From an uncultured bacterium (lineage in GTDB: Bacteria > Omnitrophota > Omnitrophia > Omnitrophales > Aquincolibacteriaceae): a DNA stretch of 64,000 nt. How positions within the stretch are numbered: position 1 is the first letter of the stretch; each line of letters starts with the position of its first letter. Shown one piece after another: positions 1 to 64,000 of the stretch. The DNA is taken from NCBI GenBank assembly GCA_964434115.1, contig CAYSSX010000003.1, positions 12,554-76,553 of the forward strand, read 5' to 3'. The position numbers and the translations under genes were made by a program. The notes beneath the pieces are model-generated. The model searched no databases. It had not been told where the DNA came from and was given only the letters and a program-made list of their open reading frames with translations.

Positions 1-447
1 CACACAGGCCTGCTGGCCTTTGCCACAAGCGACGATGAGCTGGCGGGCGTTCTGGGGCATGAGATAGGGCATGCTTATGAGCGGCACCCTGCCAAGGGCA
101 TGACGCGCTCTCTGGGGGCAGAGTATATTTCCAAAATGCTTCTCAAGGGGAATAACAACCTTGCGGCCAAGGCCGCGCTTCAATTCGCAAGCGGCGGAGT
201 TTTAAATAAGTACGGCCGCGACGATGAGCGTGAAGCGGATGACATTGGTTATTACCTGATTCGCCGCACAGGGTATTCACCCGATGGCTTGCTTCGCTTT
301 ATGAAAAAGCTTCAGCTTGTCAGCAACGATACAACTCCTGTCTTTTTTCGTTCCCACCCGCCCACCGCAGAACGCGTCGCGCGCCTCGAAGCTTTGATCA
401 AGCAGCCTGCGTCTGATACCGAAATAGCGAAGCGTTACGCGTTGTAA
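1..447 (+). CDS. M48-family zinc metallopeptidase, C-terminal part (the gene begins upstream of the window)
   Basis: Frame 1 reads through from position 1 without an in-window start. The translation contains LGHEIGHAYERH, an HExxH zinc motif typical of M48/HtpX/BepA peptidases, and the ORF ends at 447. It is a paralog of the complete M48 gene at 30406..31365 (IAHEIGHISHHD). Confidence 0.7.
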   Translation, partial: HTGLLAFATSDDELAGVLGHEIGHAYERHPAKGMTRSLGAEYISKMLLKGNNNLAAKAALQFASGGVLNKYGRDDEREADDIGYYLIRRTGYSPDGLLRFMKKLQLVSNDTTPVFFRSHPPTAERVARLEALIKQPASDTEIAKRYAL

Positions 448-721
448 ACCGCTTTAACCCAGCCTTTTACCCGTTTAAAACCCCCTGTAAGTCATTTCCG
501 CACTAGCAATCCTATGCATCTACACTCTTTGTTTTCGCAATAACAATTTTGTCTCCTACAAAAATAGCTGTATTTTTAGAATCGCTTCACAGGTATGCCA
601 TATTTTACCCTTGACCTGAAATAGAGGACTTCATTGCAACCCAATTGTTTGAAGCAGTTTATGGTCAAGGTTAATGCTGGGTGGCGGGAAGTCTAAACAG
701 CGGGTATCTTTCCCCATATTT

Positions 722-737
722 TGGCACATGCGTTGCA
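722..737 (+). promoter_or_regulatory. Candidate sigma-54 (RpoN) -24/-12 promoter upstream of giant ORF 1
   Basis: The sequence TGGCAC-ATGCG-TTGCA matches the consensus TGGCAC-N5-TTGCA exactly, with GG at 723-724 and GC at 735-736 (12 nt spacing). It lies about 60-95 nt upstream of the candidate start codons at 797 and 830, at the end of an AT-rich leader of about 350 bp. Confidence 0.5.
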
Positions 738-796
738 ACGTAATAGAGACGGACGAAAAACTTTTAAAAACAATGTATTAAAAACGTCCGGAGGGT

Positions 797-3700
797 GTGC
801 TCGAAAATTTTGCGGGGAGGGCAAGGCCAATGTTTAAGACCTTTTTCGGGGGAAAAAAGACGAGAACGAAGGTCCTTGCCCTCTCCCTCATCACCACTCT
901 TTTAACTCTGGATATAAAGGAAGCTGGGGCTTTTGAGTCTTTTCTTCCGGCTCCCGGAGTTTCTTCTTTAAGCGATCAAAGTCTTCCTTCTGAAATTCTT
1001 CCGGAAATTGCTTTTCGTATTCCCGCGGCCTACGGACAAACCCTTCGCTCCTTTCAGGGAGACAAACCTTTTTTTGTCGTTCTTCTCCAGGATGCGCATG
1101 TTCATGAGGAGGCTCAGCTTCATTTGGCCGAGCTCCTTAAATTTCTTTCCGAAAATTACCGCGTCAAACTTGTCAGCGTGGAAGGTGCTGAGGGTGAGCT
1201 CGGTACGCACGCGGTGAATGCGTTTCCCGATAAAAGCGCGCTCCGTAAAGCTGCGGGGTATTTTCTGAAAAACGGGCGTCTGACAGGCGCGGAGTATGCG
1301 GCCATGATTTTGGACCCGAGCCTTCGTCTCTTCGGTGCCGAAGACCGGAAGCTCTATGAACAAAACCGGGATATTTATTTTAAAACCCAGGAATTCCGCG
1401 GGCGTGATCAATCGGTATTGAAAGAGACGAGTGACCTTCTTCAAAAACTCTCACGCTATGTGTATGCGCCGGACGTTCAGGAACTGCTCAGGAGTGAGGA
1501 GAAGGCTTTTCAGGACAGCGGACGCCTGGAAACTTATGTTTACATGCTTGCTCAGAAAGCCCGTCATCTGGAAATTTCCGAACAGGCTTACGGCTCTATT
1601 GCAAAATTCCTCCAGGCCGCTGAACTGGAAAAACGCATTCAGTTCGAAGAAGCCCGTGAGGAGCTGGCAGCATTAGAGCAGACCCTGAAAATCCGTTTCC
1701 CTGGACAGGTGTGGGATTTACCGTTGACGGAAACCAGCGATGCGGGCGGAGAATGGCGGCGCCGCGACTGGGCCAAGATCATCGCGAGAGCAGAAGAAGC
1801 GGGGCTGGGCGAACAATTTCCTCAGGCTTTGCGGATGGCGCAGTATTTTGAAGTTTCCCGCTCTTTGGGAATGAACCTGACCCAGGAAATACGCGCCTTG
1901 GCCGCGGCAGTTAAAGAAAAACTTCTGCTCACTGACACTGAGAAAAAATTCGACCAGTTTTTGCAGGCCATCCGGATTTATGAATCTTTCCTGAATCTTT
2001 CCCTGACGCAGGAAGACGCGGAATTCTTTTTTCCGCACCGGGCTCTTTTCTCTTCACAGAAAATACGCGAATTCGTGGAGCCTCTCTTGCGTGAACAGCA
2101 ATTTGAAAAAACACTTCCCGCGGACCTGGATCTGCTTGATAAGGATCTTCCCGAACTCGAAAAGTTTTATCAGGCCGCTTTGCTTCGTGACAAGGTGCTG
2201 GTGGAGCGCACGGTGAATAAAATGCAGAAAGAACGCGCTTTGTCTTCGGCGCTTGTGGCCGGAGGGTTTCATACCGCCGGCATTGAACGGCGTTTACGGG
2301 AAAAGGGAATTTCTTTTGTGACCGTGATGCCACGGATGACGAAAGTGGACGGCGAAGAAGAAAGTAAAAAACGCTATGAAGATGCGCTCAGCGAAAAGCC
2401 TTTGACCCTTGAAGATATTTTTAAAGTGACGGCAGAGAATTCAGCCCAGGCCAAAACTCAGGATACCCGGTTCCAGCTTGTGGCCTGGCTGATGAGTTCG
2501 GGGCCGGCAGTTCCGGGAGAAAAGGAATCCCGTATCCGGCCGCTTTTCTGGCTGGCGGCAGTGGAAAGTCTTCTGGGCGAGGAGCGCGTAAGCCCTGCCA
2601 TCCGTGAGCTTGAAAAACAGGCGGGAGAAGTTTCCGATGAAGGCTACCGCAGTGAGTTGAGAGACGTTCTGCGTGAGCTTGAAGGCGGAGTGCTGGAACA
2701 GCGTTCAGAAGACATGAAGGTGTATTGGCAGCGTTTGCCGGAAGGGGCTTTCCGGGCGGTGGTGAAGGCAAGCGGGAAAGACCGCCTGAAACTGGCGGCA
2801 GTTTTTGGGGTCCGCCGTTCCGTGCCTATCGTTGATCTGGGCGGGGATGAGATTCTTTCTGTTTTGAAAGTGGATGGTTATCTCGTGCCGGAAAAAGTCC
2901 GCCGGCAGTTTGATGCGAAGGATACAAGCGCCCGCCTCGCGGAAGAGCAGACGGCCGCGAGGGCTGAGCTCCGGACTCATGAACAGGACAGCTTTCGCAA
3001 AGATGTTGAAGAGAGGCAGCAGCAGTGGCTGGAAGAAACCCTTGAAAAAGTGAACCGGATTTTTGCCCAGGCCGAAGCCTATCTTGAACGCCAGGAAACG
3101 ATCGACTCTGCGAAGCTTTCACGTTTTCTCGAGCAAGGCGTGACCGCGGCCCTGCGCGAACTCGAAGACCTCAAGGATACGGAATTTCATCAGGTGGCGG
3201 ATGCCGCGCTTTCCGCCCGCTTCAAGGAGCGCTGGAATGACCTTTTGGCGCGCATTGGGGTTCGTGCTCCGGAAGCCGTCGAACAGTTGAAAAATCTCCT
3301 GCCTGCTTTACTGGATTCAGAAGCGGCCACAGCGGAGGCTGAAGATGTTTCCCTGACCGGACTTCTTTCGACGTACCGCGGTGACGGAACTTTTTTTCAG
3401 ACCCATTCACTGGAACAGATTCAGCAGGCGCTGGAAGACTTTCAAAAGCAAACGCCTTCAGCGGCCCGTGAAACCCGTGTTCCCGGGAGTGTCCGGTTTG
3501 CCGCGGGCCTCATTCTTTTTTATGTGATTCCGGGAACGGCTGCTTATTTTCTTCAAAACATGAGCCTTCCCGCGGTGATTCAGACGCTTCTTTTTATTTT
3601 CTCCATGCGCGTGGGGTATCTGGCCTTGACGCTGGCGCATGAGTGGACTCATTTGTCAGCCGCGGTACTCACCGGGGCGGGCAAGGACGCCTTGACGAGA

Positions 3701-6700
3701 ACCAATCTCACCGGGTCTCTGAAAATCCGGGAATGGGCAGCGGGAATTTTCGCGCCGCTGGTAAGGACCCCGAGGGTCATGATCCCGGCGCTTCGTTTTG
3801 GAAAGAATACTTCCCAGCATTCCCTGGTCCGTGACGCGGCCTGGATGATGAGCGGGCTGGTGGCCTTGGCCGGTATTGTTGCGCTGGTGGTCCTTACGCC
3901 GGGGCTGGAAAATATTTTATCGCGTTCTACGGTCGCGGGTGTTGCCGTCGGCTTTGCTTTGTCTTTCTTCGCGGGTTTTTGGTCCGATATTTTACGGCCT
4001 GCACCCAAAGGCGTTTATTGCTGCGGTAACTACGGGGCAGCGTATTTGGATACATCAGTTCAGCCGCCCGTTGGGGGACAGGATTTAACGTCCGTCCGCG
4101 CAAGAGTCGTGAAGACAAAACGCGGACAGCTTCCGGACGCTCTGCGCGGGGAGTATAAAGGCGAGGTGAGAAAGCGCTCTTTGCTGGAAAGACTGCGCCG
4201 TCCCTTTGGAGGCCTAGAAGCGCCCCGGACAGCCACATGGTTTGATGAACTTCTGCTTAAGATGTCGAAGGTCACGGTGATTCGCGGTGAGCAGGCCGGC
4301 GGTGAAATTGGTTACGCGGGTTCCGGTTCCGCAAGGATTGTCCGGTTACAGGGGCATTCACGTTATGGAACTTCCAGCGCGCCTGCGGTTAAAGAAACGC
4401 AGCCTCATACATGGCTTCCGGAACGCAAGACGCCGGTGTGGAGCATTGATAACGGCGTCATGCCGCGCGGTGCCCAGACAAGGCGCGTCAGTACCTTTGT
4501 CACGCACAATGGCGACTTTGATTTTTGGGAGTTATACGGCAAACAGGTTTCTTTTGATCAGGTCGCTGTTTGGCTGAAAAAAGTTTTGGGGGTTGGGCAC
4601 CCGGCCAAGGGCGATACGCCCAAACTGGCCGGCGTCATTGATTATGTTTTTGCCCAGGGGATGTGGGATGCGGCCCTGCGGTTTGCGTTTTATGAGAATG
4701 TGGCGGACACCCTCGATTTCCGCGGACTGCCACAGAGAACGTGGAAGCAGTGGGGCGCGCGTATGGACGAACTTCTTTCCCGGCTTATCCGCGAAGGCCG
4801 CGTGTCGCCTGTCCGTGAATGGTCGCACGTGCCGCAGGCGGAGCGCGATTTGATTGCGGCTGAAGCGCTCCGGATGTTCTCCGAAAGTGATGACTTCAAA
4901 AAGTCCGTTCCGGAGTCAAAGCGGGAAGGGTTTATTAAGGCGGCCGTGCAGGCCTTTCTTGAAAATGATCTCTACACAACAGCGCGTATCGTCAAAGCCC
5001 GTTCCGAAGGCTCTTTTGGCGTGATTATTACGTCCTCTCTGCAGCCGGAAAAAACGGTTTTGTTTGCGCACTCTCAGCCGCTTTTCATTGGCTATGACCC
5101 AAGCCTGAATTTAATGGCCTGGGCCTCGGAAGCCGCAGCGCTTAAAGTTGCGTTCACCGTGGATGGAACGAAACGCACGCTTCCTTACCGTTTTGACATG
5201 GACCAGGAAACAGGCGAGATTCTTGAGCTCCGGATGGATGATGGGCTTGGGAAAGAAGGGGAAACGGCCCAGTCCCTGCGTGTTTATTCGGAATTTTTGA
5301 AGCGGGAGCTGACACCGGAAGAAGTGTCCCGTTCCGGCCGTGTGATTGACACGCGTAATAATCCGCTGATTGACCCGCTTCCGGATTTTGATGAAAAGGA
5401 TCTGGTGGGTTCAGACATCAAGGAAATTCCCTACATTTTAAACAAGATCGAACAGACCTGGCAGGACCCCGAAAGCTTTAACCGGCAAAGCGCCTATGCG
5501 CTTCTTGAAATGCTGGTGGAAAAAGATATTGAGAAAAGAATCCGCGCCGGCGTGAGTTTAAAACTTTTAAACGGGCTGGCTGAGCAGATCCGCGAAACAG
5601 CCGCTCTGATCCGCGCGGATTTGATGAGCGGAAAAGTTTCAAATCAAAATCTTCCGGCTCTTGTGGAACGTGAAATCGCTGCCATTAACCAGGCCGCGCT
5701 TTTGAATCCGCCTCACGTGCCTGAATCCGGTGATTTTTTCCCGGAAGGGCAGTCCACTGTTGATGTTTTGTTGACGGGCTTTGAAGTCAGCCAGTGGTTT
5801 GGCGAACAATTTATTTCGGACCTCAGCCGTTTGTTTCCGGCCCTGACGGTGGAAGCGGTTTCATCGAATAAAGTTTTGAAGTCCTTGAAGGAGACCCGCT
5901 TCCGCGGCGGCGCCCGGGAATTCCGGATTCAGGAAAATAACCGTGTGGTGAAGGTGGATAGAAACACGGTGGTGCTTGCCGTGAGCCAGTCGGGACAGAC
6001 CTTTCCGACATTGAACGCGACCATTGCTTTGCGGGCTGTGCTGGGTGAACGGGTGTTTGCCATGACTGGCGGCCTGGATACCCTGATGGGGCGTGCCGTG
6101 GGACAGGTGTATGCCAAGGGTGCTCCCTTCAGCGGAAGAATTTTTGATAATTTGAGCGGACTCCGGCCGGCAGAACCGAGCACCGTGGCAACAGCTGCGG
6201 TCCATGCCACCTTTACCGAGATGCTGCTGTACCTCGGGACTGAAATGAAACGCATTTATGGAGAACGCAGGCCGCTTGGAATGGCGTTTGAATTAGAGGA
6301 CCTGGATATTTTGCGCAAGCTCCGGGATGAGCTGAACACGCAGGGACTGCCCGCGATTGCCGGTGCCTCTCCGCGCAGTTCCAAGGAAACAGTGGACTCT
6401 CCGGTGCGCCGCGACTTGATAAAACTTGGAAAGCGCTGGGCTCAGCATATCCTGGAACCTGCGATTGTGATTGGTTTAGCGACCTTGATTGTCGGTATTG
6501 CCAGCTATTACGGGCTTCCGTTTTTCCCGTCATCCTGGGGATGGCTGCAGGCGGTATCACCGGCAAGCCTCGTCGACTTTTTGATTTCTTTTGGAATTCC
6601 GGTACCCAGTTCTGTGGGAGCGGTGGGTAACTCCATCTTTTTTGTTCTCGCGAACGGAATTTACGCCATCATTCTTTTCCCCTGGTTTCTTTCTCTTGGT

Positions 6701-8833
6701 CTGCGTTTGATTCAGCGGCGTTTCCCTCTGCTGGCCCGCACGGGAAAAAGAACCCTTGTGATCGGGGACATTCCTTACGTGCATCAAACATTGGAAGCCT
6801 ACGTGAGTAAAATTCTTTCACTCAGTTATGGTTTTGCCTCGCTGGATGTTCATGCCGCCAACCCGCGTGATCATTATCTTCCGCGCTTTGGCCACCGTAT
6901 TGTCCGCGGACTTTTGTCTCTTTTGATGGAGCCGGATGCGCGCCTGCACAGTCATCAGGATGAAGTCGGCGCTGTGCGTATGACCAAGAGCCAGCAGGAA
7001 GGGGTCCGGAACTTTCAGGTCGGAGCCGAGGTTTTTACGCTGGGCCGGAAGATCGCGGGGAAGGATGCCCGTGAGAAGGAAGTGGCTCTTCCCGTGGCCA
7101 ATACCCCGATTCAGGTTTCAATTCCTAATTTCATCCGCAAGGTATCCACCGTGGTAACGCTGGATGACGCGGCCCGCCGGACACTTGCCAGCCAGCTGGA
7201 GAATTTCGCGGAACTGTTCCGCGGCAAGCCTTTGCATTTGGCCGCAAAGGAACTTGGAATTTCAATCGGCCTTTCGGGAAATGACCTCGTGAAATTCGAA
7301 GAAGAGTTCCTTCTTTATGGAGAGCGCCAGCACCTTCTGGAACGGATGTATGAGAAACGTCTCGGTTCGTTTGAACGGCTTGTCTCAGCGTACGTGATTT
7401 TTTGGGCGCTGGGAAGAATCGTTTCGCGCGCCTTTCGTTTCTTAAGGTTGACCTACGATATGGCGGCCAGCCAAAGCCGGACGCGTGTGGCCACAACGCG
7501 TTCCCCGGACGCGGCCGTTAATCTGAATCTTCTTTTTTCACAAATCGGAGAGCCGGAATCCGCCAGCCGTTTTAATTCGCCGGCCGTGCCCTTGCCTTTC
7601 CGGGTTGAGACCGCGGAGACGGTTCTTCAAAAAAGCCGGGAATCCGAAGTGACGGTGAGCGCTCCCGTGGCTCAAAGAAGACGTTCGAACACAGGCTTGA
7701 CCCGTGACGACCGCCGGAAGCTTTACCAGCGCGGCATTGAAATGGGGCTTGAAAAAATCGTGTTTGATCTTTTTATCGAGCTCAAAAACCTGGAAGACCA
7801 GGCCCTGGAGCCTGCGGTGGCCGCGCATCTGGACCGCAGTTACACAAGACTGCGTAAGGAAGCGGCTGAAGACCTTGAATGGTTTCAAGGCAAAATTGAC
7901 CCGACTCGTCTTGAAGAACTGAAGTATCTGATTCGCCAGGCGTTGACCAACAGCCGCGAAAGAGTGCAGAAACTTAGAAGCCTGCAGGCGCCTGCAGAAC
8001 GTGCTCCCCGTGTTCAGAACCAGCCCAGTGAAAGTTTTCTGAGACTGCGGCAGGCGCAGAGCCGTTTAAAAGATCAGGAAGAGGTCCGCCGCCAGATTGC
8101 GAAAACTTTTGTTCCTCTTAAGCAGGAACGGGCTGCTGAAAGTTCTTCCGCGCCCGGTTCTGCGCGGGCCGAGCTTCGCGAAGCGCCCCCGGAAGCCTTG
8201 AATCCAGCGGAGTTGTCGGAAGCGCTTCTTTCCAAGAGCAGTCTGGCATGGCTTTCGGAGGAACGACGTTTATTGCCCGGCCTTGCTAGGGCGGAAGCCG
8301 CGGGAATTGATCTTGAAAAGGCTTTTACTGAATTTGCCGTGACCCCGGGAGTTGTGCAGGCCTTAGGGCTTCCCGGTTCTTCCCGGGCTGGAACCCGCGG
8401 GTATTATCTTTTTGAATACCGCGCGCCTGAAGACCGTGAACTTCTTAAAAAGCTTCTGGTCCAAAAAGCGCCCGGCATTGTGGTCGCTGTTTTCGCGCCT
8501 GTTTCAGAGAGGGCTTCCCTGGTAAAGGAATTTACCGAGGCCGTGGCCCAGAACAATTTTGCTTTTCCAGAAACGGATCTTGTGACTTACCTGAACGAGA
8601 AATCTCGCGAGCTTAAAGTTCTGCGCAATGAAGTGATTCATTTCAGGCCGCTGGTCCATGTGAAGTTGAAGAAAAATTACGAGGAAGCGCTTCAGGTTGG
8701 AGCCTTGCCGCTTGCGGCCGGAGGGATTGTCATTCGTTCCGAAAGTCCTGTGCCGGGTGCCCGTGAACTCAGGGTCGCGGATGTTATTGCGGAAGTCTTG
8801 AAAGCCGCGCTCCTTGTGGAACGGTCGGCGTAA
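797..8833 (+). CDS. Giant multidomain protein 1 (2678 aa). It has an N-terminal hydrophobic anchor, the shared two-His N-module, a polytopic membrane segment containing HExxH, a GlmS-like class-II amidotransferase region, a SIS domain and a second membrane segment
   Basis: Uninterrupted ORF of 8037 nt. An alternative start is ATG 830, preceded by GGAGGG. The N-module motifs are VVLLQDAHVHEEAQ at 1088..1099 and GGFH at 2261..2272, both shared with the other two giants. LAHEWTHL (3638..3652) lies in a hydrophobic stretch. GHSRYGTSSAP..QPH and VTHNGDFDFW (4505..4513) resemble GlmS N-domain motifs. VVLAVSQSGQT (5984..6001) is the SIS signature. Confidence 0.8.
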   Translation: MLENFAGRARPMFKTFFGGKKTRTKVLALSLITTLLTLDIKEAGAFESFLPAPGVSSLSDQSLPSEILPEIAFRIPAAYGQTLRSFQGDKPFFVVLLQDAHVHEEAQLHLAELLKFLSENYRVKLVSVEGAEGELGTHAVNAFPDKSALRKAAGYFLKNGRLTGAEYAAMILDPSLRLFGAEDRKLYEQNRDIYFKTQEFRGRDQSVLKETSDLLQKLSRYVYAPDVQELLRSEEKAFQDSGRLETYVYMLAQKARHLEISEQAYGSIAKFLQAAELEKRIQFEEAREELAALEQTLKIRFPGQVWDLPLTETSDAGGEWRRRDWAKIIARAEEAGLGEQFPQALRMAQYFEVSRSLGMNLTQEIRALAAAVKEKLLLTDTEKKFDQFLQAIRIYESFLNLSLTQEDAEFFFPHRALFSSQKIREFVEPLLREQQFEKTLPADLDLLDKDLPELEKFYQAALLRDKVLVERTVNKMQKERALSSALVAGGFHTAGIERRLREKGISFVTVMPRMTKVDGEEESKKRYEDALSEKPLTLEDIFKVTAENSAQAKTQDTRFQLVAWLMSSGPAVPGEKESRIRPLFWLAAVESLLGEERVSPAIRELEKQAGEVSDEGYRSELRDVLRELEGGVLEQRSEDMKVYWQRLPEGAFRAVVKASGKDRLKLAAVFGVRRSVPIVDLGGDEILSVLKVDGYLVPEKVRRQFDAKDTSARLAEEQTAARAELRTHEQDSFRKDVEERQQQWLEETLEKVNRIFAQAEAYLERQETIDSAKLSRFLEQGVTAALRELEDLKDTEFHQVADAALSARFKERWNDLLARIGVRAPEAVEQLKNLLPALLDSEAATAEAEDVSLTGLLSTYRGDGTFFQTHSLEQIQQALEDFQKQTPSAARETRVPGSVRFAAGLILFYVIPGTAAYFLQNMSLPAVIQTLLFIFSMRVGYLALTLAHEWTHLSAAVLTGAGKDALTRTNLTGSLKIREWAAGIFAPLVRTPRVMIPALRFGKNTSQHSLVRDAAWMMSGLVALAGIVALVVLTPGLENILSRSTVAGVAVGFALSFFAGFWSDILRPAPKGVYCCGNYGAAYLDTSVQPPVGGQDLTSVRARVVKTKRGQLPDALRGEYKGEVRKRSLLERLRRPFGGLEAPRTATWFDELLLKMSKVTVIRGEQAGGEIGYAGSGSARIVRLQGHSRYGTSSAPAVKETQPHTWLPERKTPVWSIDNGVMPRGAQTRRVSTFVTHNGDFDFWELYGKQVSFDQVAVWLKKVLGVGHPAKGDTPKLAGVIDYVFAQGMWDAALRFAFYENVADTLDFRGLPQRTWKQWGARMDELLSRLIREGRVSPVREWSHVPQAERDLIAAEALRMFSESDDFKKSVPESKREGFIKAAVQAFLENDLYTTARIVKARSEGSFGVIITSSLQPEKTVLFAHSQPLFIGYDPSLNLMAWASEAAALKVAFTVDGTKRTLPYRFDMDQETGEILELRMDDGLGKEGETAQSLRVYSEFLKRELTPEEVSRSGRVIDTRNNPLIDPLPDFDEKDLVGSDIKEIPYILNKIEQTWQDPESFNRQSAYALLEMLVEKDIEKRIRAGVSLKLLNGLAEQIRETAALIRADLMSGKVSNQNLPALVEREIAAINQAALLNPPHVPESGDFFPEGQSTVDVLLTGFEVSQWFGEQFISDLSRLFPALTVEAVSSNKVLKSLKETRFRGGAREFRIQENNRVVKVDRNTVVLAVSQSGQTFPTLNATIALRAVLGERVFAMTGGLDTLMGRAVGQVYAKGAPFSGRIFDNLSGLRPAEPSTVATAAVHATFTEMLLYLGTEMKRIYGERRPLGMAFELEDLDILRKLRDELNTQGLPAIAGASPRSSKETVDSPVRRDLIKLGKRWAQHILEPAIVIGLATLIVGIASYYGLPFFPSSWGWLQAVSPASLVDFLISFGIPVPSSVGAVGNSIFFVLANGIYAIILFPWFLSLGLRLIQRRFPLLARTGKRTLVIGDIPYVHQTLEAYVSKILSLSYGFASLDVHAANPRDHYLPRFGHRIVRGLLSLLMEPDARLHSHQDEVGAVRMTKSQQEGVRNFQVGAEVFTLGRKIAGKDAREKEVALPVANTPIQVSIPNFIRKVSTVVTLDDAARRTLASQLENFAELFRGKPLHLAAKELGISIGLSGNDLVKFEEEFLLYGERQHLLERMYEKRLGSFERLVSAYVIFWALGRIVSRAFRFLRLTYDMAASQSRTRVATTRSPDAAVNLNLLFSQIGEPESASRFNSPAVPLPFRVETAETVLQKSRESEVTVSAPVAQRRRSNTGLTRDDRRKLYQRGIEMGLEKIVFDLFIELKNLEDQALEPAVAAHLDRSYTRLRKEAAEDLEWFQGKIDPTRLEELKYLIRQALTNSRERVQKLRSLQAPAERAPRVQNQPSESFLRLRQAQSRLKDQEEVRRQIAKTFVPLKQERAAESSSAPGSARAELREAPPEALNPAELSEALLSKSSLAWLSEERRLLPGLARAEAAGIDLEKAFTEFAVTPGVVQALGLPGSSRAGTRGYYLFEYRAPEDRELLKKLLVQKAPGIVVAVFAPVSERASLVKEFTEAVAQNNFAFPETDLVTYLNEKSRELKVLRNEVIHFRPLVHVKLKKNYEEALQVGALPLAAGGIVIRSESPVPGARELRVADVIAEVLKAALLVERSA
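1088..2272 (+). other. Shared N-terminal module of giant 1 (region between the two invariant His motifs)
   Basis: QDAHVHEEAQ ... VSVEGAEGEL ... GGFHTAGI align with QDAHANLEAQ / VALEGSAGELHPEY / GGFHSEG in giant 2 and QDAHANPEAQ / VAVEGARGDLHPEY / GGFHAQG in giant 3. Confidence 0.6.
3490..4000 (+). other. Polytopic membrane segment of giant 1 with an HExxH motif inside a predicted helix
   Basis: Several 18-25 residue hydrophobic runs occur here (GLILFYVIPGTAAYFL, TLLFIFSMRVGYLALTLAHEWTHLSAAVL, MSGLVALAGIVALVVL, VGFALSFFAGFW). HEWTH is at 3638..3652. Confidence 0.45.
4250..5000 (+). other. GlmS-like class-II glutamine amidotransferase-like region in giant 1, lacking the N-terminal catalytic Cys
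   Basis: VIRGEQAGGEIGYAGSG / GHSRYGTSSAPAVKETQPH / FVTHNGDFDFWELYG parallel GlmS RGYDSAGLA / GHTRWATHGEPSEVNAHPH / VVHNGIIENY. No Cys is present at the equivalent of the Ntn nucleophile position. Confidence 0.45.
5860..6290 (+). other. SIS (sugar isomerase) domain in giant 1
   Basis: NTVVLAVSQSGQTFPTLNATIALRAVLGERVFAMTGGLDTLMG matches the GlmS SIS1 signature SQSGET..T..AL. Confidence 0.55.
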
Positions 8834-8835
8834 GC

Positions 8836-9192
8836 CTAAAAGATGGACGCAGAGCTTTCGGAGGAGTTAAGGACGCCTTGAACAAAATTTCTCAGCCGGT
8901 TGCGGGAACTTTTTTGATCAAAGTGACAGATGTCATAAGTCAGACGTTTCCAATAGCGGTCATTTTCGACTTTTCCGAAGGCCACAAACCGCATCCATCC
9001 TGAAACAACAATCGCGGCAAGACAAACGCCGACAATCGATAGGACCAAATTCAGAGTCATCCAAAAGGCCGAGGAAAGACCGGCTGCCATTTCCCTTCCC
9101 TCGCCCACGCGGTTTTTGCTGCGGGATTTGTTCCGTTTCCGCTGTTCATTACGGTAATCGCGAAAGTCGGAAGATCGATATTCTCTGCTCAT
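8836..9192 (-). CDS. Small membrane protein, hypothetical (118 aa from ATG 9192)
   Basis: ATG at 9192 is preceded by GGAGAT. The product has a strongly basic N-terminal region followed by one hydrophobic helix (LNLVLSIVGVCLAAIVVSGW). It is convergent with the giant 1 stop and divergent from the HDAC gene. The longer ORF starting at 9297 would overlap the HDAC start. Confidence 0.35.
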   Translation of the reverse strand: MSREYRSSDFRDYRNEQRKRNKSRSKNRVGEGREMAAGLSSAFWMTLNLVLSIVGVCLAAIVVSGWMRFVAFGKVENDRYWKRLTYDICHFDQKSSRNRLRNFVQGVLNSSESSASIF

Positions 9193-9289
9193 AATCTCCG
9201 TTCTTGAAAAACCTGACTTGATTGATGACTTAAACATCGTCATCATAGTGAATACGGTTAAATCCTTTTTAATCTCCGGAAGAGTCCCC

Positions 9290-10261
9290 ATGAGCACAGC
9301 GCTTCTTTATGATGAAATTTACCTTTCCCATGACGCGGGGGCGCATCACCCTGAACGTCCGGAACGGCTTTCCGGGACGTACTCGCATCTTCAAAAGCAG
9401 AAATGGTTTAGGTCGCTTAAACTCCTGAAGCCCTCATCCGCACAAGAGCCCTGGATCCAGACGATCCATAGCGCGGAATACATAGCCCGGGTCTCCGAAG
9501 CCTGCCGGAGGGGCTATTCGAGCATCGATACTCCGGACGTAGGAATTTGTAAGCGGTCTTTTGAAATCGCGAAGCTCGCGGCGGGGGGTGCCTTGACTCT
9601 GGCAGACGCCCTGATGAAAGGGGAAATTGAAAACGGTTTCGCTCTTTTGCGTCCGCCGGGCCACCACGCGGAGCAGGATTTTGCCATGGGGTTTTGTCTT
9701 TTTAATAATGTTGCGATCCTTGCAAGGTACTTGCAGAAAAAGCACGGCCTTGAAAAAATCCTTATTCTTGATTGGGATGTGCACCACGGCAACGGTACCC
9801 AGCACGCGTTTGAAGAAGACCCGTCTGTTTTTTATGTCAGTCTTCATCAGTACCCCTTTTATCCGGGAACGGGCGGCGAGTATGAAAGCGGGCGCGGCCG
9901 TGGAGAAGGCGCAACGCTCAACTGTCCGATGGGGCAGGGGGCGCGGGATTCGGATTATGAACACGCCTTTTGTCAGAAAATTCTTCCGGCCATAGAATTT
10001 TTTAAACCGGACGCGGTGCTTGTTTCAGCGGGGTTTGATGCGCATGAGGCGGATCCCTTGGCCTCCATCAATCTCAGCACCGAATTTTTTGGGTGGATGA
10101 CGGAACGCGTGATGGAGATTGCCGCGAAGCACAGCGGCGGCCGCCTGATTTCACTGCTGGAAGGCGGCTATCACCTTGATTATCTTCCTCTTTGTACGGC
10201 GGAACACCTCCGCGTATTGATGGGCGGGAGCGCCGTAAAAATGTCCAAGCGCAGGCCTTGA
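9290..10261 (+). CDS. Histone deacetylase-family protein (acetoin utilisation AcuC / acetylpolyamine amidohydrolase-like)
   Basis: DWDVHHGNGTQ, GFCLFNNVAI and YVSLHQYPFYPGTGG are classic arginase/deacetylase-fold HDAC motifs. The start was chosen at MSTALLYDEIYLSH (ATG 9290). Confidence 0.85.
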   Translation: MSTALLYDEIYLSHDAGAHHPERPERLSGTYSHLQKQKWFRSLKLLKPSSAQEPWIQTIHSAEYIARVSEACRRGYSSIDTPDVGICKRSFEIAKLAAGGALTLADALMKGEIENGFALLRPPGHHAEQDFAMGFCLFNNVAILARYLQKKHGLEKILILDWDVHHGNGTQHAFEEDPSVFYVSLHQYPFYPGTGGEYESGRGRGEGATLNCPMGQGARDSDYEHAFCQKILPAIEFFKPDAVLVSAGFDAHEADPLASINLSTEFFGWMTERVMEIAAKHSGGRLISLLEGGYHLDYLPLCTAEHLRVLMGGSAVKMSKRRP

Positions 10262-10303
10262 AGCCATTCCTTGAATGCATTACAATGCGCGGACGGAGAA
10301 AAA

Positions 10304-10843
10304 ATGAAATTCACACCGCTTGAAATTCCAGGACTTATCTTGATTGAGCCGCGTCTTTTTCCGGACGCGCGCGGGTTTTTTTATGAATCCTACCGCACGG
10401 ACTTATTCGCCCAGAACGGAATCAAGGATACCTTTATTCAGGATAACCACAGCCGTTCTTCCAAAGGTGCTTTGCGCGGGCTTCACTTTCAGGTGGACCC
10501 GATGGCTCAGGGAAAACTGGTGCGTGTGATCCGGGGTTCGGTGTTTGATGTTGCCGTCGATCTCCGGCCGGGTTCAAAAACCTACGGCAAGCATGCCTCG
10601 CTCGTGCTGAGCGCGGAAAATAAAAAGATGCTTTATGTGCCTGCGGGATTTGCTCACGGGTTTTGCGTGCTGGAAGATGACACGGAATTTCTTTACAAGG
10701 TCACGAACTTTTATTCGGCGGCGCATGAACGGGGGATTCTCTGGAGTGATCCGGATCTCGGTATCGCGTGGCCTAATCTTGGAACCCTTATTCTCTCCGA
10801 CAAAGACAAGAAGTATCCCCGCCTGAAAGATTTTAAGAATTAA
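10304..10843 (+). CDS. rmlC: dTDP-4-dehydrorhamnose 3,5-epimerase
   Basis: MKFTPLEIPGLILIEPRLFPDARGFFYESY..HFQ..KLVRVIRGSVFDVAVDLR is the typical RmlC cupin. The start at ATG 10304 has GGAG 5 nt upstream. Confidence 0.85.
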   Translation: MKFTPLEIPGLILIEPRLFPDARGFFYESYRTDLFAQNGIKDTFIQDNHSRSSKGALRGLHFQVDPMAQGKLVRVIRGSVFDVAVDLRPGSKTYGKHASLVLSAENKKMLYVPAGFAHGFCVLEDDTEFLYKVTNFYSAAHERGILWSDPDLGIAWPNLGTLILSDKDKKYPRLKDFKN

Positions 10844-11859
10844 TCGTCGATTCCCGGACGGCTGAGGTTGAGAATGCGCTGGATGAGCTGGGGAAATTCA
10901 AGCCCTGCCTTTGCCGCGGACTGCGCGAAATCCTCTTCCGCGGCAAGCATCGGGTTCGGGTTGGCTTCGATGAAGACGAGATCTCCGGAAGAGGTCAAAC
11001 GCATATCAAGCCGCGCGTACCCTTTAATGGAAAGAAGCTGATAGATTTTTTTCGAGACCTTTTCGATTTTGGCGAGCGCGCCATTGACCAGGGTCCCCGC
11101 GAACTGGTTTTTAATGCCCCATTTCTTCCGGTAATTCTCATCCCATTTGGCTTTGTAAGTCGCGACCTTTGGCTCATCTTCGGGAACTTCGTTGAAACGG
11201 ATTTCCCTGACCGGAAAAATCTCAAGACGTTTGTTCCCGAGCAGGCTCACATAAAGTTCCCGGCCGTCGATGTATTCTTCCGCGATCACGTCCTGGTCCA
11301 TTGTTTCGTGTATGAACTGGACGCGTTCCTTGAGCTGTTCATCATTTTCCACGAAAGACGCCTGCGCGATGCCTAGGGAGGCCTCTTCTTTCAGAGGCTT
11401 TACAAAAATGGGGAAGTTGAGGTTCCTCGGGCGTTTGACGGCTTTTTTGCGGAGGAAGATCGCGAAGTCAGGAACCCGGATTCGGTGAAAACTCAGGATC
11501 TCTTTCGAGAGGCCCTTGTTTTTACACAGCGTCATGCCCGTGGGGCCGCAGCCGGTAAAAGGAATGCCGATGAGTTTTAACAAAGACGCGATATCGCGGT
11601 CATGCGCCGAGTCATGCTTGAAACGTTCGACGAGATTGAAGATAACGGTCGGCTGGAACTGCTTGATTTTCTCGAAGAGGATTTCCGTGTCGTCGAAAAG
11701 ACCGAGCGGGGCGGCGGTGTGGCCCAGCTGACCGAGAGCCTTCAGGATGTCGGCCTCGGTCTCCCAGTCTTTTTTTTTCAGGTCTTCAGTATAGTCCTGA
11801 TCAAGGGTGGTGGGACCTTCCGCGTTGAACAGGACAAGAACTTTTTCCGCTTTGCTCAT
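10840..11859 (-). CDS. ATP-grasp family ligase (D-Ala-D-Ala-ligase-like)
   Basis: The C-terminal half (EYIDGRELYVSLLGN..ARLDMRLTSSGDLVFIEANPNP) is a typical ATP-grasp fold. Its start overlaps the stop of the upstream HExxH gene in an ATGA arrangement. Confidence 0.7.
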   Translation of the reverse strand: MSKAEKVLVLFNAEGPTTLDQDYTEDLKKKDWETEADILKALGQLGHTAAPLGLFDDTEILFEKIKQFQPTVIFNLVERFKHDSAHDRDIASLLKLIGIPFTGCGPTGMTLCKNKGLSKEILSFHRIRVPDFAIFLRKKAVKRPRNLNFPIFVKPLKEEASLGIAQASFVENDEQLKERVQFIHETMDQDVIAEEYIDGRELYVSLLGNKRLEIFPVREIRFNEVPEDEPKVATYKAKWDENYRKKWGIKNQFAGTLVNGALAKIEKVSKKIYQLLSIKGYARLDMRLTSSGDLVFIEANPNPMLAAEEDFAQSAAKAGLEFPQLIQRILNLSRPGIDD

Positions 11860-12881
11860 TTGGAGCGCTTAAATTTCCCCGTAAAAAGGTGATTGCTGAT
11901 CAGCGTTGTGATGTAAGCCGCGATTTCAAAGTCTGTTTGATGATCGTCCTTCCGGGCATAAAGATTGAGCGCGTCGCAGCGATTAATGAGATTGCGGATG
12001 AGTTTGTCGACGGTGAATTTCTTTTCCCGGGTCCACCGCGCGACCGGCGCGAGGATGCGCTCATGATTATCGCGGAGATAGCGGGAGGCTTTGCGGCTGC
12101 CGCGTTCTTCGGGAACGGCGGTAAAAACGGTCTTTAAGTTGTTGTCGTGAAAATCAGGATAGTCCTCTTCGAAGAGTTTCTTTTTACGTTTGAAATAGGT
12201 CTTGAGACGGATCGACAGTCCCGCGAATTGTTTGAGATCCGCGGCGGGTGTCACGGCGGGAGGTTTTCCCGCGAGCGATTTCATCAGCGTGTCCACGTAC
12301 TCGAGTTTTTCCAGGGCTTTCCATCCGCGGAATTTTTTCCGCCAGTCAAGGCCCGGCGTGAGCCATACGGCAAAAGTTTCGGCGAAGTCTTCATCGGGAT
12401 GACTCTGGGCGTACCAGTTGTCGAGATGCGTCACGAAGGCGCGGCTGTACGGACGGGGGCGATAGGTGTCGCGGTACTCTTCGGCCGCGGAACCAAAAAG
12501 TTCGCGCCACTGTTTTTTCTTAAACAGGTTATACGCGTAGGAGTAAGCATGGCCGGTTTCATGGCGCATGAGTTTCATAAAATCTTTTTTTGTGCCGCCT
12601 TCCACTTCGAGGATGATTTTCTTTTCGAGGCGGCGCAGGCGCGGATGAGAGAGATAAAAAGGAACGCCGATCGCAGGGACGCCCACGGGACAAAACCATT
12701 CATCGGCCAGAAAACAGGGCGGCTCAAAAGCTAGGCCTTTCGCGCGCAATTCTTCATAGAGCATCTGGATCAAGGGTTCCAAAGCCGAACCGGAGATCGC
12801 GAGTTTCAGGTCCTGAATGCGTTTTTCGAAGAGGGCGTTTTCGGCAAGACGGCGCCAGTCGGGGTTTTCCATGGGCGGCAT
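11856..12881 (-). CDS. Putative zinc-dependent metallopeptidase (HExxH), hypothetical
   Basis: The translation contains MRHETGHAYSYAY (HExxH), and a conserved Glu further downstream (DEDFAETFAVW) could be a third zinc ligand. It is translationally coupled to the ATP-grasp gene. Confidence 0.55.
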   Translation of the reverse strand: MPPMENPDWRRLAENALFEKRIQDLKLAISGSALEPLIQMLYEELRAKGLAFEPPCFLADEWFCPVGVPAIGVPFYLSHPRLRRLEKKIILEVEGGTKKDFMKLMRHETGHAYSYAYNLFKKKQWRELFGSAAEEYRDTYRPRPYSRAFVTHLDNWYAQSHPDEDFAETFAVWLTPGLDWRKKFRGWKALEKLEYVDTLMKSLAGKPPAVTPAADLKQFAGLSIRLKTYFKRKKKLFEEDYPDFHDNNLKTVFTAVPEERGSRKASRYLRDNHERILAPVARWTREKKFTVDKLIRNLINRCDALNLYARKDDHQTDFEIAAYITTLISNHLFTGKFKRSK

Positions 12882-12895
12882 TATAACACGGGCTT

Positions 12896-13651
12896 CTAGC
12901 TTGACGGGGCGGCGAGCTTTTCGGAAAGAGCGGAAAAGAATGGGCCCAGTTCCGTATGGATGACGCGGTCGGCCAGGCTGTCGATCGGGGTGGGTTCCCG
13001 GTTAATGATAAAGACTTTGGCCCGGGCGCGCTTGGCATACCGGGGCAGGGAGGCTGCGGGCTCTACGACCAGGGAAGAACCGATGCAAAGAAGAAGGCCG
13101 GTTTGCTGGACCCAATCCACGGCCTGATGCAGGGTCCCTGGATCAAGCGCCTGCCCAAAGGAAATGGTGTTGGGTTTTAAAAGGCCCTCGCAGGCGGGAC
13201 AGAGGGGACACTCCCCGGTTTGTGTAAAATGTTCAAGAGCTGGTTCGATGGGGGCGGTCTTGCCGCATTCCAGACAAATCGTTTCCAGTGTGGTGCCGTG
13301 GATTTCAACGATGCTGCGGCTTCCGGCACGCGCGTGAAGGCCGTCGATGTTCTGGGTGATGATGCCTTTCAAGAGGCCGAGGTCTTCAAGCTGTTTTAAG
13401 GTAGTGTGAACAGGTCCGGGCCGGGCATCACGAACCGCGGGGTAAACTTCTTTTTTTCTCCGCCAGTATTCGATGCGGGAATCTTTACAAGTTAGGAATT
13501 CCTGAAAGGTGATGGGGTGATAGCGGTCCCACAAGCCGCCTTGTGAGCGGTAATCCGGAATTCCGGAATCCGTGGACACACCGGCTCCGGTGAGGGCCAC
13601 GGCCCCGGTTTTGAGCAATTCCTCAAGAAGGGCATTGATTTCATCGGTCAT
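12896..13651 (-). CDS. cobB: NAD-dependent protein deacylase, Sir2 family
   Basis: GAGVSTDSGIPDYR, GIITQNIDGLH and the C..C...C..C zinc ribbon (CLECG...CPLCPAC) are present. Confidence 0.85.
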   Translation of the reverse strand: MTDEINALLEELLKTGAVALTGAGVSTDSGIPDYRSQGGLWDRYHPITFQEFLTCKDSRIEYWRRKKEVYPAVRDARPGPVHTTLKQLEDLGLLKGIITQNIDGLHARAGSRSIVEIHGTTLETICLECGKTAPIEPALEHFTQTGECPLCPACEGLLKPNTISFGQALDPGTLHQAVDWVQQTGLLLCIGSSLVVEPAASLPRYAKRARAKVFIINREPTPIDSLADRVIHTELGPFFSALSEKLAAPSS

Positions 13652-13699
13652 TCGTGAGACATAATAGCAAAATTAAACACACATAACCCGGAAAGTCTT

Positions 13700-14971
13700 A
13701 TGACAGAACCCCTGCCTTACCTGACGTCCGATATTGCCCCTATCGCCTTTACGATCCGTGCTGTGCCTCAGGATTTCCGGGTGGAGGAGATTCCCGCGTA
13801 CACGCCGAGCGGCGAGGGTGATCATGTCTACATCACCATTGAGAAACAGGGGCTTTCCACCATGGAAGCCGTCCGGAGAATCGGAAAAAGCGTGGGGCTT
13901 ACGCCCAGTCAATTCGGATACGCGGGCCTGAAAGACGCGCGCGCGGTGACGGTTCAGACCCTGAGTGTTGAACATTTTGACCCGGAAAGACTGCAGGGTC
14001 TGGATTTGGAAAACATCCGGATTCTTTCGGTGGCAAGGCACCGTAATAAACTTAAAACCGGGCATTTGCATGGCAACCGGTTTGTTCTGAAACTGCGCGG
14101 GCTTGATCCTGCGCGGCTCAAAGATTTTTCGGAGATTCTGAATCGGCTTGTCACGAAAGGCACGCCGAATTATTTTGGAAGTCAGCGTTTCGGCATGCGC
14201 GGCGATACCTGGCAGACCGGACAGGCGCTGTTGAAACAGGATTATGAACTGGCCGCGCGTTTAATGGCCGGGACCCCGGGACCGAAGGATCAGGGGCGTA
14301 TTCTTGAAGCCAGGGAAGCCTTTATGAAAGGGGAATACAGCCGTTCTGCCGGACTTTGGCCGGGCGCGATGTTCTACTGTGCCGTGCTTTGCCGCCTGCT
14401 GGCCGCGCATCCCCAAAATTTCCGCAGGGCCGTGCGCTCGATTGATAAAAAAATACTGAAATTCCATGTCTCCGCGTTTCAATCAAAGCTTTTCAATGAT
14501 ATGCTTGCTTCCCGGATTTCCTCATTGGAGCAGGTGTTCAAAGGCGACTGGGCGGTGAAGCACGCGAGCGGCGGCATGTTTCTTGTGGAAAGCGAAGAGA
14601 CAGAAAATCCAAGAGCCGGAAACTTTGAAATATCCGCAGCCCTGCCGCTTTTTGGAAAAAAAATCCGGCCCACATCCGGCGAGCCCGAAAAAAGAGAAGA
14701 AGAAATTTTAAAGCTCTACGGAGTGAACCGCGCCGATTTCGAACAGGAGGGCTTGCTGAACTGTGAAGGCGACAGAAGGCCCGTCCGTTTCAAGCCCGAA
14801 GAACTTTCCTGGGAGCAAGGCCGGGATGACGCCGGTGATTACGTGGAATTGAAGGTGACCCTTCCGGCAGGATGCTACGCGACTGTTTTTCTCCGCGAAA
14901 TTGCTAAAGGCGAAATGCACGAAATCCTGTCCTCCGCGGCGGCGGAGAATTTCGCTGCCGATCAGGGGTAA
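13700..14971 (+). CDS. truD: tRNA pseudouridine(13) synthase
   Basis: The TruD-like N-terminus (IRAVPQDFRVEEIP) and YAGLKDARAVTVQ (catalytic Asp motif GxKD) are present. Confidence 0.75.
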   Translation: MTEPLPYLTSDIAPIAFTIRAVPQDFRVEEIPAYTPSGEGDHVYITIEKQGLSTMEAVRRIGKSVGLTPSQFGYAGLKDARAVTVQTLSVEHFDPERLQGLDLENIRILSVARHRNKLKTGHLHGNRFVLKLRGLDPARLKDFSEILNRLVTKGTPNYFGSQRFGMRGDTWQTGQALLKQDYELAARLMAGTPGPKDQGRILEAREAFMKGEYSRSAGLWPGAMFYCAVLCRLLAAHPQNFRRAVRSIDKKILKFHVSAFQSKLFNDMLASRISSLEQVFKGDWAVKHASGGMFLVESEETENPRAGNFEISAALPLFGKKIRPTSGEPEKREEEILKLYGVNRADFEQEGLLNCEGDRRPVRFKPEELSWEQGRDDAGDYVELKVTLPAGCYATVFLREIAKGEMHEILSSAAAENFAADQG

Positions 14972-15603
14972 AGCCGTTCCCTTTTCCAGCCCGAGCTCTT
15001 CCTTCTATAAAGCAGCCGGTCATGCAGACGGCTGGAACGTCCCTGCCAGAATTCGAAAATTTCAGGTTTTAAGACATAGCCGCCCCAGGATGCCGGGCGC
15101 GGAATCACCTGTCCCCGGAACCGACGCTCAATTTCCCGGCATTGATTTTCCAAAGTTTCCCGGTTTTTCAAAGTGCGGCTTTGGTGAGAGGCCAAAGCGC
15201 CAATCTGTGACTCTCTCGGACGGGAATGAAAATAGGCCGTAGATTCCGCTGCCGGGATCTTTTTAACCAAGCCCCGGATTCTGACCTGACGCTCCATGGC
15301 GGGCCAATAAAACAGCAGGCATGCGCGGGGATTCTTCGCCAGCTGATGCCCTTTGGGGCTGTCGTAATGGGTGAAGAAGACAAAGCCTTTTTTATCAAAG
15401 TCCTTAAGCAGGACAATCCGGGCATCGGGTCCGCTTTTGTCCGCCGTTGTCAGGGTCAGGGCGTTGGGGATTTTATCGCCTGATTTCAGGGCCGCATTGA
15501 ACCAGAGGCCGAATTGGCGGAAAGGATCCCTGGACGCGGTTTTTTCAACCAACGGGACATTGGAATAATCATAACGGATCTGGCTAAGTGAGGTTTTCTT
15601 CAT
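14962..15603 (-). CDS. pdxH: Pyridoxamine 5'-phosphate oxidase
   Basis: RIVLLKDFDKKGFVFFTHYDSPKG and the C-terminal EFWQGRSSRLHDRLLY are PdxH signatures. ATG 15603 has AGGAG at optimal spacing. The longer ORF from 15732 is probably a 5' over-extension. Confidence 0.8.
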   Translation of the reverse strand: MKKTSLSQIRYDYSNVPLVEKTASRDPFRQFGLWFNAALKSGDKIPNALTLTTADKSGPDARIVLLKDFDKKGFVFFTHYDSPKGHQLAKNPRACLLFYWPAMERQVRIRGLVKKIPAAESTAYFHSRPRESQIGALASHQSRTLKNRETLENQCREIERRFRGQVIPRPASWGGYVLKPEIFEFWQGRSSRLHDRLLYRRKSSGWKRERLYP

Positions 15604-15768
15604 GCGAACTCCTTCCGGGAATGAGGGGAAGAGCGACATGATAGCATAAGCAGGCACCCCCGCCAATTGTCCGGCGCGTTCTTTTTTGTGTTCAATCCCA
15701 GGGGTTTTCGCTAGAATCGGGCCTAATTTCACCCTCTCTCAAACCATCCAATTTATTGGAGGAGACAC

Positions 15769-17202
15769 ATGCCGGGGATACTCATGATTGGGATCGCCGT
15801 CACAGTTCTTTCGGCCGGAATGGTTTTCTTTGCCCTGCGCCGCGGCGTTAAGGCAAAAGCGCCTGCTTTTGAAAAATCCCCTTTTGCCGGGGATTTTGCT
15901 CCCAATGTCCAGAACGAGCTCGCCAAACTCGCCCTTCCTAAAGATAAGATCTCCAAAACGATTCATGTCATGAGCGCTTTGGTAGACAAGGAAGTAGAGA
16001 AACGCTCAGGAGACTTCAAGCGCGAAGTGACACGCACCTATGAGCAGATGATTCAAAATAAAGACAGCGCGATCCGCAAGGCTGAGGAAAAGTTTGTCGC
16101 GATGGCTGAAGATCTTAAAACCGCGGGAAGGGCCCGCCGGCGGACCGATCATGTGGTGCGTTCTTTGGCCGAGGGCCGCGTGGTGGTGAGCCGCGAAGGC
16201 AAAGCGCTTCTGGTCAATCCCGCGGCAGAGAAAATTATTGGCCGCAGAAAAGAGGAGATCCTCGGGCACCCTGTGGCGGACCTTAAAGGGAAGCAGCAAG
16301 TTATATCCTTTGTCCGTGATTTGATGCAGTCCGAAGACGATGCTGTTTCCCTTCTTGCCGAAGATGAGGAAACCTCCCGCAAGGTCCGGAGCACTACTGC
16401 GGTTATTGAAACTGAATCCGGGGAAACCCGGGGCATGATCTCTGTTCTTCCCGAGGCGGTTCGGGAACAGGAAACAGAAGATGTTAAAACCGAATTTATT
16501 TCCAGTATTACCCATGAACTCAGGACCCCGCTGGTGTGCATCCAGAAATCCCTGTCCGCGGTGCTTGAAGGGGAGCTGGGTGAAGTCAGCACGGAGCAGA
16601 AAAAGTATCTTGAAATCGCGGATCGTAACTCCAAAAAACTTTCGGAATTTATTAATCAAATTCTTGATTTTTCACGGCTTGAATCCGGGCAAGTCAGCCT
16701 TCGCAAAACCCTTTTTCCGGCCTCAGAGCTTTTGGACGAAGTCGTCTCGAGTCTGACGCCCTGGGCCAAGGAAAAAAAGATCCAGCTTTCATGGGAGATG
16801 ATGGACCCTTCACTGGCGATGGAAGCAGACCTTGGGCGTGTCAGCCAGGTCTTGACGAACCTGACTGCCAATGCGCTTAAGTTTACTCCGGAAGGCGGCA
16901 CCGTGGTTCTTTCCGCGAATGTCGCGGGCCCCAGTGATTTTTTTATTCCGGAAATGGGTCTTAACTATGTTCAGTTTCAGGTCAAAGATAACGGGATTGG
17001 GATTCCCGCCCGCGAGATCGGTAAAATTTTCGACAAGTTTTCTCAAGGTTCCAGCGCCGCGACGGCCGGTGAAAAGGGTACGGGGCTGGGCCTTTCGATT
17101 GTGCAGGAAATTGTGCGTCTCCACCGCGGCCGCGTGTGGGTTCAAAGCGAACCGGGCAAAGGCAGCGTTTTCAGCTTCGTGCTTCCGCAGTATCAGCTTT
17201 AA
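15769..17202 (+). CDS. Sensor histidine kinase (N-terminal TM helix, PAS-like region, HisKA and HATPase)
   Basis: H-box ITHELRTPL is present, together with N/G-boxes (LTNLTANALKFT, DNGIGIP, GTGLGLSIV). Confidence 0.85.
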   Translation: MPGILMIGIAVTVLSAGMVFFALRRGVKAKAPAFEKSPFAGDFAPNVQNELAKLALPKDKISKTIHVMSALVDKEVEKRSGDFKREVTRTYEQMIQNKDSAIRKAEEKFVAMAEDLKTAGRARRRTDHVVRSLAEGRVVVSREGKALLVNPAAEKIIGRRKEEILGHPVADLKGKQQVISFVRDLMQSEDDAVSLLAEDEETSRKVRSTTAVIETESGETRGMISVLPEAVREQETEDVKTEFISSITHELRTPLVCIQKSLSAVLEGELGEVSTEQKKYLEIADRNSKKLSEFINQILDFSRLESGQVSLRKTLFPASELLDEVVSSLTPWAKEKKIQLSWEMMDPSLAMEADLGRVSQVLTNLTANALKFTPEGGTVVLSANVAGPSDFFIPEMGLNYVQFQVKDNGIGIPAREIGKIFDKFSQGSSAATAGEKGTGLGLSIVQEIVRLHRGRVWVQSEPGKGSVFSFVLPQYQL

Positions 17203-17213
17203 AGGCGCCGTGA

Positions 17214-17435
17214 GTGAAGATCTTTGTAACAGCCAAACCCAATGCGAAGAAAGAAGCCGTTGAGCGTCTTGATGACACGCATTTTCGCGTTGCGGTCAAA
17301 GCCCCGCCGGATGAAGGGAAAGCCAATGAGGCGGTTTTAAAAGCGCTGAAGAGTTACTTCGGGCTTCCCTTATCCTGTTTTTCAATCGCCTCCGGGCATA
17401 AATCAAAAAACAAGGTTATCCACGTTCAAACATGA
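17214..17435 (+). CDS. DUF167/YggU-family small protein
   Basis: This 73 aa product (KIFVTAKPNAKKEAVE...FRVAVKAPPDEGKANEAV) has the UPF0235-like pattern. It sits between the kinase and the ZIP gene, and the ZIP start overlaps its stop. Confidence 0.55.
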   Translation: MKIFVTAKPNAKKEAVERLDDTHFRVAVKAPPDEGKANEAVLKALKSYFGLPLSCFSIASGHKSKNKVIHVQT

Positions 17436-18187
17436 ATGAAGTCTGGGTCTATACCATTGTCAGTGTTCTGATTGTCAGCGCCGCTTCGCTTGTGGGTATT
17501 TTTACGCTTTCGCTCAGGCCCGACCGGCTGAAGAAAATTATTTTGTATCTCGTGAGCTTTGCTGTGGGCGCGCTTTTTGGAGACACGTTTATTCATTTGC
17601 TGCCGGAAGCCTATGAACGTCTAGGCTCGGGCATGTCAACGTCTCTCAATGTGCTCTTTGGAATTTTACTTTTTTTCCTGCTCGAAAAATTTATCCGCTG
17701 GCGGCATTGCCACATCGTGACCGATGAAGAGGAAGATCATCTTCATCCCGTAGTGACCATGAATCTTGTCGGGGACGCGGTTCATAACCTGATCGACGGC
17801 ATGATCATCGGGGTCAGTTATTCGGTGAGTATTCCGATCGGCATCACGACCACGCTGGCTGTTTTCCTCCATGAAATCCCGCAGGAGATAGGGGATTTCG
17901 GGGTTCTCTTGCACGGCGGTCTTTCCGCCCGGAAGGCCCTCTTCTATAACTTTTTGTCCGCGCTCTTCGCGCTGCTGGGGGCTGTGATTGCGCTGACCTT
18001 TGGGACCCAAGTTGAGAACCTGTCCGTGGCGCTTCTTCCGATTGCGGCAGGGGGGTTTATTTACGTTGCCGGTTCTGACCTTATTCCGGAATTGCACCAT
18101 GAGGTCAGGGCCAAAACATCGGCAGTGCAGTTCGTCATGATTGTTTTGGGCGTTGCCGTCATGGCAGCCCTCAAAATGCTGGGTTAA
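17432..18187 (+). CDS. ZIP-family divalent metal transporter (ZupT-like)
   Basis: HNLIDGMIIGVSY and FLHEIPQEIGDFGVLL are ZIP signature helices. Confidence 0.85.
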   Translation: MNEVWVYTIVSVLIVSAASLVGIFTLSLRPDRLKKIILYLVSFAVGALFGDTFIHLLPEAYERLGSGMSTSLNVLFGILLFFLLEKFIRWRHCHIVTDEEEDHLHPVVTMNLVGDAVHNLIDGMIIGVSYSVSIPIGITTTLAVFLHEIPQEIGDFGVLLHGGLSARKALFYNFLSALFALLGAVIALTFGTQVENLSVALLPIAAGGFIYVAGSDLIPELHHEVRAKTSAVQFVMIVLGVAVMAALKMLG

Positions 18188-18265
18188 GTAGAGATTTCGT
18201 TCAAAAACATTGCTTGCGGCGCATTTTAAACCGGGTAAAATACTGCCTTCCTCGCGGGGCCTTTT

Positions 18266-18616
18266 ATGAAAGCCATACTTTTAGTTTCCCACGGCAGCCG
18301 TTCCCCCCGATCCCGTCAGGAAAACATCGATTTGCTGGGACGTCTTCAAGAGAAATCAGGTATTGCCTTAGGCGAGGCGGCTTTCCTTGAAACGGATACA
18401 CCGTCGATCCCCGAGGGAATCGACCGCTGCGCGTCCCAAGGCGCCCGGGAAATCCTTGTGATGCTGAATTTTTTAAACTCAGGACGGCATGTTCTGGAAG
18501 ATATTCCGGCGCTTGTCGAAGCGGCAAAAAAGAAATACCCGGAAATCGTTTTTCGTGTGACACCCCCGGTCGGAACGCATCCGGCAATCACCGATTTGTT
18601 TTTGAGCTGGATCTAG
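18266..18616 (+). CDS. CbiX-like (small sirohydrochlorin cobaltochelatase-fold) protein
   Basis: MKAILLVSHGSRSP..ILVMLNFLNSGRHVLEDIP matches the CbiX/SirB pattern. Confidence 0.6.
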   Translation: MKAILLVSHGSRSPRSRQENIDLLGRLQEKSGIALGEAAFLETDTPSIPEGIDRCASQGAREILVMLNFLNSGRHVLEDIPALVEAAKKKYPEIVFRVTPPVGTHPAITDLFLSWI

Positions 18617-18647
18617 AAACCGAGTCAACAAGGGCATAGCCCAAAGG

Positions 18648-19772
18648 ATGGGTATGAAAACCGGCAGCAGCGAAGAGAAAGCGGCAGGCAGAATTTTTAA
18701 TTTCAGCGCAGGACCCGCGGTGCTTCCCGTGGAAGTGCTTGAACAGGCGCGCGACGAAATGCTCAATTACAAAGGCAGCGGAATGTCTGTGATGGAAATG
18801 AGCCACCGCTCCGAGGAGTTTGAAGCCATTGCCGGACGCGCTGAGGCCGGTGTCCGCAAACACCTGGGAGTGCCCGCGAATTATGACGTTCTTTTTCTTC
18901 AGGGCGGCGCGAGCCTTCAGTTTGCCATGATTCCCATGAATCTGGCCTTGCCGAACAAACCTGTGGATTTAATTAATACGGGTGTTTGGACGCAAAAGGC
19001 CTTGGACGAAGCGCAGAAATTAACAACAGTGAATATCGCGGCCTCCACGGAAAGTGAAAAATTCCGCCGTCTTCCGCGGCTTGATGAAATCAAATTGAAC
19101 CCTGATGCGTCGTATGTCCACCTTTGCTCCAACAACACGATTGCGGGCACGGAATGGACCACCTTTCCCGAAACGGGGGCGGTCCCGCTTGTGGCAGACA
19201 TGTCCTCGAATATTCTGTCGCGCCCGGTGGATGTTTCAAAATTTGGGGTGATTTTTGCGGGCGCTCAGAAAAATATCGGACCTTCCGGCGTTACGCTTGT
19301 GGTCATCCGTAAGGACCTTGTGGAGCGCGGCAGCAAGAACCTGCCTGTGATTTTGCAGTACCGGACACATGCCAAAGAGAAATCCTTGTACAACACGCCG
19401 CCAACGTATGGGATTTACATGGTGGCGCTGGTCATGGAGTGGATGGACCGTCAGGGAGGACTGGCCGCGGTTGAAAAGAGAAATATCGAAAAAGCGAATA
19501 TGTTGTACAACGCCATTGAGCAAAACGAGTTTTACTATTCACCGGTTGAAAAGAAGGACCGTTCCCGCATGAATGTGGTTTTCCGGATCAAGGGTGACCG
19601 TGAGGATCTGGAAAAAAAGTTTGTGACGGAAGCAGCGGCGGAAGGCCTGAGCGCGCTTAAGGGACACCGTCTTGTCGGGGGACTGAGAGCCTCAATTTAT
19701 AACGCCCAGCCCCTCGAAGGCGTCAAGGCGCTCACCGAGTTCATGAAAGAATTCAGCCGCAAGAACGGATAA
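18648..19772 (+). CDS. serC: Phosphoserine aminotransferase
   Basis: IFNFSAGPAVLP, MEMSHRSEEF and the PLP-lysine region (FAGAQKNIGPSGVTLV) are present. Confidence 0.9.
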   Translation: MGMKTGSSEEKAAGRIFNFSAGPAVLPVEVLEQARDEMLNYKGSGMSVMEMSHRSEEFEAIAGRAEAGVRKHLGVPANYDVLFLQGGASLQFAMIPMNLALPNKPVDLINTGVWTQKALDEAQKLTTVNIAASTESEKFRRLPRLDEIKLNPDASYVHLCSNNTIAGTEWTTFPETGAVPLVADMSSNILSRPVDVSKFGVIFAGAQKNIGPSGVTLVVIRKDLVERGSKNLPVILQYRTHAKEKSLYNTPPTYGIYMVALVMEWMDRQGGLAAVEKRNIEKANMLYNAIEQNEFYYSPVEKKDRSRMNVVFRIKGDREDLEKKFVTEAAAEGLSALKGHRLVGGLRASIYNAQPLEGVKALTEFMKEFSRKNG

Positions 19773-19793
19773 GTTTTTAGAGCAGGCATAAAA

Positions 19794-19830
19794 AGCCCGT
19801 ACGGGATGACTCTCGTACGGGCTTTTTTAT
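19794..19830. terminator. Bidirectional rho-independent terminator between serC and ccp
   Basis: The stem GCCCGTACG...CGTACGGGC is followed by a T-run on the + strand and preceded by an A-run (a T-run on the - strand). Confidence 0.6.
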
Positions 19831-19839
19831 TTCAGAAAT

Positions 19840-20889
19840 TTATTCAGGCAGAACCGGTTCTTCGACAGGCTTCCAGTCACCCTCAAGCGATTTGAGAAAT
19901 TCCAAGAGGTCCGTATGTTCTTGATCGCTCAGATTAAGCGGCTGCATTTTGGGATCCAGCCACGGATTGGCCTCGCCGCCCTTGTCGTAAAGATCAATGA
20001 CTTCTTCCAGGGTTTTGACGCTTCCGTCATGCATGTAAGGCGCGGTTCTTAAAAGATCCCGGAGCATAGGCGTTTTAAAAGCGCCTTTGTCGGCGTCATT
20101 TTTTGTAACGTCATAGCGCCCCCAATCGGGCTTTGCCGCGTTCATGCCCACGCCCAGGTTATGGAAGATTTCGTCGGTGAGGTTGAAGCCGACATGACAC
20201 TGCGTGCAGCGGGCCTTGCCTTCAAAAAGTTTCAGCCCGCGCTGGGCGGATTCGCTCAAGGCGGTTTTATCCTGGTTTTGAGTGAAGCGGTCCCACGCCG
20301 AGTTGCCGGATAAGACCGTTCTTTCAAAAGCGGCGATAGCCTTGACGATCCGGTCGATGTTGACCCCAGGATCCCCAAAGGCGGCTTCGAAGTAAGGGCC
20401 GTAGCCCTTCACTTCCGAGATCCTTTGGGTTGCGCCGGCGAGTGTGTGGGCCATTTCCACAGGGTTTTCCATCGGCCCCTTGGCTTGTTCTTCAAGGCTC
20501 GGGGCGCGTCCGTCCCAAAATTGAAAAAGACGGTAACCGCTGTTAAGGACCGACGGAGAATTGCGGGTCCCGTTTTTCTTTTGCACACCTTCTGAAAATT
20601 GCCGCTGATCCGTAAAGCCTTTTTGCGGGTCGTGACAGGTGGCGCAGCTGACGGTTTTATCCGAGGAGATGCGCTTGTCGAAATAGAGCATTTTCCCAAG
20701 CGTGACTTTTTCCTGAGTCATGGGGTTGTCATCGGGAATTATGTAAACATCAGGATCCAGGCCTAAAGGGAACTCAAGTTCGTAGGGCGCGGCCTTTTCG
20801 CCTTCCGCATGAAGGGTCCAAGAAGCGCCTTGGGCGATGAGAAGCACTGAGGAAAAGAAGAGAATAGTTTTAAGAATGTGATTTTTCAT
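19840..20889 (-). CDS. ccp: Di-haem cytochrome c peroxidase
   Basis: Two CxxCH motifs are present (CATCHDPQKGF and CTQCHVGFNL), together with a signal peptide and PYMHDGS. Confidence 0.9.
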   Translation of the reverse strand: MKNHILKTILFFSSVLLIAQGASWTLHAEGEKAAPYELEFPLGLDPDVYIIPDDNPMTQEKVTLGKMLYFDKRISSDKTVSCATCHDPQKGFTDQRQFSEGVQKKNGTRNSPSVLNSGYRLFQFWDGRAPSLEEQAKGPMENPVEMAHTLAGATQRISEVKGYGPYFEAAFGDPGVNIDRIVKAIAAFERTVLSGNSAWDRFTQNQDKTALSESAQRGLKLFEGKARCTQCHVGFNLTDEIFHNLGVGMNAAKPDWGRYDVTKNDADKGAFKTPMLRDLLRTAPYMHDGSVKTLEEVIDLYDKGGEANPWLDPKMQPLNLSDQEHTDLLEFLKSLEGDWKPVEEPVLPE

Positions 20890-20967
20890 ATGGCGGATTT
20901 CCCATGGCGGAGTTATTTTAAGGGAGCTAAGGAATAAAAATCATCTCTTAATCCGGGAGTATAGTCC

Positions 20968-21699
20968 ATGAGCAGGCTGCTTCACCATGACTTTTGTCAC
21001 ACTCTTTTCCTTCGCAATCTTCCAGCGGTTCAAAATGTTTTATGGCTGGGCGAGACGCCTTCGGGTGACCGCAGTTTTGAGATTTTCACGGAGACCGGTG
21101 TGAAGCGGGTGCATCTTGCGGAATTGATTTTGGCTGAGGAACGGGCGCTCTGGGACTCTGTGAAAGAAATCTTTGATTTCGCTATCAGGGAGGCGGAAGC
21201 GCAATTGTATGGGACCTTTTCTCTGGAACTTATTTCCGCGGGTGAGCGCGACAAACTCCGCAATTTTGACGGACGGAATCTTGGAAGCCTGCTCTTGAAT
21301 CATGGGCGCGCGCTGAATCCCGGGGAAGAGCGTATCTTTCCCTATTCTTCGCTTTGGCTGGCCTTCAAAAAGCTTGTTCCTGCGGATTGGGGCAAGATCC
21401 GGTTTCAGCACGGTATGACGGTCTATAGTCAGGAGCGCGCTAAGTTCGACTTGTTTATAAAGAAGCGTCTTCAGGAAGCCGCGGCAGAAGAAATCCCTAC
21501 CTGGGTGGTTATCCGGGACTTCAGCCAGAACGCCCTTTTCCGTTTCGGAGAAGAAGACCAGACAAGCCGTCTGCGGAAAGTGCTTGAGAAAAACCGTGAG
21601 TTTTTTCCGGAGAAGATCCCAGGCGTTTTGATGGTCGAGGAATCACGTGTCGTGGATCTTGTTGAACAGTTTGAAGCCGGGGAAAAACCGAAGGTTTAA
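20968..21699 (+). CDS. Hypothetical protein
   Basis: A 243 aa ORF with no motif I can recognise. It is convergent with the CBS gene. Confidence 0.45.
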   Translation: MSRLLHHDFCHTLFLRNLPAVQNVLWLGETPSGDRSFEIFTETGVKRVHLAELILAEERALWDSVKEIFDFAIREAEAQLYGTFSLELISAGERDKLRNFDGRNLGSLLLNHGRALNPGEERIFPYSSLWLAFKKLVPADWGKIRFQHGMTVYSQERAKFDLFIKKRLQEAAAEEIPTWVVIRDFSQNALFRFGEEDQTSRLRKVLEKNREFFPEKIPGVLMVEESRVVDLVEQFEAGEKPKV

Positions 21700-22253
21700 G
21701 AGGCGTCTGCCGGTCCGGGCATTTTTGACAGAGAAACACCTTCCATCAAATAGACCAGGACATCTTTGATCGAAATAATGCTGATCGGGGTTCCGTCAAC
21801 GGCCAGCACCGGGAAGTGCCGGAAGCCTCCGATGGACATGCGGTTGACCGCGTAGCTGATAGGGTCCTGCAGGGTGGCATAACCCGGGTTGCGGGTCATG
21901 ATATCGCCGGCCGTGACGCGGGAAAGATCCGTGAATTTGCAGGCCGCTTCTGTGAGAAGTGTCCGAAGACTTAAAATGCCCACCAGTTTTTTCTTCTCGT
22001 AAATGAGAACGCAGGTCTTTTTCTTCTTCTTGAGAATACCGACGATTTTTTGAAGGGAATCCGCAGCGCTGGCCACGAGAAGGTCTTCGCCTGTGATCAG
22101 AGCTGATACAGGGGCGTTCAGAAGCAGGCGTTTGAGAGGATCGTCTTTCGGCGGACCCGGAATATAACGGTCCATGAGGGTGTGCAGACACTTTGAACAG
22201 CGGGTGTCGCCATCAAGATTTTCATGCCCGCAGGCTGGACAACGAATGCTCAT
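21696..22253 (-). CDS. CBS-domain pair protein with an N-terminal zinc ribbon
   Basis: CPACGHEN..CSKC is a zinc ribbon, followed by two CBS repeats. It is the first gene of the kor operon. Confidence 0.65.
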   Translation of the reverse strand: MSIRCPACGHENLDGDTRCSKCLHTLMDRYIPGPPKDDPLKRLLLNAPVSALITGEDLLVASAADSLQKIVGILKKKKKTCVLIYEKKKLVGILSLRTLLTEAACKFTDLSRVTAGDIMTRNPGYATLQDPISYAVNRMSIGGFRHFPVLAVDGTPISIISIKDVLVYLMEGVSLSKMPGPADAS

Positions 22254-22265
22254 AACCGCCCTCGC

Positions 22266-23309
22266 TTAGGAGACGGTCCAGGTCTCCGCTCCGTAAATCA
22301 AATCCTTAATATTGCCCTTACCTTTTTTCTTGAGAGAATCCTCAATCTGAAGATCCAGCAGCTCGTCATAAACCGGACGTTGAACAGCCCTGAAAACACC
22401 GAGAGGAACCGGCAGTTCCGGATATCTGAAATGACTTAAGAGGTAAGCGTAATTGGGGTCTTCTTCTTTTTCATTGTGAAGAAGGAGATCCGCCGGGGCG
22501 GGCGCCCCCTTTGCAATTTCCACAACCTCAGGCTTGAAGCCTTTGAGGCGTATGCCGCGGTCTTTGGCTTTGCCGAAGATCAGGGGCTTTTCATGCTCCA
22601 GGTACACGGCCCGGTCATCGCGGTTTTCGCGGCCGGTCACAGGGGCGAAGGCCTTGTCGTTGAAGATAATGCAGTTTTGATAAATTTCAACGAACGAAGT
22701 GCCTTTGTGCTGCATCGCGCGTTCCAGCACATACCCCATGTGTTTAGGGTCACCGTCGACCGTGCGTGCGACAAAGGTGGCTTCCGAAGCCAAGGCTACC
22801 GAAAGGGGATTGATCGGCTGATCAATGGAACCCAGGGGGCTGGACTTTGTGACTTTCCCCATTTCCGAAGTCGGGGAATACTGGCCCTTGGTCAAACCGT
22901 AAATCTGATTGTTCACGAGAACGATGTTGATGTTCATGTTGCGGCGCATGGCGTGAAGCAGATGATTTCCGCCAATGCTGAGTCCGTCCCCGTCGCCCGT
23001 AATGACCCAGATGACCAGATTAGGGTTCACGCAGCGAAGACCGGAAGCAATTGTTGGAGCCCGGCCGTGAATGGTATGAAAGCCGTAGTTGTTCATGTAG
23101 TAAGGAAAGCGGCTGGAGCAGCCAATTCCGGAAATGAAAACATAGTTTTCACGAGGAATAGAAAACTTCGCGAGCGTGCGCTGCATCACGGCAAGAATGG
23201 CGTAATCACCGCAGCCAGGACACCAGCGGACTTCCTGTCCGGATTCAAAATCTTCTTTAACGAAAGGGAGTTTGCCTTCAACCTTAGGGGTGATGTTGTC
23301 TGTGCTCAT
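22266..23309 (-). CDS. korB: 2-oxoglutarate/2-oxoacid:ferredoxin oxidoreductase, beta (TPP-binding) subunit
   Basis: WCPGCGDYAIL, GIGCSSRFPYY and the GDGDGLSIGGNH TPP motif are present. Confidence 0.85.
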   Translation of the reverse strand: MSTDNITPKVEGKLPFVKEDFESGQEVRWCPGCGDYAILAVMQRTLAKFSIPRENYVFISGIGCSSRFPYYMNNYGFHTIHGRAPTIASGLRCVNPNLVIWVITGDGDGLSIGGNHLLHAMRRNMNINIVLVNNQIYGLTKGQYSPTSEMGKVTKSSPLGSIDQPINPLSVALASEATFVARTVDGDPKHMGYVLERAMQHKGTSFVEIYQNCIIFNDKAFAPVTGRENRDDRAVYLEHEKPLIFGKAKDRGIRLKGFKPEVVEIAKGAPAPADLLLHNEKEEDPNYAYLLSHFRYPELPVPLGVFRAVQRPVYDELLDLQIEDSLKKKGKGNIKDLIYGAETWTVS

Positions 23310-25153
23310 AGATGCCTTTTAATTTCTTCCATAAGTTCTGCTGATTTGAAAGGTTGCCCATGGACTTTATGATAACCGACATAATTCCGGCCCGGAAAGT
23401 GATGCCGCATCAACACAAGAAGCTGTCCCATGTTGAGTTCCGGAAGAAGGATCTTATCGAATTTGCTTACAACAGTTCCAAGGTTCTTCGGGAAAGGATT
23501 CATGTAGGAAAGGTGCGCGTGAGAAACAACTTTTCCCTCATCCGCGAGATTTGAAACCGCCTGGTAGATCGGGCCGTAACTTCCGCCCCAGCCAAGCACC
23601 AAAAGTTTTCCTGATGCGGGGCCTTCTACCACAATATCGGGAATGTCGTCGGCAATGCGGCGGATTTTTTCCGCGCGCAGATTAATCATCTTCTGATTGT
23701 TTTCAGGGTCATAGCTGACGTTGCCCGTAAGATCGGCCTTGGAAAGTCCGCCGATACGGTGCTCAAGGCCCGGTGTTCCGGGAACCGCCCAAGGGCGGGC
23801 CAGTGTTTTAGAATCGCGCGCGTAGGGAAGGAAAGGTCCGTCGCCTGCCACCGGATGCTTAACCGTGATCTTGGGAAGTTCTTCAAGTTTGGGAAGCTTC
23901 CAAGGCTCGGCACCGTTCGCAAGATTTCCTTCGGACAGAAGCACGACAGGCGTCATGTATTTAAGCGCTAGACGAACAGCCTCAATGGCCATGTTGAAAC
24001 AGTCGGCCGGAGTTTTGGGAGCGACCACGCAAACCGGGGATTCCCCGTTTCTACCATAAAGCACTTGGAGGAGATCGGTCTGCTCGGTTTTGGTCGGCAT
24101 GCCGGTGCTGGGGCCGCCGCGTTGAACATCAATGACCACAAGCGGAAGTTCCGCCATGACGGCAAGGTTCATCATTTCCGCTTTCAAGCAGATGCCGGGG
24201 CCGCTGGTGCCGGTGATTCCGATCTGTCCGCCGAAAGAAGCGCCGAGAGCAGAGCCGCAGGCCGCAATTTCATCTTCAGCCTGAAAAGTCTTCACGCCAA
24301 AATGTTTGTAGGTTGAAAGGTAATGCAGGATGTCGCTGGCCGGCGTAATGGGATAGGACCCGTAAAACAAGGTCTTGCCCGCAAGGTTGGCGGCCGTCAC
24401 AAGTCCGATGGCCATGGCCTGGTTGCCGGTAATTTTCCGGTAAACACCGGTTTCCAGCTGGGCTTTTTTGATTTCATACTGAACAGGCAGGGTCTCGGTA
24501 ATGTCCGCGAAGTTGTAGCCCGCTTTCAAGGCCGTTACGTTGCCGTTGACGATATCGGGACGTTTGGCGAATTTCTTTTGGATCCAGGAAATGGTGTGGT
24601 CCATGGACCGGCTGTAAAGCCAGAAGAGCATGCCGAGCGCGAAAAAGTTTTTGCAGCGTTCCACTTCTGTCAGTTTGAGCGGCTGGTCTTTGAGAGAGTT
24701 TTTTGTCAGTTCGGAAAGAGGAACTTTAAGAAGCTGAAAATCTTTCAGAGTCGTATCTTCAAGGGGATTGGATTTCCAGGTCGCTTTTTTAAGAGCCATT
24801 TCCGTGAAAGCGCTCTCGTTGGCGATAATTAGACCGCCCTTTTTAATGTTCGGAATATTGACTTTCAACGCCGCGGGATTCATGGCGATGAGAACATCGG
24901 CCTGATCCCCGGGAGTGAAAATAATGGATTCGGAAAACTGGATCTGAAAACTGCTGACGCCGGGAAGTGTTCCGGCCGGGGCGCGGATTTCCGCAGGAAA
25001 GTCCGGAAGCGTTGCAAAGTCATTGCCCATCGCGGCCGCGGTGTCCGTGAATTGATCGCCCGCCAGCTGCATGCCGTCACCGGAGTCTCCGGCAAAACGG
25101 ACTGTAATCGCATTCGTGGTCTGGATATTTTTCTTCGTGGATAACATATTCAA
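23306..25153 (-). CDS. korA: 2-oxoglutarate/2-oxoacid:ferredoxin oxidoreductase, alpha subunit
   Basis: This is a 615 aa OFOR alpha-type protein (GNQAMAIGLVTAANLAG..YPITPASD). It overlaps korB and the upstream CBS gene by 4 nt each. Confidence 0.85.
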   Translation of the reverse strand: MNMLSTKKNIQTTNAITVRFAGDSGDGMQLAGDQFTDTAAAMGNDFATLPDFPAEIRAPAGTLPGVSSFQIQFSESIIFTPGDQADVLIAMNPAALKVNIPNIKKGGLIIANESAFTEMALKKATWKSNPLEDTTLKDFQLLKVPLSELTKNSLKDQPLKLTEVERCKNFFALGMLFWLYSRSMDHTISWIQKKFAKRPDIVNGNVTALKAGYNFADITETLPVQYEIKKAQLETGVYRKITGNQAMAIGLVTAANLAGKTLFYGSYPITPASDILHYLSTYKHFGVKTFQAEDEIAACGSALGASFGGQIGITGTSGPGICLKAEMMNLAVMAELPLVVIDVQRGGPSTGMPTKTEQTDLLQVLYGRNGESPVCVVAPKTPADCFNMAIEAVRLALKYMTPVVLLSEGNLANGAEPWKLPKLEELPKITVKHPVAGDGPFLPYARDSKTLARPWAVPGTPGLEHRIGGLSKADLTGNVSYDPENNQKMINLRAEKIRRIADDIPDIVVEGPASGKLLVLGWGGSYGPIYQAVSNLADEGKVVSHAHLSYMNPFPKNLGTVVSKFDKILLPELNMGQLLVLMRHHFPGRNYVGYHKVHGQPFKSAELMEEIKRHL

Positions 25154-25626
25154 CCGCCCTCAGGTGTCGTCATAATCTGGTGAATATTAGGAGGTAAATT
25201 ATAAATTTCGGCCGGATAAAAGGCGGCCAGAAAACGGATGATCATCCGCACGGAAAGCACCCCGGCAAGTTTCCCCTCCGGATCCGCAAGCGGTACGTGA
25301 TACAAACTTTCTTTGACCATGAGCGAAATCGCTTCATGGACTGTGTCCTCAGGCGATAAAACCGCTGGGCAAGGACTCATATATTCAAGAGCCGGGGCCT
25401 CCCAATTAACAGGTTCCCCCATGATCTTGTAAATCACATCCCGTTCTGTAAAAAGCCCCAGGACTTTATTCTTTTCAGTGATCGCAACATAGCCGGCTTT
25501 ATTGGCCCGCATAAGCTCCACAGCGCTTTTAACGGAAATGGAAGGGGAGGCCTGCACCAGTTTCGACTCGGCAATCTGCCGAATCTTCTTCTCCCGGAGA
25601 ACTTCCTCAATCTGCTTCGCCGTCAT
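25150..25626 (-). CDS. CBS-domain pair protein
   Basis: Two CBS repeats are present, and its stop overlaps the korA start in an ATGA arrangement. Confidence 0.7.
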   Translation of the reverse strand: MTAKQIEEVLREKKIRQIAESKLVQASPSISVKSAVELMRANKAGYVAITEKNKVLGLFTERDVIYKIMGEPVNWEAPALEYMSPCPAVLSPEDTVHEAISLMVKESLYHVPLADPEGKLAGVLSVRMIIRFLAAFYPAEIYNLPPNIHQIMTTPEGG

Positions 25627-25792
25627 AGGGTCACTTCTTTCGCGCGTGCGATTCCCGCAAACCTTGATTCAAGGGAATGTTACCTTGAGGAGGGGCGGAG
25701 GGGTATGATACCAAAATACGTCAAAAAAATGCTAAGTTTTTAGGCTTTTCTTTAGAAGTAACTCTATCCTAGAGAACCTGTTAGCAGGTAAA

Positions 25793-26365
25793 ATGCGCTT
25801 TTACGAGGAGAAACAGGATTGTATGCGCAAGTTGACCCATGAAGAGCTTTTGGCCCGGCAGTTGTCCAAAGATGCTGAGAAGCTTCCTTTTCACGTGCTA
25901 TTGAATGACATCCGCAGCCTCCACAATGTAGGCTCTATTTTCCGCACCTGTGATGGGGCGGGGGTGGCCAAGCTCTGGATTTGCGGAATTACGGGTTTCC
26001 CCCCGGACTCTAAAATCTCAAAAACGGCCCTTGGCGCCGAAACCGTTGTTCCTTGGGAATACCGGCGGGATCCTGAAGCTTTGGCAAAAGAACTAAAGGC
26101 GCAGGGTTTTCAGCTCGTCCTGCTTGAGCAGATGGAAAACAGTACGGCCTATGATGTCTTTGATCCGCAGGCTCCGGTTTGCCTGGTTTTGGGGAATGAA
26201 ACCGGCGGCGTGAGCGATGGCCTTGCGGCGCTTTGTGATGCCGCGGTCGAAATTGAGATGTCGGGTGCGAAAAATTCACTTAATGTCACTGTGGCTTTTG
26301 GAATCGCGGCCTACCGTTTCCGGCAGGCGCTGATTCAGAAAAAATCAGCAGGAGGAGTGAGATGA
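25793..26365 (+). CDS. TrmH/SpoU-family RNA 2'-O-methyltransferase
   Basis: LLNDIRSLHNVGSIFRTCDGAG, LVLGNETGGVS and NVTVAFGIAAY form the SPOUT fold. Confidence 0.75.
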   Translation: MRFYEEKQDCMRKLTHEELLARQLSKDAEKLPFHVLLNDIRSLHNVGSIFRTCDGAGVAKLWICGITGFPPDSKISKTALGAETVVPWEYRRDPEALAKELKAQGFQLVLLEQMENSTAYDVFDPQAPVCLVLGNETGGVSDGLAALCDAAVEIEMSGAKNSLNVTVAFGIAAYRFRQALIQKKSAGGVR

Positions 26366-27096
26366 AATCAAAGCCGGAAGTTCTTATTGTGAAAAATGTC
26401 ACGCACGAAGGTCCGGGGCTCCTTCAGGAATTTATCCGTGAAGCGGGGCTGGGCTTTGATGAAATTGACCTTGATGGAGGGGATGCGTGGCCGGCTCTGG
26501 ATGATTATGAAATCATGATCGTGCTTGGCGGGCCTGATAGTGCAAACGATGGGACTTCGAAAATCCAGCAAGAGCTGCAGCAGATTCACACGTGGGTTTC
26601 CGCGGGACGTCCTTACCTTGGGATTTGTCTGGGCCTGCAGCTTCTTGTGAAAGCTATGGGCGGACGCGTGGAGAAAAACCCCGTGAAGGAAGTCGGCTTT
26701 TTTGATCCCCAAGGAAAACTTTACGAAGTTGAAGTGACGCCTGAAGGGGCGCGGGATCCTTTGTTTTCCGGGCTTCCAGCAGCGCTTCCTGTTTTTCAGC
26801 TGCATGGTGAAACCGTGGTGTTGACTCCGGACATGACGCTGTTGGGTTCCGGCAGGCATTGCCGCAATCAGGTTGTGCGTGTGGGGCAAACGGCGTATGG
26901 CCTGCAATGTCATTTTGAACTTACGCCCCGCCTTCTTGAAGAGTGGGCCTCGGAGGATCCGGACCTTAAGCCGCTGAGTAAAGCGGAACTTCTCGATCAC
27001 TTTAAAAAGACCGAAAGCGGGTACCGCAGTACGGCATGCGGTCTTTTCACCCGCTTCCTTAAACAGGCAGGAACAGCGAAAGGGCTTAGGAGATGA
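26362..27096 (+). CDS. Class-I glutamine amidotransferase-like protein
   Basis: The PYLGICLGLQLL nucleophile elbow and a downstream His region are present, making it GMP-synthase-GATase-like. Confidence 0.7.
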   Translation: MKSKPEVLIVKNVTHEGPGLLQEFIREAGLGFDEIDLDGGDAWPALDDYEIMIVLGGPDSANDGTSKIQQELQQIHTWVSAGRPYLGICLGLQLLVKAMGGRVEKNPVKEVGFFDPQGKLYEVEVTPEGARDPLFSGLPAALPVFQLHGETVVLTPDMTLLGSGRHCRNQVVRVGQTAYGLQCHFELTPRLLEEWASEDPDLKPLSKAELLDHFKKTESGYRSTACGLFTRFLKQAGTAKGLRR

Positions 27097-27254
27097 CGCA
27101 AGCAGACCGTATTCTTTTAATCGTGGTGATTCTTCTGGCGGACATGCTGATTTTTATGCTGCCGCTCACGGCTTTTTTTGCGGCCTATGTTCTTTGGGCC
27201 CGTCCCGTTTGGTTCAGGGATTGGATTTTGAGACTTTATGAAAGTGTCGATTAA
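27093..27254 (+). CDS. Small hydrophobic ORF (53 aa), hypothetical membrane peptide
   Basis: ATG 27093 overlaps the GATase stop in an ATGA arrangement. The product MTQADRILLIVVILLADMLIFMLPLTAFFAAYVLWARPVWFRDWILRLYESVD is almost entirely a TM helix. It is shorter than the 60 aa ORF-track cutoff. Confidence 0.3.
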   Translation: MTQADRILLIVVILLADMLIFMLPLTAFFAAYVLWARPVWFRDWILRLYESVD

Positions 27255-27312
27255 TACTTTGCCAGTCACGAGCTGTGAAATGCAGCAGAAATCCTAACCA
27301 GGAAATTTTTTC

Positions 27313-29430
27313 ATGAAGATTTTTCTTTCTCTCGTGAGTCTTTGCCTGACCGCGTTTTTTTCTTCACCTGTTCAGGCCGCGGCTTCTCACACAGAAGCCG
27401 AACTGATCGCGGAAGTCCGCTCCATTCAGCCGGGCACACCGTTCTGGACCGCCGTGCGTCTCAAAATGGATGACCGCTGGCATACGTATTGGAGAAACCC
27501 GGGAGACTCGGGTATTCCCACCGAAGTCCGCTGGAAACTTCCGGAAGGTTTTACGGCAGGACCGCTGGTTTGGCCCTACCCCCAAAAAGTCGACCTGCCG
27601 CCGCTTTCTGTTTATGCCTACGAAGGGGAGGTCCTTCTTCTGACCCGGATCACACCTTCTCAGGCCCTTGTGCCTGGGCAAAATCAAACCCTTCAAGCGC
27701 AAGTGTATTGGCTGGAATGCGAGGTCAACTGTATTCCGGGGGATGCCTTGCTGACGCTTGAGCTCCCTGTGAGAGTTGAGACACCGGAAACGGATGCCTC
27801 CCGGGTTGAAAGTTTTGCCCGTGCCCGCGCCCATGTACCTCTGGCTTCTTCAGAGTGGCAAGTGACGGCAGAGGGCAGCGAAAAGCAGATTCTTTTCCAC
27901 CTTAAACCACCCGGCGGCAATGCGTATAAAATCAGCGAAGTTTCATTTTTCCCGTACGATGAAAAATTGATCCAGCATTCCGTGCCGCAGCGTTTCCGTG
28001 AATCCTCAGGCGGGTACGAGATCCTGATTGAGCGTTCATCGCTTCAGCAGGGGATTCCCGAAAGGCTTCAGGGGATTCTTGTTTCAAAGGAAGGGTGGCG
28101 GGGCCAGGCTTCAGAGAAAGCCCTTGAGGTTGACCTGCCCCTTGAAAAAGCAGAAGGAGAAGACTGGGGAAATTTTCCCCAAGCGGGAACAACTTTTAGG
28201 ATAGCGCTTCTTTTTGCCTTCGCGGGCGGGCTTATTTTGAACCTCATGCCCTGTGTGTTTCCCGTGCTTTCGCTGAAGATCCTGCATTTTGTGGAGCAGG
28301 CCCGCGCCCATCGCACACACATTTTTCTGCAAGGCGTGATTTTTACGGCCGGGGTGCTTGTTTCATTTTGGATGCTTGCGGGTACGCTTATTTTTCTCCG
28401 CTCGGCAGGCCTTGAAATCGGCTGGGGCTTTCAGCTGCAATCACCCCCCTTTGTAATCTCGCTCGCGCTTCTTTTTTTTATTTTTGCGCTTAATCTTTTT
28501 GGAGTATTTGAGGCGGGGCTTTCCGTTTCCGGCGCCGCGGGAAAATCAAGCAGGCAGAGCGGAAAAATGGCTGTTTTTCTGAACGGAGTTTTGGCCACGG
28601 CCGTTGCGACGCCTTGTACCGCGCCGTTCATGGGGGCGGCGCTGGGCTTTGCCATAACGCGTCCCGCGTGGGAAGCCCTTTGTGTTTTTACATCTCTTGG
28701 ATTAGGAATGGCATCTCCGTATCTTTTTCTTTCCGCATTCCCACAATTCTTGAAAGCACTGCCAAAGCCAGGTCCCTGGATGGTCAAGCTTAAAAAATGG
28801 ATGGGCATCTTTCTGCTCATGACGGCGGCGTGGCTGGCATGGGTCTTAAGCGTTCAGTCGGGGCCGCCAGCTCTGCTGGGGCTGTCCGCCGGTTTTCTTT
28901 TTCTGGGTGCCGCGTGCTGGATTTACGGCGCTAAAATTCAACGCCCCGGGGCAAAACCGTTTTGGCGTTGGGCGGCAATCCTGACCCTTTCGTTAGGGGT
29001 GGGGATGTCTTATGCCGGGCTTTTGGGAAAGCGGCAAGCGGTCCAGGCTGAGGAAACTTTTTCTTCCGGATTGAAGTGGGAAAGATTTTCTGAAGCCCGG
29101 CTTTCCAGCCTTCTTGAGGAGGGGCATCCGGTGCTGATTGATTTTACGGCGGCGTGGTGTTTGACCTGCCAAGTGAATGAACGTACGGCCCTTGGCGCCG
29201 GGAAAGTGAAAGATCGGCTCATGTCAGAAAAAATTATTTTAATGAAGGCTGACTGGACTTCACGCGACGCCGCGATTACGAGGGCCTTGGCGGGGTATGG
29301 GCGGAGCAGCGTGCCGCTCTATGTGCTTTATGGCCGGGGTTCGACAGATCCGGTTTTCCTCCCGGAAATTCTGACGCCTTCGGGTGTCCTCGGTGTTTTG
29401 GATAAGGTTTTTCCCAAGAAAAGTGAATGA
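27313..29430 (+). CDS. dsbD: Thiol:disulfide interchange protein DsbD (N-terminal DsbD-alpha domain, TM core and C-terminal thioredoxin)
   Basis: A signal peptide is present. The TM-core cysteines (MPCVFPVLSLK and ATPCTAPFMGAALG) and the C-terminal thioredoxin CxxC (AAWCLTCQ) are all present. Confidence 0.85.
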   Translation: MKIFLSLVSLCLTAFFSSPVQAAASHTEAELIAEVRSIQPGTPFWTAVRLKMDDRWHTYWRNPGDSGIPTEVRWKLPEGFTAGPLVWPYPQKVDLPPLSVYAYEGEVLLLTRITPSQALVPGQNQTLQAQVYWLECEVNCIPGDALLTLELPVRVETPETDASRVESFARARAHVPLASSEWQVTAEGSEKQILFHLKPPGGNAYKISEVSFFPYDEKLIQHSVPQRFRESSGGYEILIERSSLQQGIPERLQGILVSKEGWRGQASEKALEVDLPLEKAEGEDWGNFPQAGTTFRIALLFAFAGGLILNLMPCVFPVLSLKILHFVEQARAHRTHIFLQGVIFTAGVLVSFWMLAGTLIFLRSAGLEIGWGFQLQSPPFVISLALLFFIFALNLFGVFEAGLSVSGAAGKSSRQSGKMAVFLNGVLATAVATPCTAPFMGAALGFAITRPAWEALCVFTSLGLGMASPYLFLSAFPQFLKALPKPGPWMVKLKKWMGIFLLMTAAWLAWVLSVQSGPPALLGLSAGFLFLGAACWIYGAKIQRPGAKPFWRWAAILTLSLGVGMSYAGLLGKRQAVQAEETFSSGLKWERFSEARLSSLLEEGHPVLIDFTAAWCLTCQVNERTALGAGKVKDRLMSEKIILMKADWTSRDAAITRALAGYGRSSVPLYVLYGRGSTDPVFLPEILTPSGVLGVLDKVFPKKSE

Positions 29431-29500
29431 AAGTAAAATACCCCCGTCTTACAAAGAATCTGAAAATGGAATTTTAAAAAATCCAAGAAGGAGAATTTTT

Positions 29501-30106
29501 ATGAAAAACATTTTGAAATTACTTACGTTTGCCGCACTGCTGCTTTTTTCCCATGCGGCGTATGCGCAGCTTGCTACCGGTGATGCGGCACCTGATTTTA
29601 CCCTGACCGATTCTCGGGGGGGAACGCATTCCCTTTCCGGAGAAAAGGGAAAGTACATTGTCCTTGAATGGACCAACCCCGATTGTCCTTTTGTAAAAAA
29701 ACATTATGGAAGCGGGAACATGCAGAGCCTGCAGGCAGAGTACACCGCCAAAGGGGTTGTTTGGTACTCCGTGGCTTCTTCCTCGGAAGGGAAGCAGGGG
29801 TTTTATTCAGGAGAGGAATGGAATGCGATTATTGAAAATCAAAAATCCTCCGCGTCCGCGGTGCTTTTGGATCCGGATGGAAAAGTGGGCAAGCTTTACG
29901 GCGCTCAAACAACGCCGCATATGTTTGTGATTAATCCGGAAGGAAAACTTATTTATCAGGGAGCCATTGACAGCGTGGCCTCGCCTAATCCGGCAGATAT
30001 CGGAGCCTCGGAAAATTACGTAAAAAAAGCTTTAGATGAATCCCTGTCGGGACAGAGCGTGACCACGCCTTCGTCCAAATCTTACGGCTGTTCTGTGAAA
30101 TATTAG
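29501..30106 (+). CDS. Secreted thioredoxin-fold (redoxin-family) protein
   Basis: ATG 29501 has AAGGAGA upstream. The product has a signal peptide (MKNILKLLTFAALLLFSHAAYA) and a thioredoxin-like fold with a single Cys in the WTNPDCPFV context. The ORF-track start at 29384 is probably over-extended. Confidence 0.55.
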   Translation: MKNILKLLTFAALLLFSHAAYAQLATGDAAPDFTLTDSRGGTHSLSGEKGKYIVLEWTNPDCPFVKKHYGSGNMQSLQAEYTAKGVVWYSVASSSEGKQGFYSGEEWNAIIENQKSSASAVLLDPDGKVGKLYGAQTTPHMFVINPEGKLIYQGAIDSVASPNPADIGASENYVKKALDESLSGQSVTTPSSKSYGCSVKY

Positions 30107-30128
30107 GCGCATTTTTTTTCTGCTGAAA

Positions 30129-30162
30129 GAGCCCGGCTTCTGATGAGGCCGGGCTTTTTTTT
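30129..30162 (+). terminator. Rho-independent terminator after the redoxin gene
   Basis: GCCCGGC-ttctgatgag-GCCGGGC is followed by TTTTTTTT. Confidence 0.65.
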
Positions 30163-30405
30163 ATCTCTTTTTTATCCCGTTCCAAACAGCGCTTGAACCC
30201 AGACCTCATTCCTAACATCCCTTTCTTTCATGACGTTCAAGCTTTCGGATTCCAGGCGGAATTATTTTCTGCAACCGCTCCATTTGAAAGGGGTTATGAA
30301 TTTTAAAAAAAAACCTTTTCGGGGGATGACGTTATTGCAAATGCGGGTGCTCAAAGGTATCTTCTAAGTAGAGAGTTTCGCAGGATTTCTCATATGGGGT
30401 GAGGG

Positions 30406-31365
30406 ATGAAAAACACGGCGGCGTTGGCCATTTTGGCCTTGTGCCTCGTTGCGGCGGGTTGCGCCCGGGTTGACCGGAAAGGCGTGATCAGCCAGGAGCT
30501 TCCCCTAACTGTGGACGATCTCGCTGAAATTCGCGCCGGTGAACTGAACCACGAAAAAGTCCTCGAAGATTTTGACCGCTACCAGAATCCAAAACTGGAA
30601 TCCTACCTGAACGAAGTGGCTAAAAATATTGCCGCAGTTTCAACGCGCCCCTCGCTTCCTTATAAAGTGATTATCCTGGAAGACGACGAGGTTAATATCT
30701 TTGGCGGGCCGGGCGGTTTCATTTACGTGACACGCGGGCTTTTGAACTTTGTGGGCTCGGAGGCCGAAATGGCCGGCCTCATCGCGCATGAGATCGGGCA
30801 CATTTCTCACCATGATTACTCCACGATTCCGCACCTTTCAAAGATGCAGCAAGTACACGGGGCCCTTCTGAAGGGGACTGAGCTGGCCCGCAACAGCGTG
30901 GGGACCTATGGCACCGCAGCCTATTACACGGTCAAATACTCTGGCAAGGTAGCGCCGTATCTGGGGCATCGTTTTGATGTGGACAGTGAAATTGTGGCGG
31001 ATGAACATGCCGTGAAATACCTGATGGACGCGGGGTATGATCCCCGCGGGCTTCAGACCTTTATGGACCGTCTGGCAAGGGTTCCGATGGACGATGTCGG
31101 GCGTTTTGTGACCTTTATGAATGTGCATCCGCCATTTCAGGACAGAAGAGAGCTGCTGGAAGAACGTTTGAAGGGTTTTAAGTTTGATGATGCCAAACTG
31201 GAATTCAAGCCCGACCGGCTGAGCGAGGTCAAACAGACGAGTTCGGACTCCGTGTCGTCCATTATTTTCACGCCTCAAAAGGGTGTTCATCATATTGCGC
31301 CCCTTGCCCTTGAAGACTTTGGCGCGGATTCGATGAAATCATTTCCGGATCATTCCGGCGCCTAA
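30406..31365 (+). CDS. M48-family zinc metallopeptidase, lipoprotein
   Basis: The lipobox is LVAAGCARV and the zinc motif is IAHEIGHISHHD. It is a paralog of the partial gene at 1..447. Confidence 0.8.
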   Translation: MKNTAALAILALCLVAAGCARVDRKGVISQELPLTVDDLAEIRAGELNHEKVLEDFDRYQNPKLESYLNEVAKNIAAVSTRPSLPYKVIILEDDEVNIFGGPGGFIYVTRGLLNFVGSEAEMAGLIAHEIGHISHHDYSTIPHLSKMQQVHGALLKGTELARNSVGTYGTAAYYTVKYSGKVAPYLGHRFDVDSEIVADEHAVKYLMDAGYDPRGLQTFMDRLARVPMDDVGRFVTFMNVHPPFQDRRELLEERLKGFKFDDAKLEFKPDRLSEVKQTSSDSVSSIIFTPQKGVHHIAPLALEDFGADSMKSFPDHSGA

Positions 31366-31412
31366 GCAAGTTCCGCTTTTCATCCCGTGAGATCTCGGTT
31401 ATATTCCCGGTC

Positions 31413-32300
31413 ATGAAAATTTCCGAATTTTATAAAAAGGGAGCGCGCACTTTTTCCTTTGAGTTTTTCCCGCCCAAGACAGAAGAGGGCGAGGCAAAAC
31501 TTTTTGATACGATCCGTGAACTGAAAAGGCTGGAGCCTTCATTTGTGTCTGTAACCTATGGCGCGATGGGAACCACCCGCCAAAACACCCTTCGCATTGT
31601 TTCCAAAGTGCGGTCAGAGCTTGGAATCGAGTCGGCCGCGCATTTAACCTGTGTGGGCCATACCCGGGATGAGATTGCCGCGATCCTCCGCGATCTCAAG
31701 GCTCGCGGGGTCAGCAATCTTGTGGCTTTGCGGGGTGATCCTCCGAAGGGAGAAACGGAATTCCGTCCCGTTCCGGGAGGTTTTCATTATGCCGCAGAGA
31801 TGGTTCGCTTTATCCGGGGAGAAGCGGAGTTTCGCGACGCCTTTTCTTTGGCCGTTGCGGGGTATCCGGAAACGCACGTGGAGTGCCGTGACCGCGTGAA
31901 AGATCTTGAGCACTTAAAACAAAAAGTGGATGCCGGCGCGGATCTCATCGTGACGCAGCTTTTTTTTGATAACCGTGATTTTTTTGATTTTGTCGACCGC
32001 GCCAGGCGGGCCGGAATCGTCATCCCGATCGTGGCAGGCATTATGCCCGTGACCCATGGCCCCCAGATTGAAAGGTTTGCTCAGATGTGCGGCGCAAAGG
32101 TTCCTCAGGAGATGAGGGACGCCATTTCGCGTTTGGGAGACGACCAGGCGGCCGTTGAAGCTTACGGTATTGATTTTGCAACGCGGCAGTGCGCCGGGCT
32201 CTTAAAAGAGGGCGTTGCCGGCATCCATTTTTACACCCTCAACAAGTCCCGCGCGACACTTGAAATTTATCAAAATTTAGGACTTGCCAAATTGCGCTAA
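31413..32300 (+). CDS. metF: 5,10-methylenetetrahydrofolate reductase
   Basis: SFEFFPPKT, VSVTYGAMGTTR and LTCVGHTR are MetF motifs. Confidence 0.9.
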   Translation: MKISEFYKKGARTFSFEFFPPKTEEGEAKLFDTIRELKRLEPSFVSVTYGAMGTTRQNTLRIVSKVRSELGIESAAHLTCVGHTRDEIAAILRDLKARGVSNLVALRGDPPKGETEFRPVPGGFHYAAEMVRFIRGEAEFRDAFSLAVAGYPETHVECRDRVKDLEHLKQKVDAGADLIVTQLFFDNRDFFDFVDRARRAGIVIPIVAGIMPVTHGPQIERFAQMCGAKVPQEMRDAISRLGDDQAAVEAYGIDFATRQCAGLLKEGVAGIHFYTLNKSRATLEIYQNLGLAKLR

Positions 32301-32557
32301 TTTAAGCAAAATTATGTCACTAGCAAGCGTCAGCGCGCAATTTTTTCTTTATCAAGTCTAAGGGTGACCATGCAGACCCTGATCCGAAAAAACAGAGCGC
32401 TTCAGAATTTAGTTTTTTTCCCGCCGTATTGTTTTCTCTTTTCGAGCAGCTTAAATCCTGAAACCACCCAAACCACAGGAGGTTTTTTTTAAGCGCCTTT
32501 TTTTCTGCGAGGCCGGATTTTCGGCTAAGCATAACCCCCCAAAGAAAGGACACCGCT

Positions 32558-32974
32558 TTGGAATCGAGCCATCAGCTTAAGATGTTTACGCTTCAGGAAG
32601 CGAATGAACTGATCCCCCGGCTCAATGAGTTAATCGAAAAGTTAAAAAGCAAAAGAGATGAGATCTCCTTTCTTGAAATGGAGATCGATGTTTTAGAACT
32701 CTTAAACCAGTCAGCCTCTGACAGGGCTTCTGAGAACCCGGTCGAAGGGAAACTCCAAGAATACGAAAAATCAGTGAACGAATTTTATTCGCTCATTGAG
32801 GAAGTCCATGGCACGGGCTGCTTTTTGAAGAATATTGAAAGCGGCCTTGTGGATTTTTACACTGTTTACAAGGGCCGTGTTGTTTATCTCTGCTGGTGTT
32901 TCGGAGAACCCGAAATCACAAGCTGGCATGATATCGGACGCGGTTACGGGGCCCGGCAGCCGCTGGACCTTTAA
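32558..32974 (+). CDS. Hypothetical protein (DUF2203-like)
   Basis: A 138 aa product beginning MFTLQEANELIPRLNELIEKL. Its size and pattern resemble DUF2203. Confidence 0.45.
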   Translation: MESSHQLKMFTLQEANELIPRLNELIEKLKSKRDEISFLEMEIDVLELLNQSASDRASENPVEGKLQEYEKSVNEFYSLIEEVHGTGCFLKNIESGLVDFYTVYKGRVVYLCWCFGEPEITSWHDIGRGYGARQPLDL

Positions 32975-33057
32975 AAATCAAACTTTCTGTTCAGCCGTTT
33001 GCTGAGGGCGCACTTCCCCTAAAGGCTCAGTAATCGCATGAATCTCAAGGAGGAAGT

Positions 33058-33522
33058 ATGCCGCTTAAAGAAGGTGAGAAAGCCCCTGCCTTTAACCTGC
33101 CCGCAGGAGATGGTGCATCGGTCAAACTAGCCGATTATAAAGGGAAAAAGGTCGTTCTTTACTTCTATCCCAAAGACAACACCCCTGGCTGTACTCAGGA
33201 AGCGTGTGATTTTCAGGCCTCCCTTAAAGCCTTTCAATCAAAAGGCGCTGTGGTTTTGGGGGTTAGCGCCGATCCCTTGAAAGCCCACTCTAAATTCGCT
33301 GAAAAGTACAAGCTTTCTTTCCCGCTTCTTAGTGACGAATCGACCGAAACCCTTCAAAAATATGGGGTTTGGAAAGAAAAGTCCATGTACGGCAAGAAGT
33401 TTATGGGGGTCGAACGGACCACCGTCATTATTGATAAAGCAGGGCAGGTTCGGAAGATTTTCCCGAAAGTTAAAGTCGCGGGCCATACCCAAGAGGTTTT
33501 GGCATCATTAGATGAGATCTGA
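33058..33522 (+). CDS. bcp: Peroxiredoxin Bcp (thiol peroxidase)
   Basis: VVLYFYPKDNTPGCTQEACDF is the Bcp peroxidatic Cys motif. Confidence 0.9.
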   Translation: MPLKEGEKAPAFNLPAGDGASVKLADYKGKKVVLYFYPKDNTPGCTQEACDFQASLKAFQSKGAVVLGVSADPLKAHSKFAEKYKLSFPLLSDESTETLQKYGVWKEKSMYGKKFMGVERTTVIIDKAGQVRKIFPKVKVAGHTQEVLASLDEI

Positions 33523-33553
33523 GGCCTGAGCGGTTAGCCGGCCTAAAAAGTGC

Positions 33554-33581
33554 TTGCCCGGTAAACGGATTTTGCTATAAT
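33554..33581 (+). promoter_or_regulatory. Candidate sigma-70 promoter for the rpsB-tsf-pyrH-frr operon
   Basis: TTGCCC at 33554..33559, a 16 nt spacer and TATAAT at 33576..33581. It lies about 140 nt upstream of the rpsB start, leaving a structured leader. Confidence 0.45.
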
Positions 33582-33720
33582 GACGCCCCAATAAAAGATG
33601 CCCTTCGTGTATGCCTTCGGTGTCTCTCTACGGGATTGCTGTCAGGTCTTTTAATCGATTGCGGCAAGCGGCCTGACATGCCGTATCAATTTTTCAAAAA
33701 ATTTAAGGGAGTCGTGAATC

Positions 33721-34650
33721 TTGGCGGACATAACCATTAAACAATTACTGGAAGCAGGAGTACATTTCGGTCATCAAACGCAGCGGTGGAATCCGAAGAT
33801 GAAGAAGTATATCTTCGGAGAGCGTAACGGGATTTATATTATCAATCTCGAAATTACGCTGGAATTCCTTAAAAAGGGTGTGGAGTACGTCCGCAACCTG
33901 ACGCGCGAAGGTAAGGAAATCCTTTTTGTAGGCACTAAACGCCAGGCCCAAGATTGCATCCGGGAAGCCTCGGAAGCCTGTGAAATGCCTTACGTGAACC
34001 AGCGCTGGCTGGGCGGCATGCTCACGAACTTCGAGACGATCCGCAAATCCCTTGTGCGTCTTGAAAACATCGACCGCATGGAACAAGACGGCAGCTTTCA
34101 GTACATCACGAAAAAAGAAGTGGGATCGATTAAAAAAGAGCGTGAAAAGCTCGAGAAGAATCTTTGCGGTATCCGCTTGATGAAGCGCATTCCCTCGGCG
34201 ATTTTTGTCATTGATGCGAAGAAGGAAGAAATCGCGATTTACGAAGCCCGTAAATTAGGGATTCCCGTTGTCGCCGTGCTAGATACCAATTGCGATCCCG
34301 ATCTTGTGGATTATGGATTTCCCGGCAACGACGATGCGATCCGCTCCATTAAGCTTTTCTGCGGGGCTATTGCGCAGGCGGCCAGAGAAGGCCGTGATGA
34401 ATTTAAGAAGAAAATCGCTGATCAGGAAGCCCGCCGTGCTAAAGAGCAGGATGATGTTGATGCTGCAAAGGCTGCCGCAGCAGCCGCTGAAGCAGTGACT
34501 GGTTCAGATCAGGCCGAGGAAGCTTTGGTTCCCGCATTTCCGCAGGAAATTGTGGTTGAGGAAGTTGAGCAGAAGTTCGCCAAGACAGCTTTGACGGACG
34601 AAGAAAAGCTCGCGAAACTCGCCAAGCCTAAAAAGCCCGTCCGCAAATAA
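33721..34650 (+). CDS. rpsB: 30S ribosomal protein S2
   Basis: [26 protein letters not shown]. The apparent start is TTG at 33721. Confidence 0.9.
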
Positions 34651-34690
34651 TTCGAGCGGAAATTAATTCAAGAAAGAGGAAAGCACCGCA

Positions 34691-35299
34691 ATGCCTATGA
34701 GCGCTGAGACTGATGCAAAGAACAATCTTGTAAAGCTTCGTGAACTTACCGGAGCCGGAATGATGGAGTGCAAAAAAGCCCTTGATGAAGCGAAGGGAGA
34801 TTTGCAGGAAGCCCAGAAAATCATCCGCAAAAAGGGTCTTGATATTGCCAAGAAAAAATCCACCCGTGAAGTGAAGGAAGGCCAGATCATTTCCTATATC
34901 CATTCGGGCGGCAAACTGGGCGTTCTCCTCGAGATTAACTGCGAAACAGACTTCGTTGCCAAAAATGACACATTCCAGGCGTTTGCCAAGGATGTTGCCA
35001 TGCAGATCGCTGCAGGATTTCCTCTTTATGTAGACGAGCAGGGAATTCCTGCTGCGGAGCTTGAAAAAGAGAAGGAAGTTTTCCGCAGTCAGGTCGCGGG
35101 AAAACCGCAGGATGTTCAGGAGAAGATTATTCAGGGAAAGCTTACGAAGCGCTTTGAAGAAATTTGTCTTCTGCATCAGAAATTCATTAAAGACGATTCA
35201 AAGACTATTCAGGATTATCTGAATGAAATGATTGCCAAGATCGGCGAGAACATTGTGATTCGCCGGTTTGTCCGTTACGAAGTCGGCAGTTCCATTTAA
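34691..35299 (+). CDS. tsf: Elongation factor Ts
   Basis: [16 protein letters not shown] and [10 protein letters not shown] are EF-Ts signatures. Confidence 0.9.
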
Positions 35300-35376
35300 A
35301 CGTTTTTCGGATCCGGAGAAGCGGCCTCGTTTCTCCGGGAGTCCTTCCTCAGCAGTATCACAACCCAAGTCACGTC

Positions 35377-36111
35377 ATGGCAGCACGCGCAGCAAATAAA
35401 CGCATCGCATACAAGAGAGTCCTTCTGAAGCTTTCAGGTGAAGCGCTTCAGGGGCGTCTCGGCTATGGCGTGGACCCCAAAGTTGCCTCCAGTATTGCCC
35501 AACAGATCAAGGAAGTTTATCAACTCGGAACCGATCTGGCGATTGTGATTGGCGGAGGGAACATTTTCCGCGGGCTTCAGGGGGCCGAAGCGGGAATGGA
35601 CCGTTCGACAGCGGATTACATCGGGATGCTTGCCACCCTTATTAATTCCATGGTTCTTCAGGAAGCTCTTGAGAAAATCGGGGTTCCGACACGTGTTCAA
35701 TCCGCCATTGATGTCCACAAGCTGGCTGAGCCGTATATCCGCCGCCGGGCGATGCGCCACATGGAAAAAAAACGTGTGGTCATTTTTGCCGCGGGCACGG
35801 GCAATCCTTATTTTACGACTGACACGGCGGCTGTCCTTCGCGCGGTTGAAATTGATGCGGATGTCATTTTGAAAGCGACTAAAGTGGACGGCGTTTATAC
35901 GAGCGACCCCGTGAAAGACAAGAAGGCTAAGAAGTATGAGCATCTTCCTTTTATGGAAGCCCTCCGGAAGCGTCTGCGGGTTATGGATGCCACGGCTATT
36001 TCGCTTTGCATGGAAAACGATCTTCCGATTATTGTTTTTGATATGAATCAAGCAGGCAATATCCGCCGGGTTATTCAGGGCGAAAAAATAGGGACTCTTG
36101 TTCACTCTTAA
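35377..36111 (+). CDS. pyrH: UMP kinase
   Basis: [23 protein letters not shown] and [12 protein letters not shown] are PyrH signatures. Confidence 0.9.
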
Positions 36112-36156
36112 TTTGGATGCGAACCCTAAAAGGTCTTTCACCTGGAGGGAAAAAGT

Positions 36157-36729
36157 ATGACCACGACGACCGACTCAAGAAAAATTGTTGATGATATGCA
36201 GAAAAACATGGCGAGGGCTGTGGATGCCACCCGGAAAGAATTTAAAAACATCCGGACCGGCCGGGCGTCTATCGCTCTGGTGGAAGGTGTGATCGTGAAC
36301 TATTACGACACGCCCACTCCGCTCAAGGGGCTTGCGAATATTTCAACGCCAGATCCGAAGACAATCATGATCACTCCTTGGGATGTTTCGGGAATTGCCG
36401 AAATTGAAAAGGCGATTATGAAATCCGATCTTGGTTTGAATCCGATGAATGACGGCAAGGTGGTGCGCATTCAAATTCCCTCGTTGACCGAAGAGCGCCG
36501 TGAAGAGCTGACGAAGGTGATCCGGCGCGTTGCGGAAGAGGGCCGTGTTTCAGTGCGCAACTCAAGACATGAGGCCATCGAGCAGATTAAGAAGCTTGAA
36601 AAATCCAAGGTTCTTGCGGAAGATCTGTCGCATGCGGCTCAGAAGGAAATCCAAAAATTCACGGATAAATTTGTCTCAGAAGTGGATGATGCTCTGAAAC
36701 ATAAAGAGCAGGAAATACACGTTATTTAG
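36157..36729 (+). CDS. frr: Ribosome recycling factor
   Basis: A typical 190 aa RRF (NIRTGRASIALVEGV..VRIQIPSLTEERR). Confidence 0.9.
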   Translation: MTTTTDSRKIVDDMQKNMARAVDATRKEFKNIRTGRASIALVEGVIVNYYDTPTPLKGLANISTPDPKTIMITPWDVSGIAEIEKAIMKSDLGLNPMNDGKVVRIQIPSLTEERREELTKVIRRVAEEGRVSVRNSRHEAIEQIKKLEKSKVLAEDLSHAAQKEIQKFTDKFVSEVDDALKHKEQEIHVI

Positions 36730-36734
36730 TTTTA

Positions 36735-36807
36735 GAGCCCGTAGCTCAGGTGGTAGAGCACATCCCTTTTAAGGATGGTGTCGATGGTTCGAATCCATCC
36801 GGGCTCA
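36735..36807 (+). tRNA. tRNA-Lys (anticodon UUU)
   Basis: A manual cloverleaf fits: acceptor GAGCCCG/CGGGCTC, D-arm GCTC-AGGTGGTA-GAGC, anticodon stem CATCC/GGATG with loop CTTTTAA (anticodon TTT), T-arm GATGG-TTCGAAT-CCATC and discriminator A. Confidence 0.85.
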
Positions 36808-36938
36808 CAAAAGTAAAACCCAACCCAGTGAGGGTTGGGTTTTTTTTTGCCTGAAAAGTGGTGGATTCGAACAGGAGTAGCGGCGCCCAAGAAAAAGGAG
36901 CACCGCCGGTGCGACTTCCATGCGACGGTACGGGGGGC
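36789..36938 (+). repeat. Direct repeat copy 1 (about 150 bp) comprising the last 19 nt of tRNA-Lys, the terminator and about 90 bp downstream
   Basis: It is nearly identical to 36995..37144, with 2-3 mismatches at an offset of 206 bp. Confidence 0.85.
36817..36849 (+). terminator. Rho-independent terminator after tRNA-Lys
   Basis: AACCCAACCC-agtga-GGGTTGGGTT is followed by TTTTTTTTT. The element is duplicated at 37023..37055 inside repeat copy 2. Confidence 0.7.
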
Positions 36939-36994
36939 CGACCGGAGGACGAAAGTTCGAGCGAAGCCGAGAACTGTTTTGAGTCCAAAGGCGC

Positions 36995-37144
36995 TCGAAT
37001 CCATCCGGGCTCACAAAAGTAAAACCCAACCCAGTGAGGGTTGGGTTTTTTTTTGCCTGAAAAGTGGTGGATTCGAACAGGAGTAGCGGCGCCCAAGAAA
37101 AAGGAGCACCGCCGGTGCGACTTCCATGCGGCGGTAAGGGGGGA
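36995..37144 (+). repeat. Direct repeat copy 2 (duplicated tRNA-Lys 3' end and terminator, att-like)
   Basis: tcgaatccatccgggctcacaaaagtaaaacccaacccagtgagggttgggttttttttt...cttccatgcggcggtaagggggg repeats copy 1. Confidence 0.85.
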
Positions 37145-37358
37145 ACCAGGAGGAAGGTTTCAGTGCCCTCGGCCTAGACGCTTCCGGGAATCGTCTTCCT
37201 CTGGAATCCCAGGAATCAATGATAAAGATAAGCGTTAATTCTTAAAGCTAATAAAAGATATAAACAGCTATATATTGATAGTTAAAAAATCGGTTCCCCC
37301 GTTGTTTTCCTGCCTGGAACTCTGTATCCTTTGATCAAAGAGAAGTTTCTTTCCGGGT

Positions 37359-37387
37359 TTGACAAAGCGATTTTAATAAATTATCTT
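37359..37387 (+). promoter_or_regulatory. Candidate sigma-70 promoter in the AT-rich leader upstream of giant ORF 2
   Basis: TTGACA at 37359..37364, a 17 nt spacer and TATCTT at 37382..37387. The region 37200..37440 is markedly AT-rich compared with its flanks. Confidence 0.3.
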
Positions 37388-37460
37388 TACCATATTTAAA
37401 AGTTTTAATATCACTTTAACTAATCGCGTTCCGAGACAAGGGAGGCGACATTCTACTGGA

Positions 37461-40400
37461 ATGTCGCAAACTGACTGTATGGCTATTCTAGGCGCACGAA
37501 AGTGCGCGGCGGTAACATTGTTCTTTTTCGGCTTTCAGACAGTCGCTAGCTCTGCGCCTGCTGAGACGCTTTTACCTGCCGCCTCTCAAATTCAAATCCA
37601 AGAAAAAATCCCCAACTTTACTCCTCAGGAGATTGCCGGATACCTCCGGGAAATCCCTTCCGAACTTGGCAGTTTGCGTGAAAGCTTCATTCCTGGAAAT
37701 GCTGACGCTGAAAACGGGACGGCTGAGAAACTTCCGATGCCGGTTGTTTTTCATGTTCAGGACGCACATGCAAATCTTGAGGCGCAGGCGAGAATAAAAG
37801 AAATCCTGGAATGGGTTCGGAAAATGTCGAAAGACCATGGCGTTCAAGGGCCTGTTGTCGTGGCGCTGGAGGGAAGCGCCGGGGAACTTCATCCAGAGTA
37901 CCTTGATTTATTTCCGGAATATCCGGAGGCGAATGAAGCTTTTGTCCGGGATCTCAAAGACAAAGGCGAGATCACGGGAAGCGGTCTTTTCTTGTGGGAG
38001 CAGTATAAAGAAAAAAAATCGCACCCGGAAAACGACTCGGAAAATACCGGAAACATTGTGTTTTGGGGCGCTGAAAATCCGGAGCTTTACCGGCGTAATT
38101 TGAATCAGTTTCGAAGCCTTTTGATGAAACGCAAGGAGATTGATGCGTTTCTCCAGCCTTATCAAGCCCAGCTTGCCATAGCTCAATCGCGTATTCTTAA
38201 CCCGCAGCTTCGGGATTTTTTGAAAGACAGTGATAACCCCGAGACTCTTGCCCTGGCAGTTCTGAAGCACGCCAAGCCAACACTGGGTATTGATCTTTCC
38301 GAGCGGATCGAGCAGATCCGTTTCCCTAATCTTGCGCGTTTTGCCTACCTCCGTGAGCTTGAGCCGCTCCTCGACTCAGAACTGTCCCGCATGGATTGGC
38401 AGTCGCTGAAAAAGGGGTTTGAAAAGGATGGGATTCCCGAGGAGATGATCGCGAGGTTTGAACAGCTTTTTTCTCCTTCGGATGAAACGGGTGTCTCCTT
38501 CCGGAAAACAGTTGAAGAGATTTTACAGCGTTCCAATTTTTCCGCATCCCGCTTCCGTGATTACCCTCATTTGGCACAATGGGTTTCCTACAAATTACTC
38601 AGCCAGGAAATAGAGTCTTCGGATTTTGTCGCCGAGCTGGAACGGCTCAAGCAGGCGGTGATGACGAAATTGGCCGTGCGCAAGCAGGAAAAAGATTTTC
38701 TGAGTGTGCACAGTGACTTTTCGCTTTTTCAAAAGGTGCTTCATCTCGAAGTGACGCGCAGTGAGTATGCGGAAGCGTTGAAAACTGGAGGCCGTCTTCA
38801 GGCCGGTGAATTCAGCAAGCGCTTGGGCGAACTTCTTGAGCGGGATCGTGAGTTTGAGGAGCTCGGCAAAAATGCACGCAATAACGAGGCGGCTCTTCAA
38901 GAGGTCTTTAAGAAGGCTCTTGGATTCTACGAAGGTGCAGGAAGCCGCGATCTTGAAATTTTGGAGAATGCGCTTAGCTTTTATGACAAGCAAGCCAGGG
39001 CTCAGGTCAGTTTGCAGGAAGGCGCGCTGTCAAAGCCCGGAGTTCTGGTGCTTGTGACAGGAGGTTTTCATTCCGAGGGTGTGACACGTTACCTTAAGGA
39101 TCAAGGGATTGCTCACCTCGTGGTCGTTCCGAGGATTTCAAAAATCGAAACAGAAAATCTTTATTTCAAAGTCATGCGCCGTGAGAATTCCGACATGTCC
39201 GCTTATTTTGACAAAAACCCCCTGAACAAACAGGAGTCTCTTTTCCTTCGCGGACTCGTTGAAAAAGCGGCCCCGGAACTCACTCAAAAATACGGCGTTT
39301 CGAGCGCGGAAATCCCGCAGTTATTGGAGCAAGTCATTCACCGGCATCCGGTGCTTTCTGAAAAACTGGAAACCGCTGTGTTTCCCGGTGAAGGCAAACC
39401 CTTTGTCCGGATTAGTGTCACAGATCCCGCGAAGAAAGCCGTTCGAACCTCGGCTCAAAGTGTTGGGGAAGTGGACCTTCTTACTTCGGCAGGAAAGGGC
39501 CAGGCCTCTTATGCTTATTTGGCAGAGCAGGAATTCGACCCGAGCCTTGTTACAACGGTGACAGTGACGCCGAGCTTAAGCGGTCATTCCGCCGTTGAAA
39601 AAGCGCCGCTCAAAGGCGGTCTGTTGATGCAAAACCTGGGAAGCCTTGAAGTGACCGCGGGGCCGATTGATGCGGCTAATTTAAAAATTCTTAGATCCGC
39701 CGCCGATCAAATGCGTAATTTCAGCGGGATCATGAGCGCGACCCAGGCGGGGCCGAATTCTCTTATTCTGCCCCAGGCTGGAGTGCGGTCGGAGCTTCGA
39801 ACGATTCCGCAGGGATCCGAGAAGAAAGCGGTGGCAGAAATATCGCTCGATAAGATGACGGCAAATCAGGAGGAAATTAACCGGATCGTTGAAAACCATG
39901 ACCTGATTTATGTGAAGGCGGACATCCAGGATACTTTGACCTATGCGGAGTATATGAAAAAGTTTGAACCGTATATCACGGCGATTGGGAGTGCGCTAAA
40001 AACCCTTCGGCAAAAGGAAAAGCTGGGCGGGCGTGACAATTCGCATAAAGTCTTTATCATGAAAACCTGGTCGGAAGTGGGAAGCACTCAAAAGTTTTTT
40101 GATGACATCAAATGGTTCCGGGAACCGACACCGGAAGAAGGCGACAACGATTACTTTTTTGACGTTGTTTTTCAACCCGATTTTTCCTACCGGAGCGAGA
40201 GCGGAAAGGATGTCGAGGACCAAATCCTTTTTGGGGTTCGGAACCTTGGCGTTCCGAGCGGGGATCTCGAAACAGCCCGGCAGGAGAGGACGCTTAATCT
40301 TTTGCGGAAAAATTTTGATAACCCGGATTTTATGGGTGCTGCCAGCGCGGAACAAACGAAGAATGATTTGTTTCTTTACCTGGCGGCGAAGCTCGCGCAC

Positions 40401-43400
40401 TTTAATGACTTAGCCAAGGTGTCAGAGCGTTATGGTGCGGACCTTAGCGTGGTGGCTTATGGCGCGGGGCTTGATAAACGAATCCGCAAACTTTTCACCA
40501 ACCCTTCTTTAGGTTTCGGCGGACGTCTCGCCCAGTTTTTGGAGTGGGTCAGGGAAGAGAGGCTGGAAGAAGTTCTGGCAGCTCTTGAAGCCCGTCCGGA
40601 TTTCTTTACGGAGCGTGAAAAACAGGATACCAAGCAGAAGAAACTGGAAATTATTGAAAGACGCCTTTCGGACAGTGTGTCGATGCTCCGTGAAATTGCT
40701 GAGAACCCGGACAGCGACATCACGGTGAAAGATATTCTGGATAAATTGCCGCCTATCCTGCATTTCCTTTTCGAGCTGGAAACGGTTCTCGATATCAACA
40801 AACGGAATCTGCAGGATTTTTCTGACAAGATTTCAGCGTATGTCGGTGACCTCAAGGGAAAGAAAGCGGCGCTTATTGGCGTGGGGTACCGGGAAGGGGA
40901 CACCCGGGTTACAAAATCTCCGGCCAAGCGGATTATCCGGCAGCTTGTGGCCGCGGGAGTGACCGAGTTTTACGTCTCGGATCCGCTCGCGCGGCAATCG
41001 CTTAAAGAATGGATCGAGGCCATCAGAAAAAACCCGCATGATTCGATGGGGAAAATTCTCAAAGACCGCCGTGTTCGCTTTTATGGCGTGGATGATGGAA
41101 CCCCCGATCTTGATCTTTACACAGCCTCTGCGAATTCCGACTTCGTGGTGATTCCCACAGATGCCAACTCCGATTTGAAGAATTTGGACCTCCCAAGACT
41201 TAAACAGAGTCTGGGGGATAAATTCCTTTTTGACGGAATTAACTTTTTTGGTCTCCGGGCGAACGGAGAAACAATTTATTCTTTAGAGGCCCTTCGGGGC
41301 GCGGGTATCCGCTATGTCAGCGTGGGCCGTCCGCCCTTGAATTTTTCCAGCGATTACGCACTTGTAGACAGCCGCGTTATTGGTGACGATTATGAACGCG
41401 GCGATGCTCAGCTCGCAGCAAAAGCCGTTGAAGAGTATCAGGCCTATCTCTTATCTCTGGAAACAGACGATGAGCGGAGAAAGAAACTGGAAGAGATTTT
41501 CAGAACACCGCAATTAGACCAGCGTGAAGCGAACGCTATTCCTGTCACTCAAAAGAAGGTTGCCGTGATTGGCGGCGGTTACGTGGGATTGACTACGGGG
41601 GCCAACCTGGCCGATCTCGGAAATGATGTGACCGTTCTCGATATTCCGCAGAGGAAGCGCGCGATGGACGCGTTGACCAGTGAAGCCACGGAAGTTCCTA
41701 TTCATGAGCCCGGTCTGCGCGACCTCATTATTAAAGGTAAGGAAGCCGGCAGGATACGGTTTCAAACCCTTCCCGCGGAGTATGAAAAAGGTGTGCGTGA
41801 AGCGAGCATTGTTTACCTTGCCGTGGGAACCCCTCAGCAGGACAACGGCGCTCAGGACCCCGCTTATATCAATGGTGCTATGCGTGATATCGCGGCCATT
41901 ATCAAACGCCAAGCCTCGGAAACGAGCAGAGAGGCAGCCTTTAAAACCATTGTGATCAAATCGACCGTGACTCCCCGGGTATTCGAAGACGCGGTAAAAA
42001 TTTTGGCGCAGGAGTTCGGCCTCAAGCCAGGGATTGATTACGGCTTTGTCAGTAATCCGGAGTTTTTGAGAGAAGGGCAAGCGATCAAGGACATTACCAC
42101 GGACCTTGACCGGACCGTTCTGGGGTTTTACTCGGGAATGCCGCAGGAAGCCCGCAGGCGAGTCGAAAAAGATCTTTTGGAACTCTGGTATCCGCTCATG
42201 CTGCGCACCCCTCACTCTGTTCTGCTGACCGATACGGCAACCTCTACTTTAATCAAATACGCGGCCAATGCGTTTCTCGCGGTGTCCATCACCACGGCGA
42301 ATGTGATGGCCCAGGATGCCGCGCTTGAAATTGAAGGTTCCAACTTCAAGGAAATCGCTCCGAGACTGCGCAGAGACCAGCGGGTTGGAGCGAATGCCTT
42401 CCTGAGCGAGGGATGCGGGTACGGCGGATCCTGTTTTCCTAAGGATGTCCGTGCGGTGAACTATCTTTCCGATGAACAAGCCGGCCGTTCGCTTTTGATG
42501 ATTGTTCTTGCCGATCAATTGAACCAATATTTCAAAACCGCTGAGGTTAAGCGGCTGATTGAACAGCTTCGCGGGACCAAGGCGATTGGGACGAAGGCGA
42601 TTCTTCAGGGCAAAGTCATCGCTCTTCTTGGAATGGCTTTCAAAGCTGAAACCGACGATATGAGAGAAGCGCCAAGCGCGCACGTTCTTTATGAGCTTTT
42701 GAAATTGGATGCCCAGCAAGTCAGGATCGATGACCCGATTTTCAGAACACCGGATGCCCCCCGGAAAGAAGTGATTATCAATAATTATCTGGGAGAGCTT
42801 TACAAGCATTTCAAACACGATGTGGATTTTGAGAGAGCCTTTGACGTCTATCTTAGATCCGGGGCTTTGGAAGATCAGACGGTTCAGCGTCAACTGTTCG
42901 CCAGGCTCCGCTTCAACCCGGATGTCCAAAAGCAATTGAGAGAAAGAATCAGTGTTGATTACGATGTGGATCTTGATGAAGCCGCTTTCCGGAAAAACTA
43001 TGGCATCTATTTTGATCCAAGTAATCCCAAAGATCCATGGGATGATCAAGCCGCCCATCTTGATGTCCGCCCGTTGATTTATGGATTTCAAGGTTTGTTG
43101 AAGACCAACCGCATCGACAGCTCCTCCCTTAAGGAGTTTTACTTCCGTGAGGTTTTCTTTAACCTCAAATACCAGGTCACGAACAGGGTGGTTTTTGTGA
43201 ATCAGGCCGAGGAAGCTCTTTCTTTTGAAGCTTCTGCCGGCAGCGGAAAACGTCCCGCGGATGCCGCACTTTTGATTACGGATTGGAGCGAGTACCGGAA
43301 TTTGGACTATTCAAGTTTTTCAGGACAGCTTTTGATTGATACCCGCAATACCCTTTATGCACGAGCCCCGCAGCTGACATCAAGCCTGGGAATCAACTTA

Positions 43401-44372
43401 ATCGGTCCCGGCCGCCGCACGCCGGCGCTGGGATCCATCCGTTCTGAACTGCGCTTGGCGGAAACAGCCTCGGTTTTTGAAACCCTCGCTGCCTCGGATG
43501 CTGCTAATCCGGTGAGCACGGTCCAGTTCCGGGAAAGGGTTTCGGAATTGCCTCGCCCCGGATCTTCGAGCGTGGCGGAGTTTCTTGAAATTCACCCGGA
43601 CTTCAAACCCAGGGATCAGGTGGTGGATGCTGTAGCCGCATCGTTTTTGCCGGAAGATGTACTGCATACCGATGACCCGAGTTCTATCGAGTATGTTCAT
43701 CTGCGTCTCTCGGAACCGTCCAAGGTTTCCGAGGAAGAACCGCTTGTTCTAAAAGAAGCCCGTGCCGCTTTGGGAAAATACGGCTGGCTTTTGGATCAGG
43801 CAAAAACCCCGGGACAGATTATTCTTCCGCTGGAGCAGGATCAGTCCGGTGATGAGGATCAGTTGAATGACAAGCTGTTCCGGGTTGCGGTCGTTTTGGC
43901 TGCCGCGGACCCGGGAAATCATTTTGCTTTTCTTGTCGATGGAACTCCTCAGCAGGCCCGGGCACAGGCATCCCGTATTGCAGGCCGGCAAAGCGAACTT
44001 AAAATTCCGGCAGCCCGAATTCTCGAACAGTTCAAATTTGTGCCTACGGATGGAAGTTCAGCGGGGTACATCCGGGCGGTTAAACAGCTTTATTCGAAGA
44101 ATAAAGAGGTGGATTCGGCGGTCGTCGGGAAGCGGCTGGATTGGCTGAGCGATCTCGAGTATATCCCGCGTATGCATAGAATTTTCAACGAACGTCTTGA
44201 TGACAAGACCGCTATTCTTGTCACGGCGGCCCTTTTGCGGCAATTGAGCGATCAATACGATGTGGTCAGGATGGACGATCTTCTCAAAAAATTTGATATT
44301 AATCTTGATGAACTGGTTGAGAACGTGGCGCGTATGATCCAGGTCATCAACCATCTTGCGACCCAAGCTTAA
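37461..44372 (+). CDS. Giant multidomain protein 2 (2303 aa). It has an N-terminal hydrophobic anchor, the shared two-His N-module, an extra UDP-binding (UDPGDH-C-like) domain and a complete UDP-glucose/GDP-mannose dehydrogenase
   Basis: Uninterrupted 6912-nt ORF. N-module motifs are QDAH at 37758..37769 and GGFH at 39060..39071. The dehydrogenase motifs are VAVIGGGYVGLTTG, NPEFLREGQA, GCGYGGSCFPKD (Cys codon 42432..42434), IALLGMAFKAETDDMREAP and ITDWSEYRN. Confidence 0.8.
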   Translation: MSQTDCMAILGARKCAAVTLFFFGFQTVASSAPAETLLPAASQIQIQEKIPNFTPQEIAGYLREIPSELGSLRESFIPGNADAENGTAEKLPMPVVFHVQDAHANLEAQARIKEILEWVRKMSKDHGVQGPVVVALEGSAGELHPEYLDLFPEYPEANEAFVRDLKDKGEITGSGLFLWEQYKEKKSHPENDSENTGNIVFWGAENPELYRRNLNQFRSLLMKRKEIDAFLQPYQAQLAIAQSRILNPQLRDFLKDSDNPETLALAVLKHAKPTLGIDLSERIEQIRFPNLARFAYLRELEPLLDSELSRMDWQSLKKGFEKDGIPEEMIARFEQLFSPSDETGVSFRKTVEEILQRSNFSASRFRDYPHLAQWVSYKLLSQEIESSDFVAELERLKQAVMTKLAVRKQEKDFLSVHSDFSLFQKVLHLEVTRSEYAEALKTGGRLQAGEFSKRLGELLERDREFEELGKNARNNEAALQEVFKKALGFYEGAGSRDLEILENALSFYDKQARAQVSLQEGALSKPGVLVLVTGGFHSEGVTRYLKDQGIAHLVVVPRISKIETENLYFKVMRRENSDMSAYFDKNPLNKQESLFLRGLVEKAAPELTQKYGVSSAEIPQLLEQVIHRHPVLSEKLETAVFPGEGKPFVRISVTDPAKKAVRTSAQSVGEVDLLTSAGKGQASYAYLAEQEFDPSLVTTVTVTPSLSGHSAVEKAPLKGGLLMQNLGSLEVTAGPIDAANLKILRSAADQMRNFSGIMSATQAGPNSLILPQAGVRSELRTIPQGSEKKAVAEISLDKMTANQEEINRIVENHDLIYVKADIQDTLTYAEYMKKFEPYITAIGSALKTLRQKEKLGGRDNSHKVFIMKTWSEVGSTQKFFDDIKWFREPTPEEGDNDYFFDVVFQPDFSYRSESGKDVEDQILFGVRNLGVPSGDLETARQERTLNLLRKNFDNPDFMGAASAEQTKNDLFLYLAAKLAHFNDLAKVSERYGADLSVVAYGAGLDKRIRKLFTNPSLGFGGRLAQFLEWVREERLEEVLAALEARPDFFTEREKQDTKQKKLEIIERRLSDSVSMLREIAENPDSDITVKDILDKLPPILHFLFELETVLDINKRNLQDFSDKISAYVGDLKGKKAALIGVGYREGDTRVTKSPAKRIIRQLVAAGVTEFYVSDPLARQSLKEWIEAIRKNPHDSMGKILKDRRVRFYGVDDGTPDLDLYTASANSDFVVIPTDANSDLKNLDLPRLKQSLGDKFLFDGINFFGLRANGETIYSLEALRGAGIRYVSVGRPPLNFSSDYALVDSRVIGDDYERGDAQLAAKAVEEYQAYLLSLETDDERRKKLEEIFRTPQLDQREANAIPVTQKKVAVIGGGYVGLTTGANLADLGNDVTVLDIPQRKRAMDALTSEATEVPIHEPGLRDLIIKGKEAGRIRFQTLPAEYEKGVREASIVYLAVGTPQQDNGAQDPAYINGAMRDIAAIIKRQASETSREAAFKTIVIKSTVTPRVFEDAVKILAQEFGLKPGIDYGFVSNPEFLREGQAIKDITTDLDRTVLGFYSGMPQEARRRVEKDLLELWYPLMLRTPHSVLLTDTATSTLIKYAANAFLAVSITTANVMAQDAALEIEGSNFKEIAPRLRRDQRVGANAFLSEGCGYGGSCFPKDVRAVNYLSDEQAGRSLLMIVLADQLNQYFKTAEVKRLIEQLRGTKAIGTKAILQGKVIALLGMAFKAETDDMREAPSAHVLYELLKLDAQQVRIDDPIFRTPDAPRKEVIINNYLGELYKHFKHDVDFERAFDVYLRSGALEDQTVQRQLFARLRFNPDVQKQLRERISVDYDVDLDEAAFRKNYGIYFDPSNPKDPWDDQAAHLDVRPLIYGFQGLLKTNRIDSSSLKEFYFREVFFNLKYQVTNRVVFVNQAEEALSFEASAGSGKRPADAALLITDWSEYRNLDYSSFSGQLLIDTRNTLYARAPQLTSSLGINLIGPGRRTPALGSIRSELRLAETASVFETLAASDAANPVSTVQFRERVSELPRPGSSSVAEFLEIHPDFKPRDQVVDAVAASFLPEDVLHTDDPSSIEYVHLRLSEPSKVSEEEPLVLKEARAALGKYGWLLDQAKTPGQIILPLEQDQSGDEDQLNDKLFRVAVVLAAADPGNHFAFLVDGTPQQARAQASRIAGRQSELKIPAARILEQFKFVPTDGSSAGYIRAVKQLYSKNKEVDSAVVGKRLDWLSDLEYIPRMHRIFNERLDDKTAILVTAALLRQLSDQYDVVRMDDLLKKFDINLDELVENVARMIQVINHLATQA
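37758..39071 (+). other. Shared N-terminal module of giant 2 (between the QDAH and GGFH motifs)
   Basis: VVFHVQDAHANLEAQ ... VVVALEGSAGELHPEYLDLFPEYPEA ... VLVLVTGGFHSEGVTRYL. GGFH falls at residue 534-537, the same position as in giant 3. Confidence 0.6.
40855..41180 (+). other. Additional UDP-glucose dehydrogenase C-terminal-like (UDP-binding) domain in giant 2
   Basis: KGKKAALIGVGYREGDTRVTKSPAKRIIRQLVAAGVTEFYVSDP...DFVVIPTD follows the pattern VAVLGLAFKxxTDDxRESPA..II..L...GA.V..YDP...AD.VVI.T. Confidence 0.45.
41551..43370 (+). other. UDP-glucose/GDP-mannose 6-dehydrogenase domain of giant 2 (the UDP-binding subdomain has a long insertion)
   Basis: The NAD-binding GGGYVG, the central NPEFLREG, the catalytic GGSCFPKD, the C-terminal FKAETDDMREAP and the final ADAALLITDWSEYRNLDYSSFSGQLLIDTRN are all present. 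Confidence 0.75.
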
Positions 44373-44527
44373 GCGAGCCCTTTTGGGGTTTGTAAAATTT
44401 TTTCCAAGTCCTTTTGCAGTAAGCCTATAAAGTTACCCCCCTGGTTTGACCCAAGGCATTTCATCAGGTATCTTTCTATCAGACTTTTTAAAAGTTCCCA
44501 ACACGCGTAAAACCTTCGCGGAGAGCT

Positions 44528-47500
44528 ATGGATTTACCTAAAATAAAAACCGGGTGGGCCCGGCTTAGTGCTTGGCCTTTGCTCATCGTCTTTCTCTGTT
44601 CCGAGACGATTGGTCCGGGGTCTGTCCATTTAGCGTATGCCGGCGAACCCGCGGGTTTTTCTAGTGTCATCTCCGGTAAAGACGGGGATGTTTTAAAGGC
44701 TCTCTTGAAGCTGATGCCGGAGAATAAGGCTGTTGTTCAGAGCCTCGAAAATGGAAAGGGAAGTCCGGAAGACCCCCGGGTGATTCATCTTCAAGATGCC
44801 CATGCTAACCCCGAAGCTCAGCGCCATATTCAAGAAGTCCTGAGTTTTCTGGCGGAGCACCAAGCACGCAAAGGGCTTGATCTTTTTGTCGCCGTGGAAG
44901 GCGCCCGAGGAGATTTACACCCGGAGTATTTTGACTTCTTTCCGGATGTCCCGGAGGCCGGAGATGCGGTCGTTCGAGACCTTCTTGAAAAAGGTGAAAT
45001 TTCCGGCGTGGAACTTTTTGCCTGGTCCCAGTATCAGACCCTCAAAAAGAAACCCGCATCCGGCCAGCTGAACCCTGTGAAGATCCGAGGAGTCGAAACA
45101 ACACCGCTTTACCGCGAAAACCTGGAAACTTACCGGGCTTTGCTCAGCCGCCGGCCTTGGATTTCTGAAACCCTTGAAAAAGGTAAGGCGGCGCTGCAGA
45201 GCGAGATGACGCAGACGCTGAATCCGGAACTGACCCGTTTTTACAAAGAGCGTGAGAAACGCCGGCATGGGCAATTTGGAATCCGGAGAAAAGACGCGGG
45301 CAACGGTGATCTGAGCGTTTATGCGGATACGCTTAAGGTGCAGAGCGCGCAAACGCTTCAGGTTAATCTTGAGGATCCGGTTGAGCAGCTGCGCTTTCCG
45401 AATTTTGCGAGGCTTCTTGAACTGAAGAAAACGAAACTCAGTTTTCATGACGAAGCGACTGTTCAAGGCTGGAAGCAAGTCCTAGAGCTCCTTTCCAAAT
45501 CGCCTCAAAATGCAAGCAATCTGACGGCTCTTGCGGAGCTGGCAAAGAACCATGCTATTTTGACGGCCGAGGACCTGGCGGCGTTTCCTTCTGCCGAAGC
45601 CGTGGAAGAAATTTCTCCGCGCCGGATTTTTGAAGACCTCGCACAGCAGGGCATTCTAGCGGCCGCAGGCGAAGAGGGGGCCCTGCCCTTTAAGTCGGCA
45701 CTGAAAGCAATCGTTCTCCAGTCAGAACTTGATGTCCAGGGCTTGTTCGAAGAAATGGACCGTCTTGAAAATGGCATTCTAAATAGTCTGGCTGTGAGTC
45801 CGGCTGAAAAGGAATGGCTTGGCCGGATACAGAGTTATGAGAATCTCCAAAAGCTGATGTATCTGGAAATGACAAGGTCTGAATTTGAAAAGATCGATTC
45901 CCGGCGTCTTGACCTTGAAACCCTGCTGGGAAGCGTTCTTGCTCCGGACGCCCTGAAGGAATTAAAGAAACTCTCGGAGCAGGCATTTTTCTTTTACCAG
46001 CAAGCCCGTGAACGCGATGAAGCGCTTGTGTCCAATGCCCTTGAATTTGTGCATAAAGAAATGGAGGGGCCCGGACGGGAAGTCCTTTCCATGAAGAGGG
46101 AAGACGACTCCAGGCCCATTCTTGTTATTGTCAGCGGCGGATTTCATGCTCAAGGAATACAGGATGTCCTGCGGAAGAAAAAATTGTCCTTTGCGTCCGT
46201 GCTGCCGACTATCGGTGAACTTGACCGGGGAGAACGTTACGCCCGTGTTATGGGAGGCGAAAACGCCGACCTTCAAATTTACTTTAAGAATGCCAACCCT
46301 TTTCTGACGAAGCAGGAAGCTCTCTTTTTTAAAGAGGCCGTTGAGGTGGCCCTCCCTGTTTGGATCAAAGAAAAAGGAACTTCTCCCGATTCTCTCAACG
46401 AGGTGAAAGGTTCTTTTAAGAGCCATCCGGTGCTGTCGCAGATCTTAGAGGTCGAACTCGCGGAGTCTGCTGTTTCGCCGGCCCTTGTTTTTTCCGCGCG
46501 GCCTAATCTTGGGGCTTTGCTGCCAAGAAATTCTTCCATCAGCGCTGTCTTGTCTTCTTCGGATATTGCTTTCAGCCGCGAAGTGGAGGGGAAACTTCCC
46601 AGGAAGGAAACGTCTTCCGAATTCCGGTGGAAACCTTCAGGGGTTTCATCCGCGCCCCGGCCGCAGGAAATCCCGGCTGGACCGCGTGCCGAACTGCGTT
46701 CAACGGGAACATCGTTAAGCCCGGAAGAACAAAGGTTTGCCGAGCAGAATATTCAGGCCATGTACAACGCGGTTCAGAAGTCGGAAGGTCCCGACATTGT
46801 GATCATTGTTTCTGCGCAAGAAAGCGAACGGCGTTTTTGGAAAACAAGGCTTGAAGGCCTGCGCGGGCAGGTCATCGGAAAAGATACAACGGTGTTTTCA
46901 GTTCTGGAAAGTTACGGAGCCGGTTCTCCTCCGGGAAATGGGCTGGGCAGTCTGCTGGCCTATCAAAGCGCCCGGGAAGAAAGCAAAGAACAAGCCGGTG
47001 TCAGCTGGAAAACATTGATGGAAAAAATCAAACGCGAAAAGGGCAGGGAAGCGACGATTGCGATTTATCACACGGCAGGTTTTGGAAGCCGTGTTTGGCC
47101 GATCACCGGTTCCGAATACGGTTCTAAAAGCCGCATCACGATGCCTCGCTATTTGGATAAAGCAGGAAGCAAGGTGCCGATGACGCTTCTTGAGTCCACC
47201 ATTTTTCAAAGTTCGATTTTTGCCAAGAACCGCCCAGGACGAATCCTGGTGTTTTGGGGAGACCAGGTGTTTGTGCCGACGGTGCCGCTCGAGGAGCTTC
47301 AAAGTCCGAGTGATTCTCCTGTCGAGATTTTGGCGTTAGTGGGACAGTTTCCCTACGAAGACATTATCAATAAATATGGGTTGATCGCACTTGAATCGCA
47401 GGGGCCGGACGGATGGACGGCTGCGCGGCTCATGCAAAAACCAAAAACGGTGCAGGAAGCCCAGGAATTTATAGCTGCGCACAGCCAGGTTTCGGGAATG

Positions 47501-50500
47501 GGAAAAAGCCTGGGATCTTTCACTGTGGATCGCCGCTTCTGGGACAGCATGATGCGTTCTTACCGCCAGGAATTGAATGAGGAAAATCCCCTTGAGCAGT
47601 CAAAGAACCGGGCGGATACGGACGGTGATTGGTGGATCCCTCTCACGAGCCTGGAGTTTGTTCTGAAGAATGCCTCGACGGATGTTTCGCAGTTTAAGAA
47701 TGCAAAGGCTCTGAAAGAATATCTTGTGAAAGAGGGGCTTGACCAGCCCGAGTTTACGGACCGGGTCATCCGCCTTTATCTGAGCTCACGGAAAAACTCT
47801 TCTCAGCCTTTTATGAAGGTCATCAATGCCGGAGCCAAATCTCTTTGGTGGGATTTTGGAAATGTCGGAGTCGAGGAAGGAACCACAGAAGGAATCTTCA
47901 GGCGAAACATCCTTGTTCTTCTTCAGGATACAGCGGAAGGCCGTTTGGCGCGGCAGTTCTGGGGAGTGCCAGAACTTTTCACGGGAACATTGCCCGGAAC
48001 GCAGGTTCAGGTTCAGAATTCCATCATCACAGCTTCTGAAATTTTGCCCGGATCGACCGGCGCTATTCAAAATTCCGTCATTTCAGGGGTCCGGGGAGCT
48101 TTCAACTTTGAAGTCTCCGACAGTTTCCTTTACGGGATTACGAATGAAAGCGCTTCCCCGCAATCACCACTTAGCGTCAAGTCCGAACATGGGATTGGCT
48201 ATCAGTTAAAGCTTTCCGCGCCGCTTGCTATTTCCTCGGGACACATTCTGGCAGGCGTTCCAGTTCTTGGAGTAGACGTTGTTTTGAGAACAACTGAAGC
48301 GTCAGATGCAAAACAACTGTGGCTCCGGGCTATGTATGAAAATCTATTAGCTTTTGGATCCGCGGCTTATCTTATCCGTCTGGCTGAAGCTAACCGCAGC
48401 GCCCAAATCGCAGGCGTCTCTGTTTCGAACCTTGAATATCGCGGCTTCTTTGAGCATCAGGGGATGCAGCATGCCGTGATCGAAGGGCGTGACGCTTCAG
48501 ATCAACCGGTTATCGCAGTCCTGCACGTATCTTCTGTTGATCAGATAACAGACGCAGAACTTCATGAGGCCATTCTTTCGCCGGGCATCGAAGGCGCAAT
48601 CTTTTCCGGGAAACTCTATGACAGTTCCAGAGAAATTCTTCTCCTTACTTACGCGGCACGATCCGAATTGCGCGGTCTTGAGATGGATTCTTTGGCGCCT
48701 GAAATCCAGACCTTATTAGCGGCTACCGCCGATGAAGCGGCCTTGAAACAGGAGTTTCTGAGGCTTGTGTATGAAAAGCTTTCGCCGGAAAAAAGCGCGC
48801 AGGCTGCCGCTGTTTTTAAGGCCGTCCGCGCAGACAAACTCCCCTATGAGTACCCGCAGTTTTTTGAGGGGGTGATAAGTGCCCGGACCCAGGCATCCGG
48901 CCAAACATCTTTCAGAGCCTATTTGGAAACGAATCTTTCTGCTAACCCTGCCGAAATCAGCGCTTTTGCGGCGGATATTCTCCGGGCCTTTTCAAAAACC
49001 GCAGATTTTGAAAGGGCTACGACGGCTTTTTTCCGGTTTGATCAGACTTCGACCATTAGGTTTGTGGACCAGCTCATTGAAGAGAAAACGCTTACAGGCG
49101 ACAAATCCGTTACGGTAAAAAGCTTGGGAACTTCCAGCGGAGAAGAGCCTTATACGCTGGCCATGATTGTTTATTATGGATTGAAAAAATATTACGAGGC
49201 TCACCAGCGGGAAATATCGTCAAAAGAAGGGATTGGGACCTTCCAGGCTTGGGCAGAGAGCTGGAATGTTTCAATTGAAGCCTATGATTATGACCTGGCG
49301 AATTTAGTCCTCGTTCAAAACGGTTTGTTTGATTTTCTTTACGATGACCCTATGGGCGGATTTGGTTACAACGATGAAGACAATTATCTCAATGAAGCGT
49401 GGCTGTATTCAAAGGACAGAAATACCGGGGCTCTTGGGCCTGCCGAAACATGGCGGTATTCTCCAGAAACGGAAGCTGGAGCCTCTTTCCCGTTTCGCTC
49501 AACGCTTAGCAAACGGTTGAAATCGGGAGAAAAGATCGGCTTTAAATTTTCTGCCGTCGATTTGCTGAAAAAATGGATGAAGCCTGTTTATGTTGATTTG
49601 CGGGGACCCGCTGACGCTGAAGTTCTGAGTCTTACCCAAGCGAATATTATTGTTGTGAGTTTTCTGCGGGGCGCGGCATATCTCGATTCGAAAGATGATT
49701 ATCTTGTTCAGGCTATAGAAAAAAGCCGGGATGCAAAACACAGCAGTCTTGCCCTTGCCGGATCTGCGATCGTGAAGCCCGCTCAGCGTTCGGAGCTCAG
49801 AATAAGCACAGAGACGGAGAGCCTTGACAGTACACTTTTGAACGCCGTTGGAAAATTGGATATCGAAACATCCGAAGGAGTTAAAACGCTAAAACTGCTT
49901 GTCAGCCGGATCTTGAAATCGGCATTCACCCGGACACTGTCGGCTGAGCAGCGGACAAAAATAGCAGATCTGTCAGGTTTAACCGAGGACAGCGAACAGT
50001 TGGAAGTCCTTCAGGACATTCTTGACGATCCCGAAGTTCTGCAGGTTTTCAGAGATGATCTTGCTGCTGATGATTCGGGCGATGTTCGTTTTGACGCGGC
50101 CGCCCAAACCTTGAGCTATACACCCGGATATGCATTGGCCGTACAGGCTGATATTGACGAAGCGCTGCGCACCTTTGAAACGGGCAGTTATGTCGATGTT
50201 CAGGGGGCTATGATAAAACTTCTCCGGCAGGTGAGCCTGGGATTTGCGGAGGAGGTCCGGAAGAGTCTGAAACAGAGTTTGGTTCGTGAGTTTGAACAGT
50301 GGCGGATTTTGATCAAAGTCTTGGAAACCGAGATTGGTGCCAGATCTGAACTTCGTTCATCAGAAAAAACCTATTCGGAAGCTCTCCAATTTACATCCCG
50401 TCCTGTGGTGACGGTTTCCGGTGATTCCGCAAAAGTTGAAATTACTTTCCGGACAGATGCCGCCACGCTTGAAAAATCAGAAATGTTTTTTCATTGGGGA

Positions 50501-53500
50501 GACTATACGCAAGGCCCGCTGGATTGGACGGATCACGAAATTCTAAATTGGGACATCGAAGATCTCGGCGGCGGTATTTATAAAGCATCAAAGGTGATTC
50601 AGCCCGGCCGTATCGGTGAGTTCGGAGTCACAGCCTACGCGCAGAACCGCGTGACGGGAGAGCGGGTTTGGCAGGGAAAAAACCGAGGTGATGATGCTGT
50701 GATGGGGATTGACCTTCTTCCGAAAACCGTCCTTGAAGACCTCCGGCGTAATCTTAAAAAACAGGAAGCCATTCAGGAGATCCGGCAGAGCCTTATTGAC
50801 ACGAATCCGTATGACAGCTTCATCACTGTGATCCACCGTCTCGTGGTTGATGAAGAAATGCGGGGCATGGGAAAAATTGTTTACGACGCAGTCAAAGATG
50901 TCCCGCGCTTCCGAACGGTTCTTTCTCAGATTCACAGCCGTCTGAAAGAGGACAGTAAAGTCTGGAATCCGTTTTTCAAGGAAAGGGCGCTTCCTGCTTT
51001 GCATGCATTAGAAACGCTCGGCATTGGAGAGATTGTTTTTGTAGCTCCTGAAGGTCCTCATGCGATTGCCGGCGGTTTGGCCAAGGTCATTGAGGGCCTT
51101 GCCAAGGCTTTGTCAGAAAGCGGTGTCTCAGTCACGGTCATCACGCCTCTCTATGAAGACAATCAAGGTAAGAAGCATGAATCCGCAGAAGCTTTGATCG
51201 AAAAAGGTTTCATGACAGAAAGCGGGGAAAGAGTTCCCATTAAGGCCGACCCCGTCGCTGAGATCGGAATGACCTTTGGCCCCATTTATGATTCGGGAAC
51301 GCACATGACCGGTTTGAGCGATGACAAAATCCGGACCTTTCAAAGAACAGTTCAAAGCCGGGTCTATGAAGCCAAAGCAGAAGGCGTCCGGTACCTTTTC
51401 CTCAGACACCCGCGCCTTGCTGACAAGCTTTACGCAAAAGTCCCGTCTTCCGAAGAGTTAAGGCGCGCTGTCTTTCTGTCCCGGGCCGCGCTTGAAGTGG
51501 TTCAGAACAGGGCGCTTGGCGTTGACCCGCAGCTCATCATTTCCAATGACTGGGTCACCGGGTTAATCCCGACGTTCCTTCAACGTGATCCGCGTTACTC
51601 CCAAGACCCCCTTCTCAAGGATGTCGGCACGGTTCATATGATTCACAATTACGGGCGCGACTATCAGGGGCGTGTTTTTACGAATCAATATGGGTTGGAT
51701 CTCTGGCCGCTTCTTGGACTCAAGCACGACTTCTACAAAGATGTTGCAGACCCCAATGATGACCGGTTCCTCAACATCACTTCAAGCGCCATGGAGCACG
51801 TCAACCGTTCCATTCTGACGGTGAGCCGTCCGTATGCCGAGCAGATGCTCACCCCTGAAGCAGGGGAAGGTCTCGACACTATTCTCAATCCGCTGAAAGA
51901 AATTCTGTTTGGAATCAGTAATGGAATTGATGAAGCGGCGGCCCGGAAAACATTCTGGAAAAAGGGTGAAGAGGCCCGTCAGGCCCTCGAACTTCCAGGG
52001 CTTATGGAAGACTATTCCGATGAAGGCTTTTTGAAAAATCTTTGGGACTATAAGAATTCGGCGCTTGTTAAAACTCAGAAAGACTTCGGTTTTACCGAAG
52101 ACCCAGATGCGATCTTTTTGTCGATGATCGGACGCGTTGCCGAGCAGAAAGGCATTCAGCTTTTGACGGATACGGAAAATGGAGTGACGGTTCTGGAAAG
52201 CCTTCTCCAGATGAATCCGAAAGTTCAGATTTTTCTGGGCGGGCCTGTTGCAGAAGGGGATGGGACGGCGGAGCGGCTGCGGGATTTGACCCGTGAACTT
52301 GAGCAGAAATATCCGGGCAGAATCCGGGGGGAATACACCTTCATTCCGGGAGCCACAACCCTTCAGGTCATGCTGGCAAGCCGATTCTTTTTAATGCCTT
52401 CCCGCTATGAGCCAGGGGGCATTACGCAGCTGGAGTCGTTGGCGTCGGGAACGCCTGTGGTGGCAAGAAATGTGGGGGGGATTGCCGCAACCTTGATTAA
52501 TTATTTTGATCATCCCGATAATGGCAACGGCTTTTTGTTTACAGATTTTACCGGCGCAGCCCTTCGAGGAACGCTCGCAGCGGCTTTTGATGCAGCGGCT
52601 GGCGACCCCGGCCTTCTTAAGACCTTGTCCAACCGTGCTGCCAATGCTCAAAACGACTGGCATGACCGGATTCCTCAATATCTTTCTCTGCTTCAACTCG
52701 GGGCCGGCGTGATCCGTCCTTCGGAAACGGCATTTCAGACAGATTATGCTTATCTCTCTGACCGGACAGGCATTCTTAACGACCTTCGCCCCCGCAACCG
52801 CGCAGAATTGAGATCGGATAAAGGGAACCCCTATATACTGGAAGAGAATGTCACCCGTGGATTTGCATTTCTTGATGAAATGCATGGGGGCCGCGTGAGC
52901 ACGGCGATTTCAAACGCGGTAAAACGCGCAGCGCCAGGAACTAAACCCAGAGTGCTCCTCTTAGAGGTCGGACGCGGAGTTGTGCCTGCCGAATTGATAA
53001 ACCAGAGAGACGAAAAGGGTGAAAAAAAATGGCCCGATGTTGAGTTCTTTTCGTCCGGTGCGGAAGACCTGCTTTTTTCTGCAGAAGAACTGGAGAAATT
53101 CATGGGCAATATCAGCCCTGAGGAGGCTGCGGTCATCGCGGATACTATCAGAGGCCGTTTCGCCGCTGCGGATCTTGACTATGATCTTGGCGCTTTTGAG
53201 AATTCCACATTTGATGTCATTGTCATGACGCAGGCTGTGATGGAGTACATGAGAAATATCCCCGGAGTGATTGACCGTCTTTCCAGAAAATTAAATATCG
53301 GAGGAGAGTTCATAACCGATCTGGACATCATGAGTATTAAGGATCCCGAGACGCAGGAAAGAGTGGATACGAAAGCTTTCTTTGAGTCGTTGAATCCAGG
53401 TTATGAGATCTATGGAATTACCCTGAAAGGCACACCGCTGCCGTACGACTTTTTTGCAGGACTTCGTTTCACGCGCCTGTCAGAAGACATTCCCAAAATT

Positions 53501-56500
53501 CCGCTGGATGCGACACAGAGTTCAAAAACCTATACAGTGCAGCGCTCTGAGCTGCGCGCGGAACAAGCCAGCGCTCCCCAAAACGTGCGTTTGAACGGCG
53601 TTTCACCTGAAATGCTGAAAGTAGAAGCCGGCGAGCTGGTTTTTTGGCGTCCGTCCCAGCGTCAAATGAACACGTCTCTGAAGAGGCCTTATGATGATGA
53701 AAAGGTCGTGGTCCAGAAAATACACAATGAGCTTGAAACTTTGGATACCCTTTGGATGCAGATTATGGGCGAGCTTCAAGAGCGGAGCTATTCCCCTGAT
53801 GCGCTGGATATTGTGGAGCTAATGGTTCGACGTGCGATGGAGGTGATACGGACCCAGGAGATCAAAGCGGAAGTGGCGCTCCGAACGGTGAAAGAGGAAA
53901 TGCTGGCGGCCGCTAAAGAAGAATCCGGTGATGATCTGGATTTAACGACGGCAGCAGGAATCGTAGATAAGAGGCTTCTCCCCGCTTTGGAAAACCGTGA
54001 AGAGCTTGTGTATGTTGAAAGCGGTCTCGATGAAGAGGCGAGGAAAAAACTCTTCATTGATCGAGAGAGAGACCAAGTACTCGCGAAAGTTTTTGAAATC
54101 ATTCTTCGACTGCCGTATGGGCTGCACATTTCCCCCGAGGATTACGGAGAAGATGAAAAAGACAGGGTCAAAAAGCTGATCCATACGGAACGCCAAATAG
54201 CGGACGGACGGCGCGCCATGCTCACCAATGACCTACTGCCGGAGATCCTGAAAGTTGTTGAACAGGGGAAGAGGGCCCAGTTTGCAATTAATCAGGTCAT
54301 CAAAAAGAAGGTCGAGCCGGGCTTGGAGCGCTTAAAAAAGATGGTGGACGACAGCCGTAAAACAGGCGGAGATACCCTTGTCGGTTCAAGACTCATCAAA
54401 GTTTTTGAAGAACAGAGATCTCTCCTGGAAGGGATTCGCGACGAATTTGACACGTATGATTTTATTTATGATTCGTCAGACCTGCCTGCGGAAAAGGAAA
54501 AGAAGCGGCGCGGCGAGCTTGAACGGTTTGAAGCCGTTTACAGGGACACCCTGGTTTTTTTCCCAAATCCCTCTGAGGATCTAAAAGCGTTTCTGGAAGA
54601 ACTCAGAACCCTGGTTACGTATGAAATCCGGGAGCGCGGCCGCACGCTGGACTATGGTATCGCGAAATTTTTCAGTCAAAAGGGATCGGAGCGGTATAAA
54701 GATATTCCCACTGAGCAGCTTGATTTCCTGATGCGGTTTTACAACGTCAGCCAGTATGGCATCGTGAAGCGGAAAGGCGACAAGAACCTTGTGGTTTTCG
54801 CGGAGAAGATCCGGCATGAAGCCGATTTTGCCGAGCTGATGATGAGGAACAAGGGGCGCGGAAGAGTGGTCTCAATTGCGACGCTCAAACGGTTCGCTCC
54901 GGATGACGCGCCCGGCCGGGTACCGCACTGGTTTATTTTTTCAAAAGACCAGGGCATTGTTCCGATTGAAGCACTCGACTTTGAAGATCGTAAAATGGAT
55001 TTCAAGGACCTCAAAGACGGAGACTTCGTTCTGGTGGACGGCAAAAAAGGAATCGCTGTCGTGAACCCGAACTCGGAAACTCAGCGCGATATGATCGAAC
55101 GCGGCAAGGTTTACAAATACCTGGATGAGTATTTCCTTCCGCGCGTGTCTCTGCCGGCTCTTGTCAATGGACGACCGTTCTACTTTTGGGCGGATGAATC
55201 ACGTTTGGATTACCTGAAGCGCGACGGCGATCAGCCGAGATTCCAGAAATTCGGAGCCCGGGGGATCGGACTGCTCCGGCTTGAGCAGTTGATGGGAGAA
55301 ATGGACCGTGCGGGCATTGAGTTCGACGAAATGCGCCTCAGCCTTGCAATCGAAGAAATGCTTCTGCCGTTTTCCGATCCTGAAGCGCCGTTGACGATCC
55401 GACTTTATGATGTTCAAGGAGATAAACGCCCGAAGTTTTTTGTGGAAGGAAAAAGCGAGGAACAAATCGAGGGTATTCTCAAGACGCATTCCAACATTCG
55501 CTTTTACCTGGACGAACGGGAGGAATTCCGCAATCAGCGTGAATTCGGAAAAATGCAGATCAAGGCGATTTACCGGGCTTATCTCCGCGCGCAGAAGAAC
55601 AACTTACAGATTCTGCTCCCAAATCTGCTGAAAGTGGAAGAGGTAGAAGCGTTGAAGAAGCTTTTTGATGAAGCGCGCCAGGAGCTTATCCGTGAACTTG
55701 AAGAAGAAGCTCTGATTCAGGTAGAAGCGGCCGTGGTGCGCCGGCACGGGTGGATCACAGATATTAATGCTTTGGAAACCGAAGCCCTTGAGAAGGGGCT
55801 CGACTGGTTCAGGAATCAGCTTCTAAGTAAGCCCGAAATGAAGCCGCACGAGGAGCAGTTCGGGCAAGAGTCCGACGCTGATTTTGCCAAGGTGGCTGGC
55901 CCTGATTTTGGAAAGAAAGTCACTCTGAGTTTGAGCAAAATCCGGTTTGGATACATGTTCGAAGAGGTTTCGGCTGTTGAGCAGCGCAGCGACATTATGA
56001 AGGCTGTCCTTGCGCAGCATCAGGTTGCGGAGGCCAAGCCTTTTTTTGGAATCGGTACGAATGACCTTCAGAAGTCAGTACTTGAGTCCCGCGAAGAAAC
56101 CAATGATGAGATGAACAAGCTGCACCCCGGACTTGTGAAGGCTATAGCGGATCTTGAGGGGACTGCGCGTGAGCTAGGACTTCATCTGACCGTTGAAGGC
56201 CAGTGGGGCGGATCCGCCCGCATGCTGTTTGCCGCCATGGCGCTTGAAATCTATCACGGGCGTAAGATGCAGCTCGTTGCGCCCACCAATAAAATCCCTG
56301 AACTTCTTGAAATGATCCGGATGACTGAAGCCGCGGATCTGGAACACGTTTTTGACTTGGGATCCAGCTATAAGCCGGCATCCATGAAAACATTGATTGA
56401 CCGGATGGAAGCCGGGGATCTTCCTGAGCTGGATGAGATGAACCTTGTCGCGACCATGCTGCAAGACCGTATTGAGGCGAAGATTGTGGCCAGTTCTGAT

Positions 56501-57499
56501 TTTCAGACATTCCGGAATTTGAAGGAAAGGCAGGAACTCATGGCGCGTAATGAACTTCGCCTGGCAGAGGCCCCGGATGTTTCCTCGACGCAGGGATGGA
56601 AACAAACATTGGCTGAAACCATAAGCCCGGTGTTTTCTCTCCGTTTGCCCGGCCTTTTTGGTTCTGACGTTCAGGCTTCTGTGATTGATGCCTCCCGTAA
56701 TTTGGGAGGGGTTTATTCCGTGGCGGAAGTTGAAAAACGTCTTCCGGATCAAGTGGCCGTGGAAGGCGATCTTTCCGGAACAGGACAGCTTTCCCGTGAG
56801 CAGGCGGCTCAGAAGTGGGTTGCCCGGCAAGTGATGCAGGAGAATGGGCTCTTTGAGCGTTCGGGGGTTGAGGATGAAGCCCTTCAGAAAATGCTGTCAG
56901 AAATTCCGGAACTCCCCATGCGCGCAGCCGAGGATCAGGGAGCCGCGGGATTGTCCGCGGAAGTGCACATTCAAATGCCTGCAGTCCCTCAAGATCTGAC
57001 AGGCTTTTTGCCCGTGCTGGCCGTAGTGGCTTCCGTGAACGGGGCCTTGCATTTGAATATGAGTTCCCTGGATGAAGCGGGCGCGAAAAAATTCGAAAGA
57101 CAGATTTTGGATCTGGCAGCCGAAAAACGGATTCAGTTAAAACGCGGACAATTTCAGGTGAGGGCCGGGGCAGGTGCCGCCCTTTTCGCTTCTGTTCCCC
57201 AATCCCGGTTGAATGCCTCCGACCATCACGCCTTGCTTGGGGAAGAAGATGTTTTTAACAGCTTTCCGAAACGGCGGGGGTTGAATCTTTTCAGCCTCGA
57301 TCCGGCTGCGGTTTCTGATCCGGGTCTTTTTGCATCCACCGTGATCACGGTTCTTCAGGCCATGGCGCTTGGAAAACAGCCGGAGGATTATTTCCACGTC
57401 CTGAATCCCAAGAGCCTTTTCCCGCAGAATTTCCAGGCCGTGGTGCAGGCGGTTTCGACCTATCTCGCGGCCCAGGCACGCATCGCTGCCGCGGCTTAA
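44528..57499 (+). CDS. Giant multidomain protein 3 (4323 aa). It has an N-terminal hydrophobic anchor, the shared two-His N-module, an FPGT/fucokinase-like nucleotidyltransferase, a CheR-like methyltransferase, a CBM-like module, a GT5 glycogen/starch-synthase-like glycosyltransferase, a class-I methyltransferase and a PEP-utilising enzyme (phosphohistidine plus PEP-binding barrel)
   Basis: Uninterrupted 12972-nt ORF starting 155 bp after giant 2. N-module motifs are QDAH at 44792..44803 and GGFH at 46136..46147. The domain motifs are listed in the sub-features below. Confidence 0.8.
   Translation: [4323 protein letters not shown]
44792..46147 (+). other. Shared N-terminal module of giant 3
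   Basis: [15 protein letters not shown] ... [25 protein letters not shown] ... [18 protein letters not shown]. Confidence 0.6.
46793..48300 (+). other. Fucose-1-phosphate guanylyltransferase (FPGT)/fucokinase-family-like nucleotidyltransferase region with a hexapeptide-like tail
   Basis: [22 protein letters not shown]...[24 protein letters not shown] and [30 protein letters not shown] parallel the FPGT pattern W-D-VVITA..E.Q...Y..QL...DP.G..GSGGSTL.AL and IIHSGGYSQRLP. It is followed by a [29 protein letters not shown] beta-helix-like stretch. Confidence 0.45.
48900..49620 (+). other. CheR-like SAM-dependent methyltransferase domain
   Basis: [24 protein letters not shown] matches the CheR motif VWSAACSTGEEPYSIAM, and [16 protein letters not shown] matches the downstream CheR motif. 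Confidence 0.55.
50400..50700 (+). other. Putative carbohydrate-binding (CBM20/25/53-like) module preceding the GT5 domain
   Basis: [40 protein letters not shown] has the beta-sandwich pattern of a short V-x-F strand followed by a W/H-G-x-x-x-W aromatic cluster. The position mirrors the CBMs of starch synthase III. Confidence 0.3.
51040..52700 (+). other. GT5-type (glycogen/starch synthase-like) GT-B glycosyltransferase domain
   Basis: The N-terminal [41 protein letters not shown] matches the GlgA motif KTGGLADV. The C-terminal [37 protein letters not shown] matches the GlgA motif [33 protein letters not shown]. Confidence 0.7.
52940..53330 (+). other. Class-I SAM-dependent methyltransferase-like domain
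   Basis: [18 protein letters not shown] is motif I-like, [13 protein letters not shown] is motif II-like and [14 protein letters not shown] is motif III-like. Confidence 0.4.
54880..56260 (+). other. PEP-utilising enzyme module (mobile phosphohistidine domain plus TIM-barrel PEP-binding domain)
   Basis: [21 protein letters not shown] parallels [54 protein letters not shown] and [14 protein letters not shown] (the classic IGTNDLTQ motif) are all present. Confidence 0.65.
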
Positions 57500-57519
57500 A
57501 CAAGACCCAAAAATGGCCT

Positions 57520-57547
57520 TTGCTTCCCGGGACGAAATCAGTATAAT
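57520..57547 (+). promoter_or_regulatory. Candidate sigma-70 promoter for tRNA-Glu
   Basis: TTGCTT at 57520..57525, a 16 nt spacer and TATAAT at 57542..57547, about 36 nt upstream of the tRNA. Confidence 0.4.
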
Positions 57548-57583
57548 ACCCCCTCTTATTCGGGCCCATTAGACCTCCTTTAT

Positions 57584-57658
57584 GTCCCCATCGTCTAGCT
57601 CGGCCTAGGACACTAGATTTTCATTCTAGCGACAGGGGTTCAAATCCCCTTGGGGACG
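57584..57658 (+). tRNA. tRNA-Glu (anticodon UUC)
   Basis: A manual cloverleaf fits: acceptor GTCCCCA/TGGGGAC, D-stem GTCT/GGAC, anticodon stem CTAGA/TCTAG with loop TTTTCAT (anticodon TTC), T-arm AGGGG-TTCAAAT-CCCCT and discriminator G. Confidence 0.85.
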
Positions 57659-57702
57659 TAATTTTTAATCAACAGCCTGTCGTAAACCGGCTGAGCAAGT
57701 TT

Positions 57703-57733
57703 AAAAAAGGCTGGCTTTTGCCAGCCTTTTTTA
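57703..57733 (+). terminator. Rho-independent terminator after tRNA-Glu
   Basis: GGCTGGC-tttt-GCCAGCC is followed by TTTTTT. Confidence 0.65.
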
Positions 57734-57756
57734 TTTCCAGACTGTCCTGACCCTTT

Positions 57757-58728
57757 ATGACTCTGCGAAAAGCAAATCCTGAAAATATCCGGGAAGCCGC
57801 TGCGATTCTTCAACAGGGCGGACTTGTTGCTTTCCCGACTGAAACGGTCTATGGCCTGGGGGCGAATGCGCTGAACCCCGCCGCCGTTGCTCAAATCTTC
57901 GAAGTCAAAAACCGTCCTTTCTTTGATCCGTTGATTGTTCATGTCGCGGACCGCTCCGAAGTTGAAAAATTTGCGTTTGTTTCTGAACAGGCAAAACAGC
58001 TTCTGGAGGTTTTTTGCCCGGGTCCACTGACCCTTGTGTTGAAGCGTAAAAATAATATTCCCGACCTCGTGACGTCAGGGCTGCCGACTGTGGCGATCCG
58101 GGTACCTGCTCATCCCGTGGCGCTCGCCCTGATCCGGGAGAGCGGATTTCCTATTGCCGCCCCGAGTGCCAATCCCTTTGGTTTTCTAAGTCCCACCACG
58201 GCCCAGCATGTCGAAGCTTCTTTGGGAGATAAGGTGGCTATGGTTCTTGACGGGGGCGTTTGTGAAACGGGGGTCGAATCCACGATTGTGGATGTGTCCG
58301 GAGAGAAGCCCGCGCTTTTACGGCCCGGAGGAATTCCCGTGGAAGAAATTGAACGCGTCATCGGCTTTCTCGAAGTTCCAGAAGCCGGCACAAAACCCAC
58401 GGCTCCCGGACAGCTTGAGCAGCATTATGCCCCGAGGACTCCCTTGAGGATTCTTTCCCTGGATCAAATAGTGAAGCACCCCAAACTTTCCAGCGCGGGA
58501 ATTCTTCTTCTGAAGAACGCCCGGGAAAAAATTTCCGCAAAGGCTTGCGAAGTCCTTTCTCCGAAGGGCTCTCTTAATGAAGCCGCGCAGAATTTATTTG
58601 CGGCGCTCCACCGCCTGGATGAAAGCGGCGCTGACGTCATTTTTGCGGAGCCTGTTCCCGAAACCGGCCTCGGGCGTGCGATCATGGACCGCCTCCGCAG
58701 AGCCGCGGCCTCCCGCGGCGGCCATTGA
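57757..58728 (+). CDS. tsaC: L-threonylcarbamoyladenylate synthase (Sua5/YwlC type, YrdC domain plus Sua5 C-domain)
   Basis: GGLVAFPTETVYGLGANA, FEVKNRPFFDPLIVHV and IAAPSANPFG form the YrdC fold. The total length of 323 aa includes the Sua5 C-terminal extension. Confidence 0.8.
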   Translation: MTLRKANPENIREAAAILQQGGLVAFPTETVYGLGANALNPAAVAQIFEVKNRPFFDPLIVHVADRSEVEKFAFVSEQAKQLLEVFCPGPLTLVLKRKNNIPDLVTSGLPTVAIRVPAHPVALALIRESGFPIAAPSANPFGFLSPTTAQHVEASLGDKVAMVLDGGVCETGVESTIVDVSGEKPALLRPGGIPVEEIERVIGFLEVPEAGTKPTAPGQLEQHYAPRTPLRILSLDQIVKHPKLSSAGILLLKNAREKISAKACEVLSPKGSLNEAAQNLFAALHRLDESGADVIFAEPVPETGLGRAIMDRLRRAAASRGGH

Positions 58729-58776
58729 TGCCGGAAGGCTTCCCTTTCCGCGCTTTTTCATGTAATTTGTCTCTTC

Positions 58777-60009
58777 ATGGATAAGAAAAAGCACCTCCTC
58801 CACGGAATCCCTCAAAACATTTTTATTTTTGGCGTCGTGAGTTTTTTGACCGACGTCTCCAGCGATATGATTTTTCCCCTGCTGCCGATTTTTCTCACCC
58901 AGGTGCTTGGAGCAGGGCAGGGTTTTCTGGGGTTGGTGGAAGGCGTTGCGGAATCAACGGCGGCTTTTTTCATGCTCCTTTCCGGTCTTTGGGCGGACCG
59001 TATCAAGGACCGCAGCAAACTGGTTTTGGCCGGATATGGTTTTTCCGCGTTTTCAAAACCGCTGATGGCTTTTGCCTGGAATCCCTGGGTCGTTCTATTT
59101 GTCCGCTTTGCGGACAGGATCGGTAAAGGGGTGCGCACTTCTCCCCGGGACGCGCTTATCGCGGATTCCGTAAGCGCGCAGCACCGAGGAAAGGCTTACG
59201 GCCTTCAAAGGTCCCTTGATCATGCGGGAGCGGTGACAGGGCCGATTTTAGCATCGCTGCTTCTTGCTTTCTGGGTCAAGGATCTCAGACAGCTTTTTTT
59301 AATTGCGGCCGTTCCAGGCATCCTCGGCGTTTTTCTAATTGCCTGGAAAGTCCGGGAAGTTTCCCCGGAACGGCAGCGCAGTGCCAAACAGCCTGTCTCT
59401 TTAAAGCCGCCTTCAGGAAAACTCAGAATTTACCTCGCGATTCTTTTCCTCTTTGTTCTCGGCAGTTCCTCGGATGCCTTTTTGCTTTTGCGGGCCGCCG
59501 AGCTGGGTGTTCCGCATTCCTTAATGCCGATGCTCTGGCTTGTTTTAAATTTAGTGAAGGCCCTGACAACGCTTCCTTTCGGCGCCTTGTCAGACCGCTT
59601 AGGAAGAAGGCGCGTGATTCTTATGGGCTGGATGGTTTATACGCTGGTCTATGCCGGCTTTGCTTTTGCGAAAAGTCCGCTGCATGCCTGGATTCTCTTT
59701 ACCGCGTATGGACTTTTCTACGGGTTTACCGAAGGCGGTGAGCGTGCGATTTTAGCAGATTATGCCGGTCACTCAGGAAAAGGGCAGGCCTTTGGCTGGT
59801 ATTACTTCATTGTCGGAACAGCGGCCCTTCCGGCGAGTCTGATTTTTGGTTTTGTGTGGCAGGTTTATGGATCTCAGGCCTCTTTTTTGATGGGCGCCAC
59901 CATGGCCGCGACCGCCAGTGTGCTGCTCATGCTTTTTCTAAGGCTGGTTCCTTCCTCAACGCACCATGAGGAGGTTCCGAACCCGCCCTTAAACTCACCG
60001 TCCAGCTGA
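58777..60009 (+). CDS. MFS transporter
   Basis: Twelve predicted TM helices, with the MFS motif ADRIGKGVRTSPRDALIAD (GxxxDRxGRR-like) in loop 2-3. Confidence 0.75.
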   Translation: MDKKKHLLHGIPQNIFIFGVVSFLTDVSSDMIFPLLPIFLTQVLGAGQGFLGLVEGVAESTAAFFMLLSGLWADRIKDRSKLVLAGYGFSAFSKPLMAFAWNPWVVLFVRFADRIGKGVRTSPRDALIADSVSAQHRGKAYGLQRSLDHAGAVTGPILASLLLAFWVKDLRQLFLIAAVPGILGVFLIAWKVREVSPERQRSAKQPVSLKPPSGKLRIYLAILFLFVLGSSSDAFLLLRAAELGVPHSLMPMLWLVLNLVKALTTLPFGALSDRLGRRRVILMGWMVYTLVYAGFAFAKSPLHAWILFTAYGLFYGFTEGGERAILADYAGHSGKGQAFGWYYFIVGTAALPASLIFGFVWQVYGSQASFLMGATMAATASVLLMLFLRLVPSSTHHEEVPNPPLNSPSS

Positions 60010-60042
60010 ACCCACGGGGATCCCGGAAAAAACGGCGGGCTT

Positions 60043-61431
60043 ATGCTTTTCCACACTTTTCCATTTCTTCTTTTTTTTCTGACCGTTTATTTTTTGTACC
60101 TCTTTTTACCGCTGCGCGGGCAGAACCTCCTTCTCCTGGCGGCAAGCTATGTTTTTTATTCCGCCTGGGACTGGCGGTTTGCCGTACTTCTTTTGATTTC
60201 AACCGCCGTGGACTATCTTTCCGCTATCCAGATGGAAGATTCCCGGGGCTTGCGGCGGTTTTTTCTGGGCTTGAGCCTCTTTACGAATTTAGGGATCCTG
60301 GGGTTCTTCAAATACTTCAATTTCTTTTCGGCAAGTCTGGCGGATTTACTGGCTTGTTTTCATTTTCAGTCGCACCCGGTATTTCTGAAAGTCATTCTTC
60401 CCGCAGGTGTTTCGTTTTACACCTTCCAATCGATAAGTTACAGCGTGGATGTGTACCGCGGGAAGTGGCGAGCCGTACGCCGCTTTCCTGATTTTGCCCT
60501 TTATGTTTCCTTTTTCCCGCAGCTCTTGGCCGGGCCGATCAGCCGTGCTTCCCAGCTTTTACCGCAGATCACCCGTCCTCGAAAAATTTCCTTTGAAGGC
60601 TTTCAAAGCGGATGCCTTCTTTTTTTTCTGGGACTGTTTCAAAAAATTTATGTCGCCGATCACTTGTCGGGTATCGTCCATTCCATTTTCGACCGGGCAG
60701 GCCCCTGGACCGCGGCGGAAGCCGCACTCGGTGCCGCCGCTTTTTCGTTTCAAATTTACGGGGATTTTGCAGGTTACTCGAACATGGCTCGGGGACTAGC
60801 ACGCATGATGGCGTTTGACCTTCCGGTGAATTTCAAACAGCCTTTTTTCTCGGCAGGGCCGAAGGAGTTCTGGCAGCGCTGGCATATCAGCCTCTCCGAA
60901 TGGATTCGTGACTACCTTTATATCCCGCTGGGTGGAAATCAGGGGAGCCGTGTCCGGCAGGCAGGGGTTCTTATCATCACTTTGACCCTGGCAGGGCTTT
61001 GGCATGGAGCTGCCTGGACTTTTGTTCTTTGGGGGCTTTATCACGGACTCTTGCTGGTGCTGTACCGCGGAGTCGGGGTTCTGTTTCCGTCCAGGCCGGT
61101 GCCCGAAGGACTGCTGGCCCGAGCTTTGTTTTTTGCCCTTACCGCTTACGGATTCCTTATTTTCCGCGCGCATTCCCTTTCGCAGGTTCTGGAGATGACC
61201 CGGAGTCTTTTTTCTTTAACGGCAGGGAGCGGGTTTGCTCTGATCAAACCCCTGTTCTTCATTCTTCTCCCGCTGTTCGTCTTGGAAATTTTTGAGAAGG
61301 CGAAAGGTGTGCCGGAAGCCCTTACCCGGCTTCCGCTGGCTTTCCGCTGGACAATCTATATTGCCCTTTTCCATCTCATGCTCTATAGCGGCAATGCGAA
61401 CCCGAAGCAGTTCATTTACTTTCAGTTTTAG
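60043..61431 (+). CDS. MBOAT-family membrane-bound O-acyltransferase (AlgI/DltB-like)
   Basis: A polytopic protein with WHISLSEWIRDYLYIPLGGN (the MBOAT catalytic His region) and FWQRWH. Confidence 0.85.
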   Translation: MLFHTFPFLLFFLTVYFLYLFLPLRGQNLLLLAASYVFYSAWDWRFAVLLLISTAVDYLSAIQMEDSRGLRRFFLGLSLFTNLGILGFFKYFNFFSASLADLLACFHFQSHPVFLKVILPAGVSFYTFQSISYSVDVYRGKWRAVRRFPDFALYVSFFPQLLAGPISRASQLLPQITRPRKISFEGFQSGCLLFFLGLFQKIYVADHLSGIVHSIFDRAGPWTAAEAALGAAAFSFQIYGDFAGYSNMARGLARMMAFDLPVNFKQPFFSAGPKEFWQRWHISLSEWIRDYLYIPLGGNQGSRVRQAGVLIITLTLAGLWHGAAWTFVLWGLYHGLLLVLYRGVGVLFPSRPVPEGLLARALFFALTAYGFLIFRAHSLSQVLEMTRSLFSLTAGSGFALIKPLFFILLPLFVLEIFEKAKGVPEALTRLPLAFRWTIYIALFHLMLYSGNANPKQFIYFQF

Positions 61432-61440
61432 AGGAATTTT

Positions 61441-62490
61441 GTGCGAGACATGCAGGCCATGATTCAAAAAAGAAAAGGCTGGGCCATCGGCATGCTTTTG
61501 CTTTTTGCCGCCGCATGGGGGGAGCATCTTGCTTTGCTGGAAGGCATGAAGTTCTTCGGCGAACCGTCCTTTCAGGTTTGGAAGGATGTGACCGGCCCTG
61601 CTATCAACGCGGACATTCTGGTCTTAGGATCTTCCCGGGCGCTGGCGCATTTCGACTGCCGGATTCTTGAAAGAGCCTGGCCTGGAAAATCGTGCTACAA
61701 CCTGGGGCTGAACGGCGGCAGCGTCTTTTCCCAGCATTTTCTTTTAAAAACGTATCTTTCCCGGAATCGAGCCCCTCTTTTGGTGATTCTGGAATCTGAC
61801 GTCCGGGCTTTCATCCCGCGGCCGGACAGCCCCGGGAAAATTTACAATCCGATTCAGTATCTTCCGTATCTTGGAGAAAAGACAGTCTACCAAGGCTATT
61901 GCGCCATGGATAAAAACTGCTGGAAGCACCGGTTTATTCCTCTCTACAGCGGATACCTTTATGGCCGGCAGTTTCTGGAGTTTGCCGTGGGAGGATACCT
62001 GGGAAAAAAGAGAGCAGAACGTGTTCAAGGATTTAGCCCGAGTAAAAGTCTGTCGCCGCAAGGGTTTGAAGATTCTCTCAAAGCCGTTTCCGGCTACCGT
62101 ATTGAGGGGCCGATTTCTGAGCAGGGAAAAGCGGAGTTCAGAGATCTCCTGGCAGAGATCAGAAATCTTTCCGCAAGATTGATCGTTGTTTATGCGCCCG
62201 AACATCAGGGGATTCATGACTATGTTTCAAATGCGGCGGAGATTAAGGGAACCCTGCGAGGCGAGGCTCACCGGGCTCAAGGCGTGTATTGGGACTTTTC
62301 GTCTTTGGGGCTCACCCGGTATTCCCGCTACTTTGTCAATGTCAGGCATTTGAATGCGGAGGGGGCGGACTTTTTTTCAAAAATTTTCACAGCACGGCTC
62401 CGGCGGTACTTGGAAACAGAGGGCGTTGTGCCCGTTACTCCAGCGCCGAGGCAACAGCTTGAACCACTTGCCGGATCTGCCCGGGTGTGA
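61441..62490 (+). CDS. Hypothetical SGNH/AlgJ-DltD-like partner of the MBOAT acyltransferase
   Basis: It has an N-terminal anchor, and [16 protein letters not shown] resembles SGNH block I (GDSxx). It lies immediately downstream of the MBOAT gene, as AlgJ/DltD do. Confidence 0.4.
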
Positions 62491-63538
62491 TTTCTGGAAA
62501 CATCGGAAGCGAGAGAATGGACTGCGCGGCTTTTTCAGCGTGAGGGAAATCACCCCGGCGGTAACCCAGGTCTTTGTGGCATTTCAGGAGATGAACCGGT
62601 ACCGGGTAATGAACTCCGGCGCCAATTCCTTTTTTGAGAAGATGGTTTAAAACCTTGTCGCGCTGAGGAACCCGGATCACATAAAGGTGATGAACAGAGG
62701 TCATCCCGCTCATGATTTTCGGGGTGGCCACGGCGGGGATTTTCTGAAAGGCCTCGTTGTAAATTTCCGCAGCTCTTCTTCTTGCCTCGTTCCACCGGTC
62801 CAGGTATTTCAGCTTCACCCGGAGCACTGCGCCTTGGACCGAATCAAGCCGTGAGTTCACACCCTTAAGGTCATGACGGTATTTCACTTGTGAGCCGTAA
62901 TTTCCGAGGGTTTTAATAACGCGCGCCAGCTTTCCCGAGTCTGTGACCACGCAGCCCGCGTCCCCGTAAGCCCCAAGATTTTTGCTGGGGTAAAAACTGA
63001 AACAGCCCAAGTCTCCAAAACTTCCCGCCTTTTTTCCAAGGTATTCCGCGCCGTGGGCCTGGGAAGCATCCTCAATCACACGAAGATTGTGTTTTTTCGC
63101 GGTTTTAAGGATCGCGGGCATATCCGCCATTTGGCCATACAAGTGAACGGGGATAATGGCCTTGGTGCGCCGCGTCATTTTCTTTTCCAGGCCCGCGGTT
63201 TGAATATTAAAAGTCATGGGGTCGCAGTCCGTGAGGACAGGGCGCGCGCCCGTGCGAAGGATGGCTAAGGTTGTCGCGGCAAAAGTGTTGGCAGGCGCGA
63301 TGACTTCGTCTCCAGGGCCAATGCCGCAGGCGCTCAGAGCCAGGTAAAGAGCATCAAGCCCGCAGGCCGTACCGGCGGCATGACGCGTTCCGGTGTAGCG
63401 GGCAAAGTCCTTTTCAAACGCAGTAACCGCGGGGCCAAGGACATAACGCGGATCTGAGAGAACCGAAAGAACCGTCCTCTCGATTTCTTTTTTAATCTGT
63501 TTGTGCTGAGCCTTTAAATCAACAAGAGGAATCCGCAT
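62435..63538 (-). CDS. DegT/DnrJ/EryC1/StrS-family PLP-dependent sugar aminotransferase
   Basis: [10 protein letters not shown], the active-site Lys region [16 protein letters not shown] and the C-terminal [11 protein letters not shown] are present. Confidence 0.85.
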
Positions 63539-63542
63539 CGTG

Positions 63543-64000
63543 TTACTTTCTAAGGCCTAGCCCCAGGAGAAAGATGGGCCGGAGAATGGACCACCAATCA
63601 CACCAGGGATTCATTTTGGAATAAGGCATGTTATCGCCTACAGGATAGATTTTGCTTACCGGAACTTCTTGATACCGGAAACCCGAGGTGAGGGCTTTGA
63701 ATAAAAGGTAAGGCTCCAGTTCATAGTGATCAAGCCACGGCTGATCGATTTGAATGCGCGGATCCTTCAGCACCGCGAGGCGAAGGGCGCGAAAACCGTT
63801 GGTGCTGTCTGTGACTTTCCGGCCGCAAAAGAAAGACATAAGCACAGGGTGAAGCCATTTTGTCGCGATGAGCCTGTGAAAGGGAAGACCGTCGTAGCGG
63901 CCGCCTTTGAGAAAACGCGATCCCTGAACAAAATCCGCATCGCCCTTCAGAAGAGGCTCCAGCAGAAGCGGTATTTCCGCGGGATCATCTTTGGTGTTGC
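63543..64000 (-). CDS. GT2-family glycosyltransferase, C-terminal part (the gene continues beyond the window end)
   Basis: The C-terminus TNGFRALRL...[22 protein letters not shown] is typical of polyprenyl-phosphate GT2 enzymes. The reading frame continues upstream of the listed Met to the window edge. Confidence 0.45.

Follow-up and report, generated by a model that had tools for sequence, protein, structure and literature searches.

A direct repeat at the 3' end of a tRNA-Lys gene in an Omnitrophota genome as a possible tandem of a short gene-less cassette left by att-site recombination

Partial tRNA repeats are routinely read as the scars of lost islands. The integration sites in tRNA genes are said to have been sorted by Williams in 2002 into sublocation classes, one of which is a T-loop class. 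The partial-tRNA repeats that tyrosine-integrase elements leave in tRNA genes as attL and attR have been reviewed (PMC9897764, citing Williams 2002 and Reiter 1989). CIMEs are cis-mobilizable, decayed integrative elements in which attL and attR persist but the genes for integration are gone, and tRNA-Lys is a described site of tandem accretion (PMC5704250). Prochlorococcus islands hold tandem tycheposons and partial-tRNA remnants (bioRxiv 10.1101/2020.12.28.424599), and tandem accretion and partial tRNAs are also covered in the review cited above (PMC9897764).

The locus described here lies in a window of 64,000 nucleotides (the whole stretch of DNA that was analysed) from an uncultured bacterium, which its relatives by RRF protein place in Omnitrophota. 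A tRNA-Lys(UUU) gene starts 5 nt past the frr stop codon, behind the gene order rpsB-tsf-pyrH-frr, and the 3' end of the tRNA recurs downstream, upstream of a pair of giant genes. Our preferred reading, to which we give a probability of about 0.5, is that the repeat represents some 1.7 tandem copies of a 206-bp gene-less cassette, E, situated at the T-loop and 3' end of tRNA-Lys(UUU), and that it is a trace of att-site recombination. The features of the locus are as follows.

36735 to 36807/8, plus strand: tRNA-Lys(UUU) gene (ARAGORN; Rfam RF00005, 70.5 bits)
36789 to 36937, plus strand: repeat copy R1, with the tRNA 3' end, trailer, terminator, inverted arm and first ~78 nt of the cassette body (repeat search, alignment)
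36808 to 37013, plus strand: cassette E1, the full 206-bp unit of trailer plus terminator, inverted arm, structured body and downstream tRNA 3'-end copy (from the indel against contig L001 and orthology to relatives L163 and L167)
36815 to 36852, both strands: bidirectional intrinsic terminator of unit 1, AAAACCCAACCC/GGGTTGGGTTTT, with a 12-bp stem at 36815-36843 and an A-run and a T-run on either side
36860 to 36872, plus strand, second copy at 37066-37078: inverted arm GGTGGATTCGAAC, reverse complement of the tRNA T-loop and T-stem 3' half
36900 to 36912, second copy at 37106-37118: hairpin GCACC-GCC-GGTGC (the GCACCGCCGGTGC palindrome)
36938 to 36994, plus strand: U1, the 57-nt spacer between R1 and R2, conserved 3' third of cassette E1
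36995 to 37143, plus strand: repeat copy R2, with mismatches at 37131 and 37137 (repeat search, alignment)
36995 to 37013, plus strand: downstream tRNA-Lys 3'-end copy TCGAATCCATCCGGGCTCA in attR-like position, the same 19/20-mer lying 3' of the cassette in L163
37021 to 37058, both strands: bidirectional terminator of unit 2, identical to that of unit 1, stem at 37021-37049
37144 to 37221, plus strand: U2, the tail of unit 2, homology to relative L003 restarting at 37222
37349 to 37460, plus strand: promoter-like region and 5' leader of giant gene 1, conserved, outside the cassette and forming the right border of the variable slot

The duplication of the tRNA-Lys 3' end together with its terminator, announced by the original prediction, is real. 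A repeat search found this direct-repeat family and no other in the window, with 147 of 149 nt identical and 206 bp from start to start. The predicted length of 150 bp is too long by one base, since position 150 is a C/A mismatch. The two differences within the repeat (A at 36925 against G at 37131, and C at 36931 against A at 37137) both fall inside its last 13 nt, and the exact identical tract measures 136 nt. Chance cannot have produced a near-identical repeat of 149 nt. Its left edge is T55, in the T-loop, and it takes in the last 19 nt of tRNA-Lys (36789-36807). Each copy does carry these 19 nt, the terminator, some 90 further bases and the palindrome, as predicted. The arm GGTGGATTCGAAC differs by one mismatch from the reverse complement of 36787-36799 and, going by base complementarity, could pair either with the downstream 3'-end copy, as a closing helix, or with the tRNA. 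It is also the TTCGAATCC-like string that had been noticed on the minus strand and judged not to be a tRNA; the string is there, its identity is now given by the T-loop and T-stem 3' half, and the judgement was correct. ARAGORN reports only tRNA-Lys and tRNA-Glu in the window, with no second tRNA, tRNA pseudogene or (permuted) tmRNA on either strand, and an Rfam 15 scan of the window at E = 0.01 returned nothing besides tRNA. U1 occurs once within the window. U2 has no demonstrable kinship to U1 or to E in other species and shows no fold signal; TGGAATCCCAGGAATCA at its end (37203-37219) may, by eye, be a decayed tRNA 3'-end copy. The right border of the slot carries a promoter-like motif, TTGACA-17-TATCTT, at 37359-37387, and the segment 37349-37460 is 90% identical to L163 and conserved in L003 too.

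Closer relatives were collected by RRF protein search, with RRF identities of 83% for L163, 77% for L167, 75% for L168/169, 74% for L170/171 and 73% for L174. A metagenome scan with RRF yielded no member of the genus, the best match being 67% identical. Comparison of the tRNA-Lys locus among these relatives, which the original prediction had recommended, gave single copies with a conserved cassette in L163 and L167, empty sites in L168, L170 and L174, and giant gene 1 beside all of them. The E1 orthologues span 3148-3361 in L163 (214 bp) and 645-935 in L167, and shuffle tests of the E1 body give z = 17 and z = 6.2, respectively. L163 shows the order tRNA, same trailer and terminator (a module found 3' of the tRNA in L003 as well), arm GGATGGATTCGA, body and then TCGAATCCATCCGGGCTCAC. 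Its arm is an exact 12-nt complement of the tRNA, its body aligns with window positions 36849-36994, and TCGAATCCATCCGGGCTCAC is a 20-nt copy of the tRNA end, repeat identity there being confined to these 20 nt. L167 has a longer cassette made of the same blocks, whose outer arm GAGCTCGGATGG equals the acceptor 5' strand plus the T-stem 5' strand. The orthologous arms track the local tRNA, over 12 nt exactly in L163 and over 10 nt in L167. In both species a single cassette is enclosed by the tRNA on one side and, on the other, by 16-20 nt that repeat the tRNA 3' end, and the ancestral trailer comes after these. In L174 the hairpin trailer ACTTTTTC..GAAAAAGT stands straight after the tRNA; in L163 it lies 3' of the downstream 3'-end copy. 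The cassette is absent from L168/169, L170/171 and L174, the closer-to-basal relatives. As read from the aligned sequences, L174 against L163 is the classical empty-site/filled-site pattern of an insertion, with a 20-nt repeat and 214 bp that include their own terminator.

These orthologues also bear on the suggestion that whatever had integrated between the copies has been lost. The 57-nt spacer U1 turns out to be the conserved 3' third of a cassette of ~0.2 kb with orthologues in L163 and L167; against the 3' part of the L163 cassette it scores z = 5.9, with 0 of 1000 shuffles as good. No significant homology links U1 to U2, to the L003 insert or to the L007 and L005 cassettes. Whereas the first 149 nt of the two units are 99% identical, U1 against U2 gives z = 1.5, and two full units are therefore not proven. 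The homology of L003 to the window ends at 36807 and restarts at 37222, which sets the variable slot at 414 bp, i.e. two units.

The repeat begins in the T-loop and reaches the tRNA 3' end, and relatives with an empty site have the distal sequence directly 3' of the tRNA (L174 versus L163), as at a tRNA att site. A scan of viral contigs for TCGAATCCATCCGGGCTCA retrieved the provirus IMGVR_UViG_3300014205_000408 (39,074 bp). One of its ends carries a complete tRNA-Lys(UUU); at a distance of 38.8 kb, and on the same strand, lies a 31-nt copy, GGTGTCGATGGTTCGAATCCATCCGGGCTCA, that ends in the 19-mer core of the window. A tyrosine integrase (PF00589, 59.9 bits) is encoded 400 bp from the partial tRNA copy, and an element-borne terminator stands directly 3' of the tRNA. 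The ends of this provirus are unrelated to cassette E. The other match in the scan was a chance one inside a phage gene (L176), and the mainstream Omnitrophota tRNA 3'-end core found nothing among viral contigs. The locus thus resembles known tRNA att scars in the extent of the repeat from T-loop to 3' end, in the element copy, which makes the tRNA complete and has an element-borne terminator behind it, in the empty site of relatives, and in the use of its core by a provirus with an integrase. It is unlike them in that the unit measures only ~0.2 kb and has neither integrase nor genes, in that identity in the window runs 130 nt past the tRNA, and in that the cassette body is conserved and structured in three species. 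Of the att-scar reading, the att-site anatomy is supported, the lost island is not, and the 130 nt of extra identity do not look like an att core.

The original prediction had recommended a search for an integrase elsewhere on the contig. The Pfam scan covered ORFs of at least 150 aa in the 64-kb window, with nested ORFs overlapping longer ones left out as spurious; it found no integrase, Xis, recombinase or transposase, and all scanned ORFs were housekeeping or giant genes. No such gene stands beside any cassette that we have seen, and the space between the copies is 57 nt. Mobile sources were searched for by querying viral contigs with the R body, U1, the family-A motif described below and the junction of U1 with the 3'-end copy, and by BLAST of phages and plasmids. 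These searches of viral contigs, phages and plasmids yielded no circular or attP form and no larger element with E-like ends that could be the parent.

E1 is gene-less and bounded by the tRNA end and its copy, and therein resembles CIMEs and tycheposons, as it does in the tandem arrays split by partial tRNA copies and in the presence/absence and tandem-junction heterogeneity within populations. The described CIMEs, however, extend over kilobases and can be recognised as derivatives of an ICE or IME, whereas the window cassette is without a known parent, and viral contigs, phages and plasmids gave no recognisable descent from a larger integrative element. The narrow size range of the Omnitrophota cassettes (65-270 nt) and the re-tailoring of related cores to different tRNAs (in L147) set them further apart. 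MITEs are likewise small and non-coding, with a patchy distribution and inverted termini, here of 9-12 bp (arm against 3'-end copy). Unlike those of MITEs, the inverted repeats of the cassette are copies of the host tRNA, there is no target-site duplication, and the element is not multi-copy in the 64-kb window.

Copy number at the locus differs between assemblies. Over 5.7 kb, both flanks included, the Logan contig L001 (SRR16481187) matches the window at 100% but lacks exactly 206 bp; the missing stretch is 36808..37013, that is E1, and L001 has one repeat copy. Either the copy number is polymorphic or the L001 assembly (k = 31) collapsed the repeat. Since L001 crosses the repeat unbroken in a k = 31 graph, we think that a real single-copy haplotype is the more likely of the two. 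Another contig, L002 (SRR16481186), ends at the tRNA end, as do L165 and L172 of two related species, and L003 has a 100-N gap at the tRNA-Lys spot with the same 25-mer on both sides. Together with the L001 difference, these breaks and the gap suggest that the locus is heterogeneous or repeat-rich in several samples; the repeat accounts for the contig breaks and collapses seen there in several assemblies.

With regard to the content of the cassette, an ORF runs across E (36858-37022, 54 aa). It was considered as a small protein and shows some apparent synonymous change against L163, but its frame is broken in L167 by +8 and +13 nt, and these non-triplet indels imply that the cassette is non-coding. 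Folding energies compared with shuffles give z = -3.4 for the minus and -0.6 for the plus strand of E1, -1.9/-2.8 for L163 and -3.1/-2.6 for L167; the truncated E2 has no signal. RNAalifold on the window, L163 and L167 predicts a closing helix formed by the arm and the 3'-end copy, with inner helices and 9-11 compensatory pairs on either strand. The hairpin of the window, for example, is replaced in L163 by GCGC-GAAA-GCGC, a compensatory change. Both strands fold about equally well in the consensus, which gives no strand assignment. The covariation predicted for E is suggestive, coming from three sequences and carrying no statistical weight. Rfam gave no credible match to the cassettes of the window, L163 or L167. 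Helices with compensatory changes and fold z of -2.8 to -3.4 would be unexpected for protein-binding att arms, and they indicate a structure under selection, in RNA or in single-stranded DNA.

Cassettes of this kind at tRNA-Lys recur across the phylum. A copy of the gene's own 3' end (last 15-26 nt) occurs 65-430 nt downstream on the same strand at 20 of 68 frr-adjacent tRNA-Lys genes (~30%), compared with 1 of 53 for tRNA-Leu and 1 of 49 for tRNA-Gly. The cassettes at these 20 loci are short (65-330 nt), end in the tRNA 3'-end copy and belong to unrelated families, and the copies mirror lineage-specific substitutions of the tRNA (L023, L088, L147). The prediction of tRNA-Lys as a recombination hotspot is borne out to this extent, relatives having different short insertions bracketed by tRNA-Lys 3'-end copies. 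Family A is a cassette of ~150 nt, strongly structured (z = -4 to -5.6), with hairpins that show compensatory changes; it is patchy on the RRF tree and conserved in scattered lineages. In L147 its core stands behind tRNA-Lys and again behind tRNA-Gly, in each case with the two ends matched anew to the tRNA in question. The family-A covariance model matched nothing in the window except tRNA, and family-A cassettes have no match in Rfam. Family B is ~80 nt long and occurs in tandem in L129 and L161. Over 21 loci, complementarity of the cassette 5' part to the 3'-end copy exceeds that of shuffles (Fisher p = 7e-9; 9 of 21 at p < 0.05).

On these grounds we tentatively raise, as a possibility that we hold to be rather doubtful, that Omnitrophota tRNA operons harbour an undescribed class of gene-less, structured cassettes of 65-270 nt, either miniature att-only elements or tRNA-mimic RNAs. 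Each would be built as an acceptor/T-arm minihelix with a structured T-loop insert, its 5' arm complementary and its 3' end identical to the tRNA 3' strand. Such cassettes would stand singly or in tandem and come and go between close relatives; at least one core, that of family A, would have had its ends changed from tRNA-Lys to tRNA-Gly inside a single genome, and the repeat in the window would be a two-unit array of one family. An att-only form would parasitise tRNA-specific tyrosine integrases, and an RNA form would have its ends cut by tRNA-processing enzymes. Between the repeats of the window stands a unit that is small, conserved and structured, and that undergoes gain, loss and multiplication in its own right. 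Should such cassettes depend on an integrase, no smaller att-bounded mobile units would have been described, and their presence would mark integrase activity in a phylum for which metagenomes are the only source of knowledge; as RNAs, they would make up a new tRNA-mimic family inside tRNA operons.

In the preferred reading, a unit would comprise a 3' end that replaces that of the tRNA (from T-loop to discriminator), a bidirectional terminator of its own, an inverted T-loop/T-stem copy and a structured non-coding body of ~130 nt, whose end is the crossover point within the following tRNA 3'-end copy. The cassette may have entered before the lineages of the window, L163 and L167 split from their common ancestor, through a Campbell-type crossover located in the T-loop, presumably catalysed in trans by a tRNA-Lys-specific tyrosine integrase. 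It could have been a decayed integrative element reduced to its att arms, as in a CIME, or a miniature satellite. Its 3' end would then complete the tRNA, and the old host 3' end would be displaced downstream. Later, in the window lineage, a second integration, or else unequal exchange between the two 3'-end copies, would have doubled the unit; the distal copy would have lost or replaced its 3' third (U2), while its first 136 nt stayed identical or became so through gene conversion. Homologous recombination between the 149-bp repeats would add or drop exactly one 206-bp unit; the one-copy/two-copy difference itself is seen between L001 and the window. A foreign element with 130 nt identical to the host trailer is not expected, and R1 = R2 thus needs an extra, purely local event. 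We infer that the 149-bp identity goes back to a secondary unequal exchange, tandem re-duplication or gene conversion, not to an att core. The two mismatches in the last 13 nt are as expected at the edge of a conversion or crossover and count for this history.

A purely local origin is an alternative to this history. Slippage, template switching or unequal crossing-over at palindromes (the T-loop TTCGAA, the T-arm and the terminator), followed by gene conversion, might have made the 3'-end copy, the inverted arm and the 206-bp doubling without a recombinase, and the succession of direct, inverted and direct copy, with junctions at TTCGAA and at the terminator hairpin, is in keeping with this. 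The tRNA end and arm of L163 form a nearly perfect long palindrome around the terminator, no integrase was found, identity running 130 nt past the tRNA fits a local duplication, and an exact gain or loss of 206 bp is a homologous event. A simple tandem duplication with homogenisation would likewise be head-to-tail with a 206-bp period, 147/149 identity with mismatches at the edge and exact one-unit gain or loss; the tails U1 and U2 are without detectable homology, and duplication by itself would leave the structure and the source of the first downstream 3'-end copy unexplained. Against the recombinase-free origin, which we regard as somewhat unlikely, stands the body of ~130 nt, which is unrelated to flanking DNA and is left without a source. 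The concentration at 30% of tRNA-Lys loci and almost no tRNA-Leu or tRNA-Gly loci and the L147 core with ends re-tailored to two tRNAs are also unaccounted for, and the clean empty and filled sites of L174 and L163 with their 20-nt repeat are the signature of an insertion. The body invites another view, compatible with an att origin, in which the cassette is primarily a functional structured RNA: a stem-loop closed by the 5' arm and the copy of the tRNA acceptor/T-arm 3' strand, shaped like a tRNA minihelix with a large T-loop insert, its ends set by tRNA-processing enzymes or its action directed at tRNA-Lys, and the repeat being a duplication of the RNA gene. Fold energies below shuffles in three species (z = -3.4, -2.8 and -3.1), eleven predicted pairs with compensatory changes among the three sequences, the GNRA-type hairpin of L163 and the acceptor- and T-stem-like arm of L167 point in this direction, as do the enrichment of complementary arms over the 21 loci, the strong structure and scattered conservation of the unrelated family A, and the non-coding nature of the cassette. 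However, a strong terminator separates tRNA and cassette, and there is no promoter room on either strand in the window. Folding favours neither strand, the covariation among three orthologues is without statistical weight, Rfam holds no such family, and the cassette is missing from close relatives and perhaps from a conspecific strain; a primary role as RNA seems unlikely to us.

Two further explanations concern the reality of the tandem and the giant genes. The source genome might have one copy, a strain variant having been threaded into a false tandem during assembly; L001 with its single copy and identical flanks, the 100-N gap of L003 between identical 25-mers and the contigs that break at the tRNA end are what such an artefact would lead one to expect. 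Real reads must nevertheless contain the junction U1|TCGAATCC, and in both L163 and L167 the counterpart of U1 likewise runs into a copy of the tRNA 3' end, a conserved arrangement. The exact identical tract of only 136 nt is resolvable by large-k assemblers, and collapse or breaks are rather to be expected of k = 31 Logan contigs; an artefact appears very improbable. Even less credible, and contradicted by the data, is the view that the giant genes (37461-57499) are the cargo of an island integrated at tRNA-Lys, with the repeat as its attL-side scar. The original prediction had allowed that they arrived at the hotspot in this way and had proposed a look at local composition. The profile is flat, with no compositional island (GC 0.509 versus 0.521, tetranucleotide z-scores within about 1), which marks the giants as compositionally native. 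Both repeat copies lie upstream of them, no further tRNA-Lys 3' copy occurs in the window, whether at their far end near 57.5 kb or elsewhere, and the scanned ORFs include no integrase. Orthologues of giant gene 1 adjoin tRNA-Lys in L003, L163, L167, L168, L170 and L174, with or without a cassette, and hold the same position in genomes without any repeat. The idea of the 20-kb pair as a recently integrated island is thereby removed: the giants are bystanders, older than the cassette and without flanking att copies. Giant 1 (2303 aa) has UDP-glucose dehydrogenase domains, and giant 2 (4323 aa) has glycosyltransferase and PEP-utilising domains. What speaks for their arrival as cargo is that tRNA-Lys and tRNA-Glu have no giants between them in more distant relatives (17 nt apart in L084, 442 nt in L007), from which it follows that the giants entered this interval at some time, long before the cassette.

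An element of about 150 nt, designated family A and unrelated to the 206-bp cassette of the window, occurs in the tRNA operon spacers of Omnitrophota. It is strongly structured (fold z = -4 to -5.6) and was located at the following positions on contigs of relatives (L-numbers):

L063 4630-4782: family A
L088 1003-1169: family A
L023 4258-4416: family A
L044 4715-4849: family A
L121 2611-2747: family A
L147 3813-3984 and 4311-4483: family A, two copies

The family has two conserved motifs (GGGGTRACAG and GAGCGA) and three hairpins in which compensatory changes are seen, and it had no match in Rfam. Behind tRNA-Lys, its 3' end is a copy of the T-arm and the acceptor 3' strand. The second copy in L147 lies behind tRNA-Gly, and both of its ends are re-tailored to that tRNA. 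Family A cores were additionally found in L113, L037, L099 and L015, where a promoter-like site and the AGCGAACGAC leader of an intact tRNA lie downstream of the core.

Family B, likewise found behind tRNAs, is built from a unit of approximately 80-100 nt:

L129 3734-3941: family B, two units in tandem
L161 3737-4116: family B, three units in tandem
L036 and L089: family B

Each unit consists of a spacer, GCCGAG, two hairpins and GTCTCGGGAGGCTCA, in this order. GCCGAG is the 5' half of the T-stem, and the unit resembles a T-arm with an insert in place of the loop.

Cassettes are also present behind tRNA-Leu(UAG):

L056 4953-5130: cassette behind tRNA-Leu(UAG)
L113 3822-4095: cassette behind tRNA-Leu(UAG)

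The 3'-end copy that terminates these cassettes matches not the resident tRNA-Leu but the other of two allelic forms, which differ in the acceptor (GGGCGGA versus GCGGACG), hinting at tRNA gene replacement or horizontal movement of the cassettes.

Several other kinds of insertion affect tRNA-Lys:

L175 1-1476 and L177 12540-12614: parts of the provirus IMGVR_UViG_3300014205_000408
L005 4794-5014 and 5267-5980, minus strand: insertion behind tRNA-Lys and its downstream region
L015 4693-5045: tRNA-Lys(UUU) gene split by a group I intron
L121 1410-2600: IS element

The 39-kb provirus has tRNA-Lys(UUU) as its integration site. Its att repeat measures 31 nt, and its tyrosine integrase adjoins the partial tRNA-Lys copy. 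The unrelated insertion in L005 (~200 bp, with L006 representing the empty site) has its own terminator, CCCAACCG, and carries a degenerate copy of the T-arm, the 3' end and 13 nt of the trailer; a truncated ORF shortly downstream gave a weak recombinase zinc-ribbon match (E = 0.008, below the cut-off). The intron of L015, about 270 nt long, interrupts the anticodon loop (Rfam RF00028, 92.8 bits, 4725-4993), and the split gene is not detected by ARAGORN. The IS element of L121 occupies the spacer separating tRNA-Lys from the family A cassette, lies between the two copies of a TTTTATC target duplication, and has an ORF that appears DDE-transposase-like on reading its translation.

In the sister species of the window (L003, 95% RRF identity), positions 4652-4860 comprise tRNA-Lys, a 45-nt insert, CATCCAGGCTCA, the same trailer and terminator as in the window, and a gap of 100 N. 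The gap is bordered on either side by GGCTCACAAAAGTAAATCCCAACCC; a tandem repeat like that of the window has probably broken the assembly here.

The window encodes three giant ORFs:

797-8833: first giant ORF, 2678 aa
37461-44372: giant 1, 2303 aa
44528-57499: giant 2, 4323 aa

A Pfam scan of the 2678-aa ORF returned zero matches. Giants 1 and 2 share an N-terminal region of ~600 aa (~30% identity), and ordinary enzyme domains (UDP-glucose dehydrogenase, a starch-synthase-like glycosyltransferase and a PEP-utilising domain) are embedded in them. Because tRNA-Lys and tRNA-Glu are adjacent in more distant relatives, 17 nt apart in L084 (3567-3733) and 442 nt apart in L007 (4645-5238; with a cassette between them and sua5 further downstream), the comparison shows frr - tRNA-Lys - tRNA-Glu - sua5 to be the ancestral synteny, into which the giants were placed. 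L003 and L163 preserve, with hardly any change, the leader of giant gene 1 and the promoter-like element TTGACA-17-TATCTT (window 37349-37470). The Shine-Dalgarno sequence GGGAGG of this gene is followed at once by a conserved stem, GCGACATTC...GAATGTCGC, with a variable loop, which could be a translational control hairpin.

Follow-up and report, generated by a model that had tools for sequence, protein, structure and literature searches.

Three very large open reading frames in a window of 64,000 nt, the whole stretch of DNA analysed here, are built on the fixed chassis of one very large protein family: a signal-like or anchor start, a head with the TIKI fold, variable modules and, often, a tail. 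In the clade of these genes a five-residue motif, R-[S/A]-E-[L/M/V/I]-R, marks the head/cargo, cargo/cargo and cargo/tail boundaries. We suggest that this is a bacterial polyprotein or modular chassis in which processing takes place at the motif, perhaps through the TIKI-fold head, and give this reading a probability of about 0.4.

Architecture and cargo of the giants

The window (GCA_964434115.1, contig CAYSSX010000003.1, positions 12,554 to 76,553, forward strand) is from an uncultured bacterium with the GTDB lineage Omnitrophota; Omnitrophia; Omnitrophales; Aquincolibacteriaceae. The three giants are as follows.

797..8833, + strand: giant 1 (G1), 2678 aa, GTG start; signal-like N-terminus, head, three motifs, membrane-embedded cargo block, divergent C-terminal segment (ORF list, translation)
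37461..44372, + strand: giant 2 (G2), 2303 aa; signal-like N-terminus, head, motif, UDP-glucose-dehydrogenase cargo, motif, tail (ORF list, translation, Pfam)
44528..57499, + strand: giant 3 (G3), 4323 aa; signal-like N-terminus, head, six motif-separated cargo modules, tail (ORF list, translation)

A preliminary description of this DNA had reported three frames with a common N-terminal module, and this was confirmed: the frames are intact, and the module, about 500 aa long, has QDAH, EG and GGFH as invariant motifs. Read by eye, all three N-termini resemble Sec signals, and a hydropathy scan finds internal hydrophobic helices in G1 only. The giants lie among the housekeeping genes rpsB, pyrH, frr and tRNA-Lys, a context partly conserved in two other contigs. 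A tRNA-Glu and a Sua5/TsaC-type gene lie downstream of G3.

Between head and C-terminal region, the following cargo was delimited.

3479..4021, + strand: G1 hydrophobic region, aa 895–1075 (translation, hydropathy)
40344..41249, + strand: G2 degenerate second UDP-glucose dehydrogenase copy, central and C-terminal domains, aa 962–1263
41553..42767, + strand: G2 intact UDP-glucose/nucleotide-sugar dehydrogenase, aa 1365–1769
46700..48658, + strand: G3 cargo 1, aa 725–1377, with a readable GxGSRxxPxT-like nucleotidyltransferase signature
48674..49786, + strand: G3 cargo 2, CheR-like SAM methyltransferase segment (PF01739, E 2.6e-6, isolated segment)
51029..52693, + strand: G3 cargo 4, glycogen/starch-synthase-like GT5 plus GT1, aa 2168–2722
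52814..53542, + strand: G3 cargo 5, class-I SAM methyltransferase-like, weak (PF08242, PF07021 and PF08241, E about 2e-3)
53558..56545, + strand: G3 cargo 6, PEP-utilising enzyme-like module, about 1000 aa

Most of the enzymes earlier proposed for G2 and G3 were recovered by profile. The UDP-glucose dehydrogenase of G2 matches PF03721, PF00984, PF03720 and, above cut-off, TIGR03026 (E 4e-94), and its degenerate neighbour, searched as an isolated segment, matches PF00984 (E 6e-10) and PF03720 (E 9e-7). In G3 the GT5 and GT1 domains (PF08323, E 8e-36; PF00534, E 1e-11; TIGR02095, E 1e-61), the PEP-utilising module, whose PEP-binding domain spans aa 3572–3727 (PF02896, E 1e-18; TIGR01417, E 2e-14), and the methyltransferases, as two SAM-methyltransferase-like segments, are all present. 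The nucleotidyltransferase claimed for aa 720–1377 of G3 drew no profile or PDB sequence match, only the GxGSRxxPxT-like signature being found. The GlmS-like and SIS domains attributed to G1 are a weak assignment (NCBIfam E 2e-4, far below the cut-off; Pfam SIS E 0.15), and a PDB sequence search for the GlmS-like segment was negative. G1 does contain at least six hydrophobic helices (aa 901–1033 and 1885–1965), and its hydrophobic region includes HEWTH, an HExxH sequence, in a predicted membrane helix directly ahead of CCGNYG.

The head family comprises 9,165 clusters, with 293 loci in species-representative genomes; a word-indexed homologue search had returned only 3 and 6 head relatives. Eighty of the 293 loci were listed; these mostly carry Omnitrophota or Omnitrophica labels, about a quarter are labelled 'uncultured bacterium' only, and a few are labelled Planctomycetia or Deltaproteobacteria. 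Split heads or runs of N occur in some related MAG loci. Among the 150 best matches, proteins of 0.5–7.8 kaa (the longest 7839 aa), the head is N-terminal in 149, starting within about the first 65 residues. Cargo ranges from at least 20 motif-delimited segments down to none, as in P0001, the product of an orthologous, syntenic locus in another organism, which consists of head and tail alone. Distinct enzyme families, none dominating, tile single polypeptides both in G2 and G3 and in the cargo catalogue of the family, and small units that are usually separate proteins, receiver domains and CsrA among them, also occur as cargo. The idea of a conserved head with variable enzymatic payloads therefore holds family-wide, given the 149 N-terminal heads and the cargo-less P0001.

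The accompanying suggestion that this is the logic of a polymorphic system stands only as an analogy. As in polymorphic toxin systems, there are a conserved N-terminal region, variable downstream modules and tandem gene arrays. Unlike in those systems, toxin domains and toxin tips are lacking, there is no sign of immunity genes or of association with a dedicated secretion system, the variable part is internal, between conserved head and tail, rather than C-terminal, and the cargo serves sugar metabolism and signalling of a housekeeping type.

The head module and the TIKI superfamily

The heads of the three giants were delimited as follows.

1049..2476, + strand: G1 head, aa 85–560; QDAH at aa 98, EGAEGEL at 129, RD at 464, GGFH at 489
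37728..39320, + strand: G2 head, aa 90–620; TIKI-fold alpha/beta core (about aa 90–224 and 482–574) split by a helical insert of about 260 aa; family-invariant residues Q100, D101, H103, E107, Q109, E137, R496, G534, G535 and H537
44750..46357, + strand: G3 head, aa 75–610; QDAH at aa 89, EGARGDL at 124, RD at 496, GGFH at 537

The QDAH(A/V)xxEAQ block begins at aa 98, 100 and 89 in G1, G2 and G3, respectively, and EGxxGEL/GDL follows 31–37 residues after it. GGFH had been placed at residues 534–537 in both G2 and G3, which is exact for G2 (534) and off by three for G3 (537); the spacing of about 435 residues given for it fits G2 (434) and G3 (448) but not G1 (391). In pairwise comparison the G2 and G3 heads share 32% identity over 586 aa (E 4e-67), and those of G1 and G2 25% over 477 aa (E 2e-17). 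Across 48 diverse heads 14 columns are invariant, including D, H, E, R and GGxH.

As first supposed, the module belongs to no named family, all Pfam and NCBIfam models scoring below threshold. None of the 48 heads gives a significant profile match to PF01963, PF04187 or PF05139. Sub-threshold matches to PF04187 occur in ten of them (best E 0.0028; 14–15 bits against a cut-off of 27.7) and to PF01963 in two, the R...GGFH part of the head being aligned with the C-terminal GxxH region of these profiles. PDB sequence and profile searches for solved structures, with head and core profiles, returned nothing meaningful. An hhalign comparison of the core with a YbaP/TraB alignment gave a probability of 2%, which is a weak test because that alignment is shallow (67–100% identity).

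Structure prediction points to a remote relationship. With the helical insert removed, the head core was modelled with a pLDDT of 86 and a pTM of 0.85, and the model has the central parallel beta-sheet flanked by helices that is a feature of the TIKI fold. Compared with known structures, the model comes closest to ChaN, HopBA1, erythromycin esterases, a TraB protein and RRSP, which together make up the TIKI superfamily. A set of two His and two acidic residues, with an Arg, is invariant in the 48 heads (D12, H14, E48, R407, G445, G446 and H448) and follows the predicted strands E6–11, E43–47 and E182–187 of the core model. The resemblance to the TraB/GumN/Tiki fold, first offered as speculation, thus holds for the fold and for the catalytic-type residues. 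A match to a well-characterised domain exists only at this remote fold level; it contributes a mechanism without making the finding trivial.

The head shares with the TIKI, TraB-PrgY-GumN, ChaN and Ere proteins the order of motifs on strands (beta1-xxH, beta2-E, helix-R, beta-GxxH), and its residue set is of the superfamily's 2His/2-acid type. It differs in having D-x-H in place of E-x-H or GxxH, so that the first acid is Asp and not Glu, in the splitting of the core by a helical insert of about 260–300 aa, and in being always the N-terminal part of a very long multi-module protein; its activity is predicted, and its likeness to the superfamily is without a significant sequence-profile match. 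Some members of the superfamily, such as Tiki and RRSP, are sequence-specific endopeptidases. Other proteins with the fold are not peptidases, among them ChaN (haem binding), Ere (esterases) and PMT, which is without the catalytic set.

A boundary motif and a common tail

The preliminary description was incomplete in that it included neither the conserved C-terminal tail nor the R-[SA]-E-x-R motif, which are the most informative features of these proteins. In the window the motif takes the form R[SAN]ELR.

2648..2662, + strand: G1 RSELR, aa 618
2960..2974, + strand: G1 RAELR, aa 722, start of cargo block
8165..8179, + strand: G1 RAELR, aa 2457, 222 aa from the C-terminus
39786..39800, + strand: G2 RSELR, aa 776, head/cargo boundary
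43440..43454, + strand: G2 RSELR, aa 1994, cargo/tail boundary
46685..46699, + strand: G3 RAELR, aa 720
48659..48673, + strand: G3 RSELR, aa 1378
49787..49801, + strand: G3 RSELR, aa 1754
50342..50356, + strand: G3 RSELR, aa 1939, preceded by a 185-aa module
52799..52813, + strand: G3 RAELR, aa 2758
53543..53557, + strand: G3 RSELR, aa 3006
56546..56560, + strand: G3 RNELR, aa 4007, cargo/tail boundary

All 12 copies lie within the three giants and none in other frames, against an expectation from composition of 0.08 in the window and a maximum of 2 in 2000 shuffles. The codons that encode the motif vary freely among the copies, and selection is therefore on the protein; an origin at the DNA level, as a recombination site or RNA signal, was ruled out, since the codons differ at every copy. 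The enrichment extends to the 80 related loci, where 117 copies occur in 31 head-bearing ORFs and 51 in a background of 2.2 million six-frame residues. About half of these 51 are in five other long plus-strand ORFs beside head ORFs, three of which have a family-type tail end and three GGFH. In 51 proteins of the motif clade RSELR, RSEVR and RSEMR exceed expectation 223-, 276- and 608-fold, respectively.

The position of the motif is as consistent as its sequence. Copies in the window are always in linkers between enzyme-sized modules, and none is inside a Pfam or NCBIfam domain. Compared with random positions, the flanks contain more Pro/Gly and disorder-promoting residues and fewer hydrophobic ones (P 1e-11 to 1e-18; for downstream Pro/Gly enrichment taken alone, P 4e-4). 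The motif is kept across homologues while the flanks diverge; the RSELR at aa 776 of G2, for example, is kept or nearly kept in four homologues. In P0120, hexokinase domains at aa 671–1167 are bracketed by motifs at 663 and 1170, and P0023 and P0024 contain nine tandem units (five and four) of 141–154 aa with receiver-type sequence (DD...D...KPF), each with the motif at its start. In 45 of 68 proteins 266–325 aa separate the last motif from the C-terminus, which puts it at the start of the tail. A conserved short motif at the module junctions, as looked for in a self-processing polyprotein, is thus present.

The C-terminal regions of the three giants are not equivalent.

43455..44369, + strand: G2 tail, about 305 aa, ending ...NHLATQA
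56561..57496, + strand: G3 tail, about 312 aa, ending ...ARIAAAA
8180..8830, + strand: G1 C-terminal segment

G2, G3 and many relatives end in a poorly conserved tail of about 300 aa whose last residue is Ala. The tail of G2 matches the tail HMM with E 2e-60 and is 37% identical to the tail of P0001; that of G3, at the extreme C-terminus, matches with E 9e-70. The C-terminal segment of G1 has no significant similarity to the tail profile, and G1 is absent from the tail-HMM matches. A catalytic tail was ruled out, its only invariant elements being the preceding motif and the terminal Ala.

The motif is present in 60 of 65 proteins with HPEY-type heads and in 27 of 128 with other heads, an association that is confounded by phylogeny. 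It is absent in 87 of 89 QDAH-C heads, a sister clade in which all the invariant head residues are kept; hence there is no strict tie between catalysis by the head and R-S-E-x-R. A search for enriched k-mers, exact and gapped, revealed no counterpart punctuation motif in the sister clade, whose only enriched pattern is HExxH, one per protein in 36 of 61 proteins.

Possible processing and its significance

Cleavage at the motif, which we infer from sequence, would make the giants polyproteins and the motif the recognition site of a site-specific endopeptidase. The cut would probably fall after the second Arg, with E at P3, a hydrophobic residue at P2 and R at P1. The most economical candidate for the protease is the cis-encoded TIKI-fold head, because Tiki and RRSP are sequence-specific endopeptidases. 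Processing could free sugar-nucleotide, glycogen and PEP-linked enzymes, together with regulators, in fixed stoichiometry from one gene, and the tail and signal-like start may serve in targeting, anchoring or turnover. Against a polyprotein stands the difficulty of squaring simple intracellular processing with signal-like starts in front of enzymes of cytoplasmic type. More tentative is the wider proposal of a phylum-wide system in which a TIKI-fold head protease cuts the polypeptide that contains it at R-[S/A]-E-[L/M/V/I]-R and frees interchangeable enzyme and regulator cassettes, evolutionary insertions between fixed head and tail. If true, cells would here have a counterpart of the polyprotein expression of viruses, and the system would also account for how the Omnitrophota use their giant genes. 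In viral polyproteins (picornavirus 3C, potyvirus NIa) one ORF likewise gives several mature proteins, with a motif at each junction and a built-in protease, whereas the giants are a cellular bacterial family with another protease-candidate fold, interchangeable cargo and putative cleavage.

The giants may instead be uncleaved, membrane-anchored single polypeptides, tethered metabolons resembling beads on a string, with the motif as a hinge or docking peptide that is bound by the helical insert, the tail or a partner protein and folds the string into a defined assembly. We consider this unlikely, although the linker-like position of the motif at module boundaries suits docking as well as cleavage. 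The tail and helical insert are without catalytic-type invariant residues and so could be binding modules; 94% of the published Omnitrophota giants have a signal peptide or TM helices and have been read as membrane-anchored multi-enzyme clusters; and no motif separates the degenerate and intact dehydrogenases of G2, as in an intramolecular pseudo-dimer. However, docking would not need a motif at all boundaries, including right after the head and right before the tail, and the motif doublets 10–46 aa apart seen among the 80 related loci are more like redundant cleavage sites. The head also keeps its full hydrolase-type residue set across thousands of clusters, and receiver domains and CsrA are normally free.

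An improbable variant keeps the polyprotein and assigns the cutting to an Arg-specific protease acting in trans, the head having another role, such as esterase activity or cofactor binding (as in Ere and ChaN), quality control of export or cleaving off the N-terminal anchor. The identical head residues of the motif-less sister clade and the existence of non-peptidases with the TIKI fold would fit this, and E at P3 with R at P1 resembles the sites of Arg-specific proteases, for example IEGR for the unrelated factor Xa. On the other hand, no candidate Arg-specific protease was found, all family members examined have the head, and presence of the motif goes with head subtype. M48 and Peptidase_Mx genes are present in the window, and no link between them and the giants was found.

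Export of the giants as MARTX-like effector arrays, with modules delivered to a host or prey and freed at the motifs to rewire its sugar metabolism, is quite improbable. Here the Sec-signal-like N-termini, seen by eye on all three giants, would direct export, and head and tail would mediate delivery; the Omnitrophota have been described as host-dependent or predatory. The parallel with MARTX lies in conserved ends that flank a variable module array with internal processing sites, read in MARTX by a protease domain of the same polypeptide, and the MARTX effector RRSP has the TIKI fold. By contrast, Pfam and NCBIfam searches of the giants reveal no RTX repeats, C80 cysteine protease or toxin domains, and the MARTX sites are Leu-based rather than R-S-E-x-R. 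Instead of cytotoxic modules, the cargo comprises metabolic and regulatory ones, ordinary anabolic enzymes and receiver domains; the giants sit in a partly conserved chromosomal housekeeping context, and G1 has multiple internal TM helices. Chimeric assembly, a possibility raised at the outset, and fusion or decay of genes can be virtually discounted: the ORFs are intact at 2.3–4.3 kaa with even base composition along all of them, G3 is 100% identical to library protein P0004, a separate MAG contig encodes a head 82% identical to that of G2 and, like the window, has tRNA-Lys upstream of it, homologues agree in the order of modules and the positions of motifs, and the architecture is common to thousands of homologues.

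Multi-enzyme giants of the Omnitrophota have been described in two preprints (Nielsen & Lui, 2026, 10.64898/2026.06.07.730766; West-Roberts et al., 2023, 10.1101/2023.11.21.568195), and their post-translational cleavage has been suggested. The present proteins resemble them in phylum, in the tiling of unrelated enzyme domains along one polypeptide, in an N-terminus that by eye looks like a signal or TM anchor and in recurrent cargo (starch-synthase GT5, GT1, hexokinase, methyltransferases, receiver and PEP/PPDK-type domains). They differ in size, since the published catalogue is of proteins of at least 10,000 aa and the giants here have 2303, 2678 and 4323 aa. Neither preprint mentions a TIKI-fold head, a common tail or an inter-module motif. 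The text of one is without any mention of a motif, cleavage or linker; the authors of the other describe the cleavage points as unknown and put forward C39 or S8 peptidase domains for the processing role. Literature searches for the motif, or for a link of TIKI/TraB to the Omnitrophota, yielded nothing relevant, and no prior description of this grammar of head, motif and tail was found.

Giant multi-enzyme ORFs are a signature of the Omnitrophota, and whether they act as single proteins or as cut pieces is explicitly an open question. The 2023 study was unable to segment giants for structure prediction for lack of known cleavage points (10.1101/2023.11.21.568195). The grammar found here, a hydrolase-fold head, a five-residue boundary motif enriched by two to three orders of magnitude and a tail, provides a rule for the computational splitting of giants into modules, and the motif supplies the first testable candidate cleavage sites, which opens the question to simple experiments. 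If processing were refuted, the motif would still represent a new kind of docking or hinge element between domains, present in thousands of proteins. If it is true, the family would provide a rare example of genes expressed as polyproteins in cellular organisms, and would offer a new activity class in the TIKI superfamily and a natural 'fuse-and-cleave' toolkit.

Giant genes and their surroundings

The presence of three giant genes with a common N-terminal module, proposed in the preliminary description, is confirmed by intact ORFs, shared motif blocks and BLASTP.

797..8833, + strand: G1, intact ORF, 2678 aa
37461..44372, + strand: G2, intact ORF, 2303 aa
44528..57499, + strand: G3, intact ORF, 4323 aa

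Their neighbours in the window are ordinary chromosomal genes, including rpsB, pyrH, frr, truD and one of the Sua5 type. The tandem pair G2-G3 is flanked by tRNA-Lys(UUU) upstream (36735-36808) and tRNA-Glu(UUC) downstream (57583-57659), the latter beginning 84 nt 3' of the G3 stop. In two further contigs (L081 and L001), tRNA-Lys again precedes a G2-type gene; the arrangement therefore represents conserved synteny, and a recent island is unlikely. Directly upstream of G2, a direct repeat of 149 nt (36789-36937 and 36995-37143; 99% identical, 206 nt spacing) includes the final ~20 nt of tRNA-Lys with its hairpin and T-run, and resembles either a remnant of the att type or a duplication that arose locally. 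GC skew is positive in all 2-kb bins except one (window 1-64000) and cumulative skew climbs near-monotonically which, with G1, G2 and G3 all on the + strand, accords with one replichore whose leading strand carries the giants. The window also encodes two free-standing metallopeptidases, one Peptidase_Mx-like (11856-12881, - strand) and the other M48/HtpX-like (30406-31365, + strand).

The head family and its fold

Comparison of the N-terminal modules (heads) by BLASTP reveals 32% identity between G2 and G3 over 586 aa (E 4e-67) and 25% between G1 and G2 over 477 aa (E 2e-17); the three sequences part ways beyond about residue 640. In a three-way alignment of the translations, the QDAH(A/V)xxEAQ block is located at aa 98 (G1), 100 (G2) and 89 (G3), EGxxG(E/D)L lies 31-37 residues past it, and GGFH is found at aa 489, 534 and 537, respectively. 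Across 48 diverse heads the invariant columns are Q, D, H, E, Q, E, G, G, Y, R, GG, H and P; the key residues in G2 numbering are Q100, D101, H103, E107, Q109, E137, R496, G534-G535 and H537. A Pfam and NCBIfam search of the giants returned no model above threshold for the head.

Amongst 1.84 billion representative proteins, 9,165 clusters match the head profile at E <= 1e-3 and 5,851 at E <= 1e-30. Of the 150 best matches, 149 have a head that begins no further than about 65 residues from the N terminus, and the proteins range from 487 to 7,839 aa. A scan of species-representative genomes yielded 293 confirmed head loci; among the 80 of these that were listed, the majority are labelled Omnitrophota and several are tandem arrays similar to G2-G3.

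The preliminary description had speculated on a likeness to the TraB/GumN/Tiki fold, and this hunch was right at the level of fold. Sub-threshold Pfam matches to 'Cofac_haem_bdg, Tiki superfamily, ChaN' occur in 10 of the 48 heads and to TraB_PrgY_gumN in two, pairing the R...GGFH region of the head with the C-terminal GxxH region of both models. An hhalign comparison of the head core with a YbaP alignment, itself shallow, was negative. The core of the G2 head, modelled with homologues after the helical insert (aa 225-481) had been spliced out, gave a pLDDT of 86.4 and a pTM of 0.85. In this model the invariant residues of D-x-H, E and GG-x-H are each situated past a beta-strand, as are 'GSIH', 'VEAD' and 'GALH' in TraB/YbaP. 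The TIKI superfamily structures listed in the RRSP paper include ChaN, HopBA1 and PMT, and a 2His/2Glu catalytic set is defined there (PMC6254334). As modelled, the head belongs to a new and so far unnamed family that combines the TIKI fold with a hydrolase-type set of residues, an assignment for which sequence-profile tests fail and the decisive model comes from a spliced sequence.

Motif, cargo and tail

The preliminary description overlooked two further elements, a pentapeptide motif and a C-terminal module. In a six-frame count, R[SAN]ELR occurs 12 times in the 64 kb, always inside G1, G2 or G3; composition predicts 0.08 copies, and 2000 shuffles gave at most two.

Positions of the motif in the three giants
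G1: aa 618, 722, 2457
G2: aa 776, 1994
G3: aa 720, 1378, 1754, 1939, 2758, 3006, 4007

Codons differ at every copy in the window, which indicates constraint on the peptide and not on DNA or RNA. The motif splits the giants into the head, modules of enzyme size (104-1735 aa) and a final piece of 222-317 aa, and no copy overlaps a Pfam or NCBIfam domain match in any of the three. Each is retained in G2 and G3 homologues, amid linker that is divergent or carries indels; the flanks have more Pro, Gly and disorder-promoting residues and fewer hydrophobic ones.

The generalized form R[SAN]E[LMVI]R is present in 117 copies in 31 head-bearing ORFs from the 80 fetched loci, where the six-frame background is 51 copies per 2.2 million residues. 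About half of these 51 lie in five further long + strand ORFs beside head ORFs, most with family features (a family-type tail end in 3/5, GGFH in 3/5). In 51 motif-clade proteins, enrichment over expectation is 223-fold for RSELR, 276-fold for RSEVR and 608-fold for RSEMR. Motif doublets 10-46 aa apart within a single linker are frequent in related loci (L003, L009, L012, L025 and others), for example at aa 2631/2642 and 3324/3335 in L025. In the related protein P0120, motifs at aa 663 and 1170 bracket two hexokinase domains (aa 671-1167). Two others, P0023 (aa 692-1434, five units) and P0024 (aa 687-1269, four units), contain nine tandem receiver-type units of 141-154 aa, each opening with the motif ('RSEVRE...'), most as RSEVRENRQPLAKPI; here the motif has been copied along with its module.

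The proposal of a common head with variable cargo was right, but its polymorphic-toxin framing is mere analogy. The predicted UDP-glucose dehydrogenase of G2 was located at aa 1365-1769, and in G3 the anticipated GT5 (a GT5+GT1 glycogen-synthase-like unit, aa 2168-2722), PEP-utilising domain (aa 3572-3727) and methyltransferase-like segments (one CheR-like and a second methyltransferase-like) were all recovered. The 'GlmS-like + SIS' assignment in G1 gave only matches far below threshold, and the 'nucleotidyltransferase' at aa 720-1377 of G3 has no profile support. Among the cargo of 18 relatives scanned are UDP-glucose dehydrogenase, GT5/GT1, hexokinase, UDPGP, PEP-utilising, CofD, receiver domains (recognised by Pfam in four of these proteins), HATPase, FHA and CsrA, the same repertoire as in the published Omnitrophota giants.

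UDP-glucose dehydrogenase is normally dimeric. Upstream of the intact enzyme in G2, with no motif between, is a degenerate second copy of its central and C-terminal domains (aa 962-1263; 40344-41249), and the two may form an intramolecular pseudo-dimer. In G1 (aa 895-1075; 3479-4021), an HEWTH (HExxH) sequence lies inside a predicted membrane helix, with CCGNYG ~125 aa further on; the latter could provide the Cys at the N terminus of an Ntn-type amidotransferase, whose activity would require a free N-terminus. Profile searches supported neither the HExxH nor the amidotransferase reading.

The related protein P0001 (1087 aa) consists of a head, KSELR and ~300 aa, and lacks cargo. Its end has 37% identity with the last 310 aa of G2, and its gene is situated after frr and tRNA-Lys, as is G2. 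Cargo is thus acquired or shed between a head and a tail that stay fixed. A tail HMM matches 57 of 155 proteins, including G2 (2e-60) and G3 (9e-70) and excluding G1; 49 matches reach the last residue and the others end <=50 residues short. In 45 of 68 motif-bearing proteins the last motif is 266-325 aa from the C terminus. Invariance in the tail is confined to the motif just ahead of it and to the last residue, Ala (96% of 49 aligned C-terminal segments), so the tail is unlikely to be an enzyme. Endings in G2 (43455-44369), G3 (56561-57496) and relatives include …ATQA, …KQAA, …RTAA and …AAAA, the remainder being poorly conserved; the terminal Ala may serve for recognition of the C terminus, for instance as a degron or PDZ ligand.

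Proposed processing of the giants

The motif could be a docking or hinge element in an uncleaved, tethered metabolon. The giants are nonetheless most simply read as polyproteins that would be cut at R-S-E-x-R, because a hydrolase-fold head is combined with a strongly conserved pentapeptide in the disordered linkers of every module junction, redundant motif doublets and cargo some of whose units normally occur as free proteins. The architecture, motif statistics and fold have been demonstrated here, and from them we infer cleavage, the protease and the scissile bond. The TIKI superfamily includes sequence-specific endopeptidases, Tiki and RRSP, and the candidate protease is the TIKI-fold head in the same polypeptide, for which PQAGVRSELRTIPQG is a candidate FRET-peptide substrate.

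Alternatively, the motif may be cleaved by a protease other than the head. The motif is present with 60 of 65 HPEY heads versus 27 of 128 others, and with only 2 of 89 QDAH-C heads, associations that are confounded by phylogeny; against processing by the head, the motif-less sister clade with QDAH-C-type heads retains all head invariants. In that clade (within P0042-P0150), 36 of 61 proteins contain one conserved '...HExxH(I/L)...' mini-domain, at aa 740-835, soon after the head, in about half of instances, and C termini are ...ALRSL or ...VLWSV. The mini-domain may represent a different processing solution.

Exported, MARTX-like effector arrays are a weaker rival. The N termini of G1, G2 and G3 (797-916, 37461-37570 and 44528-44650) run from K/R-rich through hydrophobic to AXA-like sequence, resembling Sec signal peptides; the true G1 start is likely to be Met12 of the GTG-initiated ORF. 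Such N termini are odd on strings of cytoplasm-type enzymes, which counts against the polyprotein reading, and export of these enzymes would be puzzling in itself. Artefact, the weakest rival, has to be set against intact ORFs and an architecture that recurs amongst relatives.

Multi-enzyme giant proteins of Omnitrophota have already been described (10.64898/2026.06.07.730766; 10.1101/2023.11.21.568195), and their cleavage was proposed earlier, with C39 or S8 domains as processing enzymes and the cleavage points stated as unknown (10.1101/2023.11.21.568195). Term searches of these accounts and full-text literature searches gave no mention of the head, tail or motif. The giant genes themselves are thus known, and what is new is a defined chassis, its grammar and a TIKI-fold family. 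The motif renders the question of giant processing directly testable.

Follow-up and report, generated by a model that had tools for sequence, protein, structure and literature searches.

A predicted pseudoenzyme-enzyme tandem of UDP-glucose dehydrogenase-fold units within a 2,303-residue protein of an uncultured Omnitrophota bacterium

Background

Giant 2 (g2), a protein encoded by a 6.9 kb gene in a 64,000-nucleotide stretch of DNA (the window), carries a cassette of ~1,200 residues in which two units of the UDP-glucose/GDP-mannose dehydrogenase (UDPGDH) fold follow each other, with an RSELR peptide at either side. The downstream unit (unit 2) is predicted to be a complete UDP-glucose-type dehydrogenase with every cofactor, catalytic and UDP-binding motif kept; the upstream unit (unit 1) is, to judge from its motifs, a UDPGDH homologue but a pseudoenzyme and not a functional family member. 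Known UGDHs are obligate dimers joined at the central domain, and each active site receives an Arg in trans; for human UGDH, a trans role of Arg260 and a central-domain interface of 2,600 Å2 have been described (PMC3184952). Unit 1 keeps what the second protomer contributes in the UGDH homodimer, and on this basis the cassette is interpreted as a covalently joined pseudo-homodimer, probably with one composite active site. It would represent a natural case of an obligate homodimeric dehydrogenase turned into a single-chain heterodimer with one half live and one dead, in which complementary residue loss marks the parts of the second protomer that are truly needed.

Results and discussion

Extent and overall layout of giant 2

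An earlier note on this DNA had described a full UDPGDH preceded by a stand-alone UDP-binding domain at 40855-43370. The tandem spans window positions ~39825 to 43418 (Table 1), its start having been moved because 350 residues before the extra domain also belong to the dehydrogenase fold. The HMM check proposed at the time yielded, for the whole protein, PF03721 with 134.7 bits, PF00984 with 98.1 bits and PF03720 with 80.7 bits over three stretches.

Full-length orthologues of g2 comprise 2237-2328 aa and share 46-85 % identity. With 2,303 aa, g2 lies below the length threshold applied in the literature to Omnitrophota giants (ORFs >20 kb, or proteins of at least 10,000 aa); g3, another giant of the window, has 4,323 aa, and some relatives in the g2 family reach 5,132-7,609 aa. 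The genomic neighbourhood of g2 consists of housekeeping genes and contains neither UDP-glucuronate-using enzymes nor secretion genes or a secretion system.

Table 1 Features of giant 2 and its dehydrogenase cassette (positions in the window)
Feature	Position	Strand	Basis or remarks
Giant 2 (g2) ORF	37461..44372	+	2303 aa plus stop codon; source, uncultured Omnitrophota bacterium
Signal-peptide-like N-terminus (MAILGARK-CAAVTLFFFGFQTVA-SSA)	37479..37556	+	sequence
Shared N-terminal module (aa ~55-640)	37623..39380	+	alpha/beta core, interrupted by a helical domain of ~310 aa
Upstream delimiter RSELR (aa 776-780)	39786..39800	+	R776, E778 and R780 invariant in 7 orthologues
Unit 1 N (Rossmann) domain remnant (aa 789-955)	39825..40325	+	phmmer to BceC from residue 120; motif table; AF2 secondary structure
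Unit 1 central (dimerisation) domain (aa 956-1025)	40326..40535	+	GAGLDKRI (R1007), GFGGRLAQ; PF00984 39.8 bits
Unit 1 helical insertion (aa 1026-1130)	40536..40850	+	site where the active-site PKD loop would go on; alignment; AF2 model helices 233-340
Unit 1 C-like domain (aa 1131-1291), the extra UDP-binding domain of the earlier note	40851..41333	+	PF03720 32.5 bits
Inter-unit linker (aa 1292-1364)	41334..41552	+	three helices predicted (AF2 model residues 528-575); delimiter motif absent
Unit 2 NAD-binding domain (aa 1365-1590)	41553..42230	+	GGGYVG, AVGTP, KSTV, NPEFLREG; PF03721 134.7 bits; PDB 2y0e 1.7e-62
Unit 2 central domain (aa 1591-1690)	42231..42530	+	K1599, N1603, C1658, D1662; PF00984 98.1 bits
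Unit 2 UDP-binding domain, part one (aa 1691-1762)	42531..42746	+	FKAETDDMREAP; PF03720 profile positions 1-47
Lineage-variable insertion, ~145 aa (aa 1763-1906)	42747..43178	+	alignment; AF2 model helices 981-1117
Unit 2 UDP-binding domain, part two (aa 1907-1986)	43179..43418	+	ADAALLITDW, IDTRN, GINLIGPGRR; phmmer to BceC residues 391-452
Downstream delimiter RSELR (aa 1994-1998)	43440..43454	+	R1994, E1996 and R1998 invariant
Shared C-terminal module (aa 1999-2303)	43455..44369	+	ends ...HLATQA-COOH

Unit 2, the intact dehydrogenase

Unit 2 has an intact NAD motif and catalytic Cys, and all motifs quoted in the earlier note were found in g2; those of unit 2 are GGGYVG (aa 1371-1376), NPEFLREG (aa 1532-1539), GGSCFPKD (aa 1655-1662), FKAETDDMREAP (aa 1727-1738) and ITDWSEYRN (aa 1939-1947). 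The residues K1599, N1603, C1658 and D1662 line up with BceC and canonical enzymes. PF03721 exceeded its gathering score of 27, and the NCBIfam model TIGR03026 (nucleotide sugar dehydrogenase) was matched with 315.7 bits at a cut-off of 189.8. Comparison with the UGDH BceC in the PDB gave 1.7e-62 with the catalytic motifs in register, and Foldseek superposed unit 2 on UGDH structures with a TM-score of 0.85 (target-normalised). The nearest free enzymes share 37-42 % identity with unit 2.

Scores remained far under the equivalog cut-offs of TuaD (NF047673, 307.6 vs. 700) and AglM (NF041297, 261.1 vs. 670). In the PDB, UDP-glucose enzymes matched best (215 bits, as compared to 131 for GDP-mannose dehydrogenase and 77 for UDP-ManNAc dehydrogenase); from these best matches, the substrate would be a UDP-hexose, most probably UDP-glucose. 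Unit 2 would oxidise this UDP-hexose to the uronic acid at the expense of 2 NAD+.

The PF03720 match of unit 2 is interrupted by an insertion, the presence of which in the genuine C-terminal domain had been recognised before; its size, then put at ~170 aa, is ~145 aa. It is predicted by AF2 to form a seven-helix bundle, is far shorter in the orthologue P0006 and represents the least conserved segment of the cassette.

Unit 1, a degenerate copy of the dehydrogenase

The extra domain, formerly regarded as stand-alone, proved to be the closing third of a second, entire unit of the dehydrogenase fold. Scanned alone, it passes as UDPG_MGDP_dh_C, as had been proposed, by a narrow margin (PF03720, 32.5 bits vs. 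a gathering score of 30; E = 1.2e-7), the match being near full-length (profile positions 1-101 of 103); its motifs are ALIGVGYREGDTRVTKSPA (aa 1137-1155), YVSDP (aa 1171-1175) and FVVIPTD (aa 1228-1234). In front of it, an isolated fragment matched PF00984 at aa 962-1022 (39.8 bits vs. a gathering score of 25.4), and phmmer searches against PDB UGDHs aligned unit 1 colinearly with residues 120-277 and 300-379 of BceC (3e-14 to 4e-13). No PF03721 match was found in a Pfam scan of the unit 1 fragment. Direct BLASTP of the upstream against the downstream half of the tandem yielded just a 27-bit match between the C domains; the duplication is invisible to self-comparison and took profiles and PDB sequences to reveal. 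The gap between the extra domain and the Rossmann fold downstream of it, put at about 120 residues in the earlier note, is corrected to a predicted folded three-helix linker of ~73 aa.

Unit 1 is viewed as an ancient, dead paralogue that would be unable to bind NAD; of the catalytic residues it has lost Cys (the nucleophile), Asn, Asp and Thr. In its sequence, KTWS stands for KSTV, QPDFSYRS for NPEFLREG, GFGGRLAQ for GGSCFPKD and TKNDLF for KYxxN. The first beta-alpha-beta element with the GxGxxG motif is deleted in the g2 clade, and other clades show G(I/L)EDAG-type sequence there. In the C-like domain of g2, FKxxTDDxRE is replaced by YREGDTRVTKSP and the Arg of D-x-R-N by Ile (FDGINFF); family-wide, the former reads (Y/F)(R/S)...(I/V)T(K/E)SP and the latter is likewise Ile. 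Canonical UDP binding by unit 1 appears unlikely, because these UDP-contact motifs are replaced in all family members. Unit 1 keeps the Arg (R1007) of the G-x-G-x-D-x-R-I loop, and conservation along the 2,303-aa protein peaks in its central domain (96/96/96/86/76/49 % identity); the C-like domain shows 35-83 % identity among orthologues.

Conservation of the tandem

An exhaustive profile search (E ≤ 1e-30) retrieved relatives of unit 1 from 28 clusters, all of them within proteins of 1,470-7,609 aa; a free unit 1 protein of ~450 aa was not among these 28. A recognisable GxGxxG-bearing unit 2 follows directly downstream in 27 of the 29 cases checked. The succession of a dead and a live unit occurs in ~30 clusters of very long proteins, those with a named source belonging to Omnitrophota, and unit 1 is kept across them down to roughly 20-30 % identity. 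Throughout 27 tandem proteins, unit 2 keeps GxGYVG, KSTV, NPEFLxEG, KYxxN, GGSCFPKD and FKxxTDDxRE; the GxGxxG loop, Cys and Asn are absent from every unit 1. All 27 unit 1 sequences retain the trans Arg, which has been lost from unit 2 in five lineages; in g2, unit 2 also retains an Arg of its own (DxRVG). An AF2 model of aa 789-1988 (pLDDT 88.9, pTM 0.88) folds into one compact rigid body, the R1007 loop being its least confident part (pLDDT <50 at aa 1008-1010).

A proposed composite active site and alternative explanations

In the pseudo-homodimer, units 1 and 2 would pack as in the canonical dimer, with unit 1 supplying the share of the second protomer, i.e. the dimer interface of the central domain and R1007. 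The composite active site would combine the cis residues of unit 2 with R1007 acting in trans; in solved UGDH dimers, this Arg reaches over the interface and positions the sugar in the active site of the other protomer. Since unit 1 keeps the dimerisation domain and the trans Arg, it is viewed as a structural and complementing partner and not as a sensor.

A tentative alternative holds that the cassette is not a metabolic enzyme of the bacterium itself and works outside the cell or in a host or prey, as an effector draining UDP-glucose and NAD+ or as a surface part binding sugar nucleotides or polysaccharides. This explanation concerns location and is compatible with the pseudo-dimer mechanism. 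As observed before, the dehydrogenase is tethered to a signal-peptide-like N-terminus and to further modules; Pfam and NCBIfam gave no assignment for these modules. A hydropathy scan of g2 detected no 19-residue window over 1.6, the N-terminus being the sole hydrophobic segment; the NCBI gene model (P0001) begins at M7 of g2. Export by way of this N-terminus, with no other membrane segment in the chain, would remove an enzyme that depends on NAD and a UDP-sugar from the cytoplasm to a place where neither of the two is expected, which counts against the main reading of the cassette. Relatives carry further cytoplasmic-type sugar enzymes behind the same N-terminal module, the family cargo including UDP-glucose pyrophosphorylase, glycogen synthase, phosphoglucomutase, PEP-utilising enzymes, PFK, aldolase and PEPCK. 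Moreover, a host-dependent or predatory way of life has been proposed for Omnitrophota (PMC10066038), and the same topological puzzle is posed by much larger "multi-enzyme" giants (bioRxiv 10.64898/2026.06.07.730766). However, export is only predicted, a secretion system is absent beside the g2 gene, and the strict conservation of catalytic residues argues for catalysis and is mute on location. Should the enzymes truly act outside the cytoplasm of the producer, they would constitute a new kind of metabolic effector; the g2 family matters for understanding Omnitrophota and further ultra-small bacteria that depend on hosts.

The earlier note had suggested a substrate-channelling or regulatory role for the duplicated domain. 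An added nucleotide-sugar-binding module for channelling or for allosteric sensing of UDP-sugars (e.g., feedback by UDP-xylose or UDP-glucuronate) would agree with the full-length PF03720 match just over the gathering score, with the good conservation of the C-like domain and with the known allosteric inhibition of human UGDH by UDP-xylose (PDB 5VR8 is among the structural matches). It is nevertheless improbable, as the domain is not free-standing but part of a three-domain unit, its canonical UDP-contact motifs are replaced family-wide, and the strongest constraint lies on the central and not on the C-like domain.

Least plausible is a decaying tandem-duplication relic without present role, with the unit 2 regions of two chains homodimerising: the loss of all catalytic features (in the g2 clade also of the first beta-alpha-beta), the Arg retained in unit 2 of g2 and a natural variant (P0007) missing most of the cassette would fit such a relic, but it was rejected because of the conservation of the central domain and of the trans Arg, which is invariant in unit 1 and lost from unit 2 in several lineages, and also has against it the persistence of unit 1 beside unit 2 across the family and the packing of both units as a single body by AF2.

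Shared terminal modules and delimiter peptides

The dead/live cassette is one of several enzyme cargoes: N- and C-terminal modules are common to the three giants of the window and to dozens of relatives, and enclose interchangeable cassettes of enzymes from central sugar metabolism. The N-terminal module, common to all three giants and at least 25 family members, was modelled by AF2 with a pLDDT of 85.8 and a pTM of 0.82; its core residues are D101-A-H103, E137 and G534-G-F-H537, with H, E and H invariant. Full fragments of the module gave nothing usable against Pfam and NCBIfam. The sole recurrent Pfam match was PF04187 (ChaN), obtained with 2 of the 10 full modules scanned and with 6 of the 20 constructs restricted to the core (best E = 0.0013, all matches below the gathering score of 27.7). 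HMM profiles of the full module and of the core found no matches in the PDB, and a homologue search with the core-only profile recovered 8 short fragments only. Foldseek against the PDB returned mostly spurious coiled-coil matches from the helical insertion, and EreC at E ~1.5 only. The module is a candidate for a remote hydrolase of the TIKI superfamily, to which Tiki/TraB/PrgY, ChaN, erythromycin esterase and RRSP belong. The C-terminal module has no Pfam or NCBIfam matches; its (A/S/T)-x-A ending is kept across the family.

The peptide R-S-E-x-R is 50-100 times over-represented across the long-protein family, where it recurs between enzyme modules. Delimiters bracket the dead/live cassette in all 26 family members of the RxExR type, and a motif scan of family members found none between units 1 and 2. 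The putative delimiter varies with lineage: most have RSExR, the remainder GARLA or ASLG. Since the seven copies of RSELR use different synonymous codons, a signal at the nucleotide level, such as a site of recombination or RNA processing, was rejected; selection on the delimiter acts at the level of the peptide. A full-text literature search for RSELR found nothing relevant.

The delimiters together with the shared N- and C-terminal modules suggest that g2 and its relatives may be processed polyproteins. It is conceivable, if doubtful, that they process themselves, the TIKI-like N-terminal module (D-x-H / E / H) cutting at the lineage-specific delimiters and freeing the enzyme cassettes after export, possibly into a host or prey cell. 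If the polyprotein reading is true, the delimiters would be the first predicted cleavage points in long proteins of Omnitrophota. They provide concrete candidate sites for N-terminomics or top-down proteomics and make it practical to split the giants into cassettes for structure prediction.

Comparison with known systems

From the same phylum as g2, the "Archaeovorins" (bioRxiv 10.1101/2023.11.21.568195) and giants with a "multi-enzyme metabolic cluster" (bioRxiv 10.64898/2026.06.07.730766) have been described. Like the g2 family, these giants are very long and combine signal or membrane segments with embedded sugar enzymes (GT5 glycogen synthase, phosphoglucomutase); they comprise at least 10,000 aa as compared to 2,303 aa for g2. 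UDP-glucose is unmentioned in the 2026 preprint, dehydrogenase in the 2023 preprint and polyprotein in either. Whether the giants are cut into pieces is a question common to both preprints and the g2 family; cleavage points are reported in neither, and information is lacking according to the 2023 paper (bioRxiv 10.1101/2023.11.21.568195).

MARTX toxins likewise are single long exported polypeptides (export of g2 being predicted) with several enzyme modules. The modules of MARTX are freed by a protease within the chain that cuts between them, whereas processing of g2 is hypothetical. The resemblance is a functional analogy only: the cargo of the g2 family consists of central-metabolism enzymes, and Pfam detected no cysteine protease (C80), RTX/glycine-rich repeats or toxin effector domains in g1, g2 or g3. 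The MARTX effector RRSP, an endopeptidase of the TIKI family, demonstrates that sequence-specific cleavage is within reach of a TIKI fold bearing a 2His/2Glu motif (PMC6254334). The N-terminal module of g2 has an invariant H, E, H pattern and weak matches, below threshold, to the TIKI clan.

Unit 2 shares the three-domain fold and the catalytic motifs with BceC of Burkholderia (PDB 2Y0C/D/E), P. gingivalis 3GG2, HasB of S. pyogenes (1DLI) and human UGDH. In contrast to known UGDHs, a dead paralogue fused in the same chain would stand in as second protomer in g2, the C domain of unit 2 bears the ~145-aa helical insertion, and the enzyme forms part of a far longer protein (2,303 aa) that starts with a signal-like segment.

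Among ~900-aa "six-stretch" matches considered as tandem relatives, P0222, P0263 and P0287 turned out to be intein-containing UDPGDHs and two to be independent tandem fusions. The free metagenomic tandem fusions P0174 (942 aa) and P0237 (910 aa) have two UDPGDH units per chain like g2 and, unlike g2, do not reside within giants and are without delimiters. They probably arose independently, because they are closer to ordinary UDPGDH than to unit 1, the profile of which they match with E ~1e-17 to 1e-22. P0237 consists of a dead first half, missing the GxGxxG loop and Cys, and a live second half, and provides an independent precedent showing that the dead/live architecture is viable elsewhere. 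Its dead half has lost the trans Arg (DPDIG), so retention of this residue is not universal in such fusions. Prozymes of trypanosomatid AdoMetDC and deoxyhypusine synthase are dead paralogues that act as obligatory partners of the active subunit, with the active site at the subunit interface; prozyme and enzyme are separate polypeptides there, whereas the units of g2 are fused and belong to another enzyme family.

Domain composition of the dehydrogenase cassette

The second of the three long ORFs of the window (g2) encodes a complete dehydrogenase (unit 2, aa 1365-1986). Searching the whole protein against Pfam yielded PF03721 (134.7 bits, aa 1365-1557), PF00984 (98.1 bits, aa 1594-1689) and PF03720 (80.7 bits, split over three stretches), and the nucleotide sugar dehydrogenase model TIGR03026 (NCBIfam) scored 315.7 bits (cut-off 189.8). 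The four models, all above cut-off, bear out the earlier note, which had recognised a full three-domain enzyme from peptide motifs, each of which was found where it had been placed in the ORF. Among PDB sequences, aa 1365-1990 aligned with the Burkholderia UDP-glucose dehydrogenase BceC (1.7e-62), including GGGYVG, AVGTP, KSTV, NPEFLREG, KYAANA and GGSCFPKD. Since UDP-glucose enzymes (215 bits) ranked above GDP-mannose dehydrogenase (131) and UDP-ManNAc dehydrogenase (77) and unit 2 scored far under the cut-offs of the equivalog-level NCBIfam models, UDP-glucose is, judged from sequence, the most likely though unproven substrate. An insertion does split the C-terminal domain, separating DDPIF (aa 1757-1761) from RVVFV (aa 1909-1913), but it measures about 145 residues rather than the 170 proposed. 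This insertion, predicted by AlphaFold2 to form a seven-helix bundle, is present in most orthologues, nearly missing from P0006, and shows the lowest segment-wise identity within the cassette.

The additional upstream domain, described in the earlier note as stand-alone, did score as PF03720 when aa 1130-1364 were scanned alone (full-profile match, 32.5 bits; gathering score 30). The stand-alone reading is, however, wrong: the domain is the C-terminal end of a further dehydrogenase, a dead one (unit 1, aa 789-1291). The fragment preceding aa 1130 matched PF00984 (aa 962-1022, 39.8 bits), and aa 751-1364 were colinear in phmmer with UDP-glucose dehydrogenases of the PDB (BceC residues 120-277, then 300-379; E = 3e-14 to 4e-13). 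Together, these matches identify unit 1, at the level of sequence, as a three-domain dehydrogenase homologue. It is devoid of the first beta-alpha-beta element and its GxGxxG, and reads KTWS for KSTV, QPDFSYRS for NPEFLREG, TKNDLF for KYAAN (Lys retained, Asn gone), GFGGRLAQ for GGSCFPKD (neither Cys nor Asp), YREGDTRVTKSP for FKxxTDDxRE and FDGINFF for IDTRN; the GFGGRLAQ position also carries a helical insertion of about 105 residues. The duplication was probably overlooked because the upstream and downstream halves share only a 27-bit match in direct BLASTP.

Positions of genes, modules and delimiter peptides
Feature	ORF	Window position	Strand	Protein position or length
Long ORF	g1	797-8833		2678 aa
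Long ORF	g2	37461..44372	+	2303 aa
Long ORF	g3	44528-57499		4323 aa
tRNA-Lys, flanking the g2-g3 pair		36735-36808		
tRNA-Glu, flanking the g2-g3 pair		57583-57659		
N-module, ORF start	g1	~947-2866		~600 aa
N-module, ORF start	g2	37623-39380		~600 aa
N-module, ORF start	g3	44618-46567		~600 aa
C-module	g2	43455-44369		~300 aa
C-module, end	g1	8795-8830		
C-module, end	g3	57461-57496		
RSELR copy	g1	2648-2662		
RSELR copies	g2	39786-39800; 43440-43454		
RSELR copies	g3	48659-48673; 49787-49801; 50342-50356; 53543-53557		
CheR-like methyltransferase match, weak	g3			aa 1498-1550
GT5/GT1 glycogen-synthase-like unit	g3			aa 2169-2674
PEP-utilising enzyme domain	g3			aa 3572-3727

Conservation of the tandem

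Homologue searches retrieved full-length g2 orthologues (82-48 % identity) and a 3,041-aa relative (31 %); the relatives with names and all five genome loci represent Candidatus Omnitrophota MAGs. When a unit 1 profile was run exhaustively (HMM search) against 1.84 billion representatives, 28 clusters were detected at E <= 1e-30, all of which sit in proteins of 1,470-7,609 aa (fragments not counted), while the usual dehydrogenases of 430-460 aa surfaced only from 1e-24 downward. A unit 2 with GxGxxG lies directly downstream of unit 1 in 27 of the proteins examined (29 unit 1 members and g2). P0162 and P0172, without match to the GxGxxG pattern, and P0165, the unit 2 of which shows signs of degeneration, were omitted from the motif alignment. 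In the joint alignment of 27 unit 1s, 27 unit 2s and 5 canonical enzymes, unit 2 retains the six motif blocks throughout, apart from two minor exceptions, and the NAD loop, Cys and Asn occur in 0/27 unit 1s, a strict asymmetry. What the earlier note had observed was largely right; the corrected picture is that of a conserved dead/live dehydrogenase tandem cassette in a modular, delimiter-punctuated protein family.

Proposed pairing of the two units

Protomers of solved UDP-glucose dehydrogenases pair via their central domains (2,600 A2 buried), and Arg260 of the D-x-R-I-G loop enters the active site of the partner protomer, where it positions glucose (PMC3184952). The Arg loop of unit 1 (GAGLDKRI, R1007) is kept in 27/27 members. 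It resembles the canonical G-x-G-x-D-x-R-I-G more closely than does its counterpart in unit 2, where the Arg is gone in five lineages (P0008, P0151, P0155, P0158 and P0167). A segment-wise comparison over the whole 2,303-aa protein places the central domain of unit 1 first in conservation: orthologues match g2 there at 96/96/96/86/76/49 % identity, above the values for the catalytic domains of unit 2. The cassette is probably a covalently linked pseudo-homodimer, in which the live unit would receive its dimer interface, as well as the trans Arg, from the dead paralogue. A single composite active site would then combine cis residues from unit 2 with the trans Arg from unit 1, an arrangement that predicts the complementary degeneration seen in both units. 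No paper joining UDP-glucose dehydrogenase and "pseudoenzyme" was retrieved by full-text literature searches.

In the AlphaFold2 model of aa 789-1988 (55-sequence alignment; mean pLDDT 88.9, pTM 0.88), both units, the 73-aa linker (three helices) and the insertion are confidently placed in one body, which matched UDP-glucose dehydrogenase structures in Foldseek (target-normalised TM-score 0.85). The R1007 loop represents the region of lowest confidence (pLDDT <50 at aa 1008-1010). We infer the canonical dimer geometry for units 1 and 2.

Concerned with location, and compatible with a pseudo-homodimer, is the somewhat doubtful proposal that the whole cassette acts extracellularly or toward a host. 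The N-terminus of g2 resembles a signal peptide and no other hydrophobic segments are present; if g2 is exported, an NAD+- and UDP-glucose-dependent enzyme would reside outside the cytoplasm, and the same topology paradox was raised for far larger Omnitrophota proteins (bioRxiv 10.64898/2026.06.07.730766). The channelling or regulatory role of a duplicated UDP-binding domain, put forward in the earlier note, is distinctly unlikely, as the UDP-contact residues are lost from unit 1 and the constraint sits elsewhere. That unit 1 is a functionless relic is contradicted by its conservation and hardly credible.

Delimiter peptides and shared end modules

The peptide RSELR stands on either side of the cassette (aa 776 and 1994), its R, E and R being invariant across 7 orthologues. 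Seven copies occur in the three long ORFs (1 in g1, 2 in g2, 4 in g3) against ~0.3 RSExR expected from shuffling, and none of those in g2 and g3 lies within a Pfam domain. Synonymous codons differ among the seven copies, showing that it is the peptide that is under selection. Family-wide, 2-11 RSExR per protein contrast with 0.03-0.14 expected (50-100 times over-represented); the motif brackets the tandem in 26/26 RxExR-type proteins and never separates units 1 and 2. Lineages without RSExR repeat alternative short peptides between modules, i.e. GARLA in P0025 (8 times vs 0.00 expected) and (A/S)SLG in P0164, P0167, P0171 and P0172 (2-3 times vs ~0.03-0.2 expected). RSELR may delimit modules or serve as a processing site, and lineage-specific delimiters would be expected if site and recognising factor co-evolve; full-text literature searches revealed no relevant use of RSELR.

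The N-module, common to g1, g2, g3 and the family generally, is characterized by a signal-like start, HxQDAHxNxEAQ, VxxEG and GGFHxxG. No Pfam or NCBIfam model matched it at threshold, and its confidently predicted structure (pLDDT 85.8) shows an alpha/beta core into which a large helical region is inserted. PF04187 (ChaN, TIKI superfamily) was the sole recurrent weak match (6/20 core-only constructs, best E = 0.0013), and the Foldseek match to erythromycin esterase EreC was non-significant (E ~1.5). The invariant D-x-H, E and H appear consistent with the 2His/2Glu pattern of TIKI hydrolases, a family that includes RRSP, a sequence-specific endopeptidase of MARTX toxins (PMC6254334). The C-module, likewise common to the three ORFs and the family, terminates in a helix and small residues, (A/S/T)-x-A (...HLATQA, ...RIAAAA, ...VERSA), and may act as a signal for sorting or secretion. 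Cargo between the end modules consists of cytoplasmic-type enzymes that differ among members: UDP-glucose pyrophosphorylase, glycogen synthase, PEP-utilising enzymes, HPr, PutA, PFK, aldolase, PEPCK and phosphoglucomutase.

The two embedded enzyme units of g3 and the weak CheR-like match each occupy a separate RSELR-delimited segment. No Pfam domain was detected in g1 at E <= 0.01, the N-module being present; in contrast to g2, six of its segments are strongly hydrophobic (aa ~901-1042 and 1883-1973). In P0007 (1274 aa), a naturally occurring variant of the g2 orthologue, a deletion removes the bulk of the cassette, from mid-unit 1 to just ahead of the second delimiter, and leaves both end modules intact.

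Taken together, delimiters, shared end modules and the TIKI-like pattern of the N-module suggest, tentatively, that g2-type proteins may be polyproteins cut at the delimiters, possibly by their own N-module. Giant Omnitrophota genes have been described that carry GT5 and further sugar-enzyme domains, and cleavage was speculated, at points stated to be unknown (PMC10066038; bioRxiv 10.64898/2026.06.07.730766; 10.1101/2023.11.21.568195). The dead/live tandem offers a testable mechanism and hints at what may be a new polyprotein system.

Gene context

The neighbourhood of g2 is ordinary chromosomal (rpsB-tsf-pyrH-frr-tRNA-Lys, g2, g3, tRNA-Glu, Sua5-family yrdC-like gene), a region of housekeeping genes apart from the tRNA-flanked g2-g3 pair, and the same synteny is found in a MAG whose g2 orthologue is 88 % identical. 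In that MAG (locus L001, contig CAYRBY010000003.1, 7664-14357), the gene is split inside unit 1 into two ORFs, of 884 and 1350 aa, that overlap, due to a frameshift or an assembly error.

Comparison with other dehydrogenase fusions

P0222, P0263 and P0287 (~890-900 aa), from unrelated metagenomic sources, are UDP-glucose dehydrogenases in which an intein splits the catalytic motif precisely between GGSC and FPKD; each intein contains a homing-endonuclease-like region. Free-standing tandem fusions of ~910-940 aa were detected outside the giant family in P0174 and P0237. The first half of P0237 is dead, as in the cassette, but has lost the trans Arg, unlike unit 1, which tempers the generality of the composite-site argument. 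In P0174 both halves contain the Cys and look catalytic, and the existence of both fusions demonstrates that the tandem architecture is viable.
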